Source of the DNA: a virus | Lineage: Duplodnaviria > Caudoviricetes | Direction: 5' to 3' (one strand) | DNA length: 64,000 nucleotides | Virus record (IMG/VR): IMGVR_UViG_3300027838_000002 | Coordinates: 18,980 to 82,979 of that record | In this document: piece after piece, positions 1 to 64,000 of the stretch | Numbering within the stretch: position 1 is the stretch's first letter | Layout of the letters: each line of letters begins with the position of its first letter | The notes under the pieces: generated by a model | Databases searched by the model: none | Seen by the model: the letters and a program-made list of their open reading frames with translations, nothing else | What the model was told of the DNA's origin: nothing | Translations under genes and position numbers: made by a program

Positions 1-81
1 CTTCTTGACCATGCCGTCTTCCATTGACTGCTTGGTCCAGTTGCCTGCAGGCTCCTCGACTACATCATCCCACCCTACCAT
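1..81 (-). CDS. Partial hypothetical protein (runs off the left edge)
   Basis: ATG at 81-79 overlaps the RecA-like stop (TGATG); frame open to the edge (MVGWDDVVEEPAGNWTKQSMEDGMVKK). Confidence 0.4.
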   Translation of the reverse strand, partial: MVGWDDVVEEPAGNWTKQSMEDGMVKK

Positions 82-1466
82 CAAATATCCGCCAAATCCT
101 CAGCGTCGCTGGGATCAAAAGCAGCTTCCTCAGTAGTTTCTGGTGGAAGCAGCGTACCAATGGTATCAGCAATATCTGCTGACGTATTGACAGACTTACC
201 ATACATGGTTGGGTCAGGTGGCCCACCTGCTGGACCTGGGTTATCGACCATGTTCACGTAATCCTGCCCAAACTTAAACGCGCGGCGTTGTCGAATTCCC
301 AGGATCTTATAAAGCTCCAGGAGGATATCCGGACGATCATACTCGATAATCCTGTAGGCATCGGCAAACGAAGCCGGTGACTCTTCCGAGATGCCGAGCT
401 CGCGGGACCACACACGCCGCTTACTGAGCTGCGGGTGCAGGTCGACGACCTCGTTGATGCGCTTCCACACCGTCTTCTTGTCCTTGGCTTGCTGCACCAG
501 CAACGCCATGGACGCGTCATCCCAGTCGAAGAGATGCTTCTGGATACGCAAACCCGTGGCAGGATCATCTTCCCACCACCAACGGAACACCACGTCGATC
601 GTAATGCGACCTGGGCCCAAAGAGTTCTTCCTCGTTTGAATCCGAAGGTTGACGCCGCCCTCATCGATCTTCTGGATATCACGGACGCGCACCATTTCGA
701 ATTCGAACGTTTCCATGAAGGCAATAGCCTTGCCACCCGGCTTGTTACGGATAACAGCTCCGGTACGTGGATCGTTCGTCTTCTTGAGGTGCTGGATACC
801 GATCACGGTAAACGGCCAGTCAATCAAGTAGGTCGGGAGTGCCTGCAAGTACTTCGTCGTGTGCAGTGCGACATTGGAGTACCCGCGTTCCGCATGCCCT
901 ACCTTGTTGATTTTGACGAAGTCTTCCTGTGATGCCTTGGCACTGAGAGAATCAACACCGAAAACACAGGGAATAGCGCGCCCGGGACCGCCAGACTTAT
1001 TGCAGTACTTCTTCGCAGCATCGATGGAGTAGGTCAGCACCTGCTGCCACTCCTCGACATTCTGAGTCTGTACTGCCCGGAACTTCCTGTTGAGAAAGTC
1101 ATTATTGTGATCCCAAAGACCCTCCCGAATGTCAGGTGAGTCTTTGGTCTCGTTCTCAACCAACATCGCCAGCCCGCCATAAACGAGGTGCCAACGCATG
1201 ATCTCGAACATGAGCGAAGACTTGCAGCTCTCCTGTAGTCCGTTAATCGTAGTAATCCGACCCAGCGGGAACACGTCCTGCTGAATCAGGTACCGGAACG
1301 CCAGCCCCGGCATGGGAAGACCCACGAGACGTCTAACGATTTCCTCCTGGCTGCGAATCCTGTCACCACCCAGCTCAACCTTGAGCGAGTCGCACATCGC
1401 GGCCAACATTCCATCTTCTGCCGTTTTATGGGTCTCCGATGGCGTAACAGATTTCTTTCTGCCCAT
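81..1466 (-). CDS. RecA/UvsX-like recombinase
   Basis: FPLGRITTINGLQESCKSS (variant Walker A), FGVDSL (Walker B), IGIQHLK, PGGKAIAF, RIQTRKNSLG match RecA core motifs; likely start MGRKK at 1466 (track ORF starts 1526). Confidence 0.85.
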   Translation of the reverse strand: MGRKKSVTPSETHKTAEDGMLAAMCDSLKVELGGDRIRSQEEIVRRLVGLPMPGLAFRYLIQQDVFPLGRITTINGLQESCKSSLMFEIMRWHLVYGGLAMLVENETKDSPDIREGLWDHNNDFLNRKFRAVQTQNVEEWQQVLTYSIDAAKKYCNKSGGPGRAIPCVFGVDSLSAKASQEDFVKINKVGHAERGYSNVALHTTKYLQALPTYLIDWPFTVIGIQHLKKTNDPRTGAVIRNKPGGKAIAFMETFEFEMVRVRDIQKIDEGGVNLRIQTRKNSLGPGRITIDVVFRWWWEDDPATGLRIQKHLFDWDDASMALLVQQAKDKKTVWKRINEVVDLHPQLSKRRVWSRELGISEESPASFADAYRIIEYDRPDILLELYKILGIRQRRAFKFGQDYVNMVDNPGPAGGPPDPTMYGKSVNTSADIADTIGTLLPPETTEEAAFDPSDAEDLADI

Positions 1467-1473
1467 GATATCC

Positions 1474-1755
1474 TCAGTTAATGTCAACGTTCTGCGCCTC
1501 GGCCATGGCTGTGATCCGTGCGTCATTCACGGCTTCTCGAACTTCGTGGTCAATGACGGCGGCACGGAGGATCTTCACTATGGTTTCCCTAAAATGCTCC
1601 GTCTGCGGCTGCGGATTGGGAACCTCAGACTCTTCGCCCGTCGCCTCGTCGACCTCCATAATGGTGGCTTCCCATCCGTGGCAGTGGCAAAACGCGGTGT
1701 AAACACGATCAACCTGCTCATCGGGAACTTCAATCTCTAGTGTTATCGTCGCCAT
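1474..1755 (-). CDS. Hypothetical protein
   Basis: 93-aa ORF with AGGAG RBS, colinear with neighbours. Confidence 0.65.
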   Translation of the reverse strand: MATITLEIEVPDEQVDRVYTAFCHCHGWEATIMEVDEATGEESEVPNPQPQTEHFRETIVKILRAAVIDHEVREAVNDARITAMAEAQNVDIN

Positions 1756-1770
1756 CTGGTTCTCCTATCT

Positions 1771-1786
1771 CTATTGGCGCCAATAG
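1771..1786. repeat. 16-bp palindrome CTATTGGCGCCAATAG, copy 1
   Basis: Perfect palindrome; recurs at 20232, 27600 and 51353. Confidence 0.8.
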
Positions 1787-1808
1787 GACGCGCCCATGAT
1801 ACGCTGTG

Positions 1809-1854
1809 AAAAAAGAAATGATACGAGTACCGCGATCCGTGCGGTACTCGTATC
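1809..1854 (-). terminator. Rho-independent terminator
   Basis: 14-bp perfect stem GATACGAGTACCGC/GCGGTACTCGTATC followed by a U-rich tract on the minus strand. Confidence 0.75.
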
Positions 1855-1914
1855 GGATTGCGCTGGGATTCAGTGTTGGAGGCTCACGTCATCCCCGCGG
1901 CCCGAGCAAAATAG

Positions 1915-3303
1915 TTACTCGGACTGCTGTTCGCGCACTGCTTCCCTAGCGGCATCCATCACCGCCTGAGAACGCCCCGGCCGAATCGCGGCGTCCTCTG
2001 GGATGCTTCCCGTGGGTACAATTGGATCCTGCGTCTCGGCGGCCAAACCGGTGGCCGCACCGGTGGCCGCACCGGTGGCACCGCGCACAGAGCCAAACCC
2101 ACCAGCAGTAGTTTCCGTGCTAGCGTCAGTAGTAGCCGGAGCGGCAGCGGCTGGCGCACCAAACGCCTCATCAGCGGTTGAGGCTGCTGCAACGGAATCC
2201 GACGTAGGCTGCTGGTAAGTGGTACCCGACTGCGTGAAACTAACAGAAGCTGCCAGCTTGGCCCGAACACGATCTGTGATCCATTCCGGGAAATCACGAA
2301 AACCGTATTCGATGACATCCGGCGCAAACGAGTCGCAGAGCAACGCAGCCTGATCTTCATCAGGCATGATGTTGATCAACTCATCCCAGGCCATGACCTT
2401 GCCACGGACCATGTCAGCTACTCCGGACAGGTCAGCAGGGACGCTGTTCCATGCGTCATAGATAGTGCAACCAAATCCAAAGATACGGTTTTCACGCTCA
2501 CCGGTGGTACGACTTTCACCGAAAGAACCACTCTGAGACTGCATCGAAGGATCGGCAGCGCCGCCAGCTTGGTAGAAGCTGATGAACTTACCCTTTCCCT
2601 CTTCAAGCGAGGTCGGGTCACCATGGGTGAACATCTCATCCCAAGTGCCGTCGTCAGTAGCCCCATCTACCCTGGTATTCAGCAGGGTGGACAACCTGTC
2701 GTAGCACGATGGCCCCATCTCAAGCACGACGAGATCGTCATTCTGAGCTCCCCCGCGCGGAGGACTGTAGGTCTTCCCACGATGCTCCAGCAAGGCACCC
2801 TGCATGAGGTACAGATCAGACGGAGCACGCAATTCTGCACCACGTCCGGATCCCCCCTCAAGAAGCGGAGCCCATGATGCGTCAGCCTGACCAGCATCAC
2901 GTGCGCCCTTGATTGCACGGAACAACACCCATGCCGGATTGGTTGCCGGGTCATAGGTCTCGTCACGAGGGTCGTACAGCAAATAGGTCAAACCCTTGCT
3001 GCCGAAGTTGCGTACTGCCGGATACCCGCGAATCCAGTCCCCAAAATCATCAGGGGCTGACGAGTAACGGTATTCCGTTAGCTGCCCCTCATCTTCCTGG
3101 GCCACAACGGGATACGGTCTGAATACCGTTGTGGTGTGATTCCAGCTGGGAACCCACCCTTCCACTGAATTGCGGTAGCGGGGATTGAAAACGTAATCGC
3201 CCTGTCGTCCCTGCTTTTTACTCTTTCCATGCTGTTTGAACTTGAAGGCCCCGCCTCCAGTAGATGGTCGTGCCGCGTGCGTCATGGTCGCTTCCTTTTT
3301 CAA
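1915..3303 (-). CDS. Hypothetical protein, possibly ssDNA-binding/annealing protein
   Basis: 462 aa; aromatic-rich N-terminal domain and low-complexity Ala/Thr/acidic tail; lies between polymerase and RecA with its own promoter and terminator; function is inference. Confidence 0.5.
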   Translation of the reverse strand: MKKEATMTHAARPSTGGGAFKFKQHGKSKKQGRQGDYVFNPRYRNSVEGWVPSWNHTTTVFRPYPVVAQEDEGQLTEYRYSSAPDDFGDWIRGYPAVRNFGSKGLTYLLYDPRDETYDPATNPAWVLFRAIKGARDAGQADASWAPLLEGGSGRGAELRAPSDLYLMQGALLEHRGKTYSPPRGGAQNDDLVVLEMGPSCYDRLSTLLNTRVDGATDDGTWDEMFTHGDPTSLEEGKGKFISFYQAGGAADPSMQSQSGSFGESRTTGERENRIFGFGCTIYDAWNSVPADLSGVADMVRGKVMAWDELINIMPDEDQAALLCDSFAPDVIEYGFRDFPEWITDRVRAKLAASVSFTQSGTTYQQPTSDSVAAASTADEAFGAPAAAAPATTDASTETTAGGFGSVRGATGAATGAATGLAAETQDPIVPTGSIPEDAAIRPGRSQAVMDAAREAVREQQSE

Positions 3304-3346
3304 TTTTCCGAAAAAACGATTTCTTGCTTACATTGCTGAAGAACCC

Positions 3347-3375
3347 ATTATAGTTCAGGTATGAGCTGAATTCAA
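3347..3375 (-). promoter_or_regulatory. Sigma70-type promoter
   Basis: TTGAAT-17 bp-TATAAT upstream of 1915..3303. Confidence 0.7.
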
Positions 3376-3393
3376 CAACACAGTGCAAACAAA

Positions 3394-3582
3394 TCAAGAT
3401 GCTTTTCTCTTCACCTTTCTGAGTTGATGCGCCTTGCGCATACGGTCCTCAGCGTTATCAGGCACATCACGCGGCTCACCGGTGAATATGTCGCAGTTGC
3501 CGTCTGCGCGCTCTCCATAGAGCAATATCCGGTCGTCGCGGGTTGGATCCTCCGGCAGTGATGGAGCTTTGCTAGTAGCCAT
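3394..3582 (-). CDS. Small hypothetical protein
   Basis: MATSKAPSLPEDP...; ATG coupled to the polymerase stop (TGATG). Confidence 0.55.
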   Translation of the reverse strand: MATSKAPSLPEDPTRDDRILLYGERADGNCDIFTGEPRDVPDNAEDRMRKAHQLRKVKRKAS

Positions 3583-6500
3583 CACTCTTCCTCCTCTATG
3601 AACTGCGCCACCTCGGCCGGACTCAGGGTCTGACCCCAGTAACGACATACATCTACATCAGTGGATAGGTAGTACGGACCTGGTTGCCCTTCCTGCCAAA
3701 GCGTGCCATCGATGTCATTCGGATATACCGGGACATCTTCGGTCATGCACTTGGGCAATACGACTTCACACACTTCCTGCATGTGCCGATACGGCACTTC
3801 AAGAAGGACGGCATCATGAATCTGCAACACGATCCGGTAATCAACATCATGGTGCTTGCGATACTCGTAGAGATTGTGCAGCGCAAGACTCATTGCGTCA
3901 GCCACAAGGGACTGAATCGGGAAGTTCTGCGCCTGCCGTTCTGCCTCGCCGACCTTGGAACGGAGATCCGGAGAAATCTCATAGAAGCGCCTGTACCGCC
4001 CAAAGGCATTACGCAACCACCTCTGATCCGTGGCACGCTCGCGGCATTTGGATAAGAATCCTTCGACGCCGGGATATGTCTCAAAGTAATTGTTGATCAG
4101 TAGCTGCGCTTCAGATTCGACGATATCCACGCCCTCTTCACGACACTGCCGCGCGATTGCAGCTGCGCCACGTCCGTATGGTATCCCGAAGTTCACGTTC
4201 TTCGCCGCAACCCGCATACCGGAAACCCCAGCATCCTTGAGTCCGCTCTTGGTTGGCAGGCAGTCCAGGCGAAACGCACGGACTGCTGCCTGGGAATGGA
4301 TGTCATAGTGGTCGTCATGGACCTCAGGAAGCATGTTCCTGCGTACATGTTCGATGCCAGTGGGGTCATCAGCCAACCACATGATCGCAGCCAGTTCGGC
4401 TCCCGTATAATCAGCCTCCACCAGCAAGTGACCAGGACTGGCCGCAAAGATACTCCGGATTGGATACTCGTACCGCTCACCTATGATGCGGCGGTAATCG
4501 TCTTCACGCCGTTTGCTTATGTTCTGAAGATTGGGGCGTGCCGAAGACGCTCGCCCAGTCTCCAAGATCTGCATCAGGTGCGTGTGGATACGCCCGTCGC
4601 TGCTGACGTGGGACAGAAGACCCTGCTTGTAAATCTTGTCCCCATCATCGTCGAGCTCGGGCAAACCTTGCTCGTCCACCACGGAATGTCGCAAGGTGGT
4701 TTTCAATACCTGGTCCAAGAACCGAATGTCCCGGATCTGCGCAGCAATCGGATGCTGCTGGCCCAGGATACCCAAGGTCTCACGGTTGGTTGATGGGGTG
4801 TGCAGGTGCTCCTCGTTCCGGGTACAAATGTCGTCCCAGCTCTGTGGACGTGCGCCCGTGCTAGTGATGGGCTGCAGATTGAGCGTCACAACGCCGTCAG
4901 GGCGCATCAACTGCTGCGTGCCGTCGGGTAACATCTTGAACGCGTGCCGATCTCCGAACAGGACAGCGCGACAATGATGCGATGACGCAGGATTGAACTC
5001 AGCCCACCCAAGCTCTGCCCGCAACGACTCCACTTCACGAGATTTTGCTTCACTGAACAACCTGATCAAGTGCTCTGCCCGTTCCATGTCTACGAGCAGC
5101 CCACTTTGCTCCATCTCAAGGAAAGCCAGCGATGCCTTGTGACTAGTGGCATAAGCATCTCTGCAGTCATTACCGAACTCATCAGAGTTCAGCTCCTCGT
5201 CGAAGACGGAGTACAGGCGCCTGGTGACGTCTGCGTCGTAGTTAGCGTACGGATGCAAAACCTCTGCAGGACACTCACCGTATCCCTCCATGTCCTTGGC
5301 GGTTATCCCATTCTGTTTACAGTAATCAGTCTTCCACTGCTCCAGCTCCGTGTCGTACCGAGGACACCCAGTACGTCGAACAGCCTGCTCTTCCAGTTTG
5401 AACCTGGTTGTCTCGTGTAGTGCGTGGCACATCAACGATGTGTCAAAGCCATCAGCATATTGCTCACGTAGATCCAGCCCCAGCTTGTGTCTGAGCCATG
5501 GGAGATCCGACCTGAAGAAATGACCACCGACCTTCACGCCAGGTCGAGCAAACAAGCGGCTGAGCTGACGTGCCGCGGCATCAATTGACGGCACAAAGGC
5601 TGATTCCCCGCCTGCATGATTCAGCACGACACACACGGCAAACTTTGACCGGTGTGACCACTGAACGGTACGCAAGTAGGAGTTGGGCTCCCACGGGTAA
5701 TCACCATGCCACTCGGCATCGACCGCGATCACGTCACCACTCGGGTCAGCTAACGCTTCATCCACGAGACGAGCTAGCTCGCGCTCCTTGTACACAACGT
5801 GATGCTCGATATCATCTTCGGCGAAACCAATCGGCTGCCCGTGCGCCAGTGAGTAAAATTGCCTGATCGTGCCCAGCAGTTCATCGTACCTTTCAGGAGT
5901 GTGATGCACGGCAGCAGGGTGTACCGCGGTCATGACACGCGCAGTGTGGTGTTCCGGTGTTGCGCCCAGCTCGTGGGTTGGGAACTCATAGTCCATCACC
6001 CGCCCCTTCATGGCCTCGACGCCGTACCCGCGCCCAAGCAGGCACTTACTCGCTTCGCTGCCAAGACACAGGATGTAATCTGGACGTGTCAGTCGCAGCT
6101 CCTGCTGCAGAATGATCTCACAGTTTTTAACCCACGCAGCAGGCAGTGCCCCGCTGCTGGCCCGCGGACTGACATGGCGTACCACGTTAGTCATGTACCA
6201 CTCGGAAGCTTCTGATTCAGGTATTCCTGCTTCACCAACAGCCTTGTAGAGCGGCTCACTGATGGGGCCAACGAAGTTACGCCTGCCCGTGGGCCAGCTG
6301 ATTGCATTAACGCTCGGCTGCTTACCGATAACCATCACCTTCGGGTAGTGCTCTGAGAGCGCCACCGGCCCGCTCGCCTCCTGCCCCCATGGATGCCCCA
6401 CTACAAAATCAACAACGTGCTGCTGACCCTTGTGCGACACCGTCAGCGCGAACTGACTGTCATACAGCGCCCGCCAGTACAGGTATTTCAGGTATTTGCC

Positions 6501-6716
6501 CGGGTTCGTGATACTACGTTCACTGACCCGTCCTTTTGTGTACGCAGGCTCGGGATCTCCGAGACTCTGCGATGCAGCAATAAAGTCAGGACCAGGGAGC
6601 GGCATCCCAGGGCTGTTTAACGCGTACAATGGGTATTCGTCAAAAAGCCCGTCGACGTCGTCGGCCAACAGCAGTTGCCGAAACTCCGCGTCCAACATGG
6701 GAAACGTCGGTTGCAT
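3582..6716 (-). CDS. polA: Family A DNA polymerase with N-terminal uracil-DNA-glycosylase-like domain and 3'-5' exonuclease
   Basis: UDG family 4-like motifs (VIGKQP, NFVG, YMTNVV, RPDYILCLG, HPAA); Exo I/II/III (AVDAEW, HFFRSDL, YANYD); Pol motifs A ADYTGAEL, B RVAAKNVNFGIPYG, C QIHDAV. Confidence 0.93.
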   Translation of the reverse strand: MQPTFPMLDAEFRQLLLADDVDGLFDEYPLYALNSPGMPLPGPDFIAASQSLGDPEPAYTKGRVSERSITNPGKYLKYLYWRALYDSQFALTVSHKGQQHVVDFVVGHPWGQEASGPVALSEHYPKVMVIGKQPSVNAISWPTGRRNFVGPISEPLYKAVGEAGIPESEASEWYMTNVVRHVSPRASSGALPAAWVKNCEIILQQELRLTRPDYILCLGSEASKCLLGRGYGVEAMKGRVMDYEFPTHELGATPEHHTARVMTAVHPAAVHHTPERYDELLGTIRQFYSLAHGQPIGFAEDDIEHHVVYKERELARLVDEALADPSGDVIAVDAEWHGDYPWEPNSYLRTVQWSHRSKFAVCVVLNHAGGESAFVPSIDAAARQLSRLFARPGVKVGGHFFRSDLPWLRHKLGLDLREQYADGFDTSLMCHALHETTRFKLEEQAVRRTGCPRYDTELEQWKTDYCKQNGITAKDMEGYGECPAEVLHPYANYDADVTRRLYSVFDEELNSDEFGNDCRDAYATSHKASLAFLEMEQSGLLVDMERAEHLIRLFSEAKSREVESLRAELGWAEFNPASSHHCRAVLFGDRHAFKMLPDGTQQLMRPDGVVTLNLQPITSTGARPQSWDDICTRNEEHLHTPSTNRETLGILGQQHPIAAQIRDIRFLDQVLKTTLRHSVVDEQGLPELDDDGDKIYKQGLLSHVSSDGRIHTHLMQILETGRASSARPNLQNISKRREDDYRRIIGERYEYPIRSIFAASPGHLLVEADYTGAELAAIMWLADDPTGIEHVRRNMLPEVHDDHYDIHSQAAVRAFRLDCLPTKSGLKDAGVSGMRVAAKNVNFGIPYGRGAAAIARQCREEGVDIVESEAQLLINNYFETYPGVEGFLSKCRERATDQRWLRNAFGRYRRFYEISPDLRSKVGEAERQAQNFPIQSLVADAMSLALHNLYEYRKHHDVDYRIVLQIHDAVLLEVPYRHMQEVCEVVLPKCMTEDVPVYPNDIDGTLWQEGQPGPYYLSTDVDVCRYWGQTLSPAEVAQFIEEEE

Positions 6717-7794
6717 TTGCCTCTACTCGAAGTTGTACTCCACGCTCGCGCGCTGAGTTGTGAATAATTTCCCAAAGGGTATCTCGGTCAAAATCTGCGG
6801 GGTCTTTACCCGCCGGAAGTTGTACCGGCACGACACCACCAGACATGACGGGCAATAACCGCGCGGTAACGGCATCAATCTCTTTAGATGCATCGCCATC
6901 GAACATGATCACGGCGACACCACCCGACCAGGTTTCCGCCATCAACCGGGCTTGCATCTCATGCAAACTCTTCCCAAAAACAGCCACGGCCTGCGGACCA
7001 ACTGACCATACGTCTGTAGCACCCTCGACCAGCACAACGGGGTAATGCCGTGACGCAACATCGTAGTTGTACAGAATCCGTCGCTTGGGCATCTTTGGTC
7101 GCGTGTAGTACTTGGGTATGCCGGTGTAGTTCCAGTTGGCATCCCCGATGTACCTACACTGCCAGCCTACCAGCTCGCCGTGCAGATGCACCGGCGCCAC
7201 TATCCGGTTGGTAGCGGTGGGGTATTCAGGCCGCGCCACCTCGCAGTACGAGATATTGAAAACGCTATCCAGCTCGTTGATGTCGTAACCACGCTCCTCC
7301 AGATAAAGGATCGCGGCGTGCTGGCTCGGCAGATCACGCAGACGTATCACTGACCCGGGAGGGTCTACTGCAGACAGCGAAATGGGCACCTCTTCGCCAC
7401 CGGCGTGCACCATGGTATCCCGCCGACGTCTCCAGTTGATTCCGCGATACACCATGTTCTCGAACTGGTGCCTGCGCGCAGCGGAACTGATGCAGCCCTC
7501 GTTGTAACAAATGGCGAGATGCAGATTCTTACTCCGTTGGACCTCATCGTATACGCCGAATCGATGATTCACCCAAAGACGATGCCGCGCGTCATTGCAG
7601 AAGGGGCAACACACGCGGTAGTACTCACCGTAAGCTACGGCTGGTGCGTTACGCTCTCCTTCTCGAATGCTCATGGAGCGCAACGAGGGAATGTAGGCCT
7701 CTCCCTGATTGGCAACCATTACCAACCCGAACTCTCGCGTTAACCTCTCGTAGAGAGTTGGGTTTAACGGCTTCACCGTGCTGTCCATCATCAA
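6640..7794 (-). CDS. DNA primase (DnaG/TOPRIM type)
   Basis: Zn finger CPFC...C; YLEERG; RIVAPV; TOPRIM VEGATD and FDGD; KDPAD. Confidence 0.88.
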   Translation of the reverse strand: MMMDSTVKPLNPTLYERLTREFGLVMVANQGEAYIPSLRSMSIREGERNAPAVAYGEYYRVCCPFCNDARHRLWVNHRFGVYDEVQRSKNLHLAICYNEGCISSAARRHQFENMVYRGINWRRRRDTMVHAGGEEVPISLSAVDPPGSVIRLRDLPSQHAAILYLEERGYDINELDSVFNISYCEVARPEYPTATNRIVAPVHLHGELVGWQCRYIGDANWNYTGIPKYYTRPKMPKRRILYNYDVASRHYPVVLVEGATDVWSVGPQAVAVFGKSLHEMQARLMAETWSGGVAVIMFDGDASKEIDAVTARLLPVMSGGVVPVQLPAGKDPADFDRDTLWEIIHNSARERGVQLRVEANATDVSHVGRGVSATAVGRRRRRAF

Positions 7795-9464
7795 ATCCCA
7801 TGAAAGTCCGTTCCATCTGTTGAGTACTGACGATAACTCCGTACCTGACCTTGTGCGGGGGCGTCGGTAGTGCCCTGAAAACGATCCGCAACTTCCTTTG
7901 CCAGAATGGAACCAGTCTGCTTATCCACTCTGTGTGTAGCCTCTGCCGACACAATTTTCACCATGTCACCAGCTATCCTGAGCAGCATAGGTGGCTGCGG
8001 GTCACCCGCTCGCCGCCGCTTGGTGACCTGCATCCGCAGACAGTGATTTACCGGGTCACGATTTCCAAAGCACACACAGAACGATAAGTACATCGCGAAC
8101 GACTTGGACTCACTAGCTTGCGAATGATGTAACAGCTTAGCGGGGGACTTCTCGTTAGCCTCGCCAGAGAACTGATGCATAACCCATACCGGAATATCGT
8201 ACTTCTCGGCGATCTTACGCTTGATCTCATCGGGAAACATGGTGACCAGGTGCCGCAGGTTAGTAACATCACCGAGGCTGTCCCCGATGCGCCGCATGCA
8301 CGCGGCATACACGTAATCCACGACGACTAACGCCGGTCTTGAATCTGTCTCTCGACCGTCACGGGCCACCGCTGCCACAATCTCTTCCACGAATCCAGAG
8401 CCGATATCACCAGGTTGCCCGCCTTGCTGACAAAAGTCCACAATACGCATGCACTTATTGAGCATAGGGCGTGCGTCCACGTATCGCTCGTACTCGCCCT
8501 TGGGCTCCGGGTCCGCCATACGTTCTTCTCTCGTACGATTCGCAAATCGTTCTTCTTCGTACGGCTTGTAGTCACCACGTCGACTCAGGTCGGTTTCCGG
8601 ATCAGTCATGTTCTTGACAGTGTCGAGAGCAATACTCGCCGCGCAAGAAAGCATACGCTGGCGGATATACTCCTCAGTCTGCTCATAGCTGACCAAATAA
8701 ACCTGCCGGGGTGATCTCCCCTCTTCTGCCGCTATCATCATCTCACTCTTCATTGCCTCGACGCAGAGATGTATAGCTAACGTGGTTTTACCGCTGCCTA
8801 GCGGAGCAATCACACCATTCACTTCTCCCGGCGCGTGACCCCCATCCATGTACCGATCCAGGAATTCGAGCCCCGTGGTAAACGATCGCGTTGGTTTTGG
8901 TGTCCAGTCGTCCGGTATACCGGCTTTGACTGGGTTATGTGACACACTGCCGATCTTATTCAGCTGATCGGAAATTGGCTGAAGCAACCCCATCAAGTTT
9001 GATGGAGTACCACTGATGTGTGTGAATATCTTTCGTAACTCATCCGCCACCGTACGCTCTTCCATAAACTGGCGCAGCAGCTGTCGTCCGGTGTCCAGAT
9101 CAAGCTTACCAGGGACCACCCGCTCGAACGTCCAGTACAACATGCCAGGGTCGCTGGGATCCTCGCGCATGATGTTTTCGTACTCTTCACCGGACAGGCC
9201 TTCGGGATCGTCGTTGATCAACTTATCGACCACATCGACCATGGATGTATACGACAATTCACCACCACGTTCATGGAGCATAATTGCTGCGCGCCAGATC
9301 GCCGCGAACCCTAGCTCCTGGGTACTGAAGTGTTCTGGCTTGAGCAGCTTGGCCGCCTCCTGAAAAAGGATTGGATTCGTCAAGATCCGCACCATCAATG
9401 ATTCCAGCATCCGTGGATTAACGCGACCCTGCACGTAGCCTGGGTCCAGTCTTTGCTTGTCCAT
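7791..9464 (-). CDS. DnaB-like replicative helicase
   Basis: TTGLEFLD, APLGSGKTT, SYEQ, VVVDY, MHQFS; directly upstream of the primase. Confidence 0.88.
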   Translation of the reverse strand: MDKQRLDPGYVQGRVNPRMLESLMVRILTNPILFQEAAKLLKPEHFSTQELGFAAIWRAAIMLHERGGELSYTSMVDVVDKLINDDPEGLSGEEYENIMREDPSDPGMLYWTFERVVPGKLDLDTGRQLLRQFMEERTVADELRKIFTHISGTPSNLMGLLQPISDQLNKIGSVSHNPVKAGIPDDWTPKPTRSFTTGLEFLDRYMDGGHAPGEVNGVIAPLGSGKTTLAIHLCVEAMKSEMMIAAEEGRSPRQVYLVSYEQTEEYIRQRMLSCAASIALDTVKNMTDPETDLSRRGDYKPYEEERFANRTREERMADPEPKGEYERYVDARPMLNKCMRIVDFCQQGGQPGDIGSGFVEEIVAAVARDGRETDSRPALVVVDYVYAACMRRIGDSLGDVTNLRHLVTMFPDEIKRKIAEKYDIPVWVMHQFSGEANEKSPAKLLHHSQASESKSFAMYLSFCVCFGNRDPVNHCLRMQVTKRRRAGDPQPPMLLRIAGDMVKIVSAEATHRVDKQTGSILAKEVADRFQGTTDAPAQGQVRSYRQYSTDGTDFHGI

Positions 9465-9485
9465 TTCAAACTCCGTTTTGTAGCA

Positions 9486-10196
9486 TCACGACGCGCGCAG
9501 CGCCGCATCAAGATTGTCAGCTATATTCTTGACGACGACAGGAATGAAATCCTGCCATGCCGTGTCGTAGGCGTCCCTGTCAAACAGATACTGCCACGTT
9601 GCCGCATCTTCAAAATGCGTAGTCCATTCGGGGTAATCCACCTGAGCAGCAGCGCACACCCGGAACATCGGGGTAAGTGCCATCTGGGTGCTTATCAACG
9701 TCCGGTACATCGCGGACGAAAGATCCAACGGATCCACTTCAGCGTTCTGCAGCTGAAACACCTCGCGCTTGGTGAGCTGCCGCTGTACGCTCAGCTCAAC
9801 TTGAAGCTGGTGCGCCTGCTCAGCAGTGTGCTGTGCGTACTTGGCCCCCAAGTTATCACTCATCAGCCACGGAGGAATTGGTGGCTTACCACCTTCCCAC
9901 GTGCTGAACACCAGCGGTATCAGAGTGTAGGGATTCATCTTACCGCTAACGACGTGCTTGGCGATGCTAGGCCAAATAGCCTTCTTAACTCGGCGACCGC
10001 TGGGAGTTTCCCCGCCGTCCCAACTAGGAATAGGCCTGTTACCATAATTGGATTGCATCCCCTTTGTCTGAAACTGCCACGCACGGTACTCGCGCACCCA
10101 CAAGGTGCGTATCAACGCAGCCAGCTTAGAGACCGGCGGCGCTACGGACTGGTACTCCGCCTCGGGCTGGTTCAGTTCTGCTGCGATGTCAGACAT
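9486..10196 (-). CDS. Hypothetical protein (replication cluster)
   Basis: Long ORF colinear between helicase genes. Confidence 0.6.
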   Translation of the reverse strand: MSDIAAELNQPEAEYQSVAPPVSKLAALIRTLWVREYRAWQFQTKGMQSNYGNRPIPSWDGGETPSGRRVKKAIWPSIAKHVVSGKMNPYTLIPLVFSTWEGGKPPIPPWLMSDNLGAKYAQHTAEQAHQLQVELSVQRQLTKREVFQLQNAEVDPLDLSSAMYRTLISTQMALTPMFRVCAAAQVDYPEWTTHFEDAATWQYLFDRDAYDTAWQDFIPVVVKNIADNLDAALRAS

Positions 10197-10198
10197 AG

Positions 10199-10546
10199 TT
10201 ACACGTACGATTCCGCTCCGAACTGGCTGGGCCAACCACGCTCACTCGCTTCCCTGAAAGCCTCGATGAAGTTCTCTGATGTAAGCCCCTCAGTTGGAGC
10301 GACCTCAGTCTCTTCAAAATCCTCGACGTCGAGTTCACACCAACAATGGTCCGCCGCAGGGTGCGGGAAATTACTTTGATCCGCCCCCGGATGACCCAGG
10401 CTTACATCAGCAGGACAAAAGTAGGCTTCATCATCCAGGTAATCAGCGATATCTTCGAAGCTGACGTCTCCTTCGACGACTACTTCGGCGTACGATTTCC
10501 AGTTATCCGCATCTCTGTACATGTATGAGACATTGGTGTTAGACAT
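10199..10546 (-). CDS. Hypothetical phage protein
   Basis: Acidic 115-aa ORF with YMYRDADNWK and DHCWCE motifs. Confidence 0.65.
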   Translation of the reverse strand: MSNTNVSYMYRDADNWKSYAEVVVEGDVSFEDIADYLDDEAYFCPADVSLGHPGADQSNFPHPAADHCWCELDVEDFEETEVAPTEGLTSENFIEAFREASERGWPSQFGAESYV

Positions 10547-12062
10547 CTGCTACCTCCTGCGCCGAAAGCTTAATCTGCACCCATCCCTTCTTGGCATAGT
10601 TGCGATAACGCTTCTGGCTCTTGTTCTTGAGCGTACGATCAAAGTTATCCATGCAGTCGACTACTATGCCTTTCTGCTTACCTGACTCCTCGTGAATACG
10701 CGCCACACGTCCCGGCGCTTGGGTATCAAGGATTTCACTACCCCGGGCGTCCGCCCTAACCAGCACAGCCAACTGCTCAAAACTCACGCCAGTCGACCAC
10801 ACATCCGTAGCAATCACTTTCTTATACAGCTTGTCTTCGAACCCCATTCGAAGCTCTTCTCGTCGATCAGGGGTGACAGGCTCGTAATCCTCTGGAAGCA
10901 TTCCGTTACGTTGGTAGCGCTCGATATCTTCTGCTTCGATGCTGGCGTAGCAAAGCTCATACTCCGGCAGCTCCTGCCAGAGATAGATCGCATGCTCTAT
11001 GGTTTCCACCAATATCAGCACTTGGTCGTCATCAGCGTAGGAGCGTACGGCGGAGGCGATTAACGCATTCCGATTCGCGTTTCTCCATATCCCATGACGC
11101 TTTTTAGGCACTCCCTCCATTCCGGCGCACGGTGATGCACCCTGAACCGGCAGCCAGATGACTTGGATGGGAACGACAAGACCAAGCTCAGTAGCTTCAG
11201 CCCACGACATCTCAAAGATTTTCGGTCCGAACAGGTATTCCAGCTTGGCATCAGATCCGTCTGCACGGCCTTCGGGCGTAGCTGTCAGGCCGTAATTTCT
11301 GCTCAGCGTATACATCTTAGAGATGGCTGCAGAGTGTTTCGGGCTCATCAGCTCATGGACCTCGTCCGCCAGCAGGATGTCACAATCACCGCTGCTGTGG
11401 TGTAACGAGTCCGCCGTGAACACGGTAACACGTGCCTCTTCCCGTTTGCCGCCGCCGACTTGCCCGACGCTGGGAAGAAACCGCCTCAACGCCCGCACGG
11501 TACGCTGAACGACATCCTTCCGCCTGGTCACGATATGAATCTTGGCCTTCGGGAAAAGCAGGCCCACCATCGCCATCAGGTGAGATTTACCGAACGCCGG
11601 TGGGGCGTCGATGATCCCATATTCGTTCTCCACTATAGCTCGCAAGCACTCTTCCTGGCGTGCACGGAACTCGATGTTCCTGCGTACGTTGTCCCAGTCT
11701 TCCTCGAACGCGTTTACGCGAGGGCTTGGGGGCGTGTAGTCGACAAAATCGATGGTGTACCCGGCCGCGCCCAAGATCGACTGAATTTTCTGCAAGTAGC
11801 CGCAGCAGGTAACGATCTTGTTGTCACGGATACGATACAACTTCGTACGCGTTTGCTTCGTCGTATGACGCTGCCCTGTAACCTCGTCACGTTGTGCGTA
11901 TCCGTACAGGAACTGTACGTACGTATACGTCATCGCTGGACGTAGCAGCGAAAAAACGTGCGATTCCTCGACGGCGCTTCCGTCGGAGTACGACACCTCT
12001 AGCATTGTGCCGTACTTGCGAACCAGTACATCTTGTGTCACGGCATTTAAACTCCACCCCAT
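10539..12062 (-). CDS. Superfamily 2 helicase (UvsW-like)
   Basis: RARQ Q-motif, APPAFGKS, DEVH, TAT, STGVS, QAPGRVAR. Confidence 0.88.
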   Translation of the reverse strand: MGWSLNAVTQDVLVRKYGTMLEVSYSDGSAVEESHVFSLLRPAMTYTYVQFLYGYAQRDEVTGQRHTTKQTRTKLYRIRDNKIVTCCGYLQKIQSILGAAGYTIDFVDYTPPSPRVNAFEEDWDNVRRNIEFRARQEECLRAIVENEYGIIDAPPAFGKSHLMAMVGLLFPKAKIHIVTRRKDVVQRTVRALRRFLPSVGQVGGGKREEARVTVFTADSLHHSSGDCDILLADEVHELMSPKHSAAISKMYTLSRNYGLTATPEGRADGSDAKLEYLFGPKIFEMSWAEATELGLVVPIQVIWLPVQGASPCAGMEGVPKKRHGIWRNANRNALIASAVRSYADDDQVLILVETIEHAIYLWQELPEYELCYASIEAEDIERYQRNGMLPEDYEPVTPDRREELRMGFEDKLYKKVIATDVWSTGVSFEQLAVLVRADARGSEILDTQAPGRVARIHEESGKQKGIVVDCMDNFDRTLKNKSQKRYRNYAKKGWVQIKLSAQEVADV

Positions 12063-12088
12063 ATTGTGCTTACTGGGGTGGAATTGAC

Positions 12089-12117
12089 TTGCCAGGCTCG
12101 CAAATAGCGCTTACAGT
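12089..12117 (+). promoter_or_regulatory. Putative sigma70 promoter driving an antisense small RNA
   Basis: TTGCCA-17 bp-TACAGT. Confidence 0.45.
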
Positions 12118-12122
12118 AAGCG

Positions 12123-12207
12123 TGTGCCTGCACAACCGTCCTCCCAGTGGCAAAATGTAGGGACAACCGAAAGCCTGCCGTTTACCCACGGCAGGCTTTC
12201 TCTTTTA
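12123..12207 (+). ncRNA. Candidate ~85-nt small RNA
   Basis: Lies between the promoter and a plus-strand terminator; no ORF; two ACAACCG copies flank a hairpin. Confidence 0.4.
12169..12207 (+). terminator. Rho-independent terminator (plus strand)
   Basis: GAAAGCCTGCCG/CGGCAGGCTTTC stem followed by TCTTTT. Confidence 0.7.
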
Positions 12208-12219
12208 CATCTACGTATT

Positions 12220-12741
12220 TTACGTCGACTCGACTGGTGACTTACGCACAGTCGTTGGATCTATTGACCGCCTACGCGGCCGAACCTCTTCCACGCGAAA
12301 CGTACCGTAGCCCTCGTCCGGCTTGAACGACGAGATACCCTTGTACGTCCCCGCGACATCCATCAGCTGCCACAAGTCATCCATACTCAACCCATCAGGG
12401 AGCACGCAGTTCACCCCGATGGTGTCGCCAGATAAAAACGCCTCATGGAGGGCGTATCTGGGACGCGCCTCCGGCTTATTTTCCGGCGCCGGGAAATACC
12501 GACGCCATTTTTTAGGGACACCGTCGACGACGGGATCCCATCGAATCCTCTTCACAGCAGACTGGTGACGGCTCAAAACCTTGGCCGCGTATCGTATGAT
12601 ACCCGCCCACCAGGTTGGCAGAAACAGCACTCTGCCCTCGGGGTCGCGCCGCATTGCGAGAATGTGGTTCTTCCCATCAGCCCGTTTGACATCACCCGGG
12701 CAAGGCTGGTTGAACTGAATTCTCACCGTCACTTCTTGCAT
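12220..12741 (-). CDS. Stand-alone RAMP-superfamily (Cas7/Csm3-like) protein
   Basis: N-terminal beta-strand VTVRIQFNQP; RRDPEGRVLFLPTWWAGIIRYAA (cf. RD..G.P.IPGSS.KG.IR); EAFLSGDTI; C-terminal Gly-rich loop GTYKGISSFKPDEGYGTFRV. Confidence 0.6.
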   Translation of the reverse strand: MQEVTVRIQFNQPCPGDVKRADGKNHILAMRRDPEGRVLFLPTWWAGIIRYAAKVLSRHQSAVKRIRWDPVVDGVPKKWRRYFPAPENKPEARPRYALHEAFLSGDTIGVNCVLPDGLSMDDLWQLMDVAGTYKGISSFKPDEGYGTFRVEEVRPRRRSIDPTTVRKSPVEST

Positions 12742-12798
12742 CCCACCGACCCCTTGCGGGTACGAAGCATCCTACCGGTCATCCAAACGAATGTCGAG

Positions 12799-13740
12799 TC
12801 AGTGCTTCTCGGAAAGCATGTGTTTCTTGAAAGCACCAATCTCGGACTCAGACTTGAAGAAATACTCGGGGACAAAAAGACCGTCACCCCCGTGATACAG
12901 CGAGTCCAACCACGTGTGCCGCAAAAATCGCAGAAAGGTCTGCGCGGCACGTAATTGCCCCTTTATCGGATCGGTCGTGGCATGTTTTGCCCATACGCGA
13001 TACACGAAATTGCCCGGCGCCTGCAAACTAGGGTCTGACTGCATCACCGACTCCATGCAACGGTGCCAGCAATCCATCACAATACGACAGCGCGGATTAA
13101 ACTGACGCGACTTATAGGAATGCGCTGCGCCCGAATATGCCATCCGCACATTGTGCACTGTCAATCCGAGGTATGCTTCCAATCGAGCTGTGCGCTCCGG
13201 ATGATGCTGATCGATGTACCAGCGCGGATCACGAATAACAGCAATGAGACGAGCACACGCATGCTGCTCGCTCGACGCAAACGATAGCGCTGGCCAGACA
13301 GGGTGATTATGCAAAATTTGCAAAGATTGGTCTGAGACCTCTCCTCGCCGCTCCTGCACGGCCAACATGTAGGACGGATAGTCATGCGCGCCGAACTGGT
13401 GCCACCCACCCAGGCTAGACGCAAGCATGAAACGCCGAGATCTCACGAGCACAACTTCCGGGTCAGCGCGCTCCGATGCTGAATGACACAGCAGCGGGGT
13501 ACATATATACAACCGAAAGTTGGGGTCGTGGTGCTTCTTCAGATAAACCTCAAGGATTAACTCGGTGTTATCTGGGGTCGCCACGACATGGAACAAGGAA
13601 GACTGCTGGATGCGCGGTGACTGCATAAATTCACGCAGATCACTACCACTACACACCGGCAACTCTTGCCCATCCAGATACCATATGATCCCATCCGTAT
13701 CTGAATGCAATTTAAGGCTGACGTCTAGCGGATTATGCAC
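12799..13740 (-). CDS. Divergent IS110/Nop-domain-like protein
   Basis: HPVWPALSF..ACARLIAVIRDPRWY..TARLEAYLGL resembles the IS110/Nop HhH segment (A.LIAEIGD..RF....L.AY.GL); C-terminal helix RAAQTFLRFLRHTW. Confidence 0.5.
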   Translation of the reverse strand: MHNPLDVSLKLHSDTDGIIWYLDGQELPVCSGSDLREFMQSPRIQQSSLFHVVATPDNTELILEVYLKKHHDPNFRLYICTPLLCHSASERADPEVVLVRSRRFMLASSLGGWHQFGAHDYPSYMLAVQERRGEVSDQSLQILHNHPVWPALSFASSEQHACARLIAVIRDPRWYIDQHHPERTARLEAYLGLTVHNVRMAYSGAAHSYKSRQFNPRCRIVMDCWHRCMESVMQSDPSLQAPGNFVYRVWAKHATTDPIKGQLRAAQTFLRFLRHTWLDSLYHGGDGLFVPEYFFKSESEIGAFKKHMLSEKH

Positions 13741-13751
13741 CAGTTAGTCCC

Positions 13752-15932
13752 CTACAGTTGCACTACGTTATCAAATAGATGGCCTAGTGAATTTTCATGC
13801 GTAATCAGTACACACTGCAAACCACGTGACCCTGACAAATCTCGTAGCTTGCCCAACGCAACCGACAAGCAACCAAGATTGTCGTCGTCCAGGTAAGCCG
13901 TCGGCTCATCCAGACACAACAAGCTGAGATCGTTTGCAAACATCGAATTCACTGCGATCCGGAACGCCAACGCCAACACGACCTTTTGACCGCCCGACAG
14001 ACGCGTCGCCGGTTGAATTCGCCCATCCTCAAACAGAACTTCAAAGCCCATGCCCTCGATAGCGCGAATTTGGTAATCGGTATCAAATAGGGTAAGCAAT
14101 TCGTTGGTATCTGTCTCCAGCAATTCCAGGTAGTTCTGCGCGACGATTCGCGGCAGATTGTCCCGGTGTAGCAGCGTACGCACGGATTCCAGGTGTGTGT
14201 AGAACACGTCCTCATGCGCCAGGCTCGCAGCCGCCTCCTGGGCCTGGGTTAACTGGCTTCGACGACGAGTCACAACCTCGGTGGCGATGGCGGCGTTGTT
14301 GGCCGCCTCGATGCGTCGGTAGTGCTGGCTACGATTATGCGCACATCGCTCCTCTGCCTCCTGGACCTCGTCTTGCGTCATCCGCGCGTGCTCATCACGC
14401 TTACGGGTAATTGCCTCGATCTCGATGAGAAGATCTTCCATTATGCGCTGGGTGTAACCCCTGACTCCAACAGCCTTATCATATTCTCCGGTAAAACTGG
14501 CTGCCAGGATAACCTGCTGATCGTACTCGTCGACGAAAGTCATATTCTCGGATATCTTGTGATGATCGAGGAGTTCGCCGCCTGGCTCAGGTAGCTGGCC
14601 ATACTCTTCCTGATCCCGGTTTGTGGCCTTCTCCCACGAACTTCTCCAGCCGTTCCAACGCACCAGCGCCAGCCTATGCTCGGTGGCGTCGTCAATCTTC
14701 TTCTCGAAATCGGCTAGCTCATTAGATATTTCACCGAGGCGTGTACGTAACTCATCCGCATCCACGTCGATATCGTCCACGTGCGTGCCGCACGTAGGGC
14801 ATTCAGCCTTGTGATGCGCGGACTCCGGGTCAGCGAAATACGCCAGAAGATGATCACACTTTCGCTGCTCTATCTTAAGTTCGTCGATGACAGACAGCGC
14901 ATCAGGGGAAGACAGCTCATCAAGTGGCACCCAGCCTTCAGGAGGAGTCGGCTCAGGGTTAGCTTCCTCTTCCAGGCAGGCAGTATTTATACGCTGCTGA
15001 AGACGCTGCCGTTTATCGTGCTCTGCCCGCAACGACGTCTGCGCGGCCAATACCTCTTTTGTTTCCTCGCACGTCTTTCTGCCCTCATCCACAAGACAGA
15101 CGTAATTATCACGATCTTGCCGCGCACGCGCACAAACTTCCGCCAACCCCAGCAACTCCACTTCGTAACCCTGCAGTTTCTCGTGTTTCCCACCAGCTTC
15201 AACGTCATAACGCGTCCACTGATTGTGTGACGTAATGCGTATCCGGTCAGGATCCTCAGCATCAATGTAGTCACCGGAAATGCCAGGAAATTGGGTTGCC
15301 AGTATGATGTCGCAATTGCCCAGATCACGCTCAGACTCCGCTAGCTCGGACTGTAGGTGGTCCAAGTTAGGAAGAAGCACATGCGATCTGCGTTGCTCGA
15401 TCAAGAACGAGCCCACCGCCTCCCAGCACTTCTCTGCCTGCGAGACGCCGAAAAGCTTTTGAAATGACCGCGCACGCTCTGCAGGCTTTGCGGCCAGGGG
15501 AGCAAATATCTCACCCTGTTCCACAAAGACGTACTGATTGAGCATCTGCGTCGACACGCCGAGCAAGTCGGCAACAGCAGCACTCGCTGCTTTGTCGCCG
15601 CGAATCTTGTCGGCGTGGGAGTAGCTATGGTCAAGCTGAAAATACGACTGCTTGCCACGGAGACCACGTTGAACCGTGGCTGTAGTACCGTTGTGCTCAA
15701 ACTTCAGCTTGACGTAAGACGGCTCATCGTCATCAGCAAACTGGCAGATGTTCTCGACCTTCTTACCATTGGTACGACTGAAGTCACCGGTTAACGCGCC
15801 AAGCGCAGACACCAACAGGTTTGATTTTCCAGAACCGTTATGCCCAAGAAAGGCGTTGAGCCGGTTATGAAATTCAACCTCCTTGTGCCTGTGCTGACAA
15901 AAGTTGTGAACCTCCAGGCTCAGCAATTTCAT
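13752..15932 (-). CDS. SbcC/Rad50-like (gp46-like) ATPase
   Basis: GHNGSGKS, Q-loop VEQG, Zn hook CPTCG, LSGGQ, LDEPT, ITH; long coiled coil. Confidence 0.92.
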   Translation of the reverse strand: MKLLSLEVHNFCQHRHKEVEFHNRLNAFLGHNGSGKSNLLVSALGALTGDFSRTNGKKVENICQFADDDEPSYVKLKFEHNGTTATVQRGLRGKQSYFQLDHSYSHADKIRGDKAASAAVADLLGVSTQMLNQYVFVEQGEIFAPLAAKPAERARSFQKLFGVSQAEKCWEAVGSFLIEQRRSHVLLPNLDHLQSELAESERDLGNCDIILATQFPGISGDYIDAEDPDRIRITSHNQWTRYDVEAGGKHEKLQGYEVELLGLAEVCARARQDRDNYVCLVDEGRKTCEETKEVLAAQTSLRAEHDKRQRLQQRINTACLEEEANPEPTPPEGWVPLDELSSPDALSVIDELKIEQRKCDHLLAYFADPESAHHKAECPTCGTHVDDIDVDADELRTRLGEISNELADFEKKIDDATEHRLALVRWNGWRSSWEKATNRDQEEYGQLPEPGGELLDHHKISENMTFVDEYDQQVILAASFTGEYDKAVGVRGYTQRIMEDLLIEIEAITRKRDEHARMTQDEVQEAEERCAHNRSQHYRRIEAANNAAIATEVVTRRRSQLTQAQEAAASLAHEDVFYTHLESVRTLLHRDNLPRIVAQNYLELLETDTNELLTLFDTDYQIRAIEGMGFEVLFEDGRIQPATRLSGGQKVVLALAFRIAVNSMFANDLSLLCLDEPTAYLDDDNLGCLSVALGKLRDLSGSRGLQCVLITHENSLGHLFDNVVQL

Positions 15933-16414
15933 GCGCTGTTACCTCCCAAGTTCATGGCCCTCCCATACGATTTACCATGAGCACCAACTCCAACAGTTGC
16001 TGGCATGACAGTGTGCTCCAGATTGTACATCACATAGCAGTAATTTCTGAGAAACACCTCGCGATCGTAATCGCTAGTCATCATCAGGATTAATTTCTCC
16101 GCCGTGATCAGGGTCACGCGTGCATAGTACAACCCGTCGTAATACACATGAGAATTACGAATAGGAATAGACGCGGCTACCGGTCGATCCATACTTAACA
16201 CTGACCGTAAATCTTCTGCGCTCAATGCACGCGCCAGATAGACTTTCTCACTCGTTGTAAACTTCTCTCTGTAAGAGAGACTTGCCACCAGCGACCCTGT
16301 TTCAAAGCTGATTTCTCCCCAGGGACCAAGTACGATACCAGTATTATCAAGAGTATGATCGTCATCCGAGTCAGTCGGACGCTGTTTGGGTTTCCTCAGC
16401 AGCAGGTACTGCAT
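15929..16414 (-). CDS. Hypothetical protein
   Basis: 161-aa ORF coupled between the sbcD- and sbcC-like genes. Confidence 0.55.
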   Translation of the reverse strand: MQYLLLRKPKQRPTDSDDDHTLDNTGIVLGPWGEISFETGSLVASLSYREKFTTSEKVYLARALSAEDLRSVLSMDRPVAASIPIRNSHVYYDGLYYARVTLITAEKLILMMTSDYDREVFLRNYCYVMYNLEHTVMPATVGVGAHGKSYGRAMNLGGNSA

Positions 16415-17558
16415 TCATATGTTCCCTACGCATTTTGACAAGAAGTTCCCGCAGATCCGTAATACCGGAGCTAGACAGTAGCCGCATCGCTGTCTGGTAT
16501 TCTGCTGAATCAGGGTCCGCCACCAAACCTAGTGCCCCGGCGAGTCCCTGATCAATAACATCACGACGTGCTTGATCTTCAACTTCTGGCGAGTCTTGCT
16601 CAACCGATACCGGGCTCGTAAACAAGTACGCTTGGTCGCCGACCGTGGCGCGAATGCGGTTGTAGACGTCTGGAATAGTGTCCAAGTACGACACTCGGAG
16701 CAACGGCTTCGCGATAACCGCTGGAAGTGAATCCAGACGCTCGCCCTGGTTTACCAGCACGGACAACTCGTGGAGATCATCCTCGTGCTCAATAGCGACC
16801 TCATCGAAATGTCGAGTTTCCAGATTGTGATGCGACATAGAATGGCCTGGCTCGGACGAAATGTCGCCGTCGCGGAAATGGTAGAAGCACTTGTTGGACG
16901 GCTCGGAGATTGACCGCATGCTAATCGAGCCGGGGGAGTACATAGTGAGCTCATCGACATCCGGACCGGCCGGATAACACGCCTCCGTGTGCTCATGGAA
17001 ATCGCCGGTCAACACATGCTTAATCTGCGGCGCACGTACTAACAGCATGCTGAGCTCACACTCAGAGGGTATCCACCCTCCCATGAACTCCGACCAAACC
17101 TGGTGAGCCACCAGCACCGAGGCCTCGTCAGGAATGTTGTCGAAGGCTTCCTCGATGTGTTCTTTGGGCGTCCAATCAAGCCCGTAGAACGTTGCGCCGT
17201 CGATCTCGAACGTCTGCCCATGCACATGCGTGGGCCACGGATGCACACGCATCCACTCAGGTCGCCCATGATCTTCTCCAAGGTTACGTCGCACGCGCTC
17301 GTGCTGGCCCTGGATGAAGTAGACAGGTAGTCCGTCTTCCTGCATCCTGTCCATCTCCCGGCACATCACGTTGACGCTCACGGGATCCGGATCAGGCTTA
17401 TCGAAAAGGTCGCCACCTGCGATCAACGGCAGCTCGTTCTCGATACAGTAATCAACAATCTGCGCCAAACTGTGGTAGGAATCACCAACCATGGTTGGAT
17501 ACTTCACCCACGTCGTGTAGCTCAGATGCCAGTCAGCACTAAAAACGAAACCTGCGAT
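16371..17558 (-). CDS. SbcD/Mre11-like (gp47-like) metallophosphoesterase nuclease
   Basis: FVFSADWHL (upstream of the track start), GGDLFD, QGQHE, AHQ, GDFH, YSPGS; start proposed at ATC 17558. Confidence 0.88.
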   Translation of the reverse strand: MAGFVFSADWHLSYTTWVKYPTMVGDSYHSLAQIVDYCIENELPLIAGGDLFDKPDPDPVSVNVMCREMDRMQEDGLPVYFIQGQHERVRRNLGEDHGRPEWMRVHPWPTHVHGQTFEIDGATFYGLDWTPKEHIEEAFDNIPDEASVLVAHQVWSEFMGGWIPSECELSMLLVRAPQIKHVLTGDFHEHTEACYPAGPDVDELTMYSPGSISMRSISEPSNKCFYHFRDGDISSEPGHSMSHHNLETRHFDEVAIEHEDDLHELSVLVNQGERLDSLPAVIAKPLLRVSYLDTIPDVYNRIRATVGDQAYLFTSPVSVEQDSPEVEDQARRDVIDQGLAGALGLVADPDSAEYQTAMRLLSSSGITDLRELLVKMRREHMNAVPAAEETQTASD

Positions 17559-17561
17559 GGC

Positions 17562-17900
17562 TCAGCCCTCCCCTTTCGGGAACGATTTGATAACCGTATT
17601 CATCATCTCAGTGATGTGTTGTATCAGCTCCGCAGGCGGCTGAGAAAGTGCGTCGCCAAAGCCTCCCCAAGCCTCGCCGCAAATTCGGCAGACTGGTACA
17701 TCATTAATCCGCGAATCGATATCAGCCATGCTACTCCGAAATTCTTCTCCGGCGCCGTTGAGACCCTGCGCCGTATCGTACCTGTCGACAATGTGTGAAT
17801 TCGGAAAAGCCGACTGTAAGCTGAGCGCCAACTGAAGCGCGCAGTGATCTCGCAACGCAGACTTTTCGTAAAGCTCTTTAAAAAACGAAATTTCAGTCAT
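17562..17900 (-). CDS. Hypothetical protein
   Basis: MTEISFFKELY...; in frame with the sbcD-like gene, separated by one TGA. Confidence 0.5.
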   Translation of the reverse strand: MTEISFFKELYEKSALRDHCALQLALSLQSAFPNSHIVDRYDTAQGLNGAGEEFRSSMADIDSRINDVPVCRICGEAWGGFGDALSQPPAELIQHITEMMNTVIKSFPKGEG

Positions 17901-17907
17901 CAAAATC

Positions 17908-17936
17908 TTCCACATTACAGGAGCGTTTGCTACAAT
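17908..17936 (+). promoter_or_regulatory. Extended -10 promoter of csrA copy 1
   Basis: TTCCAC-17 bp-TACAAT with TG extension. Confidence 0.5.
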
Positions 17937-17990
17937 TCGGCCCAACCAGTAAAACGACACGCCCACAAAAGGCTAACCAAGGAGCAGACA

Positions 17991-18185
17991 ATGGGACGAC
18001 TTGTGCTGACTCGTCGACCTAACCAAGCTATTCTGATCGACAACAAGACGACAGTCACTATCATTAGCTGCTCACGGGGCAAAGTACGGCTAGGTATCGA
18101 CGCGCCGCCCAGCGTCCATGTGGTCAGAGACGACGCACACAAAGGTGCCCCTGACCACGAAGACAAATCAGTTAAGCAAGCCTGA
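17991..18185 (+). CDS. csrA: Carbon storage regulator CsrA-like protein
   Basis: LVLTRRPNQAILID...GKVRLGIDAPPSVHVVR; AAGGAG RBS. Confidence 0.88.
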   Translation: MGRLVLTRRPNQAILIDNKTTVTIISCSRGKVRLGIDAPPSVHVVRDDAHKGAPDHEDKSVKQA

Positions 18186-19628
18186 CACCGTTGACGTAGT
18201 GCTGTAATCGTCGAGCTCGTCCACGAGCAACACCTCTCCGTCATGCTGGCGCACGAACTCTGCGCCTGGAATGGCCCCATAAGCATTACTGCTGCCTTTA
18301 ACCAGCGCGTCCGGCTGGATCTCTCGGATCAGAGCCTCGGGCGTGTCTTCGTCGAACCAGGTCACAACGTCGACGAACGGAAGCTGCGCAATCGTTTTTG
18401 CGCGCAGCTCCAGCGACTGAAACGGACGGTCGTCCCCTTTGCCACGCTTGGCGGACGCGTCCGTATTCAGCGCGACTACAAAGTAAGGCCTGTCCAGCAG
18501 TCGGCTAGCCTCACGTAGCAGGTGCATGTGACCCTTGTGCAACAGGTCAAAATGCCCGTTCGTGAACGCGATACTGGCGTCCCTATTACGATGGACAGCC
18601 GCTCTGCGGATAGCTTCGCCTGGCGCACAGATCTTGTCCTCGATCAAACCCGCAGCTAGCTCTTCTTGAGTTACAGGATCCATCCCACGTTTCCTCACGA
18701 AAAGGCCAGCGGCAACATTTGCGTGGTTCACGTCGTCAGTTACTGCGTACGTCGCAGTAACCACATCACCAGCGCCGGAGACATCAACCACAGCTCTCGT
18801 ATCTGCAATAGCAGGGATTTCACCGAACTTATTGATGACGTGCGCCACTCCAGCGGAACCACACGTACAGATAATCTGCTTCCAGTTATAGGCAGACATC
18901 ATCTGTTTGCATGCGTGAAAAATCTCCTGCCGATCGCCATAGAGCTGATACAGCTCAGACTCATTAATCACAACACAATCCGCCCCAATGAATGCCTTGG
19001 CATTCGCGGGCTTTGGCGCTGCGATGATGCGATATTCGTTATTTCTGGCGATAAACTCCGCCGTGGCGGCATGATCTGCGAAGGCACCGCCGTCATAGTC
19101 CACCAGAATCACGGTATCGACGCCTGGCTTACTGTTGCCTTCAGCTCCATACAGATCATCTATGACAGACTGCGCCGCGTTCAACAGTCCGTCCTGTAAC
19201 AACTCTACCTGCTCCGGCAGCTCCCGCTCGCAGTCAAACCGGAACAGGTGCCGCCCGGTAGCAGCCTCAACGTAGCGCGTCTTGGTCGGCACCCTGAACT
19301 GCCTGTTAATACGGACTGGGGCGTACTCCAGACAGAAATCCCGGCCCTGCTGCTTAGCGTAGGCATCAATGCGCTTTTGAGCCTTGAGCGCAACAGCGCC
19401 CACCAAGCTCCCTGTGCCCGTCGGTGCAACCAGGATTGTATTGGCACCCAACATAGCAGCACTCACGGCCACCTGTCCGGCGCCGCCAGGAGTGTATTCA
19501 TCGATATACGCGTCATCTTCGGTACTCCTGCCCACAAGGACGGGCGCTTCAGGGGCAAGACGGCCCACCGTACACTCGACGCGCCGGTCAAGTATCAGAT
19601 CTCCGACCACAAGGATGCTCTTCGGCAC
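18168..19628 (-). CDS. hldE: Bifunctional heptose-7-phosphate kinase / heptose-1-phosphate adenylyltransferase
   Basis: ILVVGDLILD..LAPEAPV, GGAG, DVSGAGD (PfkB kinase); FTNGHFDLLHKGH, ALNTDASAKRGKGDDRP (nucleotidyltransferase). Confidence 0.9.
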   Translation of the reverse strand: MPKSILVVGDLILDRRVECTVGRLAPEAPVLVGRSTEDDAYIDEYTPGGAGQVAVSAAMLGANTILVAPTGTGSLVGAVALKAQKRIDAYAKQQGRDFCLEYAPVRINRQFRVPTKTRYVEAATGRHLFRFDCERELPEQVELLQDGLLNAAQSVIDDLYGAEGNSKPGVDTVILVDYDGGAFADHAATAEFIARNNEYRIIAAPKPANAKAFIGADCVVINESELYQLYGDRQEIFHACKQMMSAYNWKQIICTCGSAGVAHVINKFGEIPAIADTRAVVDVSGAGDVVTATYAVTDDVNHANVAAGLFVRKRGMDPVTQEELAAGLIEDKICAPGEAIRRAAVHRNRDASIAFTNGHFDLLHKGHMHLLREASRLLDRPYFVVALNTDASAKRGKGDDRPFQSLELRAKTIAQLPFVDVVTWFDEDTPEALIREIQPDALVKGSSNAYGAIPGAEFVRQHDGEVLLVDELDDYSTTSTVSGLLN

Positions 19629-19630
19629 AA

Positions 19631-19831
19631 CTACTCCATGTCCGCGTACTGCGCGGATTTGTTTTGGTCCCGCCTACTGGCGCGGGCGTTATCGTCGTTG
19701 CATCTCTTGCAAAGACGATTCCCGCAACTAGTAGAGCAAAACTCTTTCATACACTTCAAACACTGGCGAAACACCCCGTCGCACTCGTCGGAAATCTTCT
19801 TCTTGGAACGCGGCATCCGTGCCTCCCGCAT
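19631..19831 (-). CDS. Small Zn-finger protein
   Basis: RQCLKC..F.S...GNRLCKRC. Confidence 0.6.
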   Translation of the reverse strand: MREARMPRSKKKISDECDGVFRQCLKCMKEFCSTSCGNRLCKRCNDDNARASRRDQNKSAQYADME

Positions 19832-20598
19832 TAAACTGGTGCAACCGCATCAAACACTGCCGCAGAAAGCGTCAGAGAATAGTCCTTATCGTCATACTTG
19901 ATGGTCAACGGTGTGCAGTCGTCGCTACCGTTCTGCCCAACGAAATCCAAATCACGTATCGGAGGATGCTCTGCTACCACGTCCTCGCCGCCTGACAGCA
20001 GGTACGCGTCAACGTAATGATAGTTCTCAGCCGTCGATATCTCGACTACAAAATCAAGCGGCCCATTCTCGTGTGTAAACTCCGCATGCGCAAGACGTAA
20101 CAACGATGACCCAACCGGGGAATCTGGATCAGGTTCTGCCAATAACGCGAGAGCGTTATCCAGATCCGACTGGGTAACGGTCTGCTCGATCGGCTCCAAG
20201 ATCTCCTCGTAGCCAGGATCCTCCGGAGTTTCTACTGGCGCCAATAGAGCAGCAGGAGCCTCGTCGTGTGCATCAAGATCGGCGCCCTCCTCTGATTCGA
20301 ACACCTCGGTCAGATACTCGGTAAGAGACAGCTCCACGTTATCGTCGAGCATATCCGCGTAGTAGCTGAGCAGCGTTACCTTGGTCTCGTCAGCGATCTC
20401 GCGCTGTCCCCAGACATTCTTGGTACGCAGCGCTGCTGAATAAAGGGCGCTACCATTCTCGTCGAAGCTCGCTGATTTCACAAAAGAGTCAAACGGCATA
20501 TTCGGAAACAGCTTCTTGAACACGATGAACAGGCGCAACAGCTCCAGTTGTCTGACAAGTGACAGTTCGGTCGCGGTCAAAATATCAATGGCTGCCAT
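19831..20598 (-). CDS. Hypothetical acidic protein
   Basis: 255-aa ORF with GAGG RBS. Confidence 0.6.
   Translation of the reverse strand: MAAIDILTATELSLVRQLELLRLFIVFKKLFPNMPFDSFVKSASFDENGSALYSAALRTKNVWGQREIADETKVTLLSYYADMLDDNVELSLTEYLTEVFESEEGADLDAHDEAPAALLAPVETPEDPGYEEILEPIEQTVTQSDLDNALALLAEPDPDSPVGSSLLRLAHAEFTHENGPLDFVVEISTAENYHYVDAYLLSGGEDVVAEHPPIRDLDFVGQNGSDDCTPLTIKYDDKDYSLTLSAAVFDAVAPV
20232..20247. repeat. Palindrome copy 2, CTACTGGCGCCAATAG
   Basis: One mismatch to the 1771 copy; intragenic. Confidence 0.6.
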
Positions 20599-20653
20599 GA
20601 TCAGCTACCTCTCACACGGGCGTCAAAACAAAAGTTGTAACCAAGCTGCGCTA

Positions 20654-21592
20654 TCAATAAATACGCTGCTTGCGAAAACATCCATACATCAGTCGCATCT
20701 TCTTGCCCTCCAGGGCGTGCAAGATGCTAACGGTATCAGTAACGTCTCCCGTCAACAGAGCCACAGGATACGAGCAAGTTAACGACGCCACCCGTACCAA
20801 CTCTGGCCTGGACGGACGCACGATGCGCACGTATCGAGAGCACGCTCGCTTGAAAGCTAGTGGCAACTCCTTGTCGGCAGGTACTACAATCATCGCACGG
20901 TGCTGAATGCACCACTTATGTTTCATGGGAGTCACGGATGAAACAAGTAAAGCTCCAACAGGATCCAAAGCGCGCACGACATTGGCGCGGCTAGCAAACG
21001 AGTCATTTATCACTTTTGACAATGTTACTTCGTCTTTTCTGTGCTCCCGACGAATGTGCCCGAACACCACGTGATGCGTATAGGTCCTGTCAGCCACCGG
21101 GCTATACCTGCGCACAGACTCGTCATGGGCGCCATTGAACACCATAGCCCGCCCTCTGGGGACATATGGATCACCAGTACCACCGACCGGGGTAGGTGGT
21201 TGGTATCCTGCGGGAAGCGAAAAATCACCGGGAAACCGGTCTTCGATTCGTTTCCACATCTCGGATACCCAGCGCCCGTAGCAAAATGGGCAAATCACCA
21301 CCCGGTTACAGCTACGTGTAGCGGGATAAGCAGCCATGAAATACGGACGACAGTTTTTCATGTACTGCACACGAGAGCTGTTTGGTAACGCATGCCACCC
21401 CGCGTCCGCTAGCTCCGCCACACGAGAACGCCACTGACGGATAGCCTTCTTAACCAGACGAGGCACCACGACTTCCGCTAGGCTGGGACTTCGTGGGATA
21501 GTCTCGTAAATAGCACTCAGCACTGACTCACGTGCCACTACAGAGTGGTAGTTGTTCGGGACAAACTCACCCCGAAATGCTACATCAAACAT
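20654..21592 (-). CDS. Hypothetical Cys-cluster protein, possibly degenerate HUH/Rep-like
   Basis: C...SCNRVVICPFCY Zn cluster; start uncertain (track 21640). Confidence 0.45.
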   Translation of the reverse strand: MFDVAFRGEFVPNNYHSVVARESVLSAIYETIPRSPSLAEVVVPRLVKKAIRQWRSRVAELADAGWHALPNSSRVQYMKNCRPYFMAAYPATRSCNRVVICPFCYGRWVSEMWKRIEDRFPGDFSLPAGYQPPTPVGGTGDPYVPRGRAMVFNGAHDESVRRYSPVADRTYTHHVVFGHIRREHRKDEVTLSKVINDSFASRANVVRALDPVGALLVSSVTPMKHKWCIQHRAMIVVPADKELPLAFKRACSRYVRIVRPSRPELVRVASLTCSYPVALLTGDVTDTVSILHALEGKKMRLMYGCFRKQRIY

Positions 21593-21800
21593 CCCCCGCT
21601 TCCTCTTTTGTCTTGTGGCCGTTTCGGCAGCGGCGGGCAATATGCTTCAACACGACAGCCCACCGCGTACTGACCCTGGGCCACTCCTCATCATCGTACT
21701 GATAGCGTATCGAGGAAAGTACTTCTTCGATCGCTTTAGCCTCGCTTTGTCCGCTGGAACGCATGCGCTCCAAAACAACCTCAATCAACTCATCCATCAC
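21585..21800 (-). CDS. Hypothetical protein
   Basis: GGAGGAG RBS directly upstream. Confidence 0.6.
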   Translation of the reverse strand: MMDELIEVVLERMRSSGQSEAKAIEEVLSSIRYQYDDEEWPRVSTRWAVVLKHIARRCRNGHKTKEEAGDV

Positions 21801-21808
21801 TCTCCTCC

Positions 21809-21846
21809 AAAAAGAAGAGACGGCCGGGTGTTACCCCGGCCGTCTT
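21809..21846 (-). terminator. Terminator-like hairpin after solo guide unit 1
   Basis: AGACGGCCGGG-loop-CCCGGCCGTCT followed by a U-tract on the minus strand; duplicated at 22406. Confidence 0.7.
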
Positions 21847-21847
21847 T

Positions 21848-21884
21848 CACGCTTCAATCGTGGTACTCGCAGACCATGTGGTTA
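21848..21884 (-). ncRNA. Solo TIGR-like dual-spacer unit 1
   Basis: Minus strand TAACCA-CATGGTCT-GCGAGTACCA-CGATTGAA-GCGTG. Confidence 0.75.
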
Positions 21885-22181
21885 CTCTTCAATCTCCTCC
21901 TTGACCGACAAGTGAATCGTCGATCCGCCGGTCGCGTCAATGTGAAAGCCAGTCTCCTTCAGATTGGCTGAGAGTTGACACCCGACGTGGTACGCGACAT
22001 CGGCTTTCAGGTTGATGCCGTCGCGGGGGTCTCCCTTGCCGCTTGCTGCGGCGAAGATAGCGCCACAGGCTTCCTCGTCGCTCACGTCCTCGGGTACGTT
22101 GAACTCCAGCACCAGCCCGAAGTCGATCTTCAGTTTCCTAGTCTTCGTTGGAAATACGATGCGGCCATGCTGCTCACTCAT
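21882..22181 (-). CDS. Hypothetical protein
   Basis: MSEQHGRIVFP...; its stop TAA forms the start of the solo unit. Confidence 0.6.
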   Translation of the reverse strand: MSEQHGRIVFPTKTRKLKIDFGLVLEFNVPEDVSDEEACGAIFAAASGKGDPRDGINLKADVAYHVGCQLSANLKETGFHIDATGGSTIHLSVKEEIEE

Positions 22182-22392
22182 CTTCAATCTCCTCTTCGTC
22201 GCCAAACATCTTGTCAAAACAAGACCCGCACGTCCCACTGATGAGAACTTCGCGATCATCCGCCGACAGGTACGGCATGGCATCATGAATCAGTGCGCCA
22301 TTATGCCAGTTCGCAAGATCCTCAGCCACCACCGTGATACGCTGTGTTTCTTTGCACTGGACGCAATCAATCTCCATGAGCGTCTTCGGCAT
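22174..22392 (-). CDS. Small Zn-ribbon phage protein
   Basis: CVQC...REVLISGTCGSCFDKMF; GGAGGAG RBS. Confidence 0.7.
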   Translation of the reverse strand: MPKTLMEIDCVQCKETQRITVVAEDLANWHNGALIHDAMPYLSADDREVLISGTCGSCFDKMFGDEEEIEDE

Positions 22393-22405
22393 GTTGCTCT
22401 CCTCC

Positions 22406-22441
22406 AAAAAGAAAAGACGGCCGGGTGTTACCCCGGCCGTC
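22406..22441 (-). terminator. Terminator-like hairpin after solo guide unit 2
   Basis: Same hairpin as at 21809-21846. Confidence 0.7.
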
Positions 22442-22442
22442 T

Positions 22443-22479
22443 CACGCTCGCGGCATGGTACTCACGTATACCGTGGTTA
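22443..22479 (-). ncRNA. Solo TIGR-like dual-spacer unit 2
   Basis: Minus strand TAACCA-CGGTATAC-GTGAGTACCA-TGCCGCGA-GCGTG, directly after the Nop-domain gene. Confidence 0.75.
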
Positions 22480-23763
22480 CTCTTCAGAAGCTTCGTCCTC
22501 GGAGTCTTCGTCATCCACTTCCGGTGCCGGTGCCGGTGCCGGACGCGGAGCGTACAAGTCGCTAAGCGGCTTGCCACCCAGGTCGTCCGCAAGCGGGAAG
22601 TGCGGAATAGGGATGGTATGCGTGTGCGTACCATCGCCGTGCTCGATAATAAACGGCTTCGGAGGATCTTCCCCGTTGAGATCCACGTACATCACGTGAT
22701 GTAGATGCGACATGAAGATCTTCACCGCATAACGGCGAGCACGCGCATGAATATGCGCCGGGGCAAGCATTACAACGCCGCTACCAGGTGCGCCCTCGTT
22801 CGTGTTGAGGTACGGCAACCGCTTGGCCTGGTCCAGTGCCAGCACCTTAAGCATGGTGTCTGCGGTGTAACAGCCTTTCATCCACTTGGTAGCATAGGCG
22901 TCATCACTACGCTTCTGCTTCGTCAGGATGCTTACTGCCTGGTCCGAAAACGCACCAGCCATATTACGCTCGACCTCCAGGGCCTTCCGAGCCTGGAACA
23001 AATGGCCGTAATCGCAGTCTTCGTGATTTTGAAACTTCACGAAGCACTCGCCCATCTTGAACGCACAAAGCGACTTAAGCTCAGCGTTCCACGGACGCGC
23101 AGCCAGGTACTTCTCCATAGCAGCATACTTCTTGTACTTGGCAAAGCCATCAGACCAAACCTGCTGCAGCCGGACAGGATTAACGTTACACAGCGACGAC
23201 AACTCCGTAGCCAGCGGTAGCGAAAGGGTGCGCGCGGTCTTTTGCAGGTCGACCTGTTGCAACATGCTCTTCGCTTCCTCTTTGCCGTGCCAAGTGCGGG
23301 ACGGATCCAAGCCAGCGAAGCGCCACCACTTGCCCACGGTGGGAGTATTCCTGATATCCAGGTGCGCCAACAACCCAGCAGTAATCACCGGACCGATACC
23401 GTGATTTGACAAACACCATCGTCCAGCTGCGTACGAGGCAGCAAACTCACCCAGCGCACGCTTGATGTCCTCTTCTGCACGCTTAATATTCGCCAGTCCC
23501 CAACAGATGACCTCGTTAGGCTCAGCGTGCTTCTCAGTCTGCCGCTGCTGGCCCCGAAAACGGATACGCACGTTCTGCATCTGGTAGTACATGTCTACCA
23601 GGAACCGCGCCTCCTCGGATCCAAGTTCCGTAGCGGCTTTCCGCAAATCGCTGTCAAGCCTTTCAAGCAGCTCCCACTGAGACGCATCCACGGTTTGGGC
23701 TTCAGTATTCTCGCTAGCATTATCATCGTGTTCTGGCACATCAGGAAAATAAATTGAGCTCAT
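22477..23763 (-). CDS. IS110-related Nop-domain protein, TasA-like (no RuvC or HNH domain)
   Basis: Coiled coil LVDMYYQMQNVRIR; WCLSNHGIGPVITAGLLAHLD..TVGKWWRFAGLDP; PWNAELK; HIHARARRYAVKIFMSHL; no N-terminal DEDD RuvC domain; adjoins dual-repeat units. Confidence 0.8.
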   Translation of the reverse strand: MSSIYFPDVPEHDDNASENTEAQTVDASQWELLERLDSDLRKAATELGSEEARFLVDMYYQMQNVRIRFRGQQRQTEKHAEPNEVICWGLANIKRAEEDIKRALGEFAASYAAGRWCLSNHGIGPVITAGLLAHLDIRNTPTVGKWWRFAGLDPSRTWHGKEEAKSMLQQVDLQKTARTLSLPLATELSSLCNVNPVRLQQVWSDGFAKYKKYAAMEKYLAARPWNAELKSLCAFKMGECFVKFQNHEDCDYGHLFQARKALEVERNMAGAFSDQAVSILTKQKRSDDAYATKWMKGCYTADTMLKVLALDQAKRLPYLNTNEGAPGSGVVMLAPAHIHARARRYAVKIFMSHLHHVMYVDLNGEDPPKPFIIEHGDGTHTHTIPIPHFPLADDLGGKPLSDLYAPRPAPAPAPEVDDEDSEDEASEE

Positions 23764-24044
23764 TTTGTGTTCTCTGTTTCGTCATGTTCTTGTTTTGGTA
23801 GGTACTCATTATCGAGGCAACGCTTAAGCGCTACCTCTAATCGTCGGTTCTTACGCAACAACCACTTAACATCGAGAAACATAGTGCGCGAATCCAACTC
23901 AAAAACGGTTGGCGCTGCATACCTCTCGCGTAATTTACTGACGAGAACATCATCAGAAATGTCGTCGTCTGGATAGCTAGGATCAATCACAGCTCTGTCT
24001 CCAACATTGCCATGCGCACAATCGGCACACCGTAATCCAGCCAA
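23760..24044 (-). CDS. Hypothetical protein
   Basis: Fills the gap between the deaminase and Nop genes; start uncertain. Confidence 0.45.
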   Translation of the reverse strand: MAGLRCADCAHGNVGDRAVIDPSYPDDDISDDVLVSKLRERYAAPTVFELDSRTMFLDVKWLLRKNRRLEVALKRCLDNEYLPKQEHDETENTK

Positions 24045-24487
24045 AACGCATCGTCCGAGTTACCCCGGTGACCGCTACGGTTGTCCAGGTACACCAATCG
24101 CTTGATACCGCTTTGCATAATCAGTAGCGCGCAATCCTTGCACGGAATACCACTGATGTACATCGTGCCGCCCCGCCGGGCGTCCACCGACGAAAACATC
24201 AATGCATTCTGCTCACTGTGAATACAACAGTTCGGCTTATCGGTCGAATTGGGTGATAACCCCTCGCGGTAGCACACACCATCATTGCACGCGCCGCGGG
24301 GTTTCCCGTTGAAAGCCGTAGTAACAACCAGCCCTTCCTCCGATACGATTACCGTCCCATACTGTGCGCGCACACACTTGGACATCTCCGCTACTTCAAG
24401 AGCCAGGCGCATATAGCCCCTGTCCTTCTCGGTAGCAATGGGTGCGCGCATCCTATCCCATGCCGGTACGGTCATACCTTCGCTCAT
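23987..24487 (-). CDS. dCMP deaminase family protein
   Basis: SKCVRAQYG, FNG.P.G, CIHSEQNAL, PCKDC. Confidence 0.9.
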   Translation of the reverse strand: MSEGMTVPAWDRMRAPIATEKDRGYMRLALEVAEMSKCVRAQYGTVIVSEEGLVVTTAFNGKPRGACNDGVCYREGLSPNSTDKPNCCIHSEQNALMFSSVDARRGGTMYISGIPCKDCALLIMQSGIKRLVYLDNRSGHRGNSDDAFWLDYGVPIVRMAMLETEL

Positions 24488-24735
24488 GTCACTACTTTCT
24501 CGCCATCAATTGCGATATCAGCGGTTGTAATCAGGACCAACCTAGCGCCGCAGCTCATCAAGGGCGTGTGCGCAGAGTAAATCAACTTAGATGGTCCCAG
24601 GATCTCTGCCTCAGAACACTTGTGATTCTCTTTACCTACTTTCACCGTTATCGGTGGGTCCTCTGTACCTTCCTTGGTGTTCTTACGGATGACATGCATA
24701 TTAACGTGCACCCGCTTAATACGCTTTCTTGCCAT
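24484..24735 (-). CDS. Conserved-type phage hypothetical protein
   Basis: RVHVNMHVIRKN...PLMSCGARL pattern. Confidence 0.65.
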   Translation of the reverse strand: MARKRIKRVHVNMHVIRKNTKEGTEDPPITVKVGKENHKCSEAEILGPSKLIYSAHTPLMSCGARLVLITTADIAIDGEKVVT

Positions 24736-24736
24736 A

Positions 24737-25036
24737 TTAGTTCCACTCAGGCGTCCCTTCGTCGGTCTTAAGCGCTGTGACAAGTTCTGATGGAAACGCT
24801 ACAGGTTTCAAATCAGAATCCTGTACGGTCCAGCCCAGCGTCTGAAAGAGAATCTTGGTCTTTTCCCGAAACTCCGCAAAAGGCGACGGGATGCGCTCGA
24901 TGAGCGTCTTATTCTCGTGATCAATCTCGTATACACAGACTCCTTGCGGAGCTGCCCAAGTAGCACCCTGCTTGGTGGTACGAATTAACTGCTGCCCGAA
25001 TTGGATATCCTCTTCATCGGGTGTCCAGTCTGGCAT
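24737..25036 (-). CDS. Hypothetical protein
   Basis: GGAAG/GAGG RBS; colinear with neighbours. Confidence 0.55.
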   Translation of the reverse strand: MPDWTPDEEDIQFGQQLIRTTKQGATWAAPQGVCVYEIDHENKTLIERIPSPFAEFREKTKILFQTLGWTVQDSDLKPVAFPSELVTALKTDEGTPEWN

Positions 25037-25641
25037 TCTTCTTCCTCACGATACCTGTCAATAGCTCGGTAAATGGTCGCACGGCCTACACCGTAACGAC
25101 GCGCCATCTCGGCTACACAAACACGGCCAGGGCCTGGTTCAAAACGACCCTGATTATAGAACCTCCCTACGATGCCAAGCTGACTGTCCGTCAACTTCCC
25201 CTTACCCTTAGGAAACCTCTTCCGACCCCTCGCGTACTTACGCAAATGCGTAACAGCTTCTGACTTTGTGGCGTAGGCGAGATTGGACGGGTGAAAATTG
25301 TTCGGGTTGCCGTCCAACCGTATTACCTGAAACTTGTCTGCAGGCCGCGGCCCTAAAAAGGCCTCCGACACGATACAGTGGATGCGTCGCGAGTGGCCGC
25401 CATTGCGCGCCTCAACAGCGTGATACAACGTTACCGAGGGATCGCCGGAGCTGGGGAATGGCCAGTGCTTCAGGATACGCGGCTCACCTGCGATGGTACC
25501 GCCGCGCCATGTCACCCAGGAACGCACCCGCCCCTCTGAAGAGACGTCATATCTCCCGCCGTAACCAGGGACCTCTCGCCATTCCTCTACCCGCAGTCCG
25601 ACCTCGGAGCTGCCAACGGGTTGGTGGGTTCGGTCATCCAT
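24985..25641 (-). CDS. NUMOD4-HNH homing-endonuclease-like protein with C-terminal HTH
   Basis: EEWREVPGY..RYDVSSEGRVRS (NUMOD4); IHCIVSEAFLG..VIRLDGNPNNFHPSNL (HNH_3-like); MARRYGVGRATIYR. Confidence 0.82.
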   Translation of the reverse strand: MDDRTHQPVGSSEVGLRVEEWREVPGYGGRYDVSSEGRVRSWVTWRGGTIAGEPRILKHWPFPSSGDPSVTLYHAVEARNGGHSRRIHCIVSEAFLGPRPADKFQVIRLDGNPNNFHPSNLAYATKSEAVTHLRKYARGRKRFPKGKGKLTDSQLGIVGRFYNQGRFEPGPGRVCVAEMARRYGVGRATIYRAIDRYREEEECQTGHPMKRISNSGSS

Positions 25642-25710
25642 TCGACGATTTCCTGGTTACTTTCGCACCAGGCCTCGGCTGACGTGTCTACAGCGTCATC
25701 GCTTCTTTCG

Positions 25711-25977
25711 TCATCCATCACCCGTATCCTTAGTCCCGGCCTTCCTACGAATCACCCAGTCGATCGTGCTGTCGTCCGTATCCTTAGTCCCGGCCTTCCT
25801 ACGAATCACCTCGATCAGCATCAGTATCAATGCTGTAATCACAGCATCCAACCCAATCGCACGCCCCTCGGTTTCGTCGAAGTTGGTGGCGGTAATCCAC
25901 AACACAAACGAAATGGCGAGCAGTCCTGTCAACCAGTACAAGAACGGCCACAGCTGACTATTCCTCGGGGGAATCAT
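25711..25977 (-). CDS. Small membrane protein with a duplicated C-terminal segment
   Basis: Two hydrophobic helices; VIRRKAGTKDT twice (35-bp duplication at 25722 and 25776). Confidence 0.6.
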   Translation of the reverse strand: MIPPRNSQLWPFLYWLTGLLAISFVLWITATNFDETEGRAIGLDAVITALILMLIEVIRRKAGTKDTDDSTIDWVIRRKAGTKDTGDG

Positions 25978-26021
25978 TTTCCATTCTCCATTATCGCGTG
26001 GCTGTAATTCGCATGATAACA

Positions 26022-26391
26022 CACTCCCGCCTTTTGGTACTCTCCGTTCGCTTGGTTGCACGCTCCTGTGTTGGTACTCTCCGCCGCCCTGGTTACACGC
26101 TCGACAAGTGGAACTCGCTCAAGCCATGGTTGCACGCAATGAGGTTGGTACTCGCGGTGATGATGGTTGCACGCATACCTTCTGGTACTCGCAGTCATGC
26201 TGGTTGCACGCCAAAACTTTGGTACTCGCAGCTGGATTGGTTGCACGCGTGGTCTTTGGTACTCGCGAACGACTTGGTTGCACTCCCGTGCTATGGTACG
26301 CGCTCTTGAGTTGGTTGCACGCGGTTCAAATGGTACGCACGCCATCGCTGGTTGCACGCTCATAGTGTGGTACTCGCAGCCGTCACGGTTA
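26022..26391 (-). repeat. TIGR-like dual-repeat array 1 (10 units, 37-nt period)
   Basis: Plus strand alternates TGGTACTCGC and TGGTTGCACGC separated by variable 8-mers; the 10-mer starts at 26035+37n up to 26368. Confidence 0.92.
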
Positions 26392-26883
26392 GAAAACCCT
26401 GAAACCTCCGCAGTGCCGTAGAAACTCGATCCACTCCTTCAGGGATTCGTCATCAACGGAGTGCGGTGATCGCACCCCGTCAACGCCCTGCGCCCCGAAA
26501 CGCGCCTGCGCCGACGCGACCAGCGCTGCCTCGGCCAGGAAACCGGTCTCATCCGACGACTTGGGGCGGAGGTCAACAAATTTCCCCTCTCCATCAACGC
26601 GCATCCCGTGATCGACTTCGTGCCCATCGATGTTGTGCTCCATCCACTGGGAGAACCGCATGGCTATCTCGTCGCAGGTTTGCTGATCTTCGGGGCCAGC
26701 TCCGTCGTTGAAGCTCATCTGTAGCAGCATCTCTTCGTCGAGAAAGTCGCTGCACAGCTGCCGCATCAGGTCGTGAATAGGTCGCCAGGACCAGACGTTG
26801 GCCCTGAAATAACACCCAGGTTGATCTTGACCAGCAGCCGCCCACTCGTTGGCGAACCGTCTCCCGTACACATCCATGCCCAT
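26389..26883 (-). CDS. Conserved-type phage hypothetical protein
   Basis: MGMDVYG..YFRANVWSWRPI..EFLRHCGGFRVF; GGAGG RBS. Confidence 0.7.
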   Translation of the reverse strand: MGMDVYGRRFANEWAAAGQDQPGCYFRANVWSWRPIHDLMRQLCSDFLDEEMLLQMSFNDGAGPEDQQTCDEIAMRFSQWMEHNIDGHEVDHGMRVDGEGKFVDLRPKSSDETGFLAEAALVASAQARFGAQGVDGVRSPHSVDDESLKEWIEFLRHCGGFRVF

Positions 26884-26999
26884 TGATATGTTCCTCCGTC
26901 TCGTTTGTTGTTGAATAGCCTGCCACCCACCAACTGGTGGGTTGAGCGCATAAAAATTCCACCCTAACGGAAACTCGCGTGCCAAAAAACGGGTGGTCA

Positions 27000-27500
27000 T
27001 TTGCATGGACTGCCTGGACGCGCTCTCCAAGTGGTTCTGATCTCTGGACTTAAGACATGGCCATGCCTGGACATACCCTGGACGTCCCATGCACCTCCGG
27101 TATAGGGGTTTCTTTGAGCTATAGTGACTGGGAGAGACGAGCCAGAGACGAGCCAGAGACGAGCTCGGGGGAGGTGCGCGGGAGGTGCACGGGAGTTAAC
27201 GACCATAGGGGTTTCTTTGATCTATAGTGACTGGGACGGACGCTGTCCGGCCCATCCTGTCCGACTGTCCGACAACCCGACACATGCGGTGACACAGTTG
27301 TCACTCAACTTGAAAAATGTGCGCGGCATACAAACAGATCGGCCAGATTGACATTGACGGCAGCACAAATCTAGGAGTCGTAGCACATGACGTGGAATTT
27401 TGCTATAAGGTAAGCCTTACCTTATTAACCGTAGGTTGGTGACCGTCCCGGCCTAAAAGGGCCGGTCCGGTAGGAAAATATAATAGGTATCCTACTTGAG
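27000..27500. repeat. Non-coding repeat-rich region (candidate origin or regulatory hub)
   Basis: 32-bp direct repeat at 27102 and 27205; short tandem repeats GAGACGAGCCA, GGGAGGTGC, CTGTCCG, CCTGGAC; inverted repeat ATAAGGTAA/TTACCTTAT. Confidence 0.6.
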
Positions 27501-27568
27501 GACAACGACTTATGGAAAGAGCAAGCAGACAACGAAAGTAATTCACGTGTATTCTTCCTCAAAAGTCA

Positions 27569-27958
27569 TTACCGAGTCTGTTTTTCCTCTTCCGACCCGC
27601 TACTGGCGCCAATAGGCTCCATGAACTCCTCTTCTCGTGCGTAACCTCTCAACATCCACTCCGTTGGACGAATCTCTCCGAGCCAGTCCTGCACCGATGG
27701 GATCCGTCCCAGGTCTTCCATGACATGCTGTTCGCCAACAGAACGCACAGGAACCTTCCTGAGGTCCGAATTGACGATCGTGGTACCAAAGCGCTGCTCG
27801 CACTCGAAGATGCCCTGAGAGTGGTGCCTGAGGGCCCTGTGGCGTAGATCTGCCATGTGGGCCTTCGACTCGTCGAACCAGGTATGGATCTCGACGTAAT
27901 CGTCAGCTACGCCGCCAAATTTACGTGCGGAAGACACCGCGTGATAATACGGCTTCAC
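27569..27958 (-). CDS. DUF6915-like protein
   Basis: HAVSSARKFGG..DY..IH.WFDESK..D.RHRALRHHS.GIF. Confidence 0.75.
   Translation of the reverse strand: MKPYYHAVSSARKFGGVADDYVEIHTWFDESKAHMADLRHRALRHHSQGIFECEQRFGTTIVNSDLRKVPVRSVGEQHVMEDLGRIPSVQDWLGEIRPTEWMLRGYAREEEFMEPIGASSGSEEEKQTR
27600..27615. repeat. Palindrome copy 3, CTACTGGCGCCAATAG
   Basis: One mismatch to the 1771 copy; intragenic. Confidence 0.6.
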
Positions 27959-28413
27959 AGGGTTGACTCATGCTCAGACCATTCGGTGTGCTGGTAGTGC
28001 GCGCCATGAGAATGCGTAACCGTGCCATCGTGCAGGTCCACGAACATTTCACCCGTCGACCCCTCGTTAATCTCCCAGCCAGGGTGTCGATTAGCCAATA
28101 GTCGGTAGGCGTAATCTTCGATCACCTCCTCAACTGTTGGTTTTTCGTTCTGCCACTGATGCGGGCTCTCTGCTGCACTCACACCGGATAACTGGTGCGC
28201 AAGGAGCATCGCGTTCTCCGGGTGCTCTTGACCTGGCGCATCGATTTTTCTCGGTTGCTCGATGAACCTGATAAAGCCGAATGAACCGGAGTCGCCGTAT
28301 CCGTTGTAATCCATGGCGATGCGAGTGACGCCTTTTGTCTTCAGAAAGTCTACTGCCGTTTTAAGGGCCACGGCAAACGGGTCACTAGCTTCCTGTTGTT
28401 GGTCTTCTGGCAT
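27955..28413 (-). CDS. DUF6878-like protein
   Basis: YNGYGDSG...GWEINEGSTG; typically paired with DUF6915. Confidence 0.7.
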   Translation of the reverse strand: MPEDQQQEASDPFAVALKTAVDFLKTKGVTRIAMDYNGYGDSGSFGFIRFIEQPRKIDAPGQEHPENAMLLAHQLSGVSAAESPHQWQNEKPTVEEVIEDYAYRLLANRHPGWEINEGSTGEMFVDLHDGTVTHSHGAHYQHTEWSEHESTL

Positions 28414-28416
28414 CTG

Positions 28417-29409
28417 TTACTCCTCAAATACGATTGCACGCGTGTGCTCTTTGGTTAGTGCTCCCGAGGTATTGGGTACTTGTCGGTCGATTTTGCGCGT
28501 GGGGAGCTGGCGGAGGGTGGCAGAGCTGGCAGCGAATTCCTCGTCGTTAACGGTGCTCTGAAGCGCACGAATCAGCTGCTCGGCGATCTGCGGATCGTCC
28601 GTAGCAATACGCACCAGCTTTCGTATGTAGTCTGCGCTGGTCCGCGCGTGCTTATTGGCTGTAATCTGCTCCCCGCGCGTTACCAGTGTTTCACCACTTA
28701 CCAGGTCGTAGGGCTTCCGTCGTTTATCTGTAGGCAGCACCACGCTGACATTAGGCTGGTGAAAACCTTGACGATCACACTGAAATACGAAACGACGATC
28801 CCGATTAGGAGATCCCCAGGCGTTTTGAAAACTGAAAAAAGCTTGCCCGCGTTCGCGCCATACCTGCACCGGGGAAAAGCAGTTAGCAACCTTTCGAAGA
28901 CCGCATTCGAACTGCGACCCGCTGCTACGTGAGATTACGCACGACCCGTCCGGCCGCCATACCACCACGTCACGCATTCGCCGCACCGATCCGAATGTAT
29001 ATGAAAATGCGATACGGCCGTTGGGAATAAGCCCCTCACGCACATACGCATTATCCACGGTAGTCGCATGCAGCTCAGCAGGTAATTGACTCACGTAAAT
29101 ACCTGGCCAGCTCCTGCGAGCTACGAGGACGGTGGCACGATTCTGCATATCACGCCGGTCCGGAAAATGCACCCCCATCGCGTTACTCTGCCGGACACCT
29201 GCGAATCGCCAGACCCGCATCTTTCTGTACAAGCTCGCATCGTCCATCTTGTACCTGCGAATCGCCGGTCGATGCAGCACCATCGGATCGCGGTTGCCGT
29301 CGAAGAGGGGCGTCGTGTGTAACGCCCCGCGACGGGAAGCTGACACATCCTGGTAGATAGCGAGAGCTTGTTCGTATGAGCGTACGGGGAACCTCAGCTT
29401 ACGTGTCAT
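28417..29409 (-). CDS. Hypothetical protein, paralogue of 29726..30787
   Basis: Shared VVWRPDGSCVIS and P.DKR..P blocks. Confidence 0.65.
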   Translation of the reverse strand: MTRKLRFPVRSYEQALAIYQDVSASRRGALHTTPLFDGNRDPMVLHRPAIRRYKMDDASLYRKMRVWRFAGVRQSNAMGVHFPDRRDMQNRATVLVARRSWPGIYVSQLPAELHATTVDNAYVREGLIPNGRIAFSYTFGSVRRMRDVVVWRPDGSCVISRSSGSQFECGLRKVANCFSPVQVWRERGQAFFSFQNAWGSPNRDRRFVFQCDRQGFHQPNVSVVLPTDKRRKPYDLVSGETLVTRGEQITANKHARTSADYIRKLVRIATDDPQIAEQLIRALQSTVNDEEFAASSATLRQLPTRKIDRQVPNTSGALTKEHTRAIVFEE

Positions 29410-29713
29410 TTAATAGCCCCGGAAGATTTTTCATGGCGAAGCCCAGACCACTGCCGTATTCAGGCTCAATTCCACGAGCAGGTAACTGATCCCAGTCAAT
29501 CACGACGTCGATTTTAACCGTACCAAGAGGAGCTATCTGAACGAAATCCAACGCAGCTTTGAGCTCCTCCTTAAACATCGGGCGCCCAAAATCACGTTGA
29601 TAAATTCCGTTGAGGATGTCCACCACACTGTCGTCAATCTTGGTGAGGCCCTCTAACAGATCTGCAACCTCATCCCCCATATACATTTCCTGGGTGATTT
29701 GCCACCAACCCAT
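29399..29713 (-). CDS. Hypothetical protein
   Basis: AAGGAG RBS. Confidence 0.6.
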   Translation of the reverse strand: MGWWQITQEMYMGDEVADLLEGLTKIDDSVVDILNGIYQRDFGRPMFKEELKAALDFVQIAPLGTVKIDVVIDWDQLPARGIEPEYGSGLGFAMKNLPGLLNDT

Positions 29714-29725
29714 GTGTTTGGCTCC

Positions 29726-30787
29726 TTATGCGTCTGTGAAATGAAATGCTCGACCAGTCTTCTTGCTGTAATCGAGTGGCTTACGTGTACTTGACGACAG
29801 ACCCGCCGCAGGGATCACTTCTGCTGCTGCGTGTATTCTCTGTCTCGTAGCAACCTGTTGTGCGTATTCACGCAGATCCGGATGCGCTAACAGCAATTCC
29901 GGTGACCGTCGCAGCGTGTACTGCAATGAGCGTATAGCGCGCGTCCGGCGGTTTGCCTGCCGTTGATTTTGTCGCACATCGTACTCTGATAGCAACTTCG
30001 TCAGGACCACGTCACGACCAAGTTTAAAGTCATGGCGAACGTATGACATCGAACTTATTGGTCGTTTCCGCTTGTCTGCCGGGATGATGAATCCCGAATT
30101 TCTTAGAGTTCCGTCGGCAGTTCGCGGGAGCCCTAGTAGATCCATGTGCTCCAGGTTACTCCCATCCCCCCGAACCCACGGAAAGTGGTAATGGTATTTG
30201 ATGTTCGGAACCCACTTGTCTGGGCTCTTTATCCAGAACTTATCATTGATCGTTATTTGCACACTGCCATATTTGGACCATATGTAGTGCACGGGAGTGA
30301 AGTTGTAGACGCAACTACGTGTACCGTTTTCCCCGTAAGCACACACTCTTTTAGAAATCACACAAGAGCCGTCAGGACGCCAGACAACGAGAGGTACTGG
30401 CGTCCGCGCGCTCGGCGCATAGGAGATCTCAAAGCGATCTCGCGGCACTTCTTCATCTGTCACGTAGTTGTCATCTATGTCTGACACACCAAGCAAGGCG
30501 GGAAGCTTATAGATGTACGTGTTACAGGGCCACTGATACCACCAGTTACTGGCGAGCCAATCTTTACTATGACCTCTGCAGCGCCATGATGACCGTGGCA
30601 ACTTAATAGGGTACCCGGCGCCACAGCGCATGTGCTTGCGAGTCTCGGAAAGAGACGCTGGGCGGTCGATGCACATCAACATGGTGTCGCCGCGCGGACC
30701 GATGCGCTGATTTCGAACTGCCGCTACTGAGTTGTCGTAGATCCTTTTGATGGCAGCGTAGTTCACTTTTGCTTTAGCATTATACAT
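29726..30787 (-). CDS. Hypothetical protein, paralogue of 28417..29409
   Basis: Shared VVWRPDGSCVIS block. Confidence 0.65.
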   Translation of the reverse strand: MYNAKAKVNYAAIKRIYDNSVAAVRNQRIGPRGDTMLMCIDRPASLSETRKHMRCGAGYPIKLPRSSWRCRGHSKDWLASNWWYQWPCNTYIYKLPALLGVSDIDDNYVTDEEVPRDRFEISYAPSARTPVPLVVWRPDGSCVISKRVCAYGENGTRSCVYNFTPVHYIWSKYGSVQITINDKFWIKSPDKWVPNIKYHYHFPWVRGDGSNLEHMDLLGLPRTADGTLRNSGFIIPADKRKRPISSMSYVRHDFKLGRDVVLTKLLSEYDVRQNQRQANRRTRAIRSLQYTLRRSPELLLAHPDLREYAQQVATRQRIHAAAEVIPAAGLSSSTRKPLDYSKKTGRAFHFTDA

Positions 30788-30807
30788 GCGTCACGACCCC
30801 ATGAAAG

Positions 30808-30841
30808 CAACCCGCCGTACCCACAAGGGCACGGCGGGTTG
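30808..30841 (-). terminator. Hairpin, possible terminator
   Basis: CAACCCGCCGT/ACGGCGGGTTG stem, intergenic. Confidence 0.5.
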
Positions 30842-30870
30842 TGAATCTGCATCTGACAATGTAACCCAGC

Positions 30871-31866
30871 TTACGCTTTTTTACGGCTGTGAAAACTGCA
30901 AGTCTCATCCAGGATACGTTGTACGGCTTCGGCCCTACTGTATCCGGAACTTGCTTCCTTGCTGTTGGAAGCTTTGATATGCAATCCTTCCGCCGTCAAC
31001 TTTTTCGCAGTAACAGCCTCGACGATACGATCACGTCTGATAAGTCTCCGCGCGGCCATATACCCTTCCAGCCAGCCTGCCGGACGCCGTTCGTTGTACC
31101 GCGTGAACTTGATAAAGCGATGCAGTCCGCCAATCACGTCTTCACGTACCGCATCATCTTCACCCTCCCACATGTCATGGATCATTGAAAGTACGGTAAT
31201 GATGAGCTCAGAGCCGCCGTCCTTGTACAGCCGCTCCAGCCGACTCAGTGCGCGGACATACGGCCACTTACCAGTAACACCGGGCTCCAGCGGGATATCA
31301 AACCCGGCAGCACACACGGCACTGTAAATGTCGACCGCAAACTGATTATCAGCCTTCAGGGCTGAGCGAAAGATTTCAATCTTGGTAAGACGTGTCTTAC
31401 GTGCGTTCAACTGGTGGAACAGGTTTGCCTCGAACTTTGCGCCGGTAGACGCAACGATTTCGACGTTTACCTTTGTCACGCCCAGTCGTAAGGCGGCCTC
31501 GATGCGCTGCTGCCCATCGATAATGTAAAGCCCTCCACTTTGTCGCTTACCTACGACAGGCGTGCTGAAGGCGTCCCAGTTGAAGTAGTCGATGATCTGA
31601 GCAACCTGGCGCTCAACGAGCTTACGCTGGTAGGAGTAATCAACCTGCAAATCAGTGACGGTAATGCACTGGTACCGGCCCTTGTGACTGGGTTGTGCAC
31701 TGACGCTGTTGATGTTTTCTACTTTCAGCTTAGTTGCTGCCCGTTTGTCCAGGCGATGCTCAGCCGGACTGAGCATCGCGTCATCCGTGCGCCGTAGCGC
31801 CCGCACGGCTTTCTTCTCTGGCTGTACCTGCACCCGCTGACGAAGTTTCTGTTTGCGCCGACTCAT
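30871..31866 (-). CDS. ParB/Srx-like N-terminal domain protein (DUF6551/DGQHR-like)
   Basis: LQVDYSYQRKL..V..I..F....YIIDGQQRIEAA..EANLFHQLN. Confidence 0.7.
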   Translation of the reverse strand: MSRRKQKLRQRVQVQPEKKAVRALRRTDDAMLSPAEHRLDKRAATKLKVENINSVSAQPSHKGRYQCITVTDLQVDYSYQRKLVERQVAQIIDYFNWDAFSTPVVGKRQSGGLYIIDGQQRIEAALRLGVTKVNVEIVASTGAKFEANLFHQLNARKTRLTKIEIFRSALKADNQFAVDIYSAVCAAGFDIPLEPGVTGKWPYVRALSRLERLYKDGGSELIITVLSMIHDMWEGEDDAVREDVIGGLHRFIKFTRYNERRPAGWLEGYMAARRLIRRDRIVEAVTAKKLTAEGLHIKASNSKEASSGYSRAEAVQRILDETCSFHSRKKA

Positions 31867-32539
31867 CTAACTGCTCCTCGAATTCTGCCAAGAACTGTTG
31901 CACATCTTTCCATACGATATGCGCCTGTTTTGTAGTAGTCACCATCCGCATCGCAGATGAAAATTCAAACGTAGCCGAGTCAAGTACCGTAGACAGTCGA
32001 CCTATTGGATGATTGTGTGTCAATTCTGCGGCTACAGCAGAAGTGTAAATAGTTAACTCCCGTGCGTGCTCGGACCTCGGTACAAACGAGCCACTTGCGT
32101 GGTAGTGGCCTTCATTACTTTCCACGGCTAATAGCTCATCCAGAGATGCATACAAGTCATTACCATCAGAACGCAAAACCTGCAGACTTTTTTCGCGTGC
32201 TTCGTAGAGACCTTGCTTTTTCTCGCGCTCACCGTCGATCTCGCTGTTCAGGGATTTGCATAACTTATCAATAGAGTCACGCATCCACGCACAACGATCT
32301 TCGAGCTTGGCGCACTCACTCTCGTATTCCTTTTTTTGCGCTTGCCATGTCAGTCCCAGCTCTTCCATCTGTTGCAATACGGACGTGACCCCCAGCCGTT
32401 CGTGCGCCTCGACGGTGGCTTCCTTTTTCAAGGAATTTATCAGCCCGGGTTCTGCAGATAGCAGCCGCGACCTAAGTACTTCGACCTGCTCGGTTATCTT
32501 GTATAGCCATTCACTCTTTTCTGCTTGTGTCAGCGCCAT
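31781..32539 (-). CDS. Coiled-coil hypothetical protein
   Basis: 252-aa helical, E/K-rich ORF. Confidence 0.55.
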   Translation of the reverse strand: MALTQAEKSEWLYKITEQVEVLRSRLLSAEPGLINSLKKEATVEAHERLGVTSVLQQMEELGLTWQAQKKEYESECAKLEDRCAWMRDSIDKLCKSLNSEIDGEREKKQGLYEAREKSLQVLRSDGNDLYASLDELLAVESNEGHYHASGSFVPRSEHARELTIYTSAVAAELTHNHPIGRLSTVLDSATFEFSSAMRMVTTTKQAHIVWKDVQQFLAEFEEQLDESAQTETSSAGAGTAREESRAGATAHG

Positions 32540-32548
32540 TTTTGCGCG

Positions 32549-33298
32549 CTAACCTCCTGATGGGTTCAAGTTATAGATTGACACCGCGGGGTGTTCGTCT
32601 TCGGCATCGGGTAAGAAGTCCTCCAATACCAGGTCATTTAACGCGATGCGCGCTTTGCCTGCCATCTGGTCAGCTCCCCAGTTGAGTTCAACGGTGAGCC
32701 TTTCAATCCAGTGGTAGTGGAAAACAAAACCCTGTCGAGACAGGGCTTTCATGGACATCCACAGTGCACGGTTGGCAACAGATTCATTGCTCGCCAATTC
32801 CACCGCTGTCCCCTGGTTTGCTATCACACGACTGTCTGTTACGACGTGTACGTTTAGTGGGCGCTTTTTAGTACCATCTTTCGCAATCTGTCCGCTGTAC
32901 CAAAGCATGGCATGCACGTACGCCATGAGTTCGCCAACATTCACCGTACCGGAGTTCATCGCGCCATACAGCATCTTCCGTGAGCGCGATAAACGATCAA
33001 TGAGAATACATGACCATCCGCAACCAATCCCCCAACCGTGCCCGGAACCATCACCAAATAACAGCACATCCCAGTCCCTGATGTTCAACTGATCAAGGAC
33101 TACACTGAGTGGCGTTCTTTCAGGTTTCCGGTTCTTCTTCTGTCGTTTGCGGGATCGTTGCAGCAAGCTCTTCGAGAGTTGTGATTTTTCTCCCGAGGTC
33201 TTCGATGATCTTTTCTTTTTCCGTGATAGTTTCTTGGCGCTCATTAATGACCTTTGCTTGCTGATCAGCGGTTTCCCCTGCGGCGAAGAGTAATTCAT
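32549..33298 (-). CDS. Ribonuclease HI-like protein
   Basis: LFGDGSG, NVGELMA, VVTDS, HWI, N..AD.MA catalytic D-E-D-D pattern; true start probably downstream of 33120. Confidence 0.8.
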   Translation of the reverse strand: MNYSSPQGKPLISKQRSLMSAKKLSRKKKRSSKTSGEKSQLSKSLLQRSRKRQKKNRKPERTPLSVVLDQLNIRDWDVLLFGDGSGHGWGIGCGWSCILIDRLSRSRKMLYGAMNSGTVNVGELMAYVHAMLWYSGQIAKDGTKKRPLNVHVVTDSRVIANQGTAVELASNESVANRALWMSMKALSRQGFVFHYHWIERLTVELNWGADQMAGKARIALNDLVLEDFLPDAEDEHPAVSIYNLNPSGG

Positions 33299-33590
33299 GA
33301 AACTTGCTTGTTTGATACTCTAACGCTCGCACCATTCGATCTGTCACCAACAATATGTGGTGTGGTGACATGCCAACACCTTCTCGTGTTATGTATATTG
33401 CTGGCACCAATTCCTGCTGCGGTACGCTCCACGCAGGTACGACCGTCAGTACTTCCAATTCAGGCACGTCCTGAACTAGCTCACTGGCAAACTCGAACAC
33501 GCGCCGAATGACTTCCTGGTCAAATCGTTCACGTTGTGCTGGAGACTCGTCCTTGGTAGTCTGTTGTTCTTCCGGCGTTTCTTCAGGCAT
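33120..33590 (-). CDS. Hypothetical protein
   Basis: AGGAG RBS; C-terminal coiled coil. Confidence 0.6.
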   Translation of the reverse strand: MPEETPEEQQTTKDESPAQRERFDQEVIRRVFEFASELVQDVPELEVLTVVPAWSVPQQELVPAIYITREGVGMSPHHILLVTDRMVRALEYQTSKFHELLFAAGETADQQAKVINERQETITEKEKIIEDLGRKITTLEELAATIPQTTEEEPET

Positions 33591-33599
33591 ATTGCTCTC

Positions 33600-33917
33600 C
33601 TAGTATCTGAGATTTGCTGGGAGCACGGCATTCAGGACAGTCGATACCCTGAGTGCGGCGAGTCCGTAGATCGGGAGTTTTACGATATCGTCCCACGGAC
33701 CCGGTAGGAAGCATGAAATCAGCAAAAGTAGGCAAAGCATCCACGCAACATGGTGCGACAAGCAGAACGGGCAATTGAACAGCTCAGCAAGCTTACTGCC
33801 CTGCTCTTCCTTGACTTCCAAATATGCGCGCGTGCTGGCAAAAACGCTACCATTGAACCAGGTGTCACAAACCTGGCCAATGGACAGCGCAAGGCAGATC
33901 AGATCGAGAATTGACAC
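33600..33917 (-). CDS. DUF1360-like membrane protein
   Basis: LAELFNCPFCLSHH flanked by hydrophobic helices. Confidence 0.6.
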   Translation of the reverse strand: MSILDLICLALSIGQVCDTWFNGSVFASTRAYLEVKEEQGSKLAELFNCPFCLSHHVAWMLCLLLLISCFLPGPWDDIVKLPIYGLAALRVSTVLNAVLPANLRY

Positions 33918-33926
33918 GGCTACCGC

Positions 33927-34133
33927 CTATTTGTGTCTCGATTGTTTGTATTCGTCATACGTGGCCATCGTGCGTTCACCGTTACCTTCTGCCCGATTAT
34001 GCAACTTCAACAGAAGCCACAACACAAGTACAATTGCAAAGACTGGCATCCCACTTCCACCTACCAGCATAAACCCGCCAACAACAAACCACACTGCTAC
34101 CACCCAAAAACTGTTCAACTCAACTACCTCCAC
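33927..34133 (-). CDS. Small membrane protein
   Basis: Two hydrophobic segments; GGAGG RBS. Confidence 0.55.
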   Translation of the reverse strand: MEVVELNSFWVVAVWFVVGGFMLVGGSGMPVFAIVLVLWLLLKLHNRAEGNGERTMATYDEYKQSRHK

Positions 34134-34329
34134 CCTCCTCGAACCAGGGGTCTGTTACTTGGTTAGTATCAGGCCCCGTCGTGTTGGTTAGCTCTGGAGG
34201 AAAACTTGTCGGATACGTGTGAATACGGTTACCGGACTCGTTGTACTCGGACGTTGGACCACGGCGAGTGTCCACGAGTCGTTTACGCTCACGGTACAGT
34301 CGAGCGCTTTTGCCGATATTGACTGGCAT
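34120..34329 (-). CDS. Hypothetical protein
   Basis: Colinear small ORF. Confidence 0.45.
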   Translation of the reverse strand: MPVNIGKSARLYRERKRLVDTRRGPTSEYNESGNRIHTYPTSFPPELTNTTGPDTNQVTDPWFEEGGGS

Positions 34330-34390
34330 GTTAAACCTTTCTACGGTTCAAAGAGGAGGATGCCGCGCACCCTTTAGTAGCGGCATATTA

Positions 34391-34642
34391 TCAATAATCC
34401 TCTTCGATTGTAACAATTTCCCGTACGATGGTCGTCCGACGTCGCTTAGGTTGTTGCGACCTAAGCTGCTGTCGATTTCGCGAGCGTCCCTGCTTCGCAA
34501 GTGGTTCCGACTTCTTACGTGAAAGTGCCTTGAACGGTGTCGTAACAACATCAACCGCCCAACTTGCTAAGAACTCGATTCCGTCTTCCAATCCCTGTAA
34601 ATCTGACGGGCCCTCATTCTTGTAACGGGACAGATCGGACAT
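34391..34642 (-). CDS. Hypothetical protein
   Basis: MSDLSRYK... with GAGGAGG RBS. Confidence 0.55.
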   Translation of the reverse strand: MSDLSRYKNEGPSDLQGLEDGIEFLASWAVDVVTTPFKALSRKKSEPLAKQGRSRNRQQLRSQQPKRRRTTIVREIVTIEEDY

Positions 34643-36515
34643 GGTAACGTCCTCCTCTGCTTCACGGAACGTAGCCGACATCGTAGCATCGTTCCAAAAT
34701 GATGTAACTGGAGCGCAAGATCTCGGTCTACTGGAGCGCGTAGTTGGACTACGCTCCATGGCCGATCTCCGATGTCTACCCTCCATCGTCCCAATTTTGC
34801 CGCTACTGCTTAATCTGAAGGGAAAGCCGTATACTTTAGAGCAGCACTTCCCATTTAAGCAGTTGTTCCGGAACCACCAACCTCGGCGGGTGGTACTCAA
34901 AACGGGACGTCAGGTATCAAAATCAACGAGCCTGGCAGCGCATGGAGTCGTCGTGTCGAATATGCACGACCACTTCTCCACGCTGTACATTACGCCATTG
35001 TACGAGCAGATTCGTCGATTCTCCAACAACTACGTACGACCATTTGTCGATGAAAGTCCGGTGAAAAATTCGTGGCTGGAGGGCGCGGGATCTGAGCAGT
35101 CTGTGCTCCAGCGCAGCTTCAAGAATAGATCCAGAATGATCTTCTCGTTCGCGCTACTAGACGCCGACCGCATACGTGGTATCCAGGCAGACAAGGTAGC
35201 GATTGACGAAGTGCAGGACATGGACCCTGCGCACATCCCAATTATTCATGAAACCATGTCGGCATCTCCGCATGACCTTGCCCAATACACAGGAACCCCG
35301 AAGACATTGGACAACGCTATCGAAGGGCTGTGGCAGCAAAGTAGCCAAGCCGAATGGTTTATGCGCTGCAATAGCTGTAACACGTGGAATATTCCTTCGA
35401 TGGATTACCACGTGGACAAAATGATCGGGCCAGTCCGCGAAGACATCAGCGCCGATAATCCCGCGGTGGTGTGCTACTCTTGCCAAAAATCCCTCCACCC
35501 CAGGCAAGGACGATGGGTGCATCGCTACCCTGACAAGCGGTGGGATTTTGCAGGGTACCATGTGCCTCAGATCATAATGCCGCTTCACTATTCCAATGCC
35601 GACAAATGGTCAACTCTGCTCGGTAAGCGTGACGGCTGGGGCAGCACGTCACCAAATATCTTCTACAACGAAGTACTGGGTGAAAGCTACGATGTTGGCC
35701 AGAAACTGGTCAGTCTATCGGAGCTCAAAAAAGCTGCATCGTTGCCGTGGAAAAACAATCCGGATGAGCCCGATCCGCAGGCACTTAGCTCGGCGAAGCA
35801 GTATGCAAACCTGGTGCTGGCAATTGACTGGGGCGGTGGTGGAATAGAGGGTGTCAGCTTCACTACTATCGCCGTGCTGGGATGGTCAAGTGGGAAGATT
35901 GACTGCCTATGGGGTAAGCGACTACTGACTCCGCATGATCACGTCGGCGAAGCAATGGAGTGCCTCAAGTGGTTCAAGACGTTCGGTTGTCAATACATCG
36001 CTCATGACTACACAGGTGCTGGCACCGTACGTGAGACGATCATGGTGCAACAGGGTTTCCCTATCAGTCGCCTGCTGCCAATATCCTACGTGCGCGCCGC
36101 CACACATGCGCCCATGTATCACGTACCAGCAACAGTGTTACACCCTCGGGATCATTACCGGGTAGACAAGACCCGAACGCTCCTGTACACCACCACGTCT
36201 ATCAAGCTGGGCCATATACGATTCTTCCAGTACGACCACGAAAACGTCGATAATCCTGGCCTACTCCACGACTTCCTGGCCCTGGTGGAAACGAAGACCG
36301 CATCACGGCAAGCCAGTGACATCTACACGATCACCAGGGCTGCCGGTGTATCCGATGACTTCGCGCAGGCTATGAACATCGGATGTGCTTCGCTTTGGCA
36401 CGTCACTCAATCCTGGCCAAAGTTTGCAGGGGCAGCGCCGCTCACATCAGCTCAGGTTGAGGCGGCAACAGACAGGCGAGAGGATGTGATGGGCGGCTAC
36501 GGGGCTATTCCATAA
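34641..36515 (+). CDS. terL: Terminase large subunit (GpA-like)
   Basis: LKTGRQVSKST (Walker A), IDEVQD (Walker B), TGTPKT, CxxC pairs, FYNEVLGESY, AIDWG and DDFAQA nuclease residues; start may lie further downstream. Confidence 0.88.
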   Translation: MVTSSSASRNVADIVASFQNDVTGAQDLGLLERVVGLRSMADLRCLPSIVPILPLLLNLKGKPYTLEQHFPFKQLFRNHQPRRVVLKTGRQVSKSTSLAAHGVVVSNMHDHFSTLYITPLYEQIRRFSNNYVRPFVDESPVKNSWLEGAGSEQSVLQRSFKNRSRMIFSFALLDADRIRGIQADKVAIDEVQDMDPAHIPIIHETMSASPHDLAQYTGTPKTLDNAIEGLWQQSSQAEWFMRCNSCNTWNIPSMDYHVDKMIGPVREDISADNPAVVCYSCQKSLHPRQGRWVHRYPDKRWDFAGYHVPQIIMPLHYSNADKWSTLLGKRDGWGSTSPNIFYNEVLGESYDVGQKLVSLSELKKAASLPWKNNPDEPDPQALSSAKQYANLVLAIDWGGGGIEGVSFTTIAVLGWSSGKIDCLWGKRLLTPHDHVGEAMECLKWFKTFGCQYIAHDYTGAGTVRETIMVQQGFPISRLLPISYVRAATHAPMYHVPATVLHPRDHYRVDKTRTLLYTTTSIKLGHIRFFQYDHENVDNPGLLHDFLALVETKTASRQASDIYTITRAAGVSDDFAQAMNIGCASLWHVTQSWPKFAGAAPLTSAQVEAATDRREDVMGGYGAIP

Positions 36516-36517
36516 AA

Positions 36518-36739
36518 CACGCGCGGTAGTTGGTACTCGCGAGGAGTTTGGTTACACACCAATATCATGGTACTCACTCAGAACTTGGTTGCACGCAGCT
36601 AGCATGGTACTCGCCTCTGCCGTGGTTGCACGTGCTTCTTTTGGCACTCTCCCCGCACCTGGTTGCACATTCCCCTATTGGTACTCTTCTCGAACCTGGT
36701 TGCACGCACGCAGATTGGTACTCGCTCGTGGTTTGGTTA
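36518..36739 (-). repeat. TIGR-like dual-repeat array 2a (6 units)
   Basis: 10-mer at 36531, 36568, 36605, 36642, 36679, 36716. Confidence 0.9.
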
Positions 36740-36835
36740 CTGCTTCCTGCGCCCGTACCTACAGATGATCAGCGTCGTTATCACGACACAGGCACAGATG
36801 AGCAGGGTCTTCAGGACTTCAGGTGAAACACACAT
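36737..36835 (-). CDS. 32-aa single-TM peptide embedded in the array
   Basis: MCVSPEVLKTLLICACVVITTLIICRYGRRKQ; hydrophobic core and basic tail; absent from the ORF track. Confidence 0.55.
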   Translation of the reverse strand: MCVSPEVLKTLLICACVVITTLIICRYGRRKQ

Positions 36836-36976
36836 CTACTATGGTACTCGCAAGTTTTGTGGTTGCACGCATCGATCGTGGTACTCGCGTCGATGGTGGT
36901 TGCACGCGCTTCTTTTGGTACTCGCGCGACGCCTGGTTGCACGCGATACGCATGGTACTCGCTCGATCAATGGTTA
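36829..36976 (-). repeat. TIGR-like dual-repeat array 2b (4 units)
   Basis: 10-mer at 36842, 36879, 36916, 36953. Confidence 0.9.
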
Positions 36977-37591
36977 TTGACACCATTCGGAATCCCAGAT
37001 CATCTCCACATTCTCACCGTGCAGGATTCCAGTGGGTGAGATGTACGGGCGCCCCAGCCCGATCAGGTCTTCGTACGAGACCTTGAGCCGCTTCTCGGGG
37101 TCGCTGGCTACCACTAGTTCCGAGCAATACAGCGCTTTCACGCCCAGCTCGAACTTGTTGTCGTAGTCCAGGCCCTCAAACGTCAGGCAGGTTTCGACGA
37201 CCTTCTTGACATACTCGCCATCCCAGTCCGTACAGCGCAGGATGACAACCCTGTCTGCCTCGTGGCAGATGTCGTAGAACTCGGACTTCTTGTAGCCGAC
37301 GCGTGTCATTTCGGCAACTTCGAAGCCGCGCTCTGGTGACTTGCTGAGGCACAGCGCAGCGTGAGGCAGTTCCCCCGGGATGATGAAGCTGGTGAGCTTC
37401 CAGTTGTCCTTGGTCAGGAGAATGTCACCTACGCGCAGCAGCTCAAAGCCTTCCCGGTACGTGAAGCCGCGGATGGCGCTGTAGTACGTGTTGAAACGCA
37501 CGTACGGGATCTTGTCGAGGATCCAGTTGTAGAGCCATGTTTCCATGGCCCAGAAGGCAAATCGTGACCAGAGGCTACGTAAGAGTTGCAT
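36974..37591 (-). CDS. Permuted papain-like NlpC/P60 amidase (YiiX/YebB-like)
   Basis: GDILL, HAALC, YD..F....LYCSELV, ISP. Confidence 0.8.
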   Translation of the reverse strand: MQLLRSLWSRFAFWAMETWLYNWILDKIPYVRFNTYYSAIRGFTYREGFELLRVGDILLTKDNWKLTSFIIPGELPHAALCLSKSPERGFEVAEMTRVGYKKSEFYDICHEADRVVILRCTDWDGEYVKKVVETCLTFEGLDYDNKFELGVKALYCSELVVASDPEKRLKVSYEDLIGLGRPYISPTGILHGENVEMIWDSEWCQ

Positions 37592-37596
37592 AGATT

Positions 37597-37855
37597 CACG
37601 CTGCTATTGTGGTACTCGCTGATATCATGGTTGCACGCATTTCTATTGGTGCTCGCCCAGGCACTGGTTGCACGCTTGTTTTTTGGTACTCGCGCGGGTC
37701 CAGGTTGCGCGCCGTCTTCATGGTACTCGCTGCTGGATTGGTTGCACGCTGTGATCGTGGTACACGCGGGTCTGTTGGTTGCACTCTGGGACCGTGGTAC
37801 TCGCGCCGAGTTTGGTTGCACGCAGATATGTTGGTACTCACCAATACTATGGTTA
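37597..37855 (-). repeat. TIGR-like dual-repeat array 3 (7 units)
   Basis: 10-mer at 37610+37n up to 37832. Confidence 0.9.
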
Positions 37856-40762
37856 GAACTCGTCGTCAGGAGGTACTTCGTTGTACCACCCTTCGGCTTC
37901 CGCTACGTCAAAATCACTCTGGGCGTTGTCGTCAGTTTCTTCCGTGGCCTCGTCGTCTGACTCATCGTCTTCCACGACGTCAAAGTTGTCCTCGCGTAGT
38001 CTGTCGTCGGGCATTGGGGCTCCTCCGTAATTTTTTGCTTTATGACGAGAATCGCGATCGCTGAGAATCTCGGTCCACCAGAGCTTGTCCACCCACCAGT
38101 GCTCGGCGTCGTCCCGAATAAGCACCCCTGCGCTGTGCATCTCCTGCGATAGCCGCACCATGTCTAATAACGGTATCTCGGGTACGGTGACAAGACTATT
38201 TATGCGTTTCTTGCTCACCCTGACGTGCTCACCTGATACCGCTATGGCTGGCGCGTGACTCTGTTCGAATTCTTCGTTGATCGTTGTCAGCTTACCTGAC
38301 ACCAATCCGTGGTACACCAGCTCTGCGAAGTAGTCTAGCGGGTCCGGCGCAGAGTCTAACAACGCCGCCGCTTGACGAAATACCGTGTCGTCATTGGTCA
38401 GGTCCCCGAACCATGCTGACATATCCGCGAGCACCGACTCCACGTACGAGCCTGTGTACGTTAAACGAAAGCGGCGGGCCGCCAGGTGCTGTATGTACGC
38501 GGGTAAAATTGGCGCGCCCACACGTTGCAGCGTTCCGCCGACTGAAGGTGCACCATCTACATGGATCAGGTTCCAGCCACCGTTGATCATCAACGCCTGT
38601 GCGTGCTGCGGCAACAGATCAACTATGGCGTTCTTTGCGTCAGGGTGCTGTAGCCAGTCTGCTAGCAGCTTGTTCTTGTACTTGTCACAGCGCAGGTATA
38701 CCGGCCACTGGTGCCGTACAATGGCTGCCGAATTTTTGGCAACAACTCTCTTGAAAGCCCCAAGCGCACTGACATCAGTGGTGATGCAGCCCAGGCTGGT
38801 GGCAGTAGCAGCCCCCAGCGAGGTAGCTGCAGCTCCTAGAAGTACCAACCCCCTGCGATCTTGATGGAGTACCTCTGCAAGCAGATTACTGGTGATGTGT
38901 GCTGCGGTCGCCCAGAATACTGCGGATGATTGACTGGACGCGCCCAGTGTTTTCAGCGTCTCGTGTGGAATATTCCCGGGGGCCTGTAGATCACGTGCCG
39001 GTGTCATTTCAGTCAGGGTATACCAGGCGTCTTGCTCTAAGACGTGTCCGCCAGGGTGTACCTCGAACCGTGGAAACACGAAGCGGTCGTCTACCCACCC
39101 AAACGACTCGATCCCTTTGTTCGATGTTGGTTCGTGGAAACCTTGTGCCAGTCCCAACAGGTGTTGCGACCAACGTGGCTGTATGTTGGGACGACCCATG
39201 CCGTGGCGGGCGAGCAGGTTGCGCAGCCAGGCGCCTGTTTTATTCTCCATAACGCTAGCCAGCTCAGCGAATTCAATAACCTGCTCGTCACGAGTGACGT
39301 TTCCGCGATACTCCGTTACGTTTTCGTCAGGGTAGTAAACTACGTTCTCCAGTCGAATGATCGTGTCGGATAAAATCTCGCCGGAAGCTAGCGTCCAGTG
39401 TCCGTCCTTTTCGAGAACGGTCTTACCGTTTATGGCTATGCTGCGGTGCTTTTCCTTACCCGCGGTCTTTATCTTCTGCAGCTTGTTACATATCGCTTCG
39501 CTGCACTGCTGCATAAACCGCGCCAACTCTACGTCTGACATGTTTAGGTACAGCAGCAGATTCTCACATTCAGCGAGCTCCATCTTTTCCAGCTCGGTTT
39601 CCAGCACGTCTTCCCAGGCCCGCGACTGCCGCACCATCCGCTCCAGCCACTCAACTGGACGACGCCTACTCACGTCGTCAGGAAGGGCACGCAGAGAGTC
39701 ACTCACAGCAATGCGTCCCTTGGCGCACATAGCCTGTTGTATCAGCTCCGGACTTAATTCCGGTGCCCAAATGATGTAGTCGCGGTGGGCTGCATTCTTC
39801 CACACGTGCCTGTTCGAGATACGCCCGTCTATGATTGACCCACATATCGGGAGAGGGGTGTTATTGTCCCGGAGGTGCCGCAGCTGTAGTTTCAACGCTG
39901 TGACCGGGTCGTTCAGTACGAAAGTTGTTGATCCAAACTTCTTGTGTTCGATCGTCAAGGTCTCGTACATAGAGAGCCCTGAATCCCATATCGGGGCCTG
40001 ATCCTTGGTTTCGAACTGGTGCGAAACCACTGGAACACGTTTGAATACAAAGTCGTCCGGAGCCTCGGCATCCCTTCCGATAAACATGAACGCGTGGATC
40101 TTGCCGGGGGCCGTGTAGAACGGGATGACAAGCACGTCGGCCCAATCCTTACCCTTGAATACACGGCCACGCCCAGCGTTGAGCGAGTCGCCTTTTTTGA
40201 GACGGTTTGTGCACATCGTGTGGTGCAGCGCCATGCGTACGTCGTTAGCGTGGCAGCCACCCAGGAACCTCCCGGCACGCTCAAACCAGGTGGACGTCGG
40301 AGTTGCCGCTCGTCCAACTAGTTTCTGGCACAGTTCTACCATCTGTTCGGTGTCCTGCAGCGGAAGGCGTTTTTGCGCGGACTCCCACATATCTTGCAGG
40401 CGCTGACGGTGCCGTATGTGCGCTTCCTCGTATTTTTCCACAGCGATGGGATCCAACACCTTCGAGATTACCGCGATCCCCTGATCACGCAATTTTCGAA
40501 AAACGTTGACGGGGTCTAACCCCCAGGCTTTTCCGGCCAATTCCACCGTATCGCCCGTAAACTGGCACGCGGAGCAGTAGTGCCATTCGCCACCTGATAT
40601 ACTATCCTTGTAGACACGAAGGCCCTGCTGTCGGCATAATGGGCAGCAACACACAGTTGGTAATACCTTTACCGGTATTTCCACGCCCAGTAAGGGCAGA
40701 ACCTGGTCCCAGCTAATATGGTAGTTGAGACTGCAGACTCTCGTGCTTTTGGAGAATGACAT
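37853..40762 (-). CDS. Large protein with N-terminal CHC2-like primase Zn finger
   Basis: CPLC..WHYCSAC..GD.VEL; 969 aa; no clear TOPRIM or Walker motifs. Confidence 0.6.
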   Translation of the reverse strand: MSFSKSTRVCSLNYHISWDQVLPLLGVEIPVKVLPTVCCCPLCRQQGLRVYKDSISGGEWHYCSACQFTGDTVELAGKAWGLDPVNVFRKLRDQGIAVISKVLDPIAVEKYEEAHIRHRQRLQDMWESAQKRLPLQDTEQMVELCQKLVGRAATPTSTWFERAGRFLGGCHANDVRMALHHTMCTNRLKKGDSLNAGRGRVFKGKDWADVLVIPFYTAPGKIHAFMFIGRDAEAPDDFVFKRVPVVSHQFETKDQAPIWDSGLSMYETLTIEHKKFGSTTFVLNDPVTALKLQLRHLRDNNTPLPICGSIIDGRISNRHVWKNAAHRDYIIWAPELSPELIQQAMCAKGRIAVSDSLRALPDDVSRRRPVEWLERMVRQSRAWEDVLETELEKMELAECENLLLYLNMSDVELARFMQQCSEAICNKLQKIKTAGKEKHRSIAINGKTVLEKDGHWTLASGEILSDTIIRLENVVYYPDENVTEYRGNVTRDEQVIEFAELASVMENKTGAWLRNLLARHGMGRPNIQPRWSQHLLGLAQGFHEPTSNKGIESFGWVDDRFVFPRFEVHPGGHVLEQDAWYTLTEMTPARDLQAPGNIPHETLKTLGASSQSSAVFWATAAHITSNLLAEVLHQDRRGLVLLGAAATSLGAATATSLGCITTDVSALGAFKRVVAKNSAAIVRHQWPVYLRCDKYKNKLLADWLQHPDAKNAIVDLLPQHAQALMINGGWNLIHVDGAPSVGGTLQRVGAPILPAYIQHLAARRFRLTYTGSYVESVLADMSAWFGDLTNDDTVFRQAAALLDSAPDPLDYFAELVYHGLVSGKLTTINEEFEQSHAPAIAVSGEHVRVSKKRINSLVTVPEIPLLDMVRLSQEMHSAGVLIRDDAEHWWVDKLWWTEILSDRDSRHKAKNYGGAPMPDDRLREDNFDVVEDDESDDEATEETDDNAQSDFDVAEAEGWYNEVPPDDEF

Positions 40763-41927
40763 GGACGTCGTGCTCGATCAAATCCAAGATACAACTGGCC
40801 GCGAGATCCATCGACTTACTTCACTTTACCCGCCTCCGGATTTCGTAAAAACTGCTTCTCATGATAACATCTGCGGCACATCTAAAGCATTGCCAGCCCA
40901 TCTCTATGGCGATGCGATTAAGCGAACATACCCGTGCCACAACCCCGCGGCAACCTGGATGAGTGCAGCTTTCTTCGGTGACAAACAGGCTAGCTACAAC
41001 CAAGACAACTCACAGCGTATCAAGAGTAACATTTTACGTTGCGCTATTTACTACGGTATTGGCGGGCAAGTCACCGCGCTCATGGACAAGATTGCGACTG
41101 ACAGCAACGACACGATGGAATCGCTGCCAGATTCTGATTTCGCCTGGGTGTGGTTACAAGACGACGGACGAAAAGAACGCCACCTGCCCCTGCGCAATGC
41201 GCATGAGATCAAAGCGGCAGCCGACTATCTTGTAAGCTATCGTGACGAATTTGTGTTCGACGATCGCCACAAAATGTCGGAAAAGATCATCAAGAAGGCG
41301 CACGCCCACGGCGTGACCGTGAACGAAGACGTGCTAAAGCAGGCTGGGCACGGCCACTGCTCCATCAAGGCGGCTGCCCGCTTTCTACGTGATCGCGCAC
41401 GGATTATCAAGAACGCAGAGATTGCCGACCAGCTGATCAAAACAGCTGTAGCGATTGAACAGTGTCCGGCCAACTCTCGTGAGCATATGTTGAAGCTCGC
41501 GAAAACAGTATCCGACATCGACCAGGAATTTGGTATCCACCGTGACTACAGTGCGGCAGTACCAAGACCCGAGGATGCCTTGTTCGGAATTACCGAGATG
41601 ACAATAAAAACCGCGCACTCCGCACACATTCCGATGACTAGTGGTGCCATCTACAAATTGGCCGATTTGGCCGGGGTCAAGCTGCAAGACGTGCGTGATT
41701 GGATGGGTAGCGAGCTTGCTGACGAAGTCAGCGCTGGCGGGTTACTCGTTGATCAGGAAAAACTGGCTGAGATCTTGCCAACCCTGCCCCGCGAAGATGC
41801 TGAACTGTTTGAGCGCATGCTCAACAAGAACGGGATTAACCCGTTCGCGAAGGAGGCATCATCCGAAGAGCAGGGCTTGAGCAAGCAAGATCTGTTCAAG
41901 ATCGCAGCTGGTTACGTCGAGAACTGA
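40761..41927 (+). CDS. Hypothetical virion/head-associated protein (DUF6582-like segments)
   Basis: GGAG RBS; DSDFAW..RHLPLRNAHEIKAAADY..IIKKAHAHGV; many K-x-A motifs. Confidence 0.6.
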   Translation: MDVVLDQIQDTTGREIHRLTSLYPPPDFVKTASHDNICGTSKALPAHLYGDAIKRTYPCHNPAATWMSAAFFGDKQASYNQDNSQRIKSNILRCAIYYGIGGQVTALMDKIATDSNDTMESLPDSDFAWVWLQDDGRKERHLPLRNAHEIKAAADYLVSYRDEFVFDDRHKMSEKIIKKAHAHGVTVNEDVLKQAGHGHCSIKAAARFLRDRARIIKNAEIADQLIKTAVAIEQCPANSREHMLKLAKTVSDIDQEFGIHRDYSAAVPRPEDALFGITEMTIKTAHSAHIPMTSGAIYKLADLAGVKLQDVRDWMGSELADEVSAGGLLVDQEKLAEILPTLPREDAELFERMLNKNGINPFAKEASSEEQGLSKQDLFKIAAGYVEN

Positions 41928-42268
41928 GCAACAAGCTCGGCCATTTTCTCTTCTGGGACGACAGCTTTAAACTGAGGCTTCGTGTCGTCGTCACCACCGC
42001 AGTAGTGCACGGGGTCTCCGCACTTTACTGCTTCGCAGAAGATCGGGTCGTTGTTTAGCGTCCCGATGCCTGCGTTCTCACCCCCGGCGATCACCTCAAC
42101 CCACATCGACTCACCGCCGACATTTTGATCATTCTCCGCTACCGGAAAATTGATCACCTTGACGTATTCATCCCCATCTTCGGATCGGAGCCAGTACGGG
42201 GGTGCTCCCTTAGATTCAGCTGTTATCATTCTTGCCACCTTTCGATTTTCGTTCGAAGCGTTTGTCAA
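41912..42268 (-). CDS. DUF2314/YegJ-like protein
   Basis: GESMWVEV..GTLNNDP...GD.V. Confidence 0.55.
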   Translation of the reverse strand: MTNASNENRKVARMITAESKGAPPYWLRSEDGDEYVKVINFPVAENDQNVGGESMWVEVIAGGENAGIGTLNNDPIFCEAVKCGDPVHYCGGDDDTKPQFKAVVPEEKMAELVAQFST

Positions 42269-42593
42269 TCATTTGCTTAGCCGTATCAAACCCGCGTGCG
42301 CAGAGGTAGACGAGCACCACCGGCGACACCAACACAGCAGCTACCAGGGTGCCGATCATTACCACTACGAAAGAGACGAACGTAATCGACGCCTCCAGGT
42401 ACGGCATAGCGCGACTGGTTGACGTCTCGATTGCGCGTACATTGAGTTCATTTTGTTCGTGTAGTTTATTCGTGACATCAGTAACAACTTCTTCAGTCAC
42501 GTCTCGGGCGTCTCCGACGACAGTTCTGAAGGGGACGCTTTCGCTAAGGGTTTGACTTCCCATAAGTGTTCTCCGGTTTTGAATACTGCCCAT
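42216..42593 (-). CDS. Hypothetical membrane protein
   Basis: Long hydrophobic segment. Confidence 0.45.
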   Translation of the reverse strand: MGSIQNRRTLMGSQTLSESVPFRTVVGDARDVTEEVVTDVTNKLHEQNELNVRAIETSTSRAMPYLEASITFVSFVVVMIGTLVAAVLVSPVVLVYLCARGFDTAKQMIDKRFERKSKGGKNDNS

Positions 42594-42913
42594 TCTTTAT
42601 TGGTCAGCGCCCTAAGTTCTCCGTCAGAGTAATCGTACTCTTGGTAGCGTTGGTATTGGACCCATTTGTCAGACTCTGGCGTCGTGTTGGTTTCCGTAGG
42701 AGTACACTCCCACACGTAGATTCCAAATGTTGGCCAAGCATCACAACCACCTGGCCACGCATAGCTGCCGCCCATGTAATCGACGAAATCGTCGGCGCCA
42801 GAGCTAGCGTGCTCTTCTTCTATGGCGGGGCCAGTGACCGCCAGGATCTGTGGCGTGTTCGGCCCAAACGCGACAAGGAAGCGATCTGTGCGCTTCCGTT
42901 TCTGCTTAGCCAT
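42497..42913 (-). CDS. Hypothetical protein
   Basis: Colinear, translationally coupled. Confidence 0.55.
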   Translation of the reverse strand: MAKQKRKRTDRFLVAFGPNTPQILAVTGPAIEEEHASSGADDFVDYMGGSYAWPGGCDAWPTFGIYVWECTPTETNTTPESDKWVQYQRYQEYDYSDGELRALTNKEWAVFKTGEHLWEVKPLAKASPSELSSETPET

Positions 42914-43169
42914 TGTCGAGACTTACAGGCTCAGGTGCGTCGATCATGACCATAAAATTGTAGCTCCCGTCACCATCCGTCTTACTTCCAAAGAGCTCGC
43001 CAGGACCATTACCCTCTGCATCTCGGCTGGGGTAGATCAGCGTACCATCGTCGAGCACGAACACGGGAACCGAGCCAAACTGCTGCGCGTCCCATCCTTC
43101 CGCCTCTAATTCTTCGTTACTCATCACGCGCGCCTCTACGATACGCCTTCCCACAAACTCAGTTGACAT
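42906..43169 (-). CDS. Conserved-type phage hypothetical protein
   Basis: LDDGTLIYPSRDAEGNGPGELF. Confidence 0.65.
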   Translation of the reverse strand: MSTEFVGRRIVEARVMSNEELEAEGWDAQQFGSVPVFVLDDGTLIYPSRDAEGNGPGELFGSKTDGDGSYNFMVMIDAPEPVSLDNG

Positions 43170-43446
43170 AGTGTCTCTCGAATGAAATGTTGAACGTCGG
43201 TCCGATGTCCCGTGTATTTTTCCATATCCTTATGTTCGGGACACCGTTCAAAAAGTAAATCTCAATGGGAAACGCTTTCCCGTCTGATTCCTGCGGCCCA
43301 TGACTGTAACCATCAAACCCTATTTTCAAAGATGACGTGGACAGGCTGTCAATCAATACAGCTCCCACCGGCGCGCCATCAGGCTTCGTGGAATCAGGCA
43401 TGGGCCGATGTGAACGCTTAATTGTCAATTCTGTCTCGCTGTTCAT
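43159..43446 (-). CDS. Hypothetical protein
   Basis: Colinear small ORF. Confidence 0.5.
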   Translation of the reverse strand: MNSETELTIKRSHRPMPDSTKPDGAPVGAVLIDSLSTSSLKIGFDGYSHGPQESDGKAFPIEIYFLNGVPNIRIWKNTRDIGPTFNISFERHYVN

Positions 43447-43633
43447 CCTTGCAACCTTTTGATTTCAGAAAACAATTAGCGTTGTAGACTATGTCTTTCA
43501 GGAGGTCGTCGATTTCTTCGTGAATCGACTGTTTTCCTTTTAACCAGTCGTGCGCATCGTCCCTTATGGCCTCCAGCATATCCTCAGCTGTCGGCCGGTG
43601 GGACTTCGTCTTCTGAGGGCGATCCTCCGTCAT
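43418..43633 (-). CDS. Hypothetical protein
   Basis: GAGGAG RBS. Confidence 0.5.
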   Translation of the reverse strand: MTEDRPQKTKSHRPTAEDMLEAIRDDAHDWLKGKQSIHEEIDDLLKDIVYNANCFLKSKGCKDEQRDRIDN

Positions 43634-43802
43634 CGTCCCGCTCCTCGATATCGAACTGCGCGCGTAATGCGTCCACTTGTTTGTGCGCTAATGCCGACGG
43701 CCGCCCATCAATCCATGACGACAGATTAACAGCCAACGCAAGTGCACGGTCTCGCTGCTCAAGATAACTCTCTGCAGACAACTTACTCATATGTTGCCTC
43801 AT
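43584..43802 (-). CDS. Hypothetical protein
   Basis: Colinear small ORF. Confidence 0.45.
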   Translation of the reverse strand: MRQHMSKLSAESYLEQRDRALALAVNLSSWIDGRPSALAHKQVDALRAQFDIEERDDDGGSPSEDEVPPADS

Positions 43803-43864
43803 CTTTGACTGTCAAGAACGTCTGCAATTTATACTGACTGGCCCCACGCGCAGCAATAGCCCTG

Positions 43865-44068
43865 CTACTCAGTATCGATGCGGGAAAGCTCAACCAATTC
43901 GTCCGCCGCGTTTATGCGTGCCTGCACTTCACCCCTGTGGATAATCACGCTCTTGGGCGCTTCGACACCAAGACGGACGGCACCTTTATGGATCTCAAGA
44001 ACGGTAATCACAACACGACCGCCGTCGATGACGATCGTTTCTTCCGGTTTCCGTGACATTACTAGCAT
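43865..44068 (-). CDS. csrA: Carbon storage regulator CsrA-like protein, copy 2
   Basis: MLVMSRKPEETIVI..VRLGVEAPKSVIIHRGEV. Confidence 0.92.
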   Translation of the reverse strand: MLVMSRKPEETIVIDGGRVVITVLEIHKGAVRLGVEAPKSVIIHRGEVQARINAADELVELSRIDTE

Positions 44069-44077
44069 TTACGCTCC

Positions 44078-44350
44078 TCAGCCCTCCACTCGTTTTAAGA
44101 TGTCCCACAGTTTGCATATCGCTGCACCCCCTGATCCGGAGTGCGCGAGCGCATCCCATTCGACTGGCGCTTCGTCTCTTGCCTTTCGCAGCAAGTTTAA
44201 GCAATCGCTTGCGAGCAAGGCATCCATCGGTATATTCTTCTGCAATCCCAATGCATCAGCGACACGCGCTATCTCGCTGATGAGCTTGGGTACCGCTCCT
44301 CCGTAAAATTGCTGGCCCATGGCCGTCTGAAAAAACTCTGGTCCCGCCAT
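44078..44350 (-). CDS. Hypothetical protein
   Basis: EFFQTAMGQQFY motif; AGGAG RBS. Confidence 0.6.
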   Translation of the reverse strand: MAGPEFFQTAMGQQFYGGAVPKLISEIARVADALGLQKNIPMDALLASDCLNLLRKARDEAPVEWDALAHSGSGGAAICKLWDILKRVEG

Positions 44351-44370
44351 CTGGTTCTCCTAAACAAATA

Positions 44371-44398
44371 CCCCGACCTCCACGAAGGGAGGCCGGGG
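44371..44398 (-). terminator. Hairpin after solo guide unit 3
   Basis: CCCCGACCTCC/GGAGGCCGGGG stem followed by a U-rich tail on the minus strand. Confidence 0.55.
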
Positions 44399-44404
44399 CG
44401 GCTA

Positions 44405-44441
44405 CACGCAAGCCTGATGGTACTCGTCGGGACTATGATTA
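44405..44441 (-). ncRNA. Solo TIGR-like dual-spacer unit 3
   Basis: Minus strand TAATCA-TAGTCCCG-ACGAGTACCA-TCAGGCTT-GCGTG; spacing identical to array units. Confidence 0.65.
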
Positions 44442-45680
44442 GAACCGGATAGCTCGACTATACCTTCCGAACGCTTCCATCTGCGAAGCCTGATCCTCAG
44501 CCTGTTCACGCACGTTGCGCATTGCCTCGGCCAGCCCATTATTCTCAGCCTCACTCATCACGCTCACATCTTCACGCCTTGCAACGCGTAGACTTTCCAG
44601 CGTGTCAGGGTTGCCGATTTGCTGTTCCAGCTCACGGATGCGGCGCTCCAGGGTGGCGTCACCCATAGATCCGAACACGCGCAGCTTCTCGATAGCCCGT
44701 TTAACCGGTTCCACCGAGTTGCTTTTCACCTGTCCGTCTCGTGACATTAACTCGTGAAGCACGTCCAGAGTACGTACCAGCTCGGCACGTGGCTCAGCCA
44801 CAACAGATTCGGCAATAGCTTCAGACAATTCCTGCGTACGCTGCCGCGCCCGCTGACGCGTTGCGCTCACATTGACCTCTTCGGCCTCTTCGACACGCAG
44901 GTTTAGCGGAAGCACAGTAAACTCAACCGCGGTGTGCCGCAGCATGTGTTCCCTCGACGGGATATGCCTCGCCGCTTCACGATACGCATCAGTATCGCCC
45001 AGTTGCTCACTGATCGCTTCGTGGAATGCGCTGATATCGCCAGCGATTTCATCACGAACGTAATCTTGTAACTGCGTATGGAGGTCTCTCAGTTCTTCTT
45101 CCAGCGCGTCGAGTCGACTTTCTGGGACGAGATAGCAGCCCTTGATGTAGTGCGAGCCGCCACGCCGGGAACGGATTGGAATACTCGTAATTCGACAGAG
45201 ATTCCGCACATCCAGTTCAATCCGTTCCAGCTTCTTCTTATGCTCTTTCGGCATCAGTTTCCATCGCGGATCAGTGGCCTGGCTGTTACTCAGCTCCACG
45301 CCATTGACCTCAACGTTGGCACCGCGCACCGTGTAGTTGAGCCGCGGGCGGTGAGTCGAGACGCTCACCATGTAAACGCGGTCCATACGAATATCTTCGT
45401 CCTGGGCAGGTTCCCAATCCGCGTCGAGCAGAGCCTGCCGATTTATCTCATTATCATCAGCACGTGCTGACTCGCGCCGCTGCCGCGCCGCGGCTAACTG
45501 CGCGGCTAACTGGTCGTCCTCAGCTTCCGCCAGGTCTCCTTCTTGAACAATCTCGGCGACCATTCGGTCGTCTTCCGCGACCAGGTCGGCGAGGCGTTCG
45601 GTAGCCTCTCCGGGTAGTTGCTGAGGCGCTCGTACTCGAAACGTCTCTGGGGTGTCAGTTGACATCAGAATCCTCTTCAT
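44439..45680 (-). CDS. DUF3150-like protein
   Basis: Helical protein with G.YLVP motif; position in the DUF1257/DUF2997/AAA module. Confidence 0.55.
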   Translation of the reverse strand: MKRILMSTDTPETFRVRAPQQLPGEATERLADLVAEDDRMVAEIVQEGDLAEAEDDQLAAQLAAARQRRESARADDNEINRQALLDADWEPAQDEDIRMDRVYMVSVSTHRPRLNYTVRGANVEVNGVELSNSQATDPRWKLMPKEHKKKLERIELDVRNLCRITSIPIRSRRGGSHYIKGCYLVPESRLDALEEELRDLHTQLQDYVRDEIAGDISAFHEAISEQLGDTDAYREAARHIPSREHMLRHTAVEFTVLPLNLRVEEAEEVNVSATRQRARQRTQELSEAIAESVVAEPRAELVRTLDVLHELMSRDGQVKSNSVEPVKRAIEKLRVFGSMGDATLERRIRELEQQIGNPDTLESLRVARREDVSVMSEAENNGLAEAMRNVREQAEDQASQMEAFGRYSRAIRF

Positions 45681-46005
45681 TCAGTTGTGGGTACATCCCA
45701 TGCTCATCAATCCAGGCTACCTCAGCAGCTAGTGCATCAGAACGGGTATCAAAGGGACCTAGCACAGGGCCGTTCATCGGCATCATATTCGCCCACCAGC
45801 AAGCTTTACTGGGAGACGCTGATGCGAGATGATCATTCATCTCCTCATTCTTATCGAGGAGCCAGGTCCGCGCATCTGCTGTCAGCTCGGCGGTCGGATC
45901 TACGTGCGAGGCCCGACGAAGCTCGACAGTGCCGAGCTTCGTCAGGTCAATTTCCTCGCCGTAGATGGTCCGAGCCGTGCCGTCACGGTCGAACCTGATC
46001 TTCAC
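45655..46005 (-). CDS. Conserved-type hypothetical protein of the AAA module
   Basis: IYGEEIDL..LG....RASHVDP..GPVLGPF..R..AL.AEV.W. Confidence 0.65.
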   Translation of the reverse strand: MKIRFDRDGTARTIYGEEIDLTKLGTVELRRASHVDPTAELTADARTWLLDKNEEMNDHLASASPSKACWWANMMPMNGPVLGPFDTRSDALAAEVAWIDEHGMYPQLNEEDSDVN

Positions 46006-46208
46006 TCTTCCGCCCCGTCCAACCGGGTGTGCTGATGCACTTCGCTTTCGCTGTAGAAGTCAGCAGTATTCTCATTCGAGGTTTTGGTGCCCAGCGCCTT
46101 TTCGATGAAATCCGATGCGCTTGTACACTCACCTCCAGCAAATCCAATTGTTTCAACAGTCGTTTCCGCCTGCTTGTTGAAACGGATCTTAATTTTCCTA
46201 CTAGTCAT
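46002..46208 (-). CDS. DUF2997 family protein
   Basis: VETIGFAGGECTSASDFIEKALG......TADFY. Confidence 0.78.
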   Translation of the reverse strand: MTSRKIKIRFNKQAETTVETIGFAGGECTSASDFIEKALGTKTSNENTADFYSESEVHQHTRLDGAEE

Positions 46209-46219
46209 GAAGCACCTCC

Positions 46220-46699
46220 TTACAGGGTCAGTCCGCCACTGGGATAGTTCAGATCAGTTCCGCCGTCGACTCCACCACCAGGCATGTTGATGGTAACCTC
46301 GATCTCTTCTTCCCCGGTTTCGGGGTGCAGGACGATCTCTTCATTCCAGGTATATCCGGCCTGTCCGGCTTCAAACTCGGCCTTCTCCACACCGTAGATC
46401 TGACGGAATCCGTCCATGTAGGACTGCTGCCCCCAGGATCCGCCGTAGTTATCGCTGTAAACCTTACCCTTGCGGGTAACTTCGGACCCATCTTCCAGCA
46501 CGTCGGTCCATTCGCACTCGGTATCAATCACGATCGGGTACTTCCACTCTGGAAGTTGCACGACGATTCCACGTGCAATAGTGCCGTCATACAACCGCAC
46601 TTCACCTTGTTCTTTTACGTCGTAACCCAGACGCTCTGCTGCTTTGATAACGACGCTGGCATCTTGCACGTCGATATCAATCGTTGCTGTGTGTGACAT
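46220..46699 (-). CDS. DUF1257 family protein
   Basis: MSHTATIDIDVQD..LPEWKYPIVID..DNYGGSWG..RQIYGVEKA. Confidence 0.78.
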   Translation of the reverse strand: MSHTATIDIDVQDASVVIKAAERLGYDVKEQGEVRLYDGTIARGIVVQLPEWKYPIVIDTECEWTDVLEDGSEVTRKGKVYSDNYGGSWGQQSYMDGFRQIYGVEKAEFEAGQAGYTWNEEIVLHPETGEEEIEVTINMPGGGVDGGTDLNYPSGGLTL

Positions 46700-46713
46700 G
46701 TGTGTCCTACTCC

Positions 46714-48492
46714 CTAGCTCAAGTTGACGCCGCGACTACGCTGGCGGCCACCACTTTTAACTGCTTGACGGGTACTGGAACTGACTGGTCGAGCGCGCTC
46801 CGCGCAGAATTTGCGGATGCTCTCGATATTCTCCTTGTCCAGAACGGACAGGGGTACCGTTTCCTTGGTGGCGATTAGCAACTCTTCGAAGTCGGGCACA
46901 CCAAGATTCCTGTCCGTAAACGACGACAACCGCGCCGATTTCACGACATCTTCGATTTCACTGCCGACAAAGCCGTCAGTCTGGTCGATGAGTTCGTGCC
47001 ATTCCTCTTCGGAGCATACGGAAGACGGGTCTTCGATACCGCGCTTACGCAAGTGGATGTCGAAAATTTCCTTACGCTCGTCCTCGATCGGCAGATCGGT
47101 GTAAAAGATCTCGTCGAATCGGCCTTTGCGCAGGAACTCAGGCGGAATTCCATTGATCCGATTCATGGTCATAATCACAAACGCTTGGCTTTCCTTCTCC
47201 TGCAGCCAGGTCAGGAAGCTACCAAAAATTCTACGGGTAACGCCACTGTCGCCAGTAGAGTCATTAGCGCCGCCCCAGACCTTATCGGCTTCATCGATGA
47301 GCACAACACACTGCTCCATCGCGTCGATGGTCTGAAGCATTTCACGCATCCGCTTTTCTGACTCACCAACCAGCGAGCCAAAAACGGAAGAAATGTCAGC
47401 CATGACCAAAGGCTGCTCAAGTGTCCGTGCAATTATTCTGGCGAAAAGACTCTTCCCAGTGCCTGGCGGACCGATCAACACAAGACCTTTCAACGGATCG
47501 ATCAAATGCTCGCGAGCTTGCGCGGTGAAACACACACCACGCTTCGAGATCCACTTTTTGATCACGTCAAAACCACCGACCTCGTCCGCAGACGCGATCT
47601 TCTGCTTGTGCACGTAGGTCAAACCAGCCGTGCGCTTCAGCATCTTGGCCTTCTCATCCTCGATTGTTTCCAGCAGGCCTTCCTCGGCAAATCCACCGTG
47701 TTTCACAACACACAGTGCCAGCACGTCTCCGGCCTCGTTGGACTTCAATCCCCTCAGGGATGAGATAATCTTCTGACGTTGCTCTTCCGTGCACTGCGCT
47801 TTACTCAGATCAGACTGTCGTACTCCAGACTGCACGTAGTCAAATACGTTTGCGAGCTCGTCTTCAGACGGCAGCGGAAAATCCACGACGGTCGTGGTTG
47901 CCTGTAGCATCTTCGGTATCTCGATATTGGTGCCAACGATGATGATAGGCCGCATGTAGTCAGAGTTGGACAGCACACCACGATCAACAAGCAACTGCCA
48001 TTCCTGGGCAACTGCCGGGTCTCTCAGGAAGATGTGAAAATTGCGCAAAACGCAGGCAACGTCCCCTTCCATGCCCTCGGCAACTCGCTGCAACGCCTTG
48101 ATCGGGTTAGTGATCTGCGGTGCGTCGGTAAAACCGTTGTTGATATCCCATGTGACGAAACCCATGGACTTTTTGTTTTCCGGTGTATTGCTCTCCTCGG
48201 CGGCCTGCAGGGTCCCCAAGTGCTGCCTAATACGGTTTTGCAGCTCGACAACACCAGCAGCAGCACGTGCGCGCCCGTCAGCCCGTAACTTCTCTGCGCG
48301 TTCTTCTAGCTCGTCCAAACGCTTTTGAAGTTTTTCAATCCGGGCTGCGCGTGTGAGCGAGATATCATCAGCAGCCTGGTTGATGCCTTGCTCTGCTCTT
48401 GTAATTTCACTGGTATCGACGCACAGCGCCTGGCGTCCAGATTGGATGTAATACGCAATAGAATCCACAAAATCTTGTTGAACGATGTTCAT
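46714..48492 (-). CDS. AAA+ ATPase (Ycf46-like)
   Basis: EVGGFDVIKKW, GPPGTGKS, SLVGESE, IDEADK, PPEFLRKGRFDEIF. Confidence 0.9.
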   Translation of the reverse strand: MNIVQQDFVDSIAYYIQSGRQALCVDTSEITRAEQGINQAADDISLTRAARIEKLQKRLDELEERAEKLRADGRARAAAGVVELQNRIRQHLGTLQAAEESNTPENKKSMGFVTWDINNGFTDAPQITNPIKALQRVAEGMEGDVACVLRNFHIFLRDPAVAQEWQLLVDRGVLSNSDYMRPIIIVGTNIEIPKMLQATTTVVDFPLPSEDELANVFDYVQSGVRQSDLSKAQCTEEQRQKIISSLRGLKSNEAGDVLALCVVKHGGFAEEGLLETIEDEKAKMLKRTAGLTYVHKQKIASADEVGGFDVIKKWISKRGVCFTAQAREHLIDPLKGLVLIGPPGTGKSLFARIIARTLEQPLVMADISSVFGSLVGESEKRMREMLQTIDAMEQCVVLIDEADKVWGGANDSTGDSGVTRRIFGSFLTWLQEKESQAFVIMTMNRINGIPPEFLRKGRFDEIFYTDLPIEDERKEIFDIHLRKRGIEDPSSVCSEEEWHELIDQTDGFVGSEIEDVVKSARLSSFTDRNLGVPDFEELLIATKETVPLSVLDKENIESIRKFCAERARPVSSSTRQAVKSGGRQRSRGVNLS

Positions 48493-49256
48493 TAAGAAAA
48501 CCTCATTGCTCTGCCAAAGGTCTTGGCGTCGTCACTATCGCTAGACTTACCGTTAAGTCCTTGCATAAGAAGTAGTTTTATCTCGTCTGGATCTTTACCT
48601 ATGGTTGCGGCCATAGCCTCTAACCACTTTTCAAAAGCAACCATTAGCTCGGTTGTGATGGAAGCTTCACCGGGGGACAGGGAGATGTTAACTGCCATAC
48701 GTTCCAGACTGGTAATCTGGTTTAGCAGAGCAACACTAGTCTCATCAATTTCCTGCTCAAAGTTATCACGCATACGTTTACGGAACTCTGAGTCCAGCTT
48801 CGCTGCCATCTCGTATATTGCACGCAATATCCTGGCTTCCGCAGAAAGGGACAACCAGCTTCTGATCTTTGTGCGCAGTAGATACGCCCAACTCTCTACT
48901 CCGGTAATACTATTCGCGGCATACCACATGCCATCTGGCAACAGAATACTGAAAGTCGTACGGACTTCGGTCAATGACCGATGTTCCTGCTGACTTAGCA
49001 GTACGATGCCTGGAGGCATCGGCACAGAAATCCCAGTTGGTAAGAAGCCCATAGTTCCCGATATGCCTGGCTGGTGGAAGCTCGGCCCCCTCGTCCATTC
49101 CGCCAGCATATCGCAGCTACCTTTATAGTCATAACCACTTCTCGCGTTTACTGGGACCTCCGTGATAATTCGGCACCATTGCGCATCTTTAGGGGTTTCT
49201 ACAGTGATGTGTTCCATAAAATTAGCCCGCCGTACCTGTTGGCAGACGGGCCCCAT
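48492..49256 (-). CDS. Hypothetical protein
   Basis: Coupled (TAATG) to the AAA gene. Confidence 0.6.
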   Translation of the reverse strand: MGPVCQQVRRANFMEHITVETPKDAQWCRIITEVPVNARSGYDYKGSCDMLAEWTRGPSFHQPGISGTMGFLPTGISVPMPPGIVLLSQQEHRSLTEVRTTFSILLPDGMWYAANSITGVESWAYLLRTKIRSWLSLSAEARILRAIYEMAAKLDSEFRKRMRDNFEQEIDETSVALLNQITSLERMAVNISLSPGEASITTELMVAFEKWLEAMAATIGKDPDEIKLLLMQGLNGKSSDSDDAKTFGRAMRFS

Positions 49257-49276
49257 GCAGCCACTGTGAGGTCGAG

Positions 49277-49966
49277 TCAGCTACTAAGGAACTTTTTCAT
49301 TTTTCCCGAGATATCGTTTGTGTCGCCATGTATTAGCGGCAACTCCGATATTTGATCGACCAGTTCGCGTAGATTACTCTTCACATACGTATCAACGTCA
49401 TCTGTCTTTTGTTGCGCAAACTTGTAGATCATCTCAAACATGACAGGGTCGTCTGAAAAATTCGCAGGCTGCCTATACCCAGGATCCTGCCGCGCTATTT
49501 TCAGTACATCCGGTGGATTGATGATCCCTTCGCTGTGCATAGTCTCAGAAATGTACCCAATGATCTCAGGCTTGAAAGGGTTCTCATCTTCGGGGGCTGC
49601 TATCAACAACGCCTCAACGATACCCCAGGCGATCTCCGAAGAATCCGCTGGATCAAAGGTTTCAGGCGAGTGTGTATCGTTGCTGAAAATGTTACACAGG
49701 TGAATGAAATCAGGTAACGACCAGAAGAAGTCATCTGTCGTCAATACCGTGATAGCGGCCATCAACTTATCAAAGTTGACCGGTGGCAGTTGGATCTGAA
49801 AATCGTCTTCGATTTCCATTTCAATCGTCTGCGGATCCCAGTACAGGCCGTCGGTTGTGTAGCGGTCCATGAACAGCGCGAGCAGGGGCAGTGCATGCGT
49901 ATCCGTATTCACCAGAATACTACGCGCCAGGTTGTGCGTCCCCACGGTCCGCGTTAGTTGAGGCAT
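49277..49966 (-). CDS. Hypothetical protein
   Basis: 229-aa acidic ORF with GGAG RBS. Confidence 0.65.
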   Translation of the reverse strand: MPQLTRTVGTHNLARSILVNTDTHALPLLALFMDRYTTDGLYWDPQTIEMEIEDDFQIQLPPVNFDKLMAAITVLTTDDFFWSLPDFIHLCNIFSNDTHSPETFDPADSSEIAWGIVEALLIAAPEDENPFKPEIIGYISETMHSEGIINPPDVLKIARQDPGYRQPANFSDDPVMFEMIYKFAQQKTDDVDTYVKSNLRELVDQISELPLIHGDTNDISGKMKKFLSS

Positions 49967-50420
49967 CCGTGCTCTCCAGTTCTTTGTAGTTCCTGACGAA
50001 CATGACCGTGCAGGAGTAACTCAACGTCTCCAGCGTGGGTTTCTCCAGCCTTGGTACCATGTCACCCGTAGTCAGATCGAAGAAATCCGTCATCCCGCTG
50101 AACGTCACAAATCGACGATCGGCGAATATCAGCAGGTTAGGCGGTTGCTGGTCAAAGCCCGGCGCCGCTGCCATCAACGCGTCACCAACCTCCATGATAC
50201 TTGGACCCAGTTCTTGCAACAACAGCGCGATTTGCGCGGAATCACAGAACGGAATACCATCCAGCAAATTTGTCACCCAGAGCAGCAACGATTTGCCGGA
50301 TGGCAGCATGGCTGCCGGATCTGGTTCATTCTCATTCAGTACGGTCTTGAAAAATGCCCGTATTTGCACATCTGACATGAACGAACACAGGTTGCGTACG
50401 CCACCATACTCGAACATCAA
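49920..50420 (-). CDS. Hypothetical protein
   Basis: Colinear, translationally coupled. Confidence 0.6.
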   Translation of the reverse strand: MMFEYGGVRNLCSFMSDVQIRAFFKTVLNENEPDPAAMLPSGKSLLLWVTNLLDGIPFCDSAQIALLLQELGPSIMEVGDALMAAAPGFDQQPPNLLIFADRRFVTFSGMTDFFDLTTGDMVPRLEKPTLETLSYSCTVMFVRNYKELESTDASTNADRGDAQPGA

Positions 50421-50686
50421 ATCCCCGAGACGATCCTGAAATCGTTACGCCAGCCGGTAACACATTCCCCTTCGATGGATTCGAGAGTATTACCCTCGGT
50501 ATCGACGGGGTAGCACCCAGACTGATCCGAAATTCCCGGCTTGGACATACCAAGCGCCGCGGCTTTTTGCAGCGCCATGTGCTTGGCTTCCGTACTTGCG
50601 ACATCATCAATGGAGTCTCCACTGACGATAATCGTACTTTCCTGTCCTGCAAAAACGCACGCGTCGTCAATAATCTTCACGGTCAT
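50417..50686 (-). CDS. Hypothetical protein
   Basis: Colinear, translationally coupled. Confidence 0.6.
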   Translation of the reverse strand: MTVKIIDDACVFAGQESTIIVSGDSIDDVASTEAKHMALQKAAALGMSKPGISDQSGCYPVDTEGNTLESIEGECVTGWRNDFRIVSGI

Positions 50687-51105
50687 TACTCGTTTTCCTC
50701 GTTTCCCTTGGAATCATACTCTGAGACGTTAGCCTTCTTACTGGCATATTGTGCGGCAACGTAGTCGCGCACATGTGGTAACACCTGGTGGAACTTTTCG
50801 ACAATATCCACAAGTTGGATTTCTTCGAAAATACGGGCGATCTCTTTCTGAATGCGCTTTAGCTGCATATTAGTGTACTTCCCACGCTGCGCAATATCCA
50901 ATGCCCGCGCGAGCTTTTTGTCTTCTGCGCACACGCGTTCAAACGCCTCCGCGTCCATCCAGGCCATCGCACCGTGGCGATAGCTGGTGGCAAACAGGTT
51001 GTGCATCGGTGACTTCACCATGTTACGCAGGCGATACCCGCAGTGTAAAATGTGGTCGTTTGGTTCTTGTAATTCATACAACAGTTTTGGCTTACGTTTC
51101 GCCAC
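50686..51105 (-). CDS. Hypothetical protein
   Basis: GGAG RBS. Confidence 0.6.
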   Translation of the reverse strand: MAKRKPKLLYELQEPNDHILHCGYRLRNMVKSPMHNLFATSYRHGAMAWMDAEAFERVCAEDKKLARALDIAQRGKYTNMQLKRIQKEIARIFEEIQLVDIVEKFHQVLPHVRDYVAAQYASKKANVSEYDSKGNEENE

Positions 51106-51352
51106 GCATTTCTCCGTACAATTTCCTGATAGCTAAAAGATATTGTGGGATGCGCCACACTCAAACAGATCACTCTGCCAGAGTGTGGCGCACCGTACCG
51201 ATGTAATAACGGGTGGATGGGATTTACTTGTTCCCACAAGTCGTTATCGACTGCCGCCGTCTACCTGAACTCCTCAACCATTTGGCCATCGGAACTCAGT
51301 AGTGCGCGCACCTTAGTTCAGTCACCACCCTAGCCGGGGTCGCGTACCCCGG

Positions 51353-51368
51353 CTATTGGCGCCAATAG
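51353..51368. repeat. Palindrome copy 4, CTATTGGCGCCAATAG
   Basis: Identical to the 1771 copy; intergenic. Confidence 0.8.
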
Positions 51369-51400
51369 GCGCCCGTTGTGTTGTTGCAAAGCTGTGCTGG

Positions 51401-51440
51401 AAAAGAACCCACCCGAGGCGCGTAAGCGCCCCGGGTGGGG
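51401..51440 (-). terminator. Rho-independent terminator closing the ncRNA region
   Basis: CCCACCCGGGGCGC-loop-GCGCCTCGGGTGGG followed by TTCTTTT. Confidence 0.7.
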
Positions 51441-52000
51441 TGGACAGTGACCGCTTGTCGAGCGTCAGGGTGCTTCCCCCTGATATTACTTGGAGTAGTT
51501 TTAAGCCGTTCCAATCTCGGCTATGACTTTTCGGGCATCGGGCTGTCGCCTAGCGACACTCTCAACAGGGTTGCATTCAAGCGACCCTATCGACACCTTC
51601 TGCACTATTCTCTTGGTCTAGTGTCATCAACTAGACCTTGAACGACCACCTTGCCAGGATGGTCGTTGAATTTTGTTTCCGTGGTGACATAAGGCTTGAG
51701 CCTTGCGCGCACCAGGATTTTGAGACGGACATAGTGGACAATCCGCCTGCGAGGACCAGCGATGCTTACATAAAGAGAAGCAGCGATCCTCGACTTGAGC
51801 CAGAGAGTTCCGGCCCGAGCCTTTTAACGTCCTGCTCAGGACGACCGCAAAGGGGGCGGATCAGGAATTGAACCCGGATCTTCCGATCACCTACGTAGCG
51901 GTGCACACCGTGGATTTTTAACCGGAGACAAGTAGTCCGCGGAACCCGAGGTTTACTCGTGCACGTAGCGTAAAGTCGGTAACCCAACCATGGGCGCCCC
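51401..52000 (-). ncRNA. Candidate large structured ncRNA(s) with a 5' tRNA/tmRNA-like domain
   Basis: No credible ORF; many hairpins; GGGGCG/CGCCCC closing stem and T-loop GGTTCAATTCC; upstream promoter motif and downstream terminator. Confidence 0.55.
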
Positions 52001-52019
52001 TTGAGGAACCCTAGGGATC

Positions 52020-52056
52020 CTCAAGGTATTATGACCGGTTTCCCTCCGTTATTTAG
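52020..52056 (-). promoter_or_regulatory. Repeated promoter-like motif, copy 1
   Basis: CTAAA-18 bp-CATAAT with shared AAACC(A/G)GTCATAATACCTTGAGG. Confidence 0.55.
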
Positions 52057-52178
52057 GTCAACCGGATAGTGTCTTTCGCGCTAGTTACGCGGGTCATTGC
52101 TGTACATGGCTCCGTCAGCGGGGCGTACAAAGAATCCCCACCCGAGCCACGCCAGCACCACAACGGTTAGCCAACCCA

Positions 52179-52532
52179 TTAAAAGTCGATCTCGCCGTCA
52201 TAGTCGTGGGCAGGTTCTACTTCTTCGTCGAAGTCGTGCACCCAGAACGGCGAGGTACCCTCCGGGTCATTCCGGTACTGATTCCGTTGTTCGGCAGCAG
52301 CCTCGGCAACACTGTCCTTAAGATCAATGCGCAGTACCACCCCGGTGGGCAGATGCATCAGCTTAAGCCAGCTGTTGTGACGGTGGTGAGTATGTTCCAC
52401 AATCCAATCAGGGTCGGTGCCGATGCGGGATGCCATCGAGGAAAAACCGAATAACTCCGAGACGATCGGCGCACCGTCAGCGTCTCGGGGGATCTCGATG
52501 GTATCTTCAACGCTCACCTGCAAATCACTCAT
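52179..52532 (-). CDS. Hypothetical protein
   Basis: Acidic ORF with RBS. Confidence 0.6.
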   Translation of the reverse strand: MSDLQVSVEDTIEIPRDADGAPIVSELFGFSSMASRIGTDPDWIVEHTHHRHNSWLKLMHLPTGVVLRIDLKDSVAEAAAEQRNQYRNDPEGTSPFWVHDFDEEVEPAHDYDGEIDF

Positions 52533-52701
52533 CCTCGTGCTCCTTTTTCTTATGTCGTGGTCCGTCCGTATCCAACATCACCGCCCCCAGCAACAACATC
52601 CCGGACCCTACGAGAAGCGGGGTCTGGTTGCTGTATGTCGCTCCCAGCATTACGAATCCGCTGGTCGACAGTAGTACCCATCCGCACAGCAGTTTGGCCA
52701 T
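52525..52701 (-). CDS. 58-aa two-TM membrane protein (absent from track)
   Basis: MAKLLCGWVLLSTSGFVMLGA...; AAGGAG RBS. Confidence 0.5.
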   Translation of the reverse strand: MAKLLCGWVLLSTSGFVMLGATYSNQTPLLVGSGMLLLGAVMLDTDGPRHKKKEHEDE

Positions 52702-52713
52702 TCAGCGCTCCTT

Positions 52714-52800
52714 TTATTTCCACCATTCCAACCAGTCAGCCAGGGCGCAGATGACGCCCAGGCAAACCAAAATGGCGAGGAAGGTCCCAATGTCCGGCAT
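52714..52800 (-). CDS. 28-aa single-TM peptide (absent from track)
   Basis: MPDIGTFLAILVCLGVICALADWLEWWK; AGGAG RBS. Confidence 0.5.
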   Translation of the reverse strand: MPDIGTFLAILVCLGVICALADWLEWWK

Positions 52801-52862
52801 TAGTCTTCTCCTATAGATAAGAAGACAGCCCGCGCGGCAGGTGGCTACGCGAGCTATGAAGC

Positions 52863-52899
52863 CTCAAGGTATTATGACTGGTTTTTGGCGGCTGTTTAG
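52863..52899 (-). promoter_or_regulatory. Repeated promoter-like motif, copy 2
   Basis: Same CTAAA-18 bp-CATAATACCTTGAGG layout as at 52020. Confidence 0.55.
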
Positions 52900-52903
52900 C
52901 TGG

Positions 52904-53227
52904 TCAAAAACTTAGCTTTATGACATTACCCCCGGCTCCAGCGTAGGTGATGAGAATTTTCTCAGCCTGCAGCATCTCTTTCAACTTGAGCTTTTTAACG
53001 CTACCCATCCCGGCCAGGCAACTCTTAGCCGTGGAGTAGGCGTTATTCTGGGCGCGGCGTTTGCGGCAGCGCCCACAACCCCCGCGGGCCGCCGTAACGG
53101 ACTGCACTGCGCCCAGGCACGGAAACTCATCTGTAAACTTCTTGTCAGAAGCCATACGGTCGATGGTTGCGTTTTCAATTGAAACGACTGCTGGCATGCG
53201 CGGTACGCCTAAACTATGGAGGATCAC
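52904..53227 (-). CDS. Hypothetical protein with CxxC
   Basis: GCGRC motif; colinear. Confidence 0.55.
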   Translation of the reverse strand: MILHSLGVPRMPAVVSIENATIDRMASDKKFTDEFPCLGAVQSVTAARGGCGRCRKRRAQNNAYSTAKSCLAGMGSVKKLKLKEMLQAEKILITYAGAGGNVIKLSF

Positions 53228-53690
53228 CCACGGTCACGGTTGCAGTAATAGGTACCGCCTCACCAGAACCAACGCCTGATGGGCCCACATCCCCATCGCC
53301 AACTATGAACGTAGTCTGGTCGTCAAACGTATCCAGCCGCTCAAGTGTATTTTTCAGCTCTGTTACATCCTGAAACAGCGCCACCCAGAATTCTTCAGCA
53401 ATTGTCCTGCTACGCACAATAACATCCACCACGTTCAATCGAAACCAGGGAGGGTCAGAGCCGGACACAGGTGCGTCTTCTGGGAAATCTTCGAGGTCAG
53501 ATGGGCTAGCGACATGGTCAAATTGTGCGACTTTCGTCTCGTCGTTCGGGTTAAGTGGGATCTCTCGGTATACGAAGATCTTGGGAGACAACCCGCTAGC
53601 GCCGGTTACCGTGATCTTAATACGAGTGCCATGGACAGCGTTGCTCGTATGCGCGGTGATATCACGTTGAAGATCGATTTGGTACGACAT
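53214..53690 (-). CDS. Hypothetical protein, possibly structural
   Basis: Beta-rich 158-aa ORF with GAGG RBS. Confidence 0.55.
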   Translation of the reverse strand: MSYQIDLQRDITAHTSNAVHGTRIKITVTGASGLSPKIFVYREIPLNPNDETKVAQFDHVASPSDLEDFPEDAPVSGSDPPWFRLNVVDVIVRSRTIAEEFWVALFQDVTELKNTLERLDTFDDQTTFIVGDGDVGPSGVGSGEAVPITATVTVGDPP

Positions 53691-53693
53691 CCT

Positions 53694-54164
53694 CTAATCT
53701 CCCTTATGTCGGAACCGCTCGTCCGGCGGCGTCGTCAGCGCTTTTCTTGCCGACCAGAACCGTTGTAGTCTACTACGTATTGTCGCCTGGTTGATCCCGG
53801 TTTTCTTGGCCCAGTAAGCAACTGTACCTACCTCATCATCAAGTGTCAGGTGTAGGGCGCTTCTTTGACTGTGTTCACGTGGGCGCAGCATAAGCACATC
53901 ACAGATGGGCCATTTGTAGGTGGATAGTCTGCTACGTATCGTGGCGGCGTTAATCCCAAGTTCTTCCGCCCACGCGTCTATGCTTTTGCATTTCCCGTTG
54001 AACGTCAACATGCGTCGGCGGTTTTTTCCGTTGGGCTGTATTGTCAGGGCCTGGTGTATCGTCCACCCATAGTGATACACACGGCTCTGCAGGGTGCCGA
54101 GACTTATCCCGACCTCCTCAGACCATGCGCGCAGACTTTGGGTTTTACCTTTGTGTGAGAACAC
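53694..54164 (-). CDS. Protein of three tandem HTH-like repeats of the type appended to phage HNH endonucleases
   Basis: Three copies of G...S...W....GI...T..SR....W....AL. Confidence 0.65.
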   Translation of the reverse strand: MFSHKGKTQSLRAWSEEVGISLGTLQSRVYHYGWTIHQALTIQPNGKNRRRMLTFNGKCKSIDAWAEELGINAATIRSRLSTYKWPICDVLMLRPREHSQRSALHLTLDDEVGTVAYWAKKTGINQATIRSRLQRFWSARKALTTPPDERFRHKGD

Positions 54165-54184
54165 GCCAATAGCACCTTACATGT

Positions 54185-55375
54185 TTACTCGACTGTGGAC
54201 GCCGAGCCTAGTTTTCGTGATGTATCTGTGGCACCATCTGGAGATGCGGCCGCTTGTTTAGTGTTAGGTGACTTGTGTAGCTTATCGATGATTTGCAATG
54301 TTGGCGTGGGTTGTGCCAACCCACCCAGGTCATGGAACACGTCATTATGCACAACGGGCTCCAGCCGCATCTCGCTTGGCGAGATTGGTGGCAGCGTTTT
54401 GTCCGTATAGTAACTCATGACAGCCTCCACGACGTTTTCAGCTGAGATCAGGTCCATGCAAAGTGGAACAGTCTGCGCAGCTTTCTCAACGGGTCTGTGG
54501 CAAATCGATCGGTCACTGTTGATTTGAACTACTTTGTTTCGCCAGCATCCTCGGTAGTGGCAGCAGTCGAGGATTCCGATTGTGTGCAGGAATCTGTGGG
54601 GGACTTGCATTTTTCCTGAGGCTGTTGGTCCGAATCCTCTGTTTTCGTTGACGTAGGCTTCCCACCACCACGCTTCACGCCCGCCCGCCAGGACGACACA
54701 TGGACGCCGCAAGGCAGCGGCAAGATGCATGGCAAACGTAACCCCGCAGATGACTCCGTCGGCATGATGAATAAGCCTCATTAAATCCCTGATCGTGGTT
54801 TGCCCGACCATGTCCACAGCACCGCGCAGAGGCGGATGCCAGTGACCTTTACCGGATGCTCCTGCTTGTACGCATGTGATTCCCAGGTGCTGCAGTTGGT
54901 TGACTACTGCTTGAAATTTTCTTGTTTCCCATACCTTGGCTGTGAAATCTGACTTACCGCCCGAAACGACTACCCAGTAACGTCCGTCGAGTATCGGTTG
55001 TTTTTCCCCGTGCGACAGGTGCACATCCGGCCACGGGTACCTGAGTTGAACATCAGTGCCGTACTTTCTGTTGAACGCCCTGTGGAAGTACGAGAGAAAA
55101 TGGATGGTTTCATTGTTCTGTTCTTTTATTCCCTTGCCGTAACAGATCCTGAATAACTCTACATCGGGATCTGTTGGCTTCAGCCTCGTGATGTGTGGGT
55201 TATTGCGCCAGAGGGACATGCAGGAGGTTTCCACGCCGATGGCAAACTCCTTGCTGTACGTGAGCGCCAGGTCACGCACAAGTGCTGTCAGTACAAGCGT
55301 GTCTCCTGGTGCGTGACTGTGTTGTAGGATGATTCTCTTTTGCCGCATGATTAGGGTGAGGATTTCTCTCTGCAA
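54185..55375 (-). CDS. Glycosyltransferase family 9 (heptosyltransferase-like)
   Basis: [63 protein letters not shown]. Confidence 0.85.
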
Positions 55376-57900
55376 GTCTGCCGGGTGAGGGGCTGGCCAT
55401 CATCATTTGGGCAATTGCCTGGTACGCCGCAGGGAGAAACAGGTAGCCCAGCTTCGGCAACTGGTTTACATTCACATATTTCGCCGGGGTGTGCCGGGCA
55501 GGTAGTAAGATCGTGATTGATATCTAATACCCATTGGCCAGTTGTTGCGGGTGGCGCCTGCGTCCAGATGTACGCACAGTTGCCAAGGCAGCCGACACAG
55601 TCACCGTCATTATCGCAAAGGTTTTCTGCTATGCCGTCGGTGCGCTCAACACACTTATTGTTACTGTCGCACTTCTTGTAGACAGTCGGAGTCCCGCCTG
55701 GGCACGGAACACCCGGGGATACACAATTGTCCTCGTTAGCAATGTCATGCGCGCTATCCATTACCGCTTCACATTCACCTGTGATATCGTTGCATTTCAA
55801 GTGTCGGCAGTCGTCGTGATCGTCAGCGGTACTGCAAAGGTCGAAGCCGATACCGTCTACAGGCACACAGAAACCGTTCACGCATGCCAGATACGTGTCG
55901 GTGCCGGTAGGAGAAACATTTTCCAGAGTAGGACACTCATCGGCAGTGGTGAATTGGAAGCACTGCTTAGTAGTAGTTTGCAATCCCACCGGAGCTTCCG
56001 TTGGATAATCTGGACAACAGCAAGCAGTAATATCGTCACTGCAGGAATCTCGGTGCAGATACCACTTCCCGCCGGTTGGACCACTTGGCCGGGCCTCGTC
56101 GCCCACCACCCACTTGTACTCGCAAGTCTGATCGGAACAGGTCGCTTCTCCTCCTCCAGCATTTTCACAGTCATCGGTACATTTGCATATGTCGATCGTG
56201 AATTCTTCAGTGGTAACATCGCCGTCGGTGACTAGGTCGGTGACGCCGCAATCATCCTTTTTCGTCGAGTATTTTTGCTTGGTGGTGGTGAGCTTGATTA
56301 TGCAGTCACTGCCGTTACTGCCACTTGTATCTTTTTCAAGCTTAACGTCTGTAACCGCGCTAAACGTATCAACAACAGTGAGCTGTTTTGGTTCACATGG
56401 CAGGGTTTCGTCGGGACCCGGTCCGGGTGCTGTTGGGCCGGGACCACAATCACAAGTATCGCCACAGCCATCCGCTTGATTGAGAAGTGGCGCCCATTGG
56501 GTGGTAGTATTATCCCAGTTCCAGATACAGGCGGTGTCACAATCGGCTGTCTTAGCCTCACCACAATCCAGCTTTTTACAGGGATCGCACTCCTCACACT
56601 CGACCGTGGTCGTGGTACCGAGGGTGGTAGCGCTGCAATCTTCCTGGGGAGGTAGTACAACCTCTGCGCCCTCATCACAACAATCACCGCCACCAGCTGG
56701 GGGCTGAAGCACCCACTCAAATACGCCGGGCGATGGTTCTTCACACTCGTATTCACATTCAGAGTTTGGTGTTTGCTCTTCCCCGCATTCCTGGGTGTCG
56801 GTTTGACCGGATGCTGTTGGCGCTGCATCGGGCTCAGGACAATCGCAGGCGTCTGGCTGGCATGGCGTATCCAGCGTCCACTTGAATACTGCCCCGCCAG
56901 GCTGGCCACCGGCAGTGTTGAAGACGCACGGTACCGTAGTTTGGTGCCCGTCGTCGCCACCAGTGGCAGGATCAACGCATTTTAATTTTTTAACTTCTCC
57001 ATCCTGTGTGCCGTCTCCTAGCGCGGCCAGGGCTTCGGCCTCGGTCCCGCAGCCGCATTTGGTACCAGCTGGACATGTACTCGTACCAGTGACCTGGTCC
57101 CAGCGCCCAGTTCCTGCTGCATCACCAATCCATTCCCAGTCGCAGGTACCAACATCGCACAGGGCAGGGAGGTCGGCTACCGGTACGCAACCGCCGCAGC
57201 TGGCGCCCGCCCCACAACCGCCAACTGGTAGGAGAGACCATTCACCTGGAGGGTCGTTCCACACATACGTGCAGTCACCGCAGCCGGGTTCGCAGGGAAC
57301 TTTTTTTATGGTACCAACTACATAGTTGGTATCAGTTGGCGCTGGGCCACATTGACAGTCAGCTATGCAGTTACTGGATAGAAGAACCCAAACGATGTCT
57401 GCGCCGGGCCCCGTTGGATCAATATCCAACACATACGTACATTCCTTATCACTGCATTTGCAGTCTGATTCGCACTGTGACTTCCACGTACAGTCGTCTT
57501 CACATTCAAACGACCCATCATCTCCATCGGCACCTTGTGGTCCCATTGGTCCCATGGGTCCTGTGGGCCCTATCGGCCCTATCGGCCCTATCGGCCCTAT
57601 CGGCCCTATCGGCCCTATCGGCCCTGTGGGCCCTTGCGGTCCGTCACTTGGACCTTGCGGACCAATTGGTCCTTGCGGACCTATAGGTCCCTGTGGGCCG
57701 CCAGCGGCTGCCTGTGGACCCTGCGGACCCTGCGGGCCAATTGGACCCGGCGCAGGTACTTCTATCTCCAGATCAGGGCAGTCGAAGATTGCCGGAGGCG
57801 CTTCCGGAACATCACAGTCCCCAATGAAATTGAGGCTGCTAAGCGACGAAAGCGACGAAAGGCCGGGGCATTTATCCGGATCGAAGATTGGCTCGGTCAT
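55351..57900 (-). CDS. Collagen-repeat, Cys-rich putative virion fibre protein
   Basis: About 22 Gly-Pro-X triplets followed by ~700 aa of Cys-rich modules. Confidence 0.75.
57566..57619. repeat. 9-bp tandem repeat GGCCCTATC x6 (collagen GPI)
   Basis: Direct reading of the sequence. Confidence 0.9.
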
Positions 57901-57929
57901 TCGTCGAAGTCCATTTCAACGGTGCTAAC

Positions 57930-58601
57930 TCACCCAGCTTCGTTGGTAATCTTCGGCCAGTGATTCAGTGGGCATTGAAACGCACGACCACGCGCCTTGA
58001 GATGCAGTTGGCATCCACATTGCATACAACGATTACCCTGGCGCATCTTATCAGGGCAATCGTCACAGACTGCCAGGCGCTCTTCGTACTGCTCTTCCGT
58101 CACCGTCTTCATTCCATCGAAGACAAAGTCCTTCAGTGACCTGGCCAGGTTCCACGCCTGTCGCGCTACTGGGGGTGGTTTCGGGGATGCTTCGTCTACT
58201 TTTGTTGGGGTGACTGCTTGTTGGTCACCCGGAGCCATCATTACAGCAGCAAGCTGTGTTTCGGCTATCTTCACGAACTTGAGCGGGGTGGTGCAGTGAG
58301 GGCACTCCACCTTTGCGCCCTCAGCCTGCATGGGCGCAGACATGAGTACGCCGCACCCAGGTGCAGGGCAAACAAACTGACTGACTGGTGGCGCTTCCTG
58401 TTCCATGGGCGTGCCACCCTCCGCGTCATAACCTGGCTGGCCCGGCCCTACGCCAGACTCCCATTTGTTAAACCATTCCTCCGACGTTTTGCACAAGTGG
58501 TGCATCGGAGGAGTCTTGGTTATTTTGTGCCGGACGCATTCGCCCGGTGCTTGGCAGTCACATGGCACTATGGTCAGTTTCCTATTCGCAGCAGCGGACA
58601 A
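57930..58601 (-). CDS. Cys-rich Zn-binding protein (DUF6171-like C-terminus)
   Basis: ERLAVCDDCP..RCMQCGC.L.LKA....CPL.HW; Zn ribbon CPAPGC..CPHC. Confidence 0.6.
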   Translation of the reverse strand: MSAAANRKLTIVPCDCQAPGECVRHKITKTPPMHHLCKTSEEWFNKWESGVGPGQPGYDAEGGTPMEQEAPPVSQFVCPAPGCGVLMSAPMQAEGAKVECPHCTTPLKFVKIAETQLAAVMMAPGDQQAVTPTKVDEASPKPPPVARQAWNLARSLKDFVFDGMKTVTEEQYEERLAVCDDCPDKMRQGNRCMQCGCQLHLKARGRAFQCPLNHWPKITNEAG

Positions 58602-61600
58602 TGTTGGCTCCGACGTTCGATGCGGGTGGAGTCGGCGGCCCGCACGCTCCGGTGCAATCGTTGGATGTTAGGGTGTAGCTGATGCCGGTCCACATGAAGC
58701 TGGCACATCCGCACGAACATGACACATCACACTCCAATGGATCGGCCAGCTCGGCACCAGTGGGCACGTCTTCGTCGGAGGCGACGCCGACCGGAGAAAT
58801 TGTTACCCCGCCACCAGCCGTGGTACCACCAGGTATGGCTTCCCCGGATCCTACACTAGGCGGCGCAATAGACAAGCCGCCGCCACTAGGTATGGGCACC
58901 CAAGTGGATCCAAAGTCTTCCGCAGAATCGACGCCAGCGGGCGAGATAGTTAAGCCGTCCGGCGGGACGCTGCAGTCTGTGTACGTGACCTGCGGCGTGC
59001 CTGTCGGGGTATCAGAGCCATTTACTGTTGGGGCTGAAGTTACACCTTGCAGGCCACTGGCAGTACAGCATGGCGTAGCAAGTCGCCAGTTACCACCGGT
59101 TAAAGTAACAGCAGCAAGTGGTCCGTGATCCGCGCCAGTCAGCGGCGGCGGCTCCCAAATCCACTTAGCGGGCAAGTAATCCTGCGAGGGACAACCAGGA
59201 CCACTGATAGCGGCGGTAGCCGTGGCACCAGCGCCGTCGCCTCCTGATATGGTGATGATAGGCGCGGTCGCATAACCGGAGCCGCCGTCAAGAAGAGTAA
59301 TTGCAACAACACTACCGTTGTAAATAATGGCTGCCGCTGCAGAGCACCTTCCGTGGCCGTCTTCTACTGTTACCTTGGGTGCGTGTGTGTAACCAGAGCC
59401 GCCAGCGGTAAGTGACAACGCGTTAACGCCCCCGCCAATAGTTGAGACGTTGCTGGAGTCTTCCGGCTGCTGAATTAATCCTGATTGTACAAGGTCAATG
59501 ATATACGACTCGGTGCGCTCGTTACCTGCCCAGCGCGCGTTGTAGTTCTTAGCACTCTCATTTCCTGCGCAGTCCGGGAAACACACCCCGTCGTTTGCGT
59601 TACACGGGGTGGCCAACCCACTCCATGTGCTGGAAACAAGCAACTTGGTTCCATCGGGATGCACCTGGATACGCGGTGATGTATCGTAGAACGTGTTGGT
59701 GGCAGTACGGTGATGCGCGATGCGGACCATCCCGACGTTCGGATTGTCCAGGTTAAACGCGACAATTTCGCCAGCGAACAGGCCGCCCTCGCCGAGTTTA
59801 ACCCCGGAAGGAAGATCCGGATCAGTTATGACACCGGCAGCGTCATCAGGGTCAGTAATTTTCTGGCGATAAGCTGACCCATATGACACGTATACATAGG
59901 CAGCGTTGCTGATAACCGCTGCCGGATGATCTCCCGGAGGAGCTACCGCGTAGGACGGATATGCCGAGTATTGGTCCGTCTTGTTATGCGACCGGGGACC
60001 ACCAGGGTTATCCAGTGATCGCATGGAGTTTTCTGATGTGACCCAAATACCGGTGCCGCTGGTGTACGCGGCGTTTCCAGTTGAGCCGTCCAATTCAAAA
60101 GTATCAGCGGTAATATTTGCAACGGTATGCGTGCCGTTGGCGTTGGTATTGCCCCCAACCGCGCTGACGATGATTTCTTGCCCATTCGCCAGGCCATGAG
60201 CAGTAGAGGTGATAACAATAGGCGACGCATTGGTTACCGCGGTAATTGGTGAGAGAGTGGGATGCGAATACTTGCTTGCAGATATTGTTGTTAAATCTGC
60301 GGCAATCATACGACCAATCCACCCACATGGATTGTCAACAGTTACCAGGCCCCATTTATCAACAGCACCGTCGGTACCGGAAATACTGTAACCGGTATCC
60401 ACCTCGGCCAATGATTTACCGTGTACGGTTGCTAGATCTCCTCGGTTGGAATCTGGCGTACCGCCTATGAAGAATTCATTTGGCTTCTGAATGGTGTCAC
60501 CAAAGTGTGACTGTGCGGTAGTCGCTTTGGAGCACGCGAATGACGGGTGCTGGAAATCGATAATCGGGAAGTGCCCGTGATTGAGCGACCCGTTTGCGAC
60601 ATCCGTGTTTCCATCAGCCATTGACACCGACGCTGAGTTCGTCGGCGATGTGTTCACTGGCGTAATATTGAATTCGGTCCCGTACAGAGTTGCACCAACT
60701 TCAGCAGATCCCTGGTCAGCGGGATCTGTTGTGTACGCCAGCATGTCTACTTCAAAGAATCTCCAGCTGTCCTTTGAAGTTGCGCCGCTGAAGACACCAT
60801 CCTGGTACCGCACAGCGATATAGCGCCCATCTCGTGAGAACCGGACGGAGTTTGTGGATGCCCCGACGAAGACGCCATTCGACAGATACTGCTCACCTTC
60901 CGTGCTCAGCACCTGGCCAGATGTTTGATGTGAAGCCCATCCAGCGCCGTACGTGGAGTTACCGGTTAGGTTGATCGCAGCGACCACGGGCCCCGGTGTG
61001 GTAGTCGTGGCTGCGTCGTAATCCATGTTGACGATGTATAGCCATGGCTCGATGCCCTGTATTGCTTGACCATGTTTCTCCGGCTTATGCGCAGATTGAT
61101 TACCAACTATGTAGTCGGGGTTTTGAGTGGCGGTGAGATCCGTAAGTTTGGTGGCATTGGAAGTATCATTTATCGTATGCCACCGGTTACCCATCATGGC
61201 GACGTACGTGTTTTCAGCCACGGTGACCTGCTGGTACCAGTCACCAGTGCCCCCTACATGGGTACCGGCATCAACGTCGACTTCAATCTCAAACGTATTG
61301 TCGGTGACGTCCGTGACCACCCAGGTGCCATTAGCTCCCGTTTGCCCCTCCACGTCGAAGATGACAACCGTATGTCCGATGGCAAGCCCGTGGCCTGACA
61401 CCGTGGTGACCGTCAGCGTGGTTGAGCCAGTGGTTACACTGGTTATCGCTCCTCCGTCGACAGGCGTGCAGGTCGCGCAAGTCCCGCGGCCACCGTGTTT
61501 GAACGTCAAACCGTCAGAAGCATTCTTGTACTTCGCGGGGAACGTCGGGGTAAGCTTCCCAGTCAGCATCGTAAAGAACGGTAGCTGGAACTCGCTTACG

Positions 61601-64000
61601 AACTGGTAGCCGGTCTTCGTTGTATCTCCCGAACTGGCTTTACCGGCATTCTGTTGGTTTTTGTAGTAGGTAACGAAGTTCCTGTTGTCTACAACGTTAT
61701 AGGCATGTTGGCGAGTAGCCGGGTTCATACTCCAGAAGTTGTTGGCGCCATCCAGGAGCGTTATCATCAATGGCTCATACGCGTCACCAAGCGGGCGTTG
61801 CTTGCTAGCCTGCCAGGCAGGCGCACTCGTTTCAATCAGTGTCTTGCCGCTTACACGATCACTGGCGGCCACGCCATTGGAGAACTTGGCGCCGCCGTCA
61901 TAAATCACGAAGCGATGAGTTCCGGAACCACAGTCCGGGTCCGCTCCAGAGGGACATCCTGCAGAATATCCAATGCCGTAGTTGTAATCCCACGGGTGCC
62001 GCCGAGCACCCGGCTCCCACCACACGTTGGTGTCACGAAGTTGCAGCAGCGTGCCGTCCACATTCCAGGCTAATTGCACTGGATACATCTGCTGAACTCT
62101 GTCTGTTACGTGATACGTTTTTTGTTCCGGGGCCCATGCTTTGTACAACTCCCACGGATTCAGAGCTTGCCCGCCTTCCGAAACCGGCCCAGTGTGCGAA
62201 GTACCGCATGGGGCACGGGCACCGACCTTACATTCCTGATCCGGCGTAATTCGACGAATATCCGACTTGAAAATTGGATCGTTTACTCCGTGTTGGTGCG
62301 CTGGCCGAGTGGTGTCCGAAATCTGGTCGCAAGTTAAGTACCCCCAGTTGCCGGTACCGTTTGCAATCTGATTAGTGATAGTCAGGTCAGCAAGGGTCAC
62401 CTGTACACCAGCAGTGCCAGATGTGAGCCCGCATACACCAGGATCTGGATCAGGGTCTGGATCAGGGGGACATTCATCATCGAAGTCAGGGTCGCATGGT
62501 GGATCATTTGGATCAGTTGGATCCGGGCATGTGCCGGTCACGCCGCACGTTTCATACGCGGCTACCAGTGCACAGCGGTCTGTAAGTGATCCCGCGATCC
62601 CGTCAGGAAATCTCAACTCAAACGTAGTGCTGGTCCCGGCACTGGTGAACATCAACGCAGTTGAATCACCTTCTGCGTGGCGTAATCCAAATGCATGTCC
62701 AAGTTCGTGGGCGGCAACGTACTTGATACTGTACGCGTCACCTTCTCCCCCCAAATCCGTACGCCAGTTTTCATTTTGATCAAAGAACAGGTCCCCGCGG
62801 ATACTCCCGCATGAATTACAATCACCCTGACTATTGTCCCTGGTTCCATCGCCGCTACCTTCCTGCCCTGGTAATAGGCAGTATGCAAGTGATGCGCCTT
62901 GTTCAGGCTCGCCGTCGTCATCAAGGAATGGATACATGCCAATACGAATATCGCCTACGCGATGCGTGCCTGGGACTGCGTAGAAGTTTTCGGACACGCA
63001 ATTCCACCAATCTATCGCACCGTGATCTTCTAAGCCCAGGTTCTCAATGTTTAGCGTAAGATCCGGGAACACTGTCTCAAAAAACGTCTTCCACTCATCA
63101 AGCGCGGCCACTACCTCGGCCATAAACTGAACATTGGTAACCGTAGGAGATGTACCCGTGTCGTATCCCCCGTAGTCCCTGAGCTCTGCTGCCTCCGTTG
63201 GCCCACCGTCCCCAGGCCCGCTGCAGTCTGGACATTCCTGGCTCTTACATACATGTATTTCTGTACCTTCCCGAATGAAACTTACAAGAAAAGTAACTTC
63301 CTGCGGACCGCAACCGGCGTCAATGTCAGCTATAGCATCACATAGAGGTGCCCACGTGCGGTCTGTTGGAAGGAAGAGGGGCGTAGCGGGGCACGCAGCG
63401 GGATCAGAGGTATCCACACGACACTCGACCGTCGACTGTTGTCCGTCGCTTATGCCGTCCGTGGTTGGAGGGTCGCATACGCATTCACCTGGGCACGGTG
63501 TCGTCAAGTGCCAGGCATCGCAGTCAATCGCCTGGCCGCTACTCGTTTGGATAAGAACGGGGTACGCTGTCAGTGCGATGTTACTGGTGGATGCGATGGT
63601 GACATCGGGAATGTCGTCGTCGATCTCCGTGAGCACGTGTGTCAACGTAACTGAGCCAATACCCAATTCCGTGCTCAGGTCAAGCGACTTAACCGTGGCG
63701 TTCTGCGACCAGGCTATGTAGATCGGGTCTAGTTGAGTACCACCGGCGAAGCTAGTAACCGTGCAATTCGACAGATTCTCGGTGATGCCGCTGTTGCCTG
63801 CGACACCGACGGTAGCTTGCGTCAGTGTTAGGGTTCCTGATCCGTTATCAACAACGGTGATTTTGCCGCCGTGGCCACCAGCGTGTTCAATGGCTAACTT
63901 CAACTTGTCCGCGCTATCTGCCGCGTCTACATCAGCTTTAAACTGATTAGAGCCTGATAAGAAGTCAGAGGATAGCCACGCCGTATACGTAACCGAAGTT
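58582..64000 (-). CDS. Very large virion/tail-fibre-like protein with a matrixin-type metalloprotease domain (partial; continues past the right edge)
   Basis: HELGHAFGLRH..ALM (metzincin motif with Met-turn); ITAVTNASPIVITSTAHGL beta repeats; GGSGY repeats; frame stays open to 64000. Confidence 0.75.
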   Translation of the reverse strand, partial: TSVTYTAWLSSDFLSGSNQFKADVDAADSADKLKLAIEHAGGHGGKITVVDNGSGTLTLTQATVGVAGNSGITENLSNCTVTSFAGGTQLDPIYIAWSQNATVKSLDLSTELGIGSVTLTHVLTEIDDDIPDVTIASTSNIALTAYPVLIQTSSGQAIDCDAWHLTTPCPGECVCDPPTTDGISDGQQSTVECRVDTSDPAACPATPLFLPTDRTWAPLCDAIADIDAGCGPQEVTFLVSFIREGTEIHVCKSQECPDCSGPGDGGPTEAAELRDYGGYDTGTSPTVTNVQFMAEVVAALDEWKTFFETVFPDLTLNIENLGLEDHGAIDWWNCVSENFYAVPGTHRVGDIRIGMYPFLDDDGEPEQGASLAYCLLPGQEGSGDGTRDNSQGDCNSCGSIRGDLFFDQNENWRTDLGGEGDAYSIKYVAAHELGHAFGLRHAEGDSTALMFTSAGTSTTFELRFPDGIAGSLTDRCALVAAYETCGVTGTCPDPTDPNDPPCDPDFDDECPPDPDPDPDPGVCGLTSGTAGVQVTLADLTITNQIANGTGNWGYLTCDQISDTTRPAHQHGVNDPIFKSDIRRITPDQECKVGARAPCGTSHTGPVSEGGQALNPWELYKAWAPEQKTYHVTDRVQQMYPVQLAWNVDGTLLQLRDTNVWWEPGARRHPWDYNYGIGYSAGCPSGADPDCGSGTHRFVIYDGGAKFSNGVAASDRVSGKTLIETSAPAWQASKQRPLGDAYEPLMITLLDGANNFWSMNPATRQHAYNVVDNRNFVTYYKNQQNAGKASSGDTTKTGYQFVSEFQLPFFTMLTGKLTPTFPAKYKNASDGLTFKHGGRGTCATCTPVDGGAITSVTTGSTTLTVTTVSGHGLAIGHTVVIFDVEGQTGANGTWVVTDVTDNTFEIEVDVDAGTHVGGTGDWYQQVTVAENTYVAMMGNRWHTINDTSNATKLTDLTATQNPDYIVGNQSAHKPEKHGQAIQGIEPWLYIVNMDYDAATTTTPGPVVAAINLTGNSTYGAGWASHQTSGQVLSTEGEQYLSNGVFVGASTNSVRFSRDGRYIAVRYQDGVFSGATSKDSWRFFEVDMLAYTTDPADQGSAEVGATLYGTEFNITPVNTSPTNSASVSMADGNTDVANGSLNHGHFPIIDFQHPSFACSKATTAQSHFGDTIQKPNEFFIGGTPDSNRGDLATVHGKSLAEVDTGYSISGTDGAVDKWGLVTVDNPCGWIGRMIAADLTTISASKYSHPTLSPITAVTNASPIVITSTAHGLANGQEIIVSAVGGNTNANGTHTVANITADTFELDGSTGNAAYTSGTGIWVTSENSMRSLDNPGGPRSHNKTDQYSAYPSYAVAPPGDHPAAVISNAAYVYVSYGSAYRQKITDPDDAAGVITDPDLPSGVKLGEGGLFAGEIVAFNLDNPNVGMVRIAHHRTATNTFYDTSPRIQVHPDGTKLLVSSTWSGLATPCNANDGVCFPDCAGNESAKNYNARWAGNERTESYIIDLVQSGLIQQPEDSSNVSTIGGGVNALSLTAGGSGYTHAPKVTVEDGHGRCSAAAAIIYNGSVVAITLLDGGSGYATAPIITISGGDGAGATATAAISGPGCPSQDYLPAKWIWEPPPLTGADHGPLAAVTLTGGNWRLATPCCTASGLQGVTSAPTVNGSDTPTGTPQVTYTDCSVPPDGLTISPAGVDSAEDFGSTWVPIPSGGGLSIAPPSVGSGEAIPGGTTAGGGVTISPVGVASDEDVPTGAELADPLECDVSCSCGCASFMWTGISYTLTSNDCTGACGPPTPPASNVGANIVRCCE

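Follow-up and report, generated by a model that had tools for sequence, protein, structure and literature searches.

We find that an uncultured marine giant phage encodes, back to back among its DNA-replication and repair genes, two proteins with predicted folds known from RNA-guided systems. One of them, gB, is a remote relative of TasR in which a RuvC-like fold without nuclease residues is joined to a Nop-type domain, and the other, gA, has in its predicted structure a minimal Cas7/Csm3-type RAMP fold. The two genes, probably co-transcribed, belong to the core genes of a widespread clade of giant marine phages whose genomes are of about 200 kb, and the pair is independent of TIGR arrays. Nop-type proteins (TIGR-Tas, IS110, box C/D) and RAMP-type proteins (CRISPR, VIPR) hold the RNA in two distinct RNA-guided lineages, and proteins of the two types working together are not described in the TIGR-Tas and VIPR papers cited here. 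Our leading and still tentative reading is that gB and gA are a non-catalytic nucleic-acid-binding pair that would serve recombination-dependent replication without arrays.

A conserved gene pair in a replication and repair cluster

The stretch of DNA analysed here, which we refer to as the window, comprises 64,000 nt of the phage genome, and its relevant features are collected in Table 1. Both open reading frames lie on the minus strand where the preliminary description had placed them, gA beginning with ATG and gB with GTG. Each belongs to a conserved family (76 database clusters for gA and 26 for gB), and we therefore take both to be genuine genes and not chance open reading frames. Neither was matched among GenBank phages at the DNA or protein level, and no relative of gA was found among 185,579 prokaryote species genomes. 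Profile searches with both families revealed no paralogue elsewhere in the window, and sequence searches of the PDB with the two family profiles returned nothing meaningful.

Linkage of the two genes in relatives had been named beforehand as a check on their pairing, and gB directly precedes gA in all 55 of the related IMG/VR phage loci examined. Wherever a locus reaches far enough the order is fixed as SbcD-SbcC-gB-gA-SF2 helicase-DnaB-primase-PolA; SbcC neighbours the pair in 54 of the 55 loci and the SF2 helicase follows gA in 54 of the 55, in each case all of those that reach it. The genes are also tightly packed. The gap between gB and gA has a median of 5.5 nt and is at most 15 nt in 42 of 56 loci, that between gA and the helicase has a median of 1 nt in relatives, and the pair is probably translationally coupled. 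Across five relatives the identity is 41-64% for gA and 27-41% for gB, a pace of divergence similar to that of the neighbouring genes.

Could gA and gB nevertheless be functionally unrelated, and be neighbours only through the clade-wide synteny of the replication module? The order of the flanking genes is equally conserved, so that being adjacent does not by itself set the pair apart, and because the whole region is syntenic across one clade we regard the conserved adjacency as a weak sign of functional coupling. However, the distances of 1-15 nt from stop to start in most loci are typical of coupled subunits, and two nucleic-acid-binding folds from RNA-guided systems lying side by side would be an odd coincidence. 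We therefore consider unrelated functions improbable.

Genes for anti-defence tend to be variable and accessory, whereas the pair sits at one fixed place among replication genes in 55 of 55 loci and diverges at much the same rate as its neighbours. These observations make it very improbable that the two proteins are counter-defence decoys, that is, RAMP and Tas look-alikes that sequester the crRNAs or tigRNAs of the host or poison its effector complexes, even though three viral RAMP-like models in BFVD are similar to gA (E<=1e-3) and phages are described as encoding stand-alone RAMPs that are used in conflicts (VIPR, PMC13142463).

We note that metatranscriptome contigs from two libraries match gA at 100% identity (positions 12347-12695, 12212-12391 and 12548-12738); the runs were picked with the gA region and DNA carry-over is possible, and so these contigs are not counted as evidence of transcription. 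We also considered a 477-aa protein (P0246), the sole longer protein found, as a fusion of the two genes, as it aligns with gB (5e-52) and then with gA (4e-40). This candidate was rejected: its linker resembles neither family, and the glycine-rich loop is missing from its gA portion. P0246 looks like a frameshift artefact of gene calling, and it offers no support for coupling between gB and gA.

Table 1. Features of the window that bear on the gB/gA pair
Feature	Position	Strand	Details	Basis
SF2 (ResIII/Helicase_C) DNA helicase	10539..12062	-	directly downstream of gA	Pfam, phrog_16
Post-gA spacer, 157 nt	12063..12219	-	13-bp GC-rich hairpin at 12169-12200, z -2.96	
gA	12220..12741	-	173-aa basic mini-RAMP (predicted); single RRM core; glycine-rich loop (G131-Y133-G135-S137...G146)	ORF and AF2
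gB-gA spacer, 57 nt	12742..12798	-	usually 1-15 nt in relatives	
gB	12799..13740	-	313-aa TasR-like protein	ORF, AF2 and VIA-align
SbcC/Rad50-like ATPase	13752..15932	-	ends 11 nt upstream of gB	Pfam AAA_23/SMC_N, phrog_77
SbcD/Mre11-like phosphoesterase	16371..17507	-		Pfam Metallophos, phrog_100; synteny
Canonical TIGR-associated (Tas) protein, 428 aa	22477..23763	-	scores 139 bits (cut-off 100)	NF052498, E 1.6e-40
Dual-repeat TIGR array	26035..26378	-	37-nt unit, 19 repeat copies; goes with the canonical Tas	
Two dual-repeat TIGR arrays	36531..36963	-	36531-36726 and 36842-36963	
Dual-repeat TIGR array	37610..37842	-	13 repeat copies	

gA is modelled as a minimal RAMP

The AF2 model of gA (pLDDT 90.6) has the secondary structure of an RRM/ferredoxin-like core (beta-alpha-beta-beta-alpha-beta), to which extra beta-hairpins are added at residues 18-29, 67-82 and 96-114, these being candidates at most for the thumb with which Cas7-like RAMPs intercalate into the duplex of guide and target. 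A RAMP (Cas7-like) fold had been proposed for this protein, with structural comparison as the check named in advance, and the model bears the proposal out. In VIA-align gA reaches Z scores of 12.4 with Cmr, 11.2 with Csm3 and 11.1 with gRAMP entries, the best 26 rows all being CRISPR effectors, and a Foldseek search of the PDB gave 154 matches at E<=1e-3, the best of which are Cas7, Csm3, Cmr4 and gRAMP with a probability of 1.00. The curated RAMP and Cas models of Pfam and NCBIfam match none of the 44 members of the gA family.

The glycine-rich loop to which the preliminary description had drawn attention lies where the RAMP loop is expected: GISSFKPDEGYGTF spans residues 135-148, between the helix at 120-133 and the last strand at 148-155 of the model. 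Within it G135, S137, G146 and F148 are invariant in all 44 aligned sequences of the family, as are R81, H99, E100, G131 and Y133 outside it. The family is basic throughout, with a median pI of 9.7 and a net charge of +8. The loop after strand 1, which we take to be the site of the catalytic Asp in Csm3 and Cmr4, holds no conserved acidic residue in gA, where position 17 varies and falls below the conservation filter.

The invariant His99-Glu100 could mark gA as a Cas6-like metal-independent endoribonuclease, or gA could be an RNA chaperone, within a module for RNA processing or RNP assembly in which gB would be the RNA-positioning partner, with the RNA of primers, the transcripts in R-loops and, in the present genome, pre-tigRNA as candidate substrates. 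The invariance of R81, Y133 and S137 is in keeping with such a module, Cas6 chains do appear among the structural matches of gA at lower Z (about 6.0-7.0), and for some TIGR systems the RNase that matures the RNAs is said not to be known (PMC12045711). We nevertheless give this alternative little credence, as the best matches of gA are of the backbone Cas7/Csm3/Cmr4 type and not Cas6, and as the pair is also present in phages without arrays.

gB resembles TasR but has lost the RuvC catalytic residues

The AF2 model of gB (pLDDT 92.7, pTM 0.90) comprises an RNase H/RuvC-like domain (residues about 1-110) followed by a helical Nop-type domain (about 111-313). This agrees with the Nop/IS110-like architecture suggested at the outset, for which a structural check had likewise been named, and it places gB closest to TasR: the best VIA-align match is TasR 9mty_B, with a Z of 11.4 over 230 aligned residues that cover both domains (gB residues 7-305). 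Matches to TasH (Z 9.0, 8.8 and 8.7) cover gB residues about 118-308, those to IS110-family recombinases reach Z 7.5-7.8 over 234-239 residues, and the best 7 entries are all Tas or IS110; Nop5 chains are absent among the structural matches listed. At the level of sequence, NF052498, the NCBIfam model of TIGR-Tas, is weakly matched by 18 of the 25 gB-family members (E<=1; best 5.4e-7), and the gB of the window scores 15.5 bits (E 0.013), which does not reach the family cut-off of 100 bits. It thus gave no match to this model at E<=0.01; a profile comparison with the canonical Tas of the same genome found no similarity (hhalign, probability 0.15%), and its best score in the ESM Atlas was 0.85, nothing usable.

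The RuvC-like domain has kept its fold and not its catalytic acids. The LDVS motif, in which a faint likeness to the first RuvC strand had been seen, is indeed present at residues 5-8, but it is not a motif of the family, as no more than 3 of the 25 sequences have Asp at the position of D6. At D14, the expected first RuvC Asp, 14 of the 25 family sequences have Asp and 8 have Ala, and no column among residues 1-110 holds at least 80% D/E. A Nop protein with RuvC, which had been named earlier as one option, is thus supported as far as the fold is concerned; since no acidic residue is conserved in this domain, the alignment makes it unlikely that gB is a nuclease. We note that the longest helix in the model has 24 residues (258-281), and that no long helical hairpin is evident.

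The pair is independent of TIGR arrays

The genome also encodes a canonical Tas protein (phmmer 1.2e-8 against TaTasR 9mty_A) and five dual-repeat TIGR arrays with 66 repeat copies, four of the arrays in the window and the fifth outside it. The canonical Tas and these arrays are a separate accessory system of the genome and are not part of the gB/gA pair. The 37-nt dual-repeat TIGR arrays are the only arrays of the window; as the preliminary description had it, there are no further cas genes and no CRISPR array, no cas family of Pfam or NCBIfam being found among the proteins scanned and the repeat scan showing no array of the CRISPR type. A 205-aa gene between TIGR arrays is a C92 peptidase, and proteins of ~230 aa that adjoin the arrays, which we considered as possible paralogues of gB, are unrelated to gB and to each other.

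Five relatives that carry both gA and gB, three of them 100% complete, have no TIGR array detectable by TRF or by a k-mer chain detector, each of which recovers three of the five arrays of the present genome and would overlook single guide RNAs and guides of the stem-loop kind. Judged from these five relatives, guide arrays are missing in most members of the clade that bears the pair. No homologue of the canonical Tas is present in the five relatives or in the 55 loci, and the exact TIGR repeat pattern occurs in IMG/VR in 32 stretches, mostly single chance-like matches, none of which is on a contig that bears the pair. The pair had been thought to act on tigRNA-like guides or on an adjacent small RNA, and neither idea is supported by comparison with relatives: five of them keep gA and gB with neither TIGR arrays nor canonical Tas, and nothing similar to the 157-nt spacer that follows gA was seen between genes of the 55 related loci, in most of which the genes abut. 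The hairpin in this spacer is probably the terminator of the operon. None of the four intergenic regions that the window has between positions 2001 and 24000 has a look-alike in the 55 loci, and the window holds no Rfam family and no tRNA.

These results bear on the alternative that gB and gA are a genuine effector that targets DNA under RNA guidance, with a guide encoded at another place or in an undetected form, such as a single stem-loop, a guide inside coding sequence, or tigRNAs from the canonical arrays of this genome. Under this alternative gB would bind motifs of the box C/D kind and gA would coat the guide or present it, with SbcCD or the helicase acting on the bound target. Each of the two folds serves to hold guide RNA in every relative that has been characterised (PMC12045711, PMC13142463) and this genome does have TIGR arrays; furthermore, according to the 2026 TIGRFinder preprint, catalytically dead TasR still binds DNA via RNA guides, some guides sit inside tas coding sequences, and the "alternative guide RNA source" of an array-less compact TasR branch is left open (10.64898/2026.09.09.750476). 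On the other hand, five relatives have the pair and neither dual-repeat arrays nor canonical Tas, no conserved non-coding region was found beside the pair, and Rfam matches are lacking in the window. Nor does the secondary structure of the gB model show an evident long coiled coil, of the kind that in Tas is described as mediating a dimer that reads two spacers (10.64898/2026.09.09.750476), and it would be unusual for a conflict system to sit, as a core gene, inside a replisome cluster. We consider an RNA-guided effector of this kind somewhat unlikely.

A possible role in recombination-dependent replication

According to the reading that we tentatively favour, gB and gA would be produced along with SbcCD and the SF2 helicase, and together they would work on the intermediates that arise in recombination-dependent replication. 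With its RRM face and glycine-rich loop gA would bind a single strand, which could be resected ssDNA or else RNA from an R-loop or a primer, and gB would keep hold of the duplex, hybrid or branch next to it. The two proteins may bind one another, and no array-encoded guide would be needed. Because relatives are without guide-RNA arrays, we think a role in handling replication or recombination intermediates more likely than classical RNA-guided targeting. An RNA-free role would be a departure, since every characterised member of the two folds (Tas, IS110 and Nop5; Cas5/6/7 and Vipr) works with RNA. We note that a search of the three complete relatives detected no SSB of the bacterial type (PF00436), which within the reach of that search leaves the role of single-strand binding vacant; a search for gp32-type SSB gave zero matches anywhere, controls included, and is uninformative. 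The SSBs of phages often escape recognition, and we give the missing SSB little weight.

A further possibility, and in our judgement an unlikely one, is a third RNA-guided or RNA-templated machine, in which Nop-type and RAMP-type proteins in one complex would use RNA from outside arrays (transcripts, an R-loop or a primer), marking specific DNA sites for SbcCD and the SF2 helicase. If this were true, the initiation of phage replication, or recombination itself, would be RNA-directed, and the pair would be a living link from the TIGR/IS110/box C/D lineage to the CRISPR/VIPR RAMP lineage. More generally, should gB and gA form a complex, DNA replication or recombination may have co-opted their folds, a finding that would bear on the origin of guide-binding proteins; alternatively, the complex may answer the question, posed in the TIGRFinder preprint, of where array-less compact TasR obtains its guides. 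The genome is also useful experimentally, as it holds a canonical Tas with five arrays alongside the array-less pair and so permits a comparison of the two against the same RNAs.

Comparison with known systems

gA shares the RRM core and the glycine-rich loop before the last strand with RAMPs of the Cas7 family (Csm3, Cmr4, type VII Cas7 and the domains of gRAMP/Cas7-11), with which its model aligns at Z 10-12.4 over 125-158 residues. It differs from them in its small size, in matching none of them by sequence, and in having no other cas gene or CRISPR array for company. The VIPR system, as described, consists of a stand-alone viral RAMP (Vipr), an accessory protein (Vap) and a vrRNA (PMC13142463, 10.64898/2026.04.26.720927). 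Like gA, Vipr is a phage-encoded minimal RAMP that has no second RRM and lies beside one DNA-interacting accessory gene (PMC13142463); it is reported to bind RNA via its G-loop and RRM. The vrRNA near vipr is reported to have 9-16 YNNGG (GGY/NN) tandem repeats, and "related consensus" variants are also mentioned in the VIPR preprint. Using a scanner that had no positive control, we found no GGY-NN tract of at least 7 phased units in the 83-kb record (G000) or in the complete relatives G003 and G004, one marginal match of 6 of 7 units in the third complete relative (G005), and no such tract in the spacer after gA. VIPR loci are minimal with long intergenic flanks, whereas gB, gA and the helicase gene lie almost end to end; the pair moreover belongs to a core replication operon and not to a small conflict island, and the neighbour of the RAMP gene is Tas-like. 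The term Nop is absent from the main text of the VIPR discovery preprint, and it is by published description that we set gA apart from Vipr.

TasR has the same succession of a RuvC-like N-terminal and a Nop-type C-terminal domain as gB, a likeness echoed by the weak, recurrent matches of the gB family to NF052498, and PateTasR and CsTasR are reported to have lost the RuvC catalytic residues as gB has (10.64898/2026.09.09.750476). The same preprint mentions an array-less "divergent tas clade" of TasR, to which we liken gB by description only, and does not mention a RAMP partner for it in its main text, from which, as from that of Faure et al. 2025 (PMC12045711), the words RAMP, Cas7 and SbcC are absent. 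Unlike TasR, gB lies far below the NF052498 cut-off, belongs to a family that is not array-associated, and is fixed in a replication and recombination operon with a RAMP gene always next to it. Both domains of gB also align with those of the IS110 bridge-RNA recombinases (IS621, ISCro4). In contrast to these, however, gB has unconserved DEDD acids, no IS ends and no non-coding flank, and it is not mobile, as it keeps one place in 55 loci whose genes abut.

Lastly, gB can be compared with the archaeal and eukaryotic box C/D protein Nop5 (Nop56/58), in which an inactive RuvC-like N-terminal domain is likewise joined to a Nop domain. gB differs in that its model shows no evident coiled coil, and no fibrillarin or L7Ae homologues were seen. 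The N-terminal domain of Nop5 is described as recruiting a partner protein, fibrillarin (PMC12045711), and by analogy gB might recruit gA in the same manner.

Results

Both the mini-RAMP gene (gA) and the TasR-like gene (gB) were found as minus-strand open reading frames at the positions that the preliminary description had assigned to them. In the window gB lies 11 nt from the end of SbcC, 57 nt separate gB from gA, and a 157-nt spacer carrying a 13-bp hairpin lies between gA and the SF2 helicase gene. Neither gene was matched in Pfam, in NCBIfam at E ≤ 0.01, among GenBank phages or among PDB sequences, and all of their PHROGs matches were insignificant (E 0.04 or weaker). Despite the lack of Pfam, NCBIfam and GenBank matches, gA and gB each have a conserved family, of 76 and 26 database clusters respectively, and, judged by this conservation, are real genes. 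When 1.84 billion representatives were scanned in full with HMMER, 222 gA clusters scored E ≤ 1e-3, and the top 150 of these range in length from 60 to 259 aa.

Positions of the gene pair and of the TIGR-Tas features (window coordinates unless marked G000, the whole 82,979-bp record)
Feature	Position	Strand	Description
gA	12220-12741	minus	ORF, 173 aa, ATG start
gB	12799-13740	minus	ORF, 313 aa, GTG start
Canonical Tas	22477-23763		NF052498, E 1.6e-40, 139 bits
TIGR array	26035-26378		dual-repeat
TIGR array	36531-36726		dual-repeat
TIGR array	36842-36963		dual-repeat
TIGR array	37610-37842		dual-repeat
TIGR array	G000:8921-9227, outside window		dual-repeat

Predicted structures of the two proteins

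The AlphaFold2 model of gA (44-sequence alignment; pLDDT 90.6, pTM 0.81) gave 154 Foldseek matches to the PDB at E ≤ 1e-3, headed by chains of type VII Cas7, Csm3, Cmr and gRAMP, the best at E 5.5e-7 with probability 1.00. In a second, independent structural scan (all-against-representatives), CRISPR effector entries filled all of the first 26 rows, with Z scores of 12.4 for a Cmr-beta chain (151 residues aligned, rmsd 3.3), 11.2 for Csm3, 11.1 for gRAMP and 10.0 for type VII Cas7; the top non-CRISPR row was an RNase P protein at Z 7.5. Three viral models in BFVD resemble gA at E ≤ 1e-3, and one of these bears the name RAMP superfamily protein. The C-terminal Gly-rich motif, noted previously as RAMP-like, is placed by the model after the second helix and before the last strand as the RAMP glycine-rich loop, and its residues G131, Y133, G135, S137 and G146 are invariant in 44/44 sequences. 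gA proteins are basic across the whole family, with a median pI of 9.7 and a net charge of +8. None of the 44 members matches a RAMP family in Pfam or NCBIfam, so the assignment is a purely structural one: gA is a RAMP by its predicted fold.

For gB the model (pLDDT 92.7, pTM 0.90) predicts a beta-beta-beta-alpha-beta-alpha-beta domain at residues ~1-110, followed by a C-terminal domain that is helical. With Foldseek nothing reached E ≤ 1e-3, and the best row was TIGR-TasR (E 0.05, probability 0.97). VIA-align matched gB best to TasR (9mty_B, Z 11.4, 230 residues aligned, spanning residues 7-305), to three TasH entries over residues ~118-308 (Z 9.0, 8.8 and 8.7) and, over both domains, to the IS110-family recombinases ISCro4 and IS621 (Z 7.5-7.8), which bears out the IS110/Nop-like character first suggested for gB. 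Lower rows, covering the N-terminal domain only, were RNase H-like folds, among them Spt6 YqgF, poxvirus resolvase, RuvX and RuvC (Z ~5.4-7.4). The sequence evidence for a TasR-like protein agrees weakly with the fold: 18/25 members of the gB family match NF052498, the NCBIfam TIGR-Tas endonuclease model, at E ≤ 1 (best E 5.4e-7), and the window's own gB scores 15.5 bits (E 0.013, residues 141-221) against a family cut-off of 100 bits.

We find no alignment column with at least 80% Asp/Glu within gB residues 1-110. D14, at the end of strand 1, is Asp in 14/25 and Ala in 8/25 members, and the Asp (D6) of the LDVS motif, which had been likened to the first RuvC strand, is Asp in only 3/25, so that LDVS is not a motif of the family. 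We therefore read the RuvC-like domain as catalytically inactive, and gB as a putative nuclease-dead TasR-like protein. Its invariant residues concentrate in the Nop-like part (GGWH 111-114, H146, DPRWY 171-175, R248, W277 and FF 294-295).

Linkage of the pair and its independence of dual-repeat TIGR arrays

An IMG/VR pattern scan with the gA alignment gave 55 related loci on contigs of up to 224 kb. As the proposed pairing implied, gB lies immediately upstream of gA in 55/55, and as far as each locus extends the gene order is SbcD-SbcC-gB-gA-helicase-DnaB-primase-PolA. Between gB and gA the median distance is 5.5 nt (≤15 nt in 42/56 loci), and between gA and the helicase gene it is 1 nt (≤22 nt in 44/55). 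Because the order is fixed and the distances are short, the pair is a compact core component of the replication/recombination module; since the whole module is syntenic, adjacency alone is no proof of shared function. An apparent gB-gA fusion (P0246, NCBI-sourced, 477 aa) on a 3251-bp contig diverges from both families in its linker and C-terminus and is probably an artefact, most likely of two frameshifts in a short contig. Separately, one sub-clade of relatives conserves a stretch ~7 kb upstream of gA that is non-coding or contains a small ORF (2678-2955 of related locus L007, with counterparts in ~24 loci); the window lacks it.

Five related records, three of them rated 100% complete (CheckV), were compared whole. 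All five carry gA and gB. No TIGR array was found in them by TRF or by a k-mer chain detector, each of which recovers 3/5 arrays of the present genome, and canonical Tas had no tblastn match in these relatives or in the 55 loci. Because the five relatives keep the pair without either, the gB-gA pair is independent of dual-repeat arrays and canonical Tas, and the TIGR system of this genome is separate from it.

The TIGR-Tas system of the same genome

The canonical Tas gene, the first Nop gene implied by the preliminary description, also matches TaTasR (phmmer, 1.2e-8). Its profile match begins at residue 52, and therefore no N-terminal nuclease domain is evident. The window arrays have a 37-nt period with two alternating repeats and spacers of ~9 nt; the full record has 66 repeat copies in five array clusters. 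On the minus strand each of the two repeats finishes with CCA, which corresponds to what PMC12045711 describes as the "box C" end of tigRNA repeats, and we infer the minus strand for the arrays. The five arrays are scattered over ~48 kb, with Tas 2-14 kb from its arrays; an unrelated C92 peptidase gene (36974-37591) sits between two of the arrays, and an HNH/NUMOD4 homing-endonuclease-like gene with an HTH (24985-25641) lies between a dCMP deaminase gene and the first array. Within that array (26054-26155), units are joined or replaced in DNA contigs from other seawater runs, with a skip of 43 nt and 6 other letters, which suggests that spacers or units turn over from strain to strain, or that arrays sharing a leader were mis-assembled with one another.

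Habitat and other genes

The region was found in marine/seawater metagenome runs (20 rows, 17 studies), 6 rows being possibly the source of this DNA. RNA-library contigs overlie gA and are not counted as proof of transcription. A 1044-aa family A DNA polymerase (3582-6716) has a uracil-DNA-glycosylase-superfamily domain at its N-terminus as well as a 3'-5' exonuclease domain. A PfkB kinase-cytidylyltransferase fusion (HldE/RfaE-like, 18168-19628) and a family 9 heptosyltransferase (54185-55375) together look like a phage ADP-heptose pathway, possibly serving glycosylation of the virion, DNA or host surface. An 849-aa collagen-like repeat protein (55351-57900) and a 1773-aa ORF at the window end (58582-63903) are presumably structural or fibre genes.

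Discussion

We tentatively propose that gB and gA form an array-independent, non-catalytic nucleic-acid-binding pair serving recombination-dependent replication. The basic RAMP gA would bind single-stranded nucleic acid, resected ssDNA or else R-loop/primer RNA, with the dead-RuvC/Nop protein gB holding the duplex, hybrid or branch next to it; both would be made together with SbcCD and the helicase. No PF00436 SSB was detected in this record or in the three complete relatives, with 10/14 control genomes positive, which hints at an unfilled single-strand-binding role; a search for gp32-type SSB was silent everywhere, controls included.

The main rival, that the pair is a genuine RNA-guided effector whose guide went undetected, seems to us less likely. 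The TIGRFinder preprint (10.64898/2026.09.09.750476) describes "one long phylogenetic branch" of compact TasR proteins, whose guide source its authors regard as an open question, and gB fits this description, so that it may belong to that branch. Our literature search found no paper on the gB-gA pairing; the words RAMP, Cas7 and SbcC are absent from the main text of that preprint and of the Science paper (PMC12045711), and "Nop" and "SbcC" from the VIPR discovery preprint.

Stand-alone RAMPs of viruses (Vipr), accompanied by an accessory gene and by vrRNAs of YNNGG repeats, are described in two 2026 preprints on VIPR (PMC13142463 and companion). A scan run without a positive control found no instance of at least seven phased GGY-NN units in this record and two complete relatives, and one marginal match in the third. 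The spacer after gA has a terminator-like hairpin, no GGY-NN-type repeats and no look-alike in the 55 loci. As a viral RAMP that stands alone, gA is comparable to Vipr, but the RNA and locus features that define VIPR were not found.

What the first reader, a model, noticed from the sequence alone, without database searches (positions are those of the whole stretch)
21879..44441. Every guide array begins exactly at the TAA stop of the upstream gene
Seen at all seven sites: the first half-repeat is T-AACCA, T-AACCG or T-AATCA, where TAA is the stop of the preceding minus-strand ORF (stops at 21882, 22477, 26389, 36737, 36974, 37853, 44439). Inference: guides are carved from mRNA 3' UTRs, coupling guide supply to expression of different operons. 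Alternatively units are inserted preferentially at TAA sites, or Tas binding caps and stabilises mRNA 3' ends.
Basis: partly seen in the sequence, partly recalled or inferred. Interest (0 to 1): 0.85.

Follow-up and report, generated by a model that had tools for sequence, protein, structure and literature searches.

The report
Phage guide-RNA arrays fused to stop codons
In this marine phage, every block of short guide-RNA genes of a recently discovered RNA-guided DNA-targeting system (TIGR-Tas) starts on the stop codon of the protein gene in front of it, so the guides appear to ride on the tails of ordinary messenger RNAs.

Summary
All 7 arrays in the window are dual-repeat TIGR arrays on the minus strand. 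The unit is [C/T]AACCA-N8-GCGAGTACCA-N8-GCGTG, with a period of 37. Each array starts with T-AAYCR, and that TAA is the in-frame stop of the upstream ORF (134, 428, 233, 32, 205, 969 and 413 aa).

The full 83-kb record has 9 arrays and 40 units. T occupies unit position 1 in 9 of 9 first units but in only 4 of 31 internal units. In 8 of 9 arrays the TAA closes an ORF. In the ninth, the upstream gene ends in TAG 7 nt earlier.

The 428-aa ORF is the Tas protein, a solo Nop domain of the TasA type. Three single units sit between a stop codon and the three strongest predicted terminators in the region.

Unrelated TIGR phages show the same anchoring with other repeats, for example [TAG]CCG at four gene ends in locus L158. 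It is therefore a general trait, not a local accident.

My best reading is that these are promoter-less guide cassettes co-transcribed with the upstream genes. This parallels archaeal C/D box sRNA genes that carry the upstream gene's stop codon.

Why the overlap is exact remains open. The searched TIGR literature does not describe stop-codon overlap or genome-wide dispersal of arrays.

The parts
22477..23763 (-). tas gene: a 428-aa Nop-domain protein of the TasA type (no nuclease domain). Its TAA stop at 22477-22479 is the start of a single guide unit.
   Evidence: PDB sequence matches: 9mty_A (331 aa) at E = 1.2e-8 and TasH at 0.056; with a profile, 2.1e-21 and 6.2e-8. The AlphaFold model has pLDDT 88.5. 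The top 8 Foldseek hits are TasH-tigRNA complexes, followed by IS110-family recombinases. No Pfam nuclease domain was found. Homologs carry PF02371.
22443..22479 (-). Single TIGR unit that starts on the tas stop codon.
22414..22443 (-). Intrinsic-terminator-like hairpin (12 pairs, 9 G-C) plus a T run, directly behind the unit.
21882..22286 (-). 134-aa ORF of unknown function whose TAA starts a single unit.
   Evidence: Coding score +0.31 bits per codon against -0.85 and -0.21 in the shifted frames. No Pfam or PHROG family.
21848..21884 (-). Single TIGR unit. Its flanks are nearly identical to those of the unit at 22443-22479, but its spacers are unrelated.
21818..21845 (-). Terminator-like hairpin (11 pairs, 9 G-C) plus a T run.
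26389..27090 (-). 233-aa ORF. Its TAA starts the 10-unit array.
   Evidence: A homolog in locus L067 (37% identity) ends at the same residue with TAA and has no array behind it.
26022..26391 (-). TIGR array of 10 units.
   Evidence: The next likely start codon is at 25977, with a Shine-Dalgarno-like GGAG upstream.
37853..40762 (-). 969-aa ORF, divergent from the terminase large-subunit gene and conserved in related phages. Its TAA starts the 7-unit array.
   Evidence: tblastn finds homologs in about 60 terminase-anchored loci.
37597..37855 (-). TIGR array of 7 units. It ends 5 nt before the ATG of the next gene.
   Evidence: An RNA-library contig lies on 37340-37703.
36974..37591 (-). 205-aa Peptidase_C92-like ORF flanked by arrays on both sides. 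Its TAA starts the 4-unit array.
   Evidence: Pfam PF05708, E = 3.9e-12.
36829..36976 (-). TIGR array of 4 units.
   Evidence: An RNA-library contig on 36931-37209 bridges the stop codon by 45 nt into the array.
36737..36835 (-). 32-codon ORF (a hydrophobic stretch followed by a basic tail). Its ATG lies inside the last unit of the array before it, and its TAA starts the 6-unit array. Whether it is a real gene is uncertain.
   Evidence: Weak coding score of +0.10 bits per codon over 32 codons.
36518..36739 (-). TIGR array of 6 units, convergent with the terminase large-subunit gene (34641-36515, + strand).
44439..45680 (-). 413-aa ORF (weak DUF3150 match). Its TAA starts a single unit.
44405..44441 (-). 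Single TIGR unit (T-AATCA...).
44370..44399 (-). Terminator-like hairpin (12 pairs, 9 G-C) plus a T run.

Best explanation
The window belongs to a marine phage that carries a TasA-type TIGR-Tas system. Its guide units are not gathered in one array beside tas. They are spread over seven cassettes (nine in the full record), and each cassette is fused to the 3' end of a protein gene on the same strand.

Anatomy (shown). Each cassette is a whole number of 36-nt guide units (AACCA, spacer A, GCGAGTACCA, spacer B, GCGTG) joined by one linker base. In internal units the linker is C. In every first unit it is T, which together with the AA of the half-edge gives UAA. That UAA ends the upstream ORF.

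Transcription (inferred). The cassettes have no promoters of their own. They are transcribed either as the 3' UTR of the upstream gene (single units, each closed by a strong terminator) or as an intercistronic stretch (multi-unit arrays).

Maturation (inferred from published TIGR work). Tas dimers bind the units. Full internal edge repeats are cut. The outer flanks of the first and last units, which have only half-edges, are either trimmed by host nucleases up to the protein-protected RNA or stay attached to the mRNA.

Parallel. This arrangement is the TIGR counterpart of archaeal C/D box sRNA genes, a quarter of which overlap the 3' end of an ORF and carry its stop codon.

Spread (inferred). 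Within this genome the cassettes appear to have spread by copy-and-paste of a module consisting of the last codons, the TAA and a unit, with or without a terminator.
For: Anatomy of the units and arrays. Statistics of the T and of the in-frame stops.

Tas identity.

No dedicated promoter:
- There is no gap between stop codon and array.
- No column in the 100 nt upstream of the 9 array starts exceeds the control information content.
- The sigma-70-like hits on the minus strand lie at 35025, 34416, 34414, 27505, 26019 and 20626. None is within about 1 kb upstream of an array start.

Terminators: in window 20500-47000, the three strongest minus-strand terminator-like hairpins are exactly those 1-3 nt behind the three single units.

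RNA: X19 record 21 (279 nt, no differing letters) lies on 36931-37209. X20 record 30 (364 nt, 1 differing letter) lies on 37340-37703. Each crosses a gene/array junction, and the two runs come from two studies.

Native C-terminus kept: the 233-aa protein and its L067 homolog end at the same residue.

Generality in other TIGR systems:
- Tas loci at 32-42% identity show the stop codon overlapping or abutting the first half-edge. L083 and L085 have T-AGCC(A); L087 has TGA inside the edge repeat. L105 and L122 have [TAA]CCA; L113 and L155 have [TAG]CC(A); L118 and L135 have [TAA]GCCA; L096 has the overlap at a non-tas ORF.
- L158 has [TAG]CCG or [TAG]TCG at the stops of frames of 106, 458 (tas), 90 and 97 codons, and [TGA]GCCG at a 67-codon frame. 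That is 5 of the 10 unit clusters listed for L158.
- Folded offsets place 20 of 27 arrays in the overlap classes.

Copy-and-paste:
- 4 of 36 junction pairs share at least 8 of the 12 nt upstream of TAA, against 0.6% of control pairs.
- The modules at 21884 and 22479 share their flanks, terminator and ribosome-binding site, but only 2 of 8 bases in each spacer.

Published background:
- Arrays are expressed from a promoter placed before tas (legend found).
- Archaeal C/D box sRNA genes carry upstream stop codons and mostly lack their own promoters (PMC7994747, section 9).
Against: - No raw-read RNA data were available. The RNA runs were held only as assembled contigs, which cannot show strand, ends or abundance, and the tool warns that DNA may be present in those libraries.
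- Promoters of an unknown host or phage type inside the upstream ORFs cannot be excluded by a sigma-70 consensus scan.
- Published minimal arrays were processed only if they had full edge repeats, and blocking pre-tigRNA processing impaired TasH DNA cleavage (PMC13421893 passages). First and single units with half-edges may therefore not become free, active guides.
- The catalytic Tyr289 of SpTasH aligns to Phe371 here, and all 10 close orthologs have Phe at that position. His296 aligns to the invariant His380.
- One of the 9 arrays (record position 9240) keeps TAACCA although that TAA is not the gene's stop.
- The 32-aa ORF may not be a gene.
- 7 of 27 arrays in other systems do not fit the overlap classes. 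A further 27 of the 54 array starts examined had no long upstream frame ending nearby.
Confidence: 0.6

Rival explanations
1. Translation-coupled control. Because the first guide unit begins inside the stop codon, cutting or binding by Tas at the unit boundary would remove or mask the UAA. That would give non-stop or stalled mRNAs and so feed back on the upstream gene, including tas itself. Conversely, terminating ribosomes would sweep Tas off the first unit. On this reading the overlap is a regulatory device rather than a matter of packing.
For: - The same register recurs in 9 of 9 arrays here and in independent systems that use a different stop codon to match a different half-edge: TAA with AACCA, TAG with AGCCG or AGCCA. 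This argues for selection on the stop being at that position.
- tas carries such a unit at its own stop, in this window and in L158.
- The literature has floated a link between tigRNA maturation and Tas translation for units inside tas (bioRxiv 10.64898/2026.09.09.750476, section 5).
Against: - There are no data on cleavage at half-edges.
- Published work says full edge repeats are needed for processing.
- In other systems the register varies: the stop lies before the half-edge, directly behind it, or 7-10 nt upstream of the first full repeat block. A single cleavage-removes-stop mechanism is therefore not universal.
- RNA-library contigs cross the junction uncut, though this is only a weak point.
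Confidence: 0.15
2. History only. A module of the last few codons, the TAA and a unit (sometimes with terminator and ribosome-binding site) was duplicated by recombination onto the ends of other genes. The overlap is inherited from one founder junction and has no function of its own.
For: - Junction families exist: GAAGAG-TAACCAC twice; (A/G)TCAA-TAA and CAG-TAA with tails of the form RR(N/K)Q*; GTTC-TAA three times. 4 of 36 junction pairs share at least 8 of 12 upstream nt, against 0.6% in controls.
- The orphan TAACCA at record position 9240 sits 7 nt behind a TAG stop. It is preceded by 'LRRNQ', which resembles the tail 'RRNQ' of the 307-aa ORF at record position 16462.
- Two modules are near-identical apart from their spacers.
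- The arrays at 26391 and at record position 9240 share diverged units.
Against: - Descent from one junction cannot explain the same overlap in phages whose repeats and stop codons differ.
- The T is not the base found in internal units, yet it is kept in 9 of 9 first units.
- The native C-terminus of the 233-aa protein is preserved to the last residue.
Confidence: 0.18
3. The arrays have their own promoters hidden in the 3' ends of the upstream ORFs, and the adjacency to stop codons reflects only the tight packing of a phage genome.
For: - The genes here are packed with overlaps or gaps of a few bases.
- The host's promoter type is unknown.
Against: - There is no conserved column in the 100 nt upstream of the array starts.
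- There is no sigma-70-like hit near any array start, and the number of hits found is below the expectation from shuffles.
- Packing alone does not predict one exact register in 9 of 9 arrays, nor the substitution of T.
Confidence: 0.06

Closest known systems
Dual-repeat TIGR-Tas systems with TasA (Faure et al. 2025, PMC12045711; Xu et al. 2026 preprint, 10.64898/2026.09.09.750476)
   Same: - The associated protein is a Nop-domain Tas protein.
[quoted passage not shown]
- Both repeats end in CCA.
[quoted passage not shown]
- Terminators follow array ends.
- The system is carried by a phage.
   Different: - Only one single unit touches tas. The other six cassettes in the window lie 0.6 to 22 kb away from tas, behind unrelated genes.
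- 3 of 7 cassettes in the window (4 of 9 in the record) are single units, whereas the paper describes mostly 5-15 units per array.
- The period is 37, not 36.
- Every cassette starts on a stop codon. The main texts I read do not state this: 'stop codon' occurs 0 times in PMC12045711, 0 times in PMC13421893, and once in the preprint, in a figure legend about positions relative to tas.
Archaeal C/D box sRNA genes that overlap ORF ends (Tripp et al. 2017, as summarised in PMC7994747, section 9)
   Same: - The guide RNAs are bound by Nop-family proteins.
- Most lack their own promoters and are cut out of longer transcripts.
- 25% overlap the 3' end of an ORF and carry its stop codon. In about half of these cases the stop lies in the 5'-terminal box C.
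- Maturation depends on the internal box motifs, not on the flanking sequence.
   Different: - Those RNAs guide RNA methylation together with fibrillarin and L7Ae, in archaeal cells.
- Their stop codon is usually the UGA of the box itself.
- They are single genes or small clusters, not phage arrays.
- Here the stop codon is made by changing the linker base in front of the half-edge, and the effector is a DNA-targeting Tas protein.
- I did not read Tripp et al. 2017 itself.
CRISPR arrays and phage mini-arrays
   Same: Both are tandem repeat-spacer guide genes processed from a precursor transcript, and both can be carried by phages.
   Different: - CRISPR arrays have one repeat type of 25-36 nt and one spacer per unit.
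- They have a leader with its own promoter.
- No Cas proteins are involved here.
- This window has two alternating 10-11-nt repeats and two 8-nt spacers per unit, with no leader.

Membership tests
TIGR-Tas (dual-repeat type) | An associated protein with a Nop domain (Tas) | tested here: met
   The 428-aa ORF at 22477-23763 matches PDB 9mty_A at E = 1.2e-8 and TasH at 0.056. With a profile the values are 2.1e-21 and 6.2e-8. The top 8 Foldseek hits for the model are TasH-tigRNA complexes with probability 1.00. A direct scan of the record with Pfam PF01798 found no match.
TIGR-Tas (dual-repeat type) | Two distinct alternating repeats of 8-12 nt, separated by spacers of about 9 nt, in units of about 36 nt | tested here: met
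   40 units have an 11-nt edge repeat (GCGTG-C-AACCA), a 10-nt loop repeat (GCGAGTACCA) and two 8-nt spacers, with a period of 37.
TIGR-Tas (dual-repeat type) | The motifs at the start and end of the edge and loop repeats match each other (box D at the start, box C 'CCA' at the end) | tested here: met
   Both repeats end in ACCA and begin GCG(T/A)G, as seen in the information-content profile of the 40 units. The rule is taken from PMC12045711, section 8. No covariation test across systems was done.
TIGR-Tas (dual-repeat type) | [quoted passage not shown] | tested here: met
   All 9 arrays start with (T)AAYCR and end with G(C/A/T)GT(G/C). Strong terminator-like hairpins follow 3 of the 7 window arrays, namely the three single units.
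TIGR-Tas (dual-repeat type) | Arrays lie directly upstream or downstream of tas | tested here: not met
   Only the single unit at 22443-22479 abuts tas. The other six cassettes in the window are 0.6-22 kb from tas, behind other genes. This is a difference in layout, not in parts.
TIGR-Tas (dual-repeat type) | Units are processed into tigRNAs of about 36 nt that are bound by Tas and guide it to DNA through both spacers | not testable with these tools
   Only assembled contigs of RNA libraries were available. No target with 0 or 1 mismatch exists in the phage's own 83-kb record. There were 8 hits with 2 mismatches, against 3.3 in shuffled-spacer controls.
TasA subtype (solo Nop, no nuclease) | No N-terminal HNH or RuvC domain | tested here: met
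   No Pfam family was found for the protein. In the model, residues 1-26 are disordered and the helical Nop fold starts at about residue 27. The sequence match to 9mty_A begins at chain residue 123 (profile search) or 147 (single sequence), which is behind its N-terminal part.
C/D box sRNA-like gene layout (stop codon of the upstream ORF inside the guide gene, no own promoter) | The upstream gene's stop codon lies within the 5' end of the guide unit | tested here: met
   This holds for 7 of 7 cassettes in the window and 8 of 9 in the record. The definition comes from PMC7994747, section 9.
C/D box sRNA-like gene layout (stop codon of the upstream ORF inside the guide gene, no own promoter) | No independent promoter; the guide is matured from a longer transcript | tested here: inconclusive
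   There is no conserved upstream motif and no sigma-70-like site near the array starts. RNA-library contigs bridge two gene/array junctions. There is no end mapping.
CRISPR array | A single repeat of 25-36 nt with spacers of similar length | tested here: not met
   The arrays have two alternating repeats of 10-11 nt and 8-nt spacers.

The most novel reading that the evidence does not exclude
TIGR units fused to stop codons may be cis-acting elements through which Tas reads and controls the fate of many phage mRNAs. Tas would bind the first unit in competition with the terminating ribosome. By cutting at U|AACCA it would strip the stop codon, or by staying bound it would cap the new 3' end. 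The same RNA-guided DNA-targeting protein would then double as a genome-wide post-transcriptional regulator, and the single units in 3' UTRs would be regulatory sites rather than, or in addition to, free guides.
Probability: 0.18. Interest if true: 0.85.

Novelty: new variant of a known kind. Interest (0 to 1): 0.62.

Why it matters
The biogenesis of tigRNAs and the origin and spread of TIGR arrays are stated open questions (PMC12045711, Discussion). This phage bears on them in four ways.

1. It shows that guide units can leave the tas locus and settle as single units or arrays behind unrelated genes.
2. It shows that they do so in one exact register with the stop codon, and that the stop codon type follows the first bases of the half-edge in unrelated systems.
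3. It shows that junction modules are copied while spacers are replaced completely.
4. It links TIGR systems to their structural relatives, the archaeal C/D box sRNAs, at the level of gene layout.

Practical consequences follow. Array finders that look only around tas will miss most guides of such phages. A stop codon followed by a half-edge is a usable search signature. Natural constructs of the form 'gene, stop, guide, terminator' suggest compact ways to express guides from mRNA tails.

Tried and rejected
Close relatives for a locus-by-locus comparison could not be obtained.
- The GenBank phage collection has no match to Tas, to the 969-aa protein, or to a second Tas homolog.
- IMG/VR has no exact match to the repeat pattern.
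- Single-protein scans of IMG/VR and of metagenome contigs for Tas found nothing.
- The alignment of close orthologs gave only L081 (75% identity), which breaks off inside tas.
- Tas orthologs at 77-92% identity exist and all end in ...SEDEASEE, but their DNA could not be fetched.

Terminase-anchored relatives (80 loci at 50-68% identity) have no TIGR arrays near the terminase gene. The closest, L001, has ordinary genes where the window has arrays. These loci therefore show neither presence nor absence at orthologous stop codons.

Divergent-strain contigs (run X18) show joints inside the arrays. One, at 36557>36659, skips 101 nt and has 27 other nt in between, a net loss of 74 nt, which equals two units. 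Differences close to contig ends are not listed, so conservation of the junctions in that strain could not be judged.

Self-targeting by the tandem-spacer rule is rejected: no target with 0 or 1 mismatch was found in the record.

Rfam gave no family at gathering score in 21000-45500.

The idea that ORFs were extended into decayed units is rejected. No unit-like sequence scores upstream of the stops, and the 233-aa protein keeps its native end.

The idea of insertion between the T and the AA of an existing TAA is rejected: only 2 of 9 arrays are followed by AA.

The automatic offset measure missed strongly truncated first blocks. I therefore folded offsets by half a period. This folding is my own device, and some of the loci are near-duplicates (L139/L142/L153; L118/L135).

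(motif listing in four loci) was too noisy to use, apart from the L158 leads, which were redone. My coordinates for the 307-aa ORF were wrong, and that row is not used.

Full report
**What is there**

The window is bases 18980-82979 of an 82,979-base virus record. The phage is found in many seawater and marine metagenomes.

On the minus strand, which carries most genes, there are seven blocks of a 37-nt unit: [C/T]AACCA-N8-GCGAGTACCA-N8-GCGTG. This is the anatomy of a dual-repeat TIGR array as described by Faure et al. [quoted passage not shown]

The associated protein is the 428-aa ORF at 22477-23763.
- It matches the chain 9mty_A (331 aa) and TasH in the PDB by sequence.
- Its model (pLDDT 88.5) finds eight TasH-tigRNA complexes as its best structural matches, followed by IS110-family recombinases.
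- It has no nuclease domain, so it is of the TasA type.

**Checking the observation**

All seven claimed sites are correct to the base. The T of each TAA sits where internal units have the linker base C, and the AA are the first two bases of the half-edge AACCA. The unit counts are 1, 1, 10, 6, 4, 7 and 1.

Scanning the whole record on both strands gave 40 units in 9 arrays and nothing outside them. The two arrays outside the window also begin with TAACCA.

The statistics are:
- T is at position 1 in 9 of 9 first units and in 4 of 31 internal units (p = 2.6e-6).
- The TAA closes a frame of at least 100 codons in 7 of 9 arrays, against 5.6% of all 675 TAA triplets on that strand (p = 6e-8).

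Two weak points remain. The first is the 32-codon ORF between two arrays. Its start codon lies inside the last unit of the preceding array, and its coding score is only weakly positive. The second is the array at record position 9240, outside the window. There the gene ends in TAG 7 nt before the TAACCA. The claim therefore holds for 7 of 7 arrays in the window and 8 of 9 in the record.

**Surroundings**

The upstream genes are unrelated to each other: tas, a Peptidase_C92-like protein, a 969-aa protein conserved next to the terminase gene in related phages, and several proteins of unknown function. Neighbouring genes include a dCMP deaminase, an HNH endonuclease, a ParB-like protein, an RNase H-like protein and an AAA ATPase.

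The three single units in the window are each followed, 1-3 nt later, by a hairpin of 11-12 pairs and a T run. These are the three strongest terminator-like sites on that strand in window 20500-47000.

The multi-unit arrays are intercistronic or close a gene block:
- The 7-unit array ends 5 nt before the next ATG.
- The 4-unit array overlaps the next ATG.
- The 10-unit array is followed 44 nt later by a start codon with a Shine-Dalgarno-like motif.
- The 6-unit array ends a block of minus-strand genes that converges on the terminase gene.

**Are the arrays co-transcribed with the upstream genes?**

- There is no room for a promoter between the stop codon and the first unit.
- No column in the 100 nt upstream of the nine starts is conserved above control.
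- No sigma-70-like site lies near any start.
- In two RNA libraries from two studies, one assembled contig each crosses a junction. One runs from the 205-aa gene 45 nt into the array behind it. The other runs from the array in front of that gene into the gene.

These are contigs, not reads, and DNA carry-over is possible, so they are only weak support. Published expression constructs also drive arrays from a promoter placed in front of tas (legend found).

**Is this a local accident?**

No. I fetched 98 loci that encode Tas relatives at 32-75% identity and looked for arrays in them.

- L083 and L085: T-AGCC(A).
- L105 and L122: [TAA]CCA.
- L113 and L155: [TAG]CC(A).
- L118, L123 and L135: [TAA]GCCA.
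- L096: a 96-codon ORF that is not tas.
- L087: the edge repeat itself holds the TGA.
- L157, L159, L164, and L139/L142/L153: the half-edge forms the last codons and the stop follows directly.

Counts from the automatic survey:
- 54 non-redundant array starts were examined.
- 27 of these had an upstream frame of at least 80 codons ending nearby.
- After folding offsets by half a period, 20 of those 27 fell into the two overlap classes (13 before the half-edge, 7 directly behind it). Seven did not.
- Some loci are near-duplicates, and the folding is my own device.

The best replicate is L158, whose Tas is 34% identical and whose edge repeat is GAGC-G-AGCCG. Of the 10 unit clusters listed for it, 5 start on a stop codon. 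[TAG]CCG or [TAG]TCG closes frames of 106, 458 (tas), 90 and 97 codons, and [TGA]GCCG closes a 67-codon frame.

So the stop codon type follows the half-edge: TAA where it begins with AA, and TAG where it begins with AG. Dispersed arrays behind non-tas genes also occur in other phages.

**How the cassettes spread within this genome**

The 12 nt upstream of the TAA are similar in 4 of 36 junction pairs, against 0.6% of control pairs. Three junctions share tails of the form RR(N/K)Q*. Two share GAAGAG-TAACCAC. Three share GTTC-TAA.

The modules at 21884 and 22479 are almost identical in the last codons, both repeats, the terminator and the ribosome-binding site. Yet they share only 2 of 8 bases in each spacer.

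The orphan TAACCA at record position 9240 is preceded by a frame reading LRRNQ*, which resembles the tail of another array-bearing gene.

The arrays at 26391 and at record position 9240 share diverged units.

This points to copy-and-paste of junction modules, with complete turnover of spacers. At the same time, the 233-aa protein ends at exactly the same residue as its array-free homolog in L067. The cassettes therefore sit on native stops rather than truncating or extending the proteins.

**Mechanism**

Shown:
- the anatomy of the units and arrays;
- the exact register with the stop codons;
- the terminators behind the single units;
- the lack of a conserved upstream motif;
- the recurrence of the overlap in distant systems.

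Inferred:
- The cassettes are transcribed as mRNA tails or intercistronic stretches.
- Tas dimers bind each unit.
- Internal full edge repeats are cut.
- The half-edged outer ends are trimmed up to the protected RNA or remain attached to the mRNA.

The closest precedent for this layout is archaeal C/D box sRNA genes. Most lack their own promoters. 25% overlap the 3' end of an ORF and carry its stop codon, in about half of those cases within box C. Their maturation depends on the internal box motifs rather than on the flanks (PMC7994747, section 9).

Points against easy maturation of first and single units:
- Faure et al. found that minimal arrays need full edge repeats to be processed.
- Blocked processing impaired TasH activity.
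- The catalytic Tyr289 of SpTasH corresponds to Phe371 in this Tas and in all 10 close orthologs, although His296 corresponds to the invariant His380.

The reason for the exact overlap is therefore open. I rank the possibilities as follows:
1. Hitch-hiking with maximal packing, on the C/D-box model.
2. Inherited junction modules with no function of their own.
3. Control coupled to translation termination.
4. Hidden promoters inside the upstream ORFs.

**Novelty**

TIGR-Tas systems, truncated edge repeats, terminators, and arrays next to or partly inside tas are all published. I did not find the following in the searched library or in the main texts I read:
- stop-codon overlap as a rule;
- covariation of the stop codon type with the half-edge;
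- dispersal of cassettes behind unrelated genes across a phage genome;
- single units placed between a stop codon and a terminator.

I rate this a new variant of a known kind. It is of clear interest to people working on tigRNA biogenesis and array evolution.

Noticed in passing
window 21810-21890 and 22405-22485 (minus strand): Two modules of 'last codons GAA GAG, TAA, one unit, terminator, GGAGGAGAG ribosome-binding site' are almost identical in everything except the two spacers, which share only 2 of 8 bases each. This suggests that spacers are replaced or diversified while repeats and flanks are kept.
   Followed up: partly
window 26022-26391 and record positions 8908-9240 (outside the window): The two largest arrays share several diverged units. 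For example, GGGCGGCG/ACACAGGA pairs with GGGCAGCG/ACACAGGA, and TGGCTTGA/CTTGTCGA pairs with GCGTCTGA/CTTGTTGA, the latter pair sharing the rare loop variant GAGTTCCA. This looks like a segmental duplication of an array. In addition, the units at window 26243 and 37744 share 7 of 8 bases of spacer A.
   Followed up: no
window 22477-23763, Tas residues 371 and 380: The residue aligned to the catalytic Tyr289 of SpTasH is Phe in this Tas and in all 10 close orthologs. The chain 9mty_A has Trp at that position. The residue aligned to His296 is invariant. Whether this clade cuts its own precursor is therefore open.
   Followed up: partly
window 30871-31866 (minus strand): A ParB-like protein (phrog_1033; DUF6551) is encoded about 7 kb from tas. 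Faure et al. noted that TasA loci are sometimes in operons with ParB-like genes.
   Followed up: no
window 37586-37600 and 36829-36840: The genes behind two arrays start 5 nt after, or inside, the last unit and have no visible Shine-Dalgarno sequence. If the array were cut at its last half-edge, the downstream mRNA would be almost leaderless.
   Followed up: no
window 36518-36739 and 37597-37855, in run X18: A divergent strain shows joints inside the arrays. One skips 101 nt with 27 other nt in between, a net loss of 74 nt or two units. Unit number and spacers therefore vary between strains.
   Followed up: partly
L158:1757-10400: An unrelated phage contig has at least five single units or arrays that start on the TAG or TGA stops of different genes, including tas, within 9 kb. 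It is a second example of dispersed, stop-anchored TIGR cassettes.
   Followed up: partly
window 57478-57676: A stretch with 36-nt periodicity (autocorrelation 0.64) showed up in the periodicity scan. Because 36 is a multiple of three, it may be a coding repeat. It was not inspected.
   Followed up: no
record positions 16351-16462 (outside the window): Behind the single unit at 16462 lie two degenerate units, still in register, that use a variant loop (AGTAACA-like). The same variant loop occurs twice in the array at record position 9240.
   Followed up: no

What the first reader, a model, noticed from the sequence alone, without database searches (positions are those of the whole stretch)
36518..37855. 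Cargo genes sit inside split edge repeats of one 17-unit array
Seen: on the minus strand the order is array 3, GCGTG|AATCT-ATG amidase gene...TAA|CCA, array 2b, GTGTG overlapping the ATG of a 32-aa TM peptide...TAA|CCA, array 2a. Both ORFs replace the centre of an edge repeat (GCGTG-C-AACCA). The amidase gene also looks richer in C/G-ending codons than its neighbours (by eye). Inference: cassette-like gene capture at the edge repeat, or processing at edge repeats releases monocistronic cargo mRNAs. I am not aware of this being described for TIGR arrays.
Basis: partly seen in the sequence, partly recalled or inferred. Interest (0 to 1): 0.82.

Follow-up and report, generated by a model that had tools for sequence, protein, structure and literature searches.

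The report
Phage genes wedged between guide-RNA arrays
A marine phage packs three short arrays of TIGR guide-RNA units into every gap between an amidase gene, a tiny membrane-peptide gene and their neighbours, so what looked like genes captured inside one array is more likely resident genes surrounded by ordinary arrays.

Summary
On the minus strand, 7 + 4 + 6 = 17 TIGR dual-repeat units (period 37) are interrupted by a 205-aa C92 amidase gene and a 32-aa peptide gene. Each gene follows GCGTG/GTGTG and ends TAA|CCA. Amidase GC3 is 0.78, the highest of 71 ORFs.

The "split edge repeat" is not special to these genes:
- All 9 TIGR blocks of this 83-kb phage record start T|AACCA. In 8 of them the TAA is the upstream ORF's stop.
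- Faure 2025 already says TIGR arrays typically begin and end with truncated edge repeats.
- Stop-fused array starts also follow tas genes in other phages.

Gene capture is not supported:
- 0 of 37 amidase homologue loci show a 30-80-nt tandem repeat within 3 kb.
- Two of them keep the same convergent amidase/terminase arrangement.

Two short metagenome contigs from a close relative keep every gene/array junction they cover. Nearly all their spacers differ, and one carries an extra 53-aa ORF inside the array. Both nested genes are under purifying selection (dN/dS 0.09 and 0.06). RNA-library contigs join the amidase to units on both sides.

Best reading: resident genes with arrays filling the intergenic gaps, co-transcribed and processed with the help of a TasA-type protein encoded about 13 kb away. 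Release of separate mRNAs by processing is plausible but untested.

The parts
37597..37854 (-). TIGR sub-array of 7 units ('array 3'). It begins T|AACCA, where the TAA is the stop of the 969-aa ORF, and ends GCGTG 5 nt before the amidase ATG.
36974..37591 (-). 205-aa Peptidase_C92 (YaeF/YiiX-type permuted papain-like amidase) gene. No SD-like 4-mer upstream. GC3 0.78.
36829..36975 (-). TIGR sub-array of 4 units ('array 2b'). It starts on the amidase TAA. Its last unit holds the ATG of the peptide ORF.
36737..36835 (-). 32-aa ORF: a hydrophobic stretch followed by RYGRRKQ (membrane-peptide character judged by eye). Conserved in relative L004 with 5 synonymous and 1 conservative codon change.
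36518..36738 (-). TIGR sub-array of 6 units ('array 2a'). It starts on the peptide TAA and ends GCGTG 2 nt from the stop of the convergent terminase gene. No terminator is predicted after it.
37853..40762 (-). 969-aa ORF with no Pfam or PHROG hit. It heads the transcription unit, and its TAA is fused to array 3.
34641..36515 (+). Large terminase subunit (GpA_ATPase domain), convergent with the array/amidase unit.
22477..23763 (-). tas gene: a 428-aa TasA-type Nop-domain protein with no nuclease domain detected. Its TAA is fused to a solo unit.
22414..22478 (-). Solo TIGR unit (22443-22478) followed at once by a 12-bp-stem terminator hairpin, then SD and the next ATG.
21818..21883 (-). Second solo unit (21848-21883) plus a near-identical terminator, behind a 134-aa ORF that also ends GAAGAG-TAA.
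26022..26390 (-). 10-unit TIGR array fused to the TAA of a 233-aa ORF (TAACCG).
44405..44440 (-). Solo unit fused to the TAA of a 413-aa ORF (TAATCA), followed by a hairpin and SD.

Best explanation
The 17 units are three ordinary dual-repeat TIGR sub-arrays of a marine phage. They fill the gaps between resident genes at the tail of one minus-strand transcription unit: 969-aa gene, array, amidase, array, 32-aa peptide, array, then the convergent terminase gene.

Each sub-array starts with the usual 5'-truncated edge repeat (AACCA) and ends with the usual 3'-truncated one (GCGTG). That is why each gene appears to sit in the centre of a split edge repeat. In this compact genome the first AACCA is overlapped with a TAA stop.

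The arrays have no detected promoter of their own and are read through from upstream genes. A TasA-type protein encoded at 22477-23763 binds each 36-nt unit, and the boundaries are then cut, which yields tigRNAs.

Shown: the anatomy, the genome-wide junction rule, the synteny in phages without arrays, and selection on both ORFs.
Inferred: co-transcription (only weak RNA-library support), Tas-dependent cutting, and that the arrays rather than the genes are the newcomers.
For: 1. All 9 TIGR blocks of the 82,979-bp record begin T|AACCA. In 8 of 9 the TAA is the in-frame stop of the upstream ORF (413, 969, 205, 32, 233, 428, 134 and 307 aa). All blocks end GCGTG or a 1-mismatch variant.
2. [quoted passage not shown]
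3. Stop-fused array starts occur elsewhere. A strict test found them after 9 of 79 tas ORFs, against 5 of 1828 other ORFs. They also occur in G001/L003 (a TGA inside GAGTGAACCA) and in L128, where a nested 76-aa ORF ends TGA|ACCA.
4. The amidase family has 237 homologues. Of 37 viral loci, 0 have a 30-80-nt tandem repeat within 3 kb. L017 and L023 keep the amidase convergent with terL; in L023 the gap is 11 nt.
5. Metagenome contigs L004 and L005 come from a close relative (its amidase is 33 of 603 nt different in L004). They keep all five junctions. Only 1 of the 10 L004 units found by the pattern, and none of the 8 L005 units, shares its spacers with the window's homologous block.
6. dN/dS is 0.088 for the amidase (24 synonymous against 7 non-synonymous codon changes in 201 codons) and 0.058 for the peptide (5 against 1 in 32).
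7. The tas gene is 34% identical (E 1e-50) to the Tas-like ORF nested in the L003 arrays. A family profile hits the TasR RNP structure 9MTY (E 8e-22) and TasH (E 9e-9).
8. Contigs from three metatranscriptome libraries bridge the junctions: array 3 to amidase (37340-37703) and amidase to array 2b (36931-37209 and 36886-37089).
Against: - Amidase GC3 (0.78) is the top of 71 ORFs, which could mean foreign origin. The excess also appears in the two syntenic array-free loci (+0.11 each) but not in the family overall (11 of 30 positive).
- L004 carries an extra 53-aa ORF inside the array that the window lacks, so gene content between units does vary.
- No terminator is predicted after any of the three sub-arrays, unlike the published norm and unlike the solo units.
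- The Tas residue equivalent to the catalytic Tyr289 of SpTasH is Phe here (Y 22, F 7, W 1 of 30). The His is kept in 29 of 30. Self-processing is therefore uncertain.
- The RNA-library contigs are shallow (depth 2.8-4.5) and could be carried-over DNA.
- Relatives are known only as contigs of 1.2-1.8 kb.
Confidence: 0.65

Rival explanations
1. Functional punctuation. The placement is not mere compaction. Cutting at unit boundaries is used to control the flanking genes.

Because the conserved unit AACCA...GCGTG is exactly 36 nt, the 5' cut would fall inside the TAA (T|AACCA). That would leave the upstream mRNA, including the tas mRNA itself, without a stop codon or a protective hairpin. The amidase mRNA would be left with a 5-nt leader.
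For: - Unit length is 5+8+10+8+5 = 36 nt, equal to the published mature tigRNA length.
- 8 of 9 blocks are fused to stops.
- Neither the amidase nor the peptide has an SD-like 4-mer upstream. The GCGTG-AATCT-ATG junction is identical in L005.
- In G001, tas starts 8 nt after GAGTG and another gene's probable ATG directly follows the last AACCA.
- The solo unit lies between the tas stop and its terminator.
Against: - No RNA ends were mapped, and the contigs cannot show ends.
- Faure 2025 reports that minimised arrays needed full edge repeats for processing, and the block ends lack them.
- Only 28 of 75 ORFs have an SD-like 4-mer (background 15%), and tas and the 969-aa gene lack one too, so a missing SD is not distinctive.
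- The nested gene in L128 has its own strong SD.
- About a third of same-strand gene gaps are 10 nt or less in any case (29 of 90).
Confidence: 0.22
2. One reading: one 17-unit array captured the amidase and peptide genes as cassettes by recombination at the centre of edge repeats.
For: - The flanking halves add up to one edge repeat.
- Amidase GC3 is an outlier.
- An extra ORF lies inside the array in relative L004.
- Units and half-spacers are shared between arrays at different loci, so recombination among arrays does happen. A-A and B-B near-matches number 3 each against 0.3 expected. L004 units match the record's array at bases 8908-9239, outside the window, at 74% over 273 nt.
Against: - The same halves bound every block, including solo units behind unrelated genes, and are the published norm.
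- The amidase/terL neighbourhood exists without arrays.
- The extra ORF in L004 is not bounded by edge-repeat halves. It follows an edge repeat, 8 nt and its own SD, and ends TAA-A-CAACCA.
- No empty site appeared in the one DNA run laid (no joints).
Confidence: 0.08
3. The small ORF, or both ORFs, are not expressed genes but chance frames or decaying remnants between arrays.
For: - The peptide is only 32 aa.
- Its ATG lies inside a TIGR unit.
- It has no SD.
- It has no homologue apart from the one in L004, either in the 83-kb record or in the loci held when one search was run.
Against: - 5 of the 6 codon differences from L004 are synonymous. My own binomial estimate, assuming a quarter of changes are synonymous, gives about 0.005.
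- The amidase has 237 homologues with invariant His77 and Cys156 and dN/dS 0.09.
- The peptide region has no RNA structure signal (z = 0.08).
Confidence: 0.05

Closest known systems
Dual-repeat TIGR-Tas systems (Faure et al. 2025, Science, PMC12045711; Xu et al. 2026 preprint, 10.64898/2026.09.09.750476)
   Same: - Alternating edge (GCGTGCAACCA) and loop (GCGAGTACCA) repeats with two 8-nt spacers.
- A 36-nt core unit.
- Truncated edge repeats at array ends.
- Both repeats end in CCA.
- A Nop-domain Tas protein of the TasA type.
- A phage host.
   Different: - The period is 37, not 36.
- At least 9 blocks, including solo units, are spread over 83 kb. The arrays studied here lie about 13 kb from tas.
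- Blocks are fused to the stop codons of 8 different genes.
- No terminator follows the three sub-arrays.
- Non-tas protein genes lie between sub-arrays.
[quoted passage not shown]
   Same: A protein gene lies between two dual-repeat arrays.
   Different: There the nested genes belong to the system. Here they are a C92 amidase and a 32-aa peptide with no evident link to Tas. I could not see fig. S14, because supplements are closed.
Intragenic tigRNAs inside tas coding sequence (Xu 2026, section read)
   Same: Guide units overlap coding sequence, and the authors raise a link between tigRNA maturation and translation.
   Different: Here only the stop codon (2 nt) or, for the peptide, the start codon overlaps a unit, and the genes are not tas.
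3'-UTR-derived bacterial small RNAs and tRNA punctuation of mitochondrial transcripts (recalled, not searched)
   Same: Small RNAs are cut out of mRNA precursors directly after coding regions.
   Different: A different protein machinery is involved, and no processing data exist for this locus.

Membership tests
Dual-repeat TIGR array | Two distinct alternating 8-12-nt repeats separated by spacers of about 8-9 nt, with a unit of about 36 nt | tested here: met
   An 11-nt edge repeat, a 10-nt loop repeat, 8-nt spacers, a 36-nt core and period 37. There were 22 full matches against 0 in shuffles.
Dual-repeat TIGR array | Box C/D-like motifs: repeats start with UG and end with CCA (as stated for TasR arrays) | tested here: inconclusive
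   Both repeats end in CCA. The edge repeat has TG (GCG-TG-CAACCA). The loop repeat has AG at the matching place (GCG-AG-TACCA) (consensus; rule).
Dual-repeat TIGR array | [quoted passage not shown] | tested here: inconclusive
   Truncated ends are present in all 9 blocks. Strong terminators follow the solo units at 22443 and 21848, and a hairpin follows the one at 44405. None follows the three sub-arrays studied.
Dual-repeat TIGR array | An associated Tas protein with a Nop domain | tested here: met
   The 428-aa ORF at 22477-23763 hits 9MTY (TasR RNP) and TasH chains, alone and as a profile. It is 34% identical to a Tas-like ORF nested in the L003 arrays. Pfam Nop itself gave no hit.
Dual-repeat TIGR array | Processing into 36-nt tigRNAs bound by Tas | not testable with these tools
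   Only assembled RNA-library contigs were available. The Y/H dyad is F/H in this Tas.
Peptidase_C92 (YaeF/YiiX permuted papain-like amidase) | A match to PF05708 above the gathering score, and conserved Cys/His | tested here: met
   47 bits against a cut-off of 27. His77 and Cys156 are invariant in 23 aligned sequences. That these are the catalytic pair is recalled, not tested.
Gene-cassette capture system (integron-like) | Cassettes bounded by a recombination site, with presence or absence varying at the same site among relatives | tested here: not met
   The boundaries are generic array ends. The relative keeps both genes. No empty site was found. The one variable ORF, in L004, has different boundaries.
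Gene-cassette capture system (integron-like) | A dedicated site-specific recombinase | not tested
   No search for an integrase was made. Only about 20 of the record's ORFs were scanned against Pfam or PHROGs.

The most novel reading that the evidence does not exclude
TIGR units serve as RNA punctuation of phage transcripts. Tas-dependent cutting at the 36-nt unit boundaries falls inside the TAA stop codons of eight genes, tas itself included. Each act of guide-RNA maturation would then turn the upstream message into a non-stop, hairpin-less mRNA and release the amidase on a 5-nt leader. That would couple guide production to feedback on tas and to the timing of the nested genes.
Probability: 0.2. 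Interest if true: 0.8.

Novelty: new variant of a known kind. Interest (0 to 1): 0.5.

Why it matters
TIGR-Tas biology is young. Published surveys look for arrays around tas, and they state that it is unknown how arrays arise, expand and gain spacers.

This phage shows four things:
- Arrays and single units can sit far from tas, fused to the stop codons of unrelated genes. Surveys centred on tas would undercount them.
- Protein genes can be interleaved with sub-arrays.
- Between two phages whose amidase genes differ by about 5% of nucleotides, almost all units differ while every junction is kept.
- Units and half-spacers recur between arrays at different loci.

The last two points are natural-population evidence for unit-level turnover and exchange. 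The layout also makes the question of whether guide maturation cuts and regulates host mRNAs directly testable on a 1.4-kb fragment.

Tried and rejected
- **Self-targets.** A tandem-spacer search ([A][rcB] and [rcB][A], gaps 0-3, at most 1 mismatch per half) in the 83-kb record gave 10 near-hits. My own estimate of the chance number is about 8. None was perfect.
- **Close relatives in IMG/VR.** The exact repeat pattern gave 0 hits. Peptides of the 969-aa protein gave 0. A looser pattern gave L003, which has related repeats, and L002, which has a single 5-mismatch unit.
- **Metagenome scan.** Of 9 loci, 4 are real relatives (L004, L005, L007, L010). The other 5 have 0-1 unit and look like chance.
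- **Genome-contig scan.** All 10 loci have 0-1 unit, so there is no host clue.
- **Pfam Nop in the record.** No hit. PHROGs calls Tas a "transposase".
- **Paralogy of the genes upstream of the two spacer-sharing arrays.** Not related.
- **GC3 excess as a family trait.** Rejected: 11 of 30 positive, mean difference about 0.
- **Missing SD as a special mark.** Rejected.
- **Identity of the last 2b unit as evidence of selection.** Rejected. At 5.5% divergence about 2 changes are expected in 36 nt, so 0 observed is not significant.
- **Automatic array-start finder.** It was too crude: 82 arrays, many without a clear phase. Only the stricter test is used, and it misses cases seen by eye (L066, L068).
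- **The L106 "array" at 8784-9245.** It is a coding repeat.
- **Read laying.** No joints, no ends and no loose ends. Parts without RNA-contig cover (969-aa end, peptide, array 2a) are not interpreted.
- **Literature search.** Too generic to be useful.

Full report
**What is there**

The window is bases 18980-82979 of an 82,979-bp viral record, rated about 40% complete. The studied stretch is held by seawater and marine metagenome runs: 20 runs from 17 studies are listed, and 6 of them may be the source.

Read on the minus strand, the region is a dual-repeat TIGR locus. The consensus is GCGTGCAACCA-N8-GCGAGTACCA-N8 with period 37. The full repeat pattern occurs 22 times in the window and 0 times in 100 shuffles.

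The stretch holds three blocks: 37597-37854 (7 units), 36829-36975 (4) and 36518-36738 (6). Between them lie a 205-aa ORF (36974-37591) and a 32-aa ORF (36737-36835). GCGTG-AATCT-ATG opens the first ORF, which ends TAA|CCA. GTGTG overlaps the ATG of the second, which also ends TAA|CCA.

The upstream 969-aa ORF ends TAA|CCA too. The last unit ends 2 nt from the stop of the convergent large terminase gene, 34641-36515 (GpA_ATPase). Only 7 bases between 36516 and 37852 are neither ORF nor unit.

**The two ORFs are genes**

The 205-aa protein matches Peptidase_C92 (E 3.9e-12). It has 237 homologues at E ≤ 0.001, many covering 97-99% of its length. His77 and Cys156 are invariant in 23 aligned sequences. 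Against the relative L004 it shows 24 synonymous and 7 non-synonymous codon changes in 201 codons, dN/dS 0.088.

The 32-aa ORF shows 5 synonymous changes and 1 Ile-to-Val change against L004, dN/dS 0.058. Its region has no RNA-structure signal (z = 0.08).

GC3 is 0.78 against 0.60 ± 0.058, the highest of 71 ORFs.

**The split edge repeat is the normal end of a TIGR array**

Scanning the whole record gives 9 blocks, all on the minus strand:
- the three blocks above;
- a 10-unit array at 26022-26390;
- solo units at 21848-21883, 22443-22478 and 44405-44440;
- outside the window, a 9-unit array at record bases 8908-9239;
- a short block ending at record base 16461.

Every block begins T|AACCA. 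In 8 of 9 the TAA is the in-frame stop of the upstream ORF. In the ninth the ORF ends TAG 9 nt earlier. Every block ends GCGTG or a one-mismatch variant.

Two solo units are followed at once by near-identical strong terminator hairpins, then an SD and the next ATG. The third has a different hairpin.

[quoted passage not shown] AACCA...GCGTG is 36 nt, which is the published length of mature tigRNAs. Any gene lying between two arrays will therefore look as if it replaces the centre of an edge repeat.

**The Tas protein**

Pfam Nop gave nothing. The 428-aa ORF at 22477-23763 is 34% identical (E 1e-50) to a 297-aa ORF nested in the arrays of another phage, L003. It hits 9MTY at E 1.2e-8. A profile of 30 family members hits 9MTY at 8e-22, TasH chains at 9e-9 and IS110-type transposases. 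The paper's data statement says 9MTY is the TasR RNP.

The family is large, with 2004 representatives at E ≤ 0.001. No nuclease domain was detected, so I class the protein as TasA-type. Xu 2026 reports that such proteins act as RNA-guided transcription repressors (abstract and sections read).

The catalytic pair of SpTasH for pre-tigRNA cutting is Y289/H296 (NAR 2026, passages). It maps to F371/H380 here. The Tyr column reads Y 22, F 7, W 1 of 30, and the His column reads H in 29 of 30. Whether this Tas cuts on its own is therefore open.

**Relatives: junctions fixed, spacers replaced**

A metagenome scan for the repeat gave 9 loci, of which 4 are real relatives.
- L005 holds the end of the 969-aa homologue, an 8-unit array and the amidase start, with the identical GCGTG-AATCT-ATG. 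There the ORF stops at TGA, one codon before TAATCA.
- L004 holds the amidase 3' part (33 of 603 nt different), then TAA|CCA, then the 10 units found by the pattern, then the peptide ORF ending TAA|CCA.

None of the 8 L005 units shares spacers with the window's 7-unit block. Only the last L004 unit, the one that holds the peptide's ATG, equals a unit of the window's 4-unit block.

L004 units instead resemble units of the record's own array at bases 8908-9239 (74% over 273 nt). Within the record, near-identical half-spacers recur between arrays: A-A 3 and B-B 3, against 0.3 expected each. Arrays therefore turn over and exchange units much faster than the genes diverge (dS about 0.21).

L004 also has a 53-aa ORF with its own SD inside the array. 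The ORF is hydrophobic, by eye. It is absent from the window's record. Its boundaries are not edge-repeat halves.

L010 and L007 are homologous to the regions around the 26022-26390 array and around the start of the array at record bases 8908-9239. In both, the gene/array junction is conserved.

**The amidase looks resident**

Thirty-seven viral loci encode homologues at 30-67% identity. None has a tandem repeat of period 30-80 within 3 kb. In L023 the homologue is convergent with terL with an 11-nt gap. In L017 the same pair is about 1 kb apart.

The neighbourhood seen in the window therefore exists without arrays, which argues that the arrays filled the gaps rather than that an array captured the gene. 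The GC3 excess is not a family trait (11 of 30 loci positive), but it appears in just these two syntenic loci at +0.11 each. I leave that unexplained.

**The same geometry in other TIGR phages**

In G001, the complete 122-kb record of L003, arrays flank tas and a second array lies 59 kb away. The first edge repeat, GAGTGAACCA, holds the TGA stop of the upstream ORF. The tas gene starts 8 nt after GAGTG. The remote array ends GAGTGAACCA and is directly followed by the probable ATG of the next gene.

Among 80 further Tas loci, 53 have period 33-41 arrays by TRF. A strict test finds an array starting within 8 nt of the stop after 9 of 79 tas ORFs, against 5 of 1828 other ORFs. At least three of those five are real cases. 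L128 has a nested 76-aa ORF with an SD whose TGA is fused to ACCA.

[quoted passage not shown] I found no mention of stop-codon fusion, remote or solo units, or nested non-tas genes. This rests on searches and on in-paper finds 24 and 39. Supplements could not be read.

**Expression**

No promoter-like site lies inside the region on the minus strand, and no terminator follows the three sub-arrays.

Contigs from three metatranscriptome libraries bridge array 3 to the amidase (37340-37703) and the amidase to array 2b (36931-37209 and 36886-37089). Depth is 2.8-4.5, and there are no joints. This fits read-through transcripts. Contigs cannot show strand or ends, and DNA carry-over is possible.

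**How it most likely works**

Shown:
- the anatomy;
- the genome-wide junction rule;
- conservation of the junctions;
- selection on both ORFs;
- a TasA-type protein in the record.

Inferred:
- The arrays are transcribed as part of the 969-aa/amidase/peptide message.
- Tas binds each 36-nt unit, and the boundaries are cut by Tas, by a host RNase, or by both.
- The 17 tigRNAs guide TasA to targets that are not in this record. The search found 10 near-hits, about the number I estimate by chance.

A by-product, or a purpose (the punctuation rival), is that the message is cut at each junction.

**Verdict**

The capture reading is not supported, and the processing reading is open. The locus is a new architectural variant of a known system. 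It is of moderate interest, mainly for what it says about where TIGR units can live and how fast arrays turn over.

Noticed in passing
window 21818-21883 and 22414-22478: There are two near-identical modules, each made of GAAGAG-TAA, a solo TIGR unit, an 11-12-bp terminator hairpin and GGAGGAG. They sit behind tas and behind a 134-aa ORF. The flanks match, but the spacers are completely different. This looks like a duplicated gene-end module in which the spacers were replaced in place.
   Followed up: partly
record bases 16383-16430 (L001) and L005 1451-1498: A non-unit element of about 48 nt (TAGYCTTACTTCTGGTYAGTAACACGCC...) sits inside TIGR arrays at two unrelated places, with 87.5% identity. 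Its function is unknown.
   Followed up: no
window 26022-26390 versus record bases 8908-9239 (L001): Two arrays behind unrelated genes share several units with near-identical spacers, for example GGGCGGCG/ACACAGGA against GGGCAGCG/ACACAGGA. Other pairs share only one of the two spacers, which suggests shuffling at the half-unit level.
   Followed up: partly
L004 925-1086: The relative carries a 53-aa ORF with a strong SD inside the array between the amidase and the peptide. It is hydrophobic and looks like two membrane helices by eye. It is absent from the window's record.
   Followed up: partly
window 24985-25641 (-): A 218-aa HNH_3 + NUMOD4 + HTH protein of the homing-endonuclease type lies a few hundred bases downstream of the 10-unit array.
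   Followed up: no
window 22477-23763 (-): The Tas residue that aligns with the catalytic Tyr289 of SpTasH is Phe. It is Phe in 7 of 30 family members and Trp in 1. The His is kept.
   Followed up: partly
G001 (record of L003) 69.2-69.6 kb; L050 880-1345: A second phage with a 34%-identical Tas also has a remote array 59 kb from tas. The array ends flush against the next gene's probable ATG.
   Followed up: partly
window 32549-33298 (-): A 249-aa ORF has a weak RNase H match (E 8.8e-5, below the Pfam cut-off).
   Followed up: no
L001 about 16200-16330 (-): The ORF after the short block ending at record base 16461 reads like a cold-shock protein (MAFGEITKLTDRGFGFIK...). This is by eye only and was not searched.
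   Followed up: no
window 36974-37591; L017 and L023: The amidase GC3 excess (+0.18 here) recurs at +0.11 in the two array-free loci where the homologue is next to terL, but not across the family. This is unexplained.
   Followed up: partly
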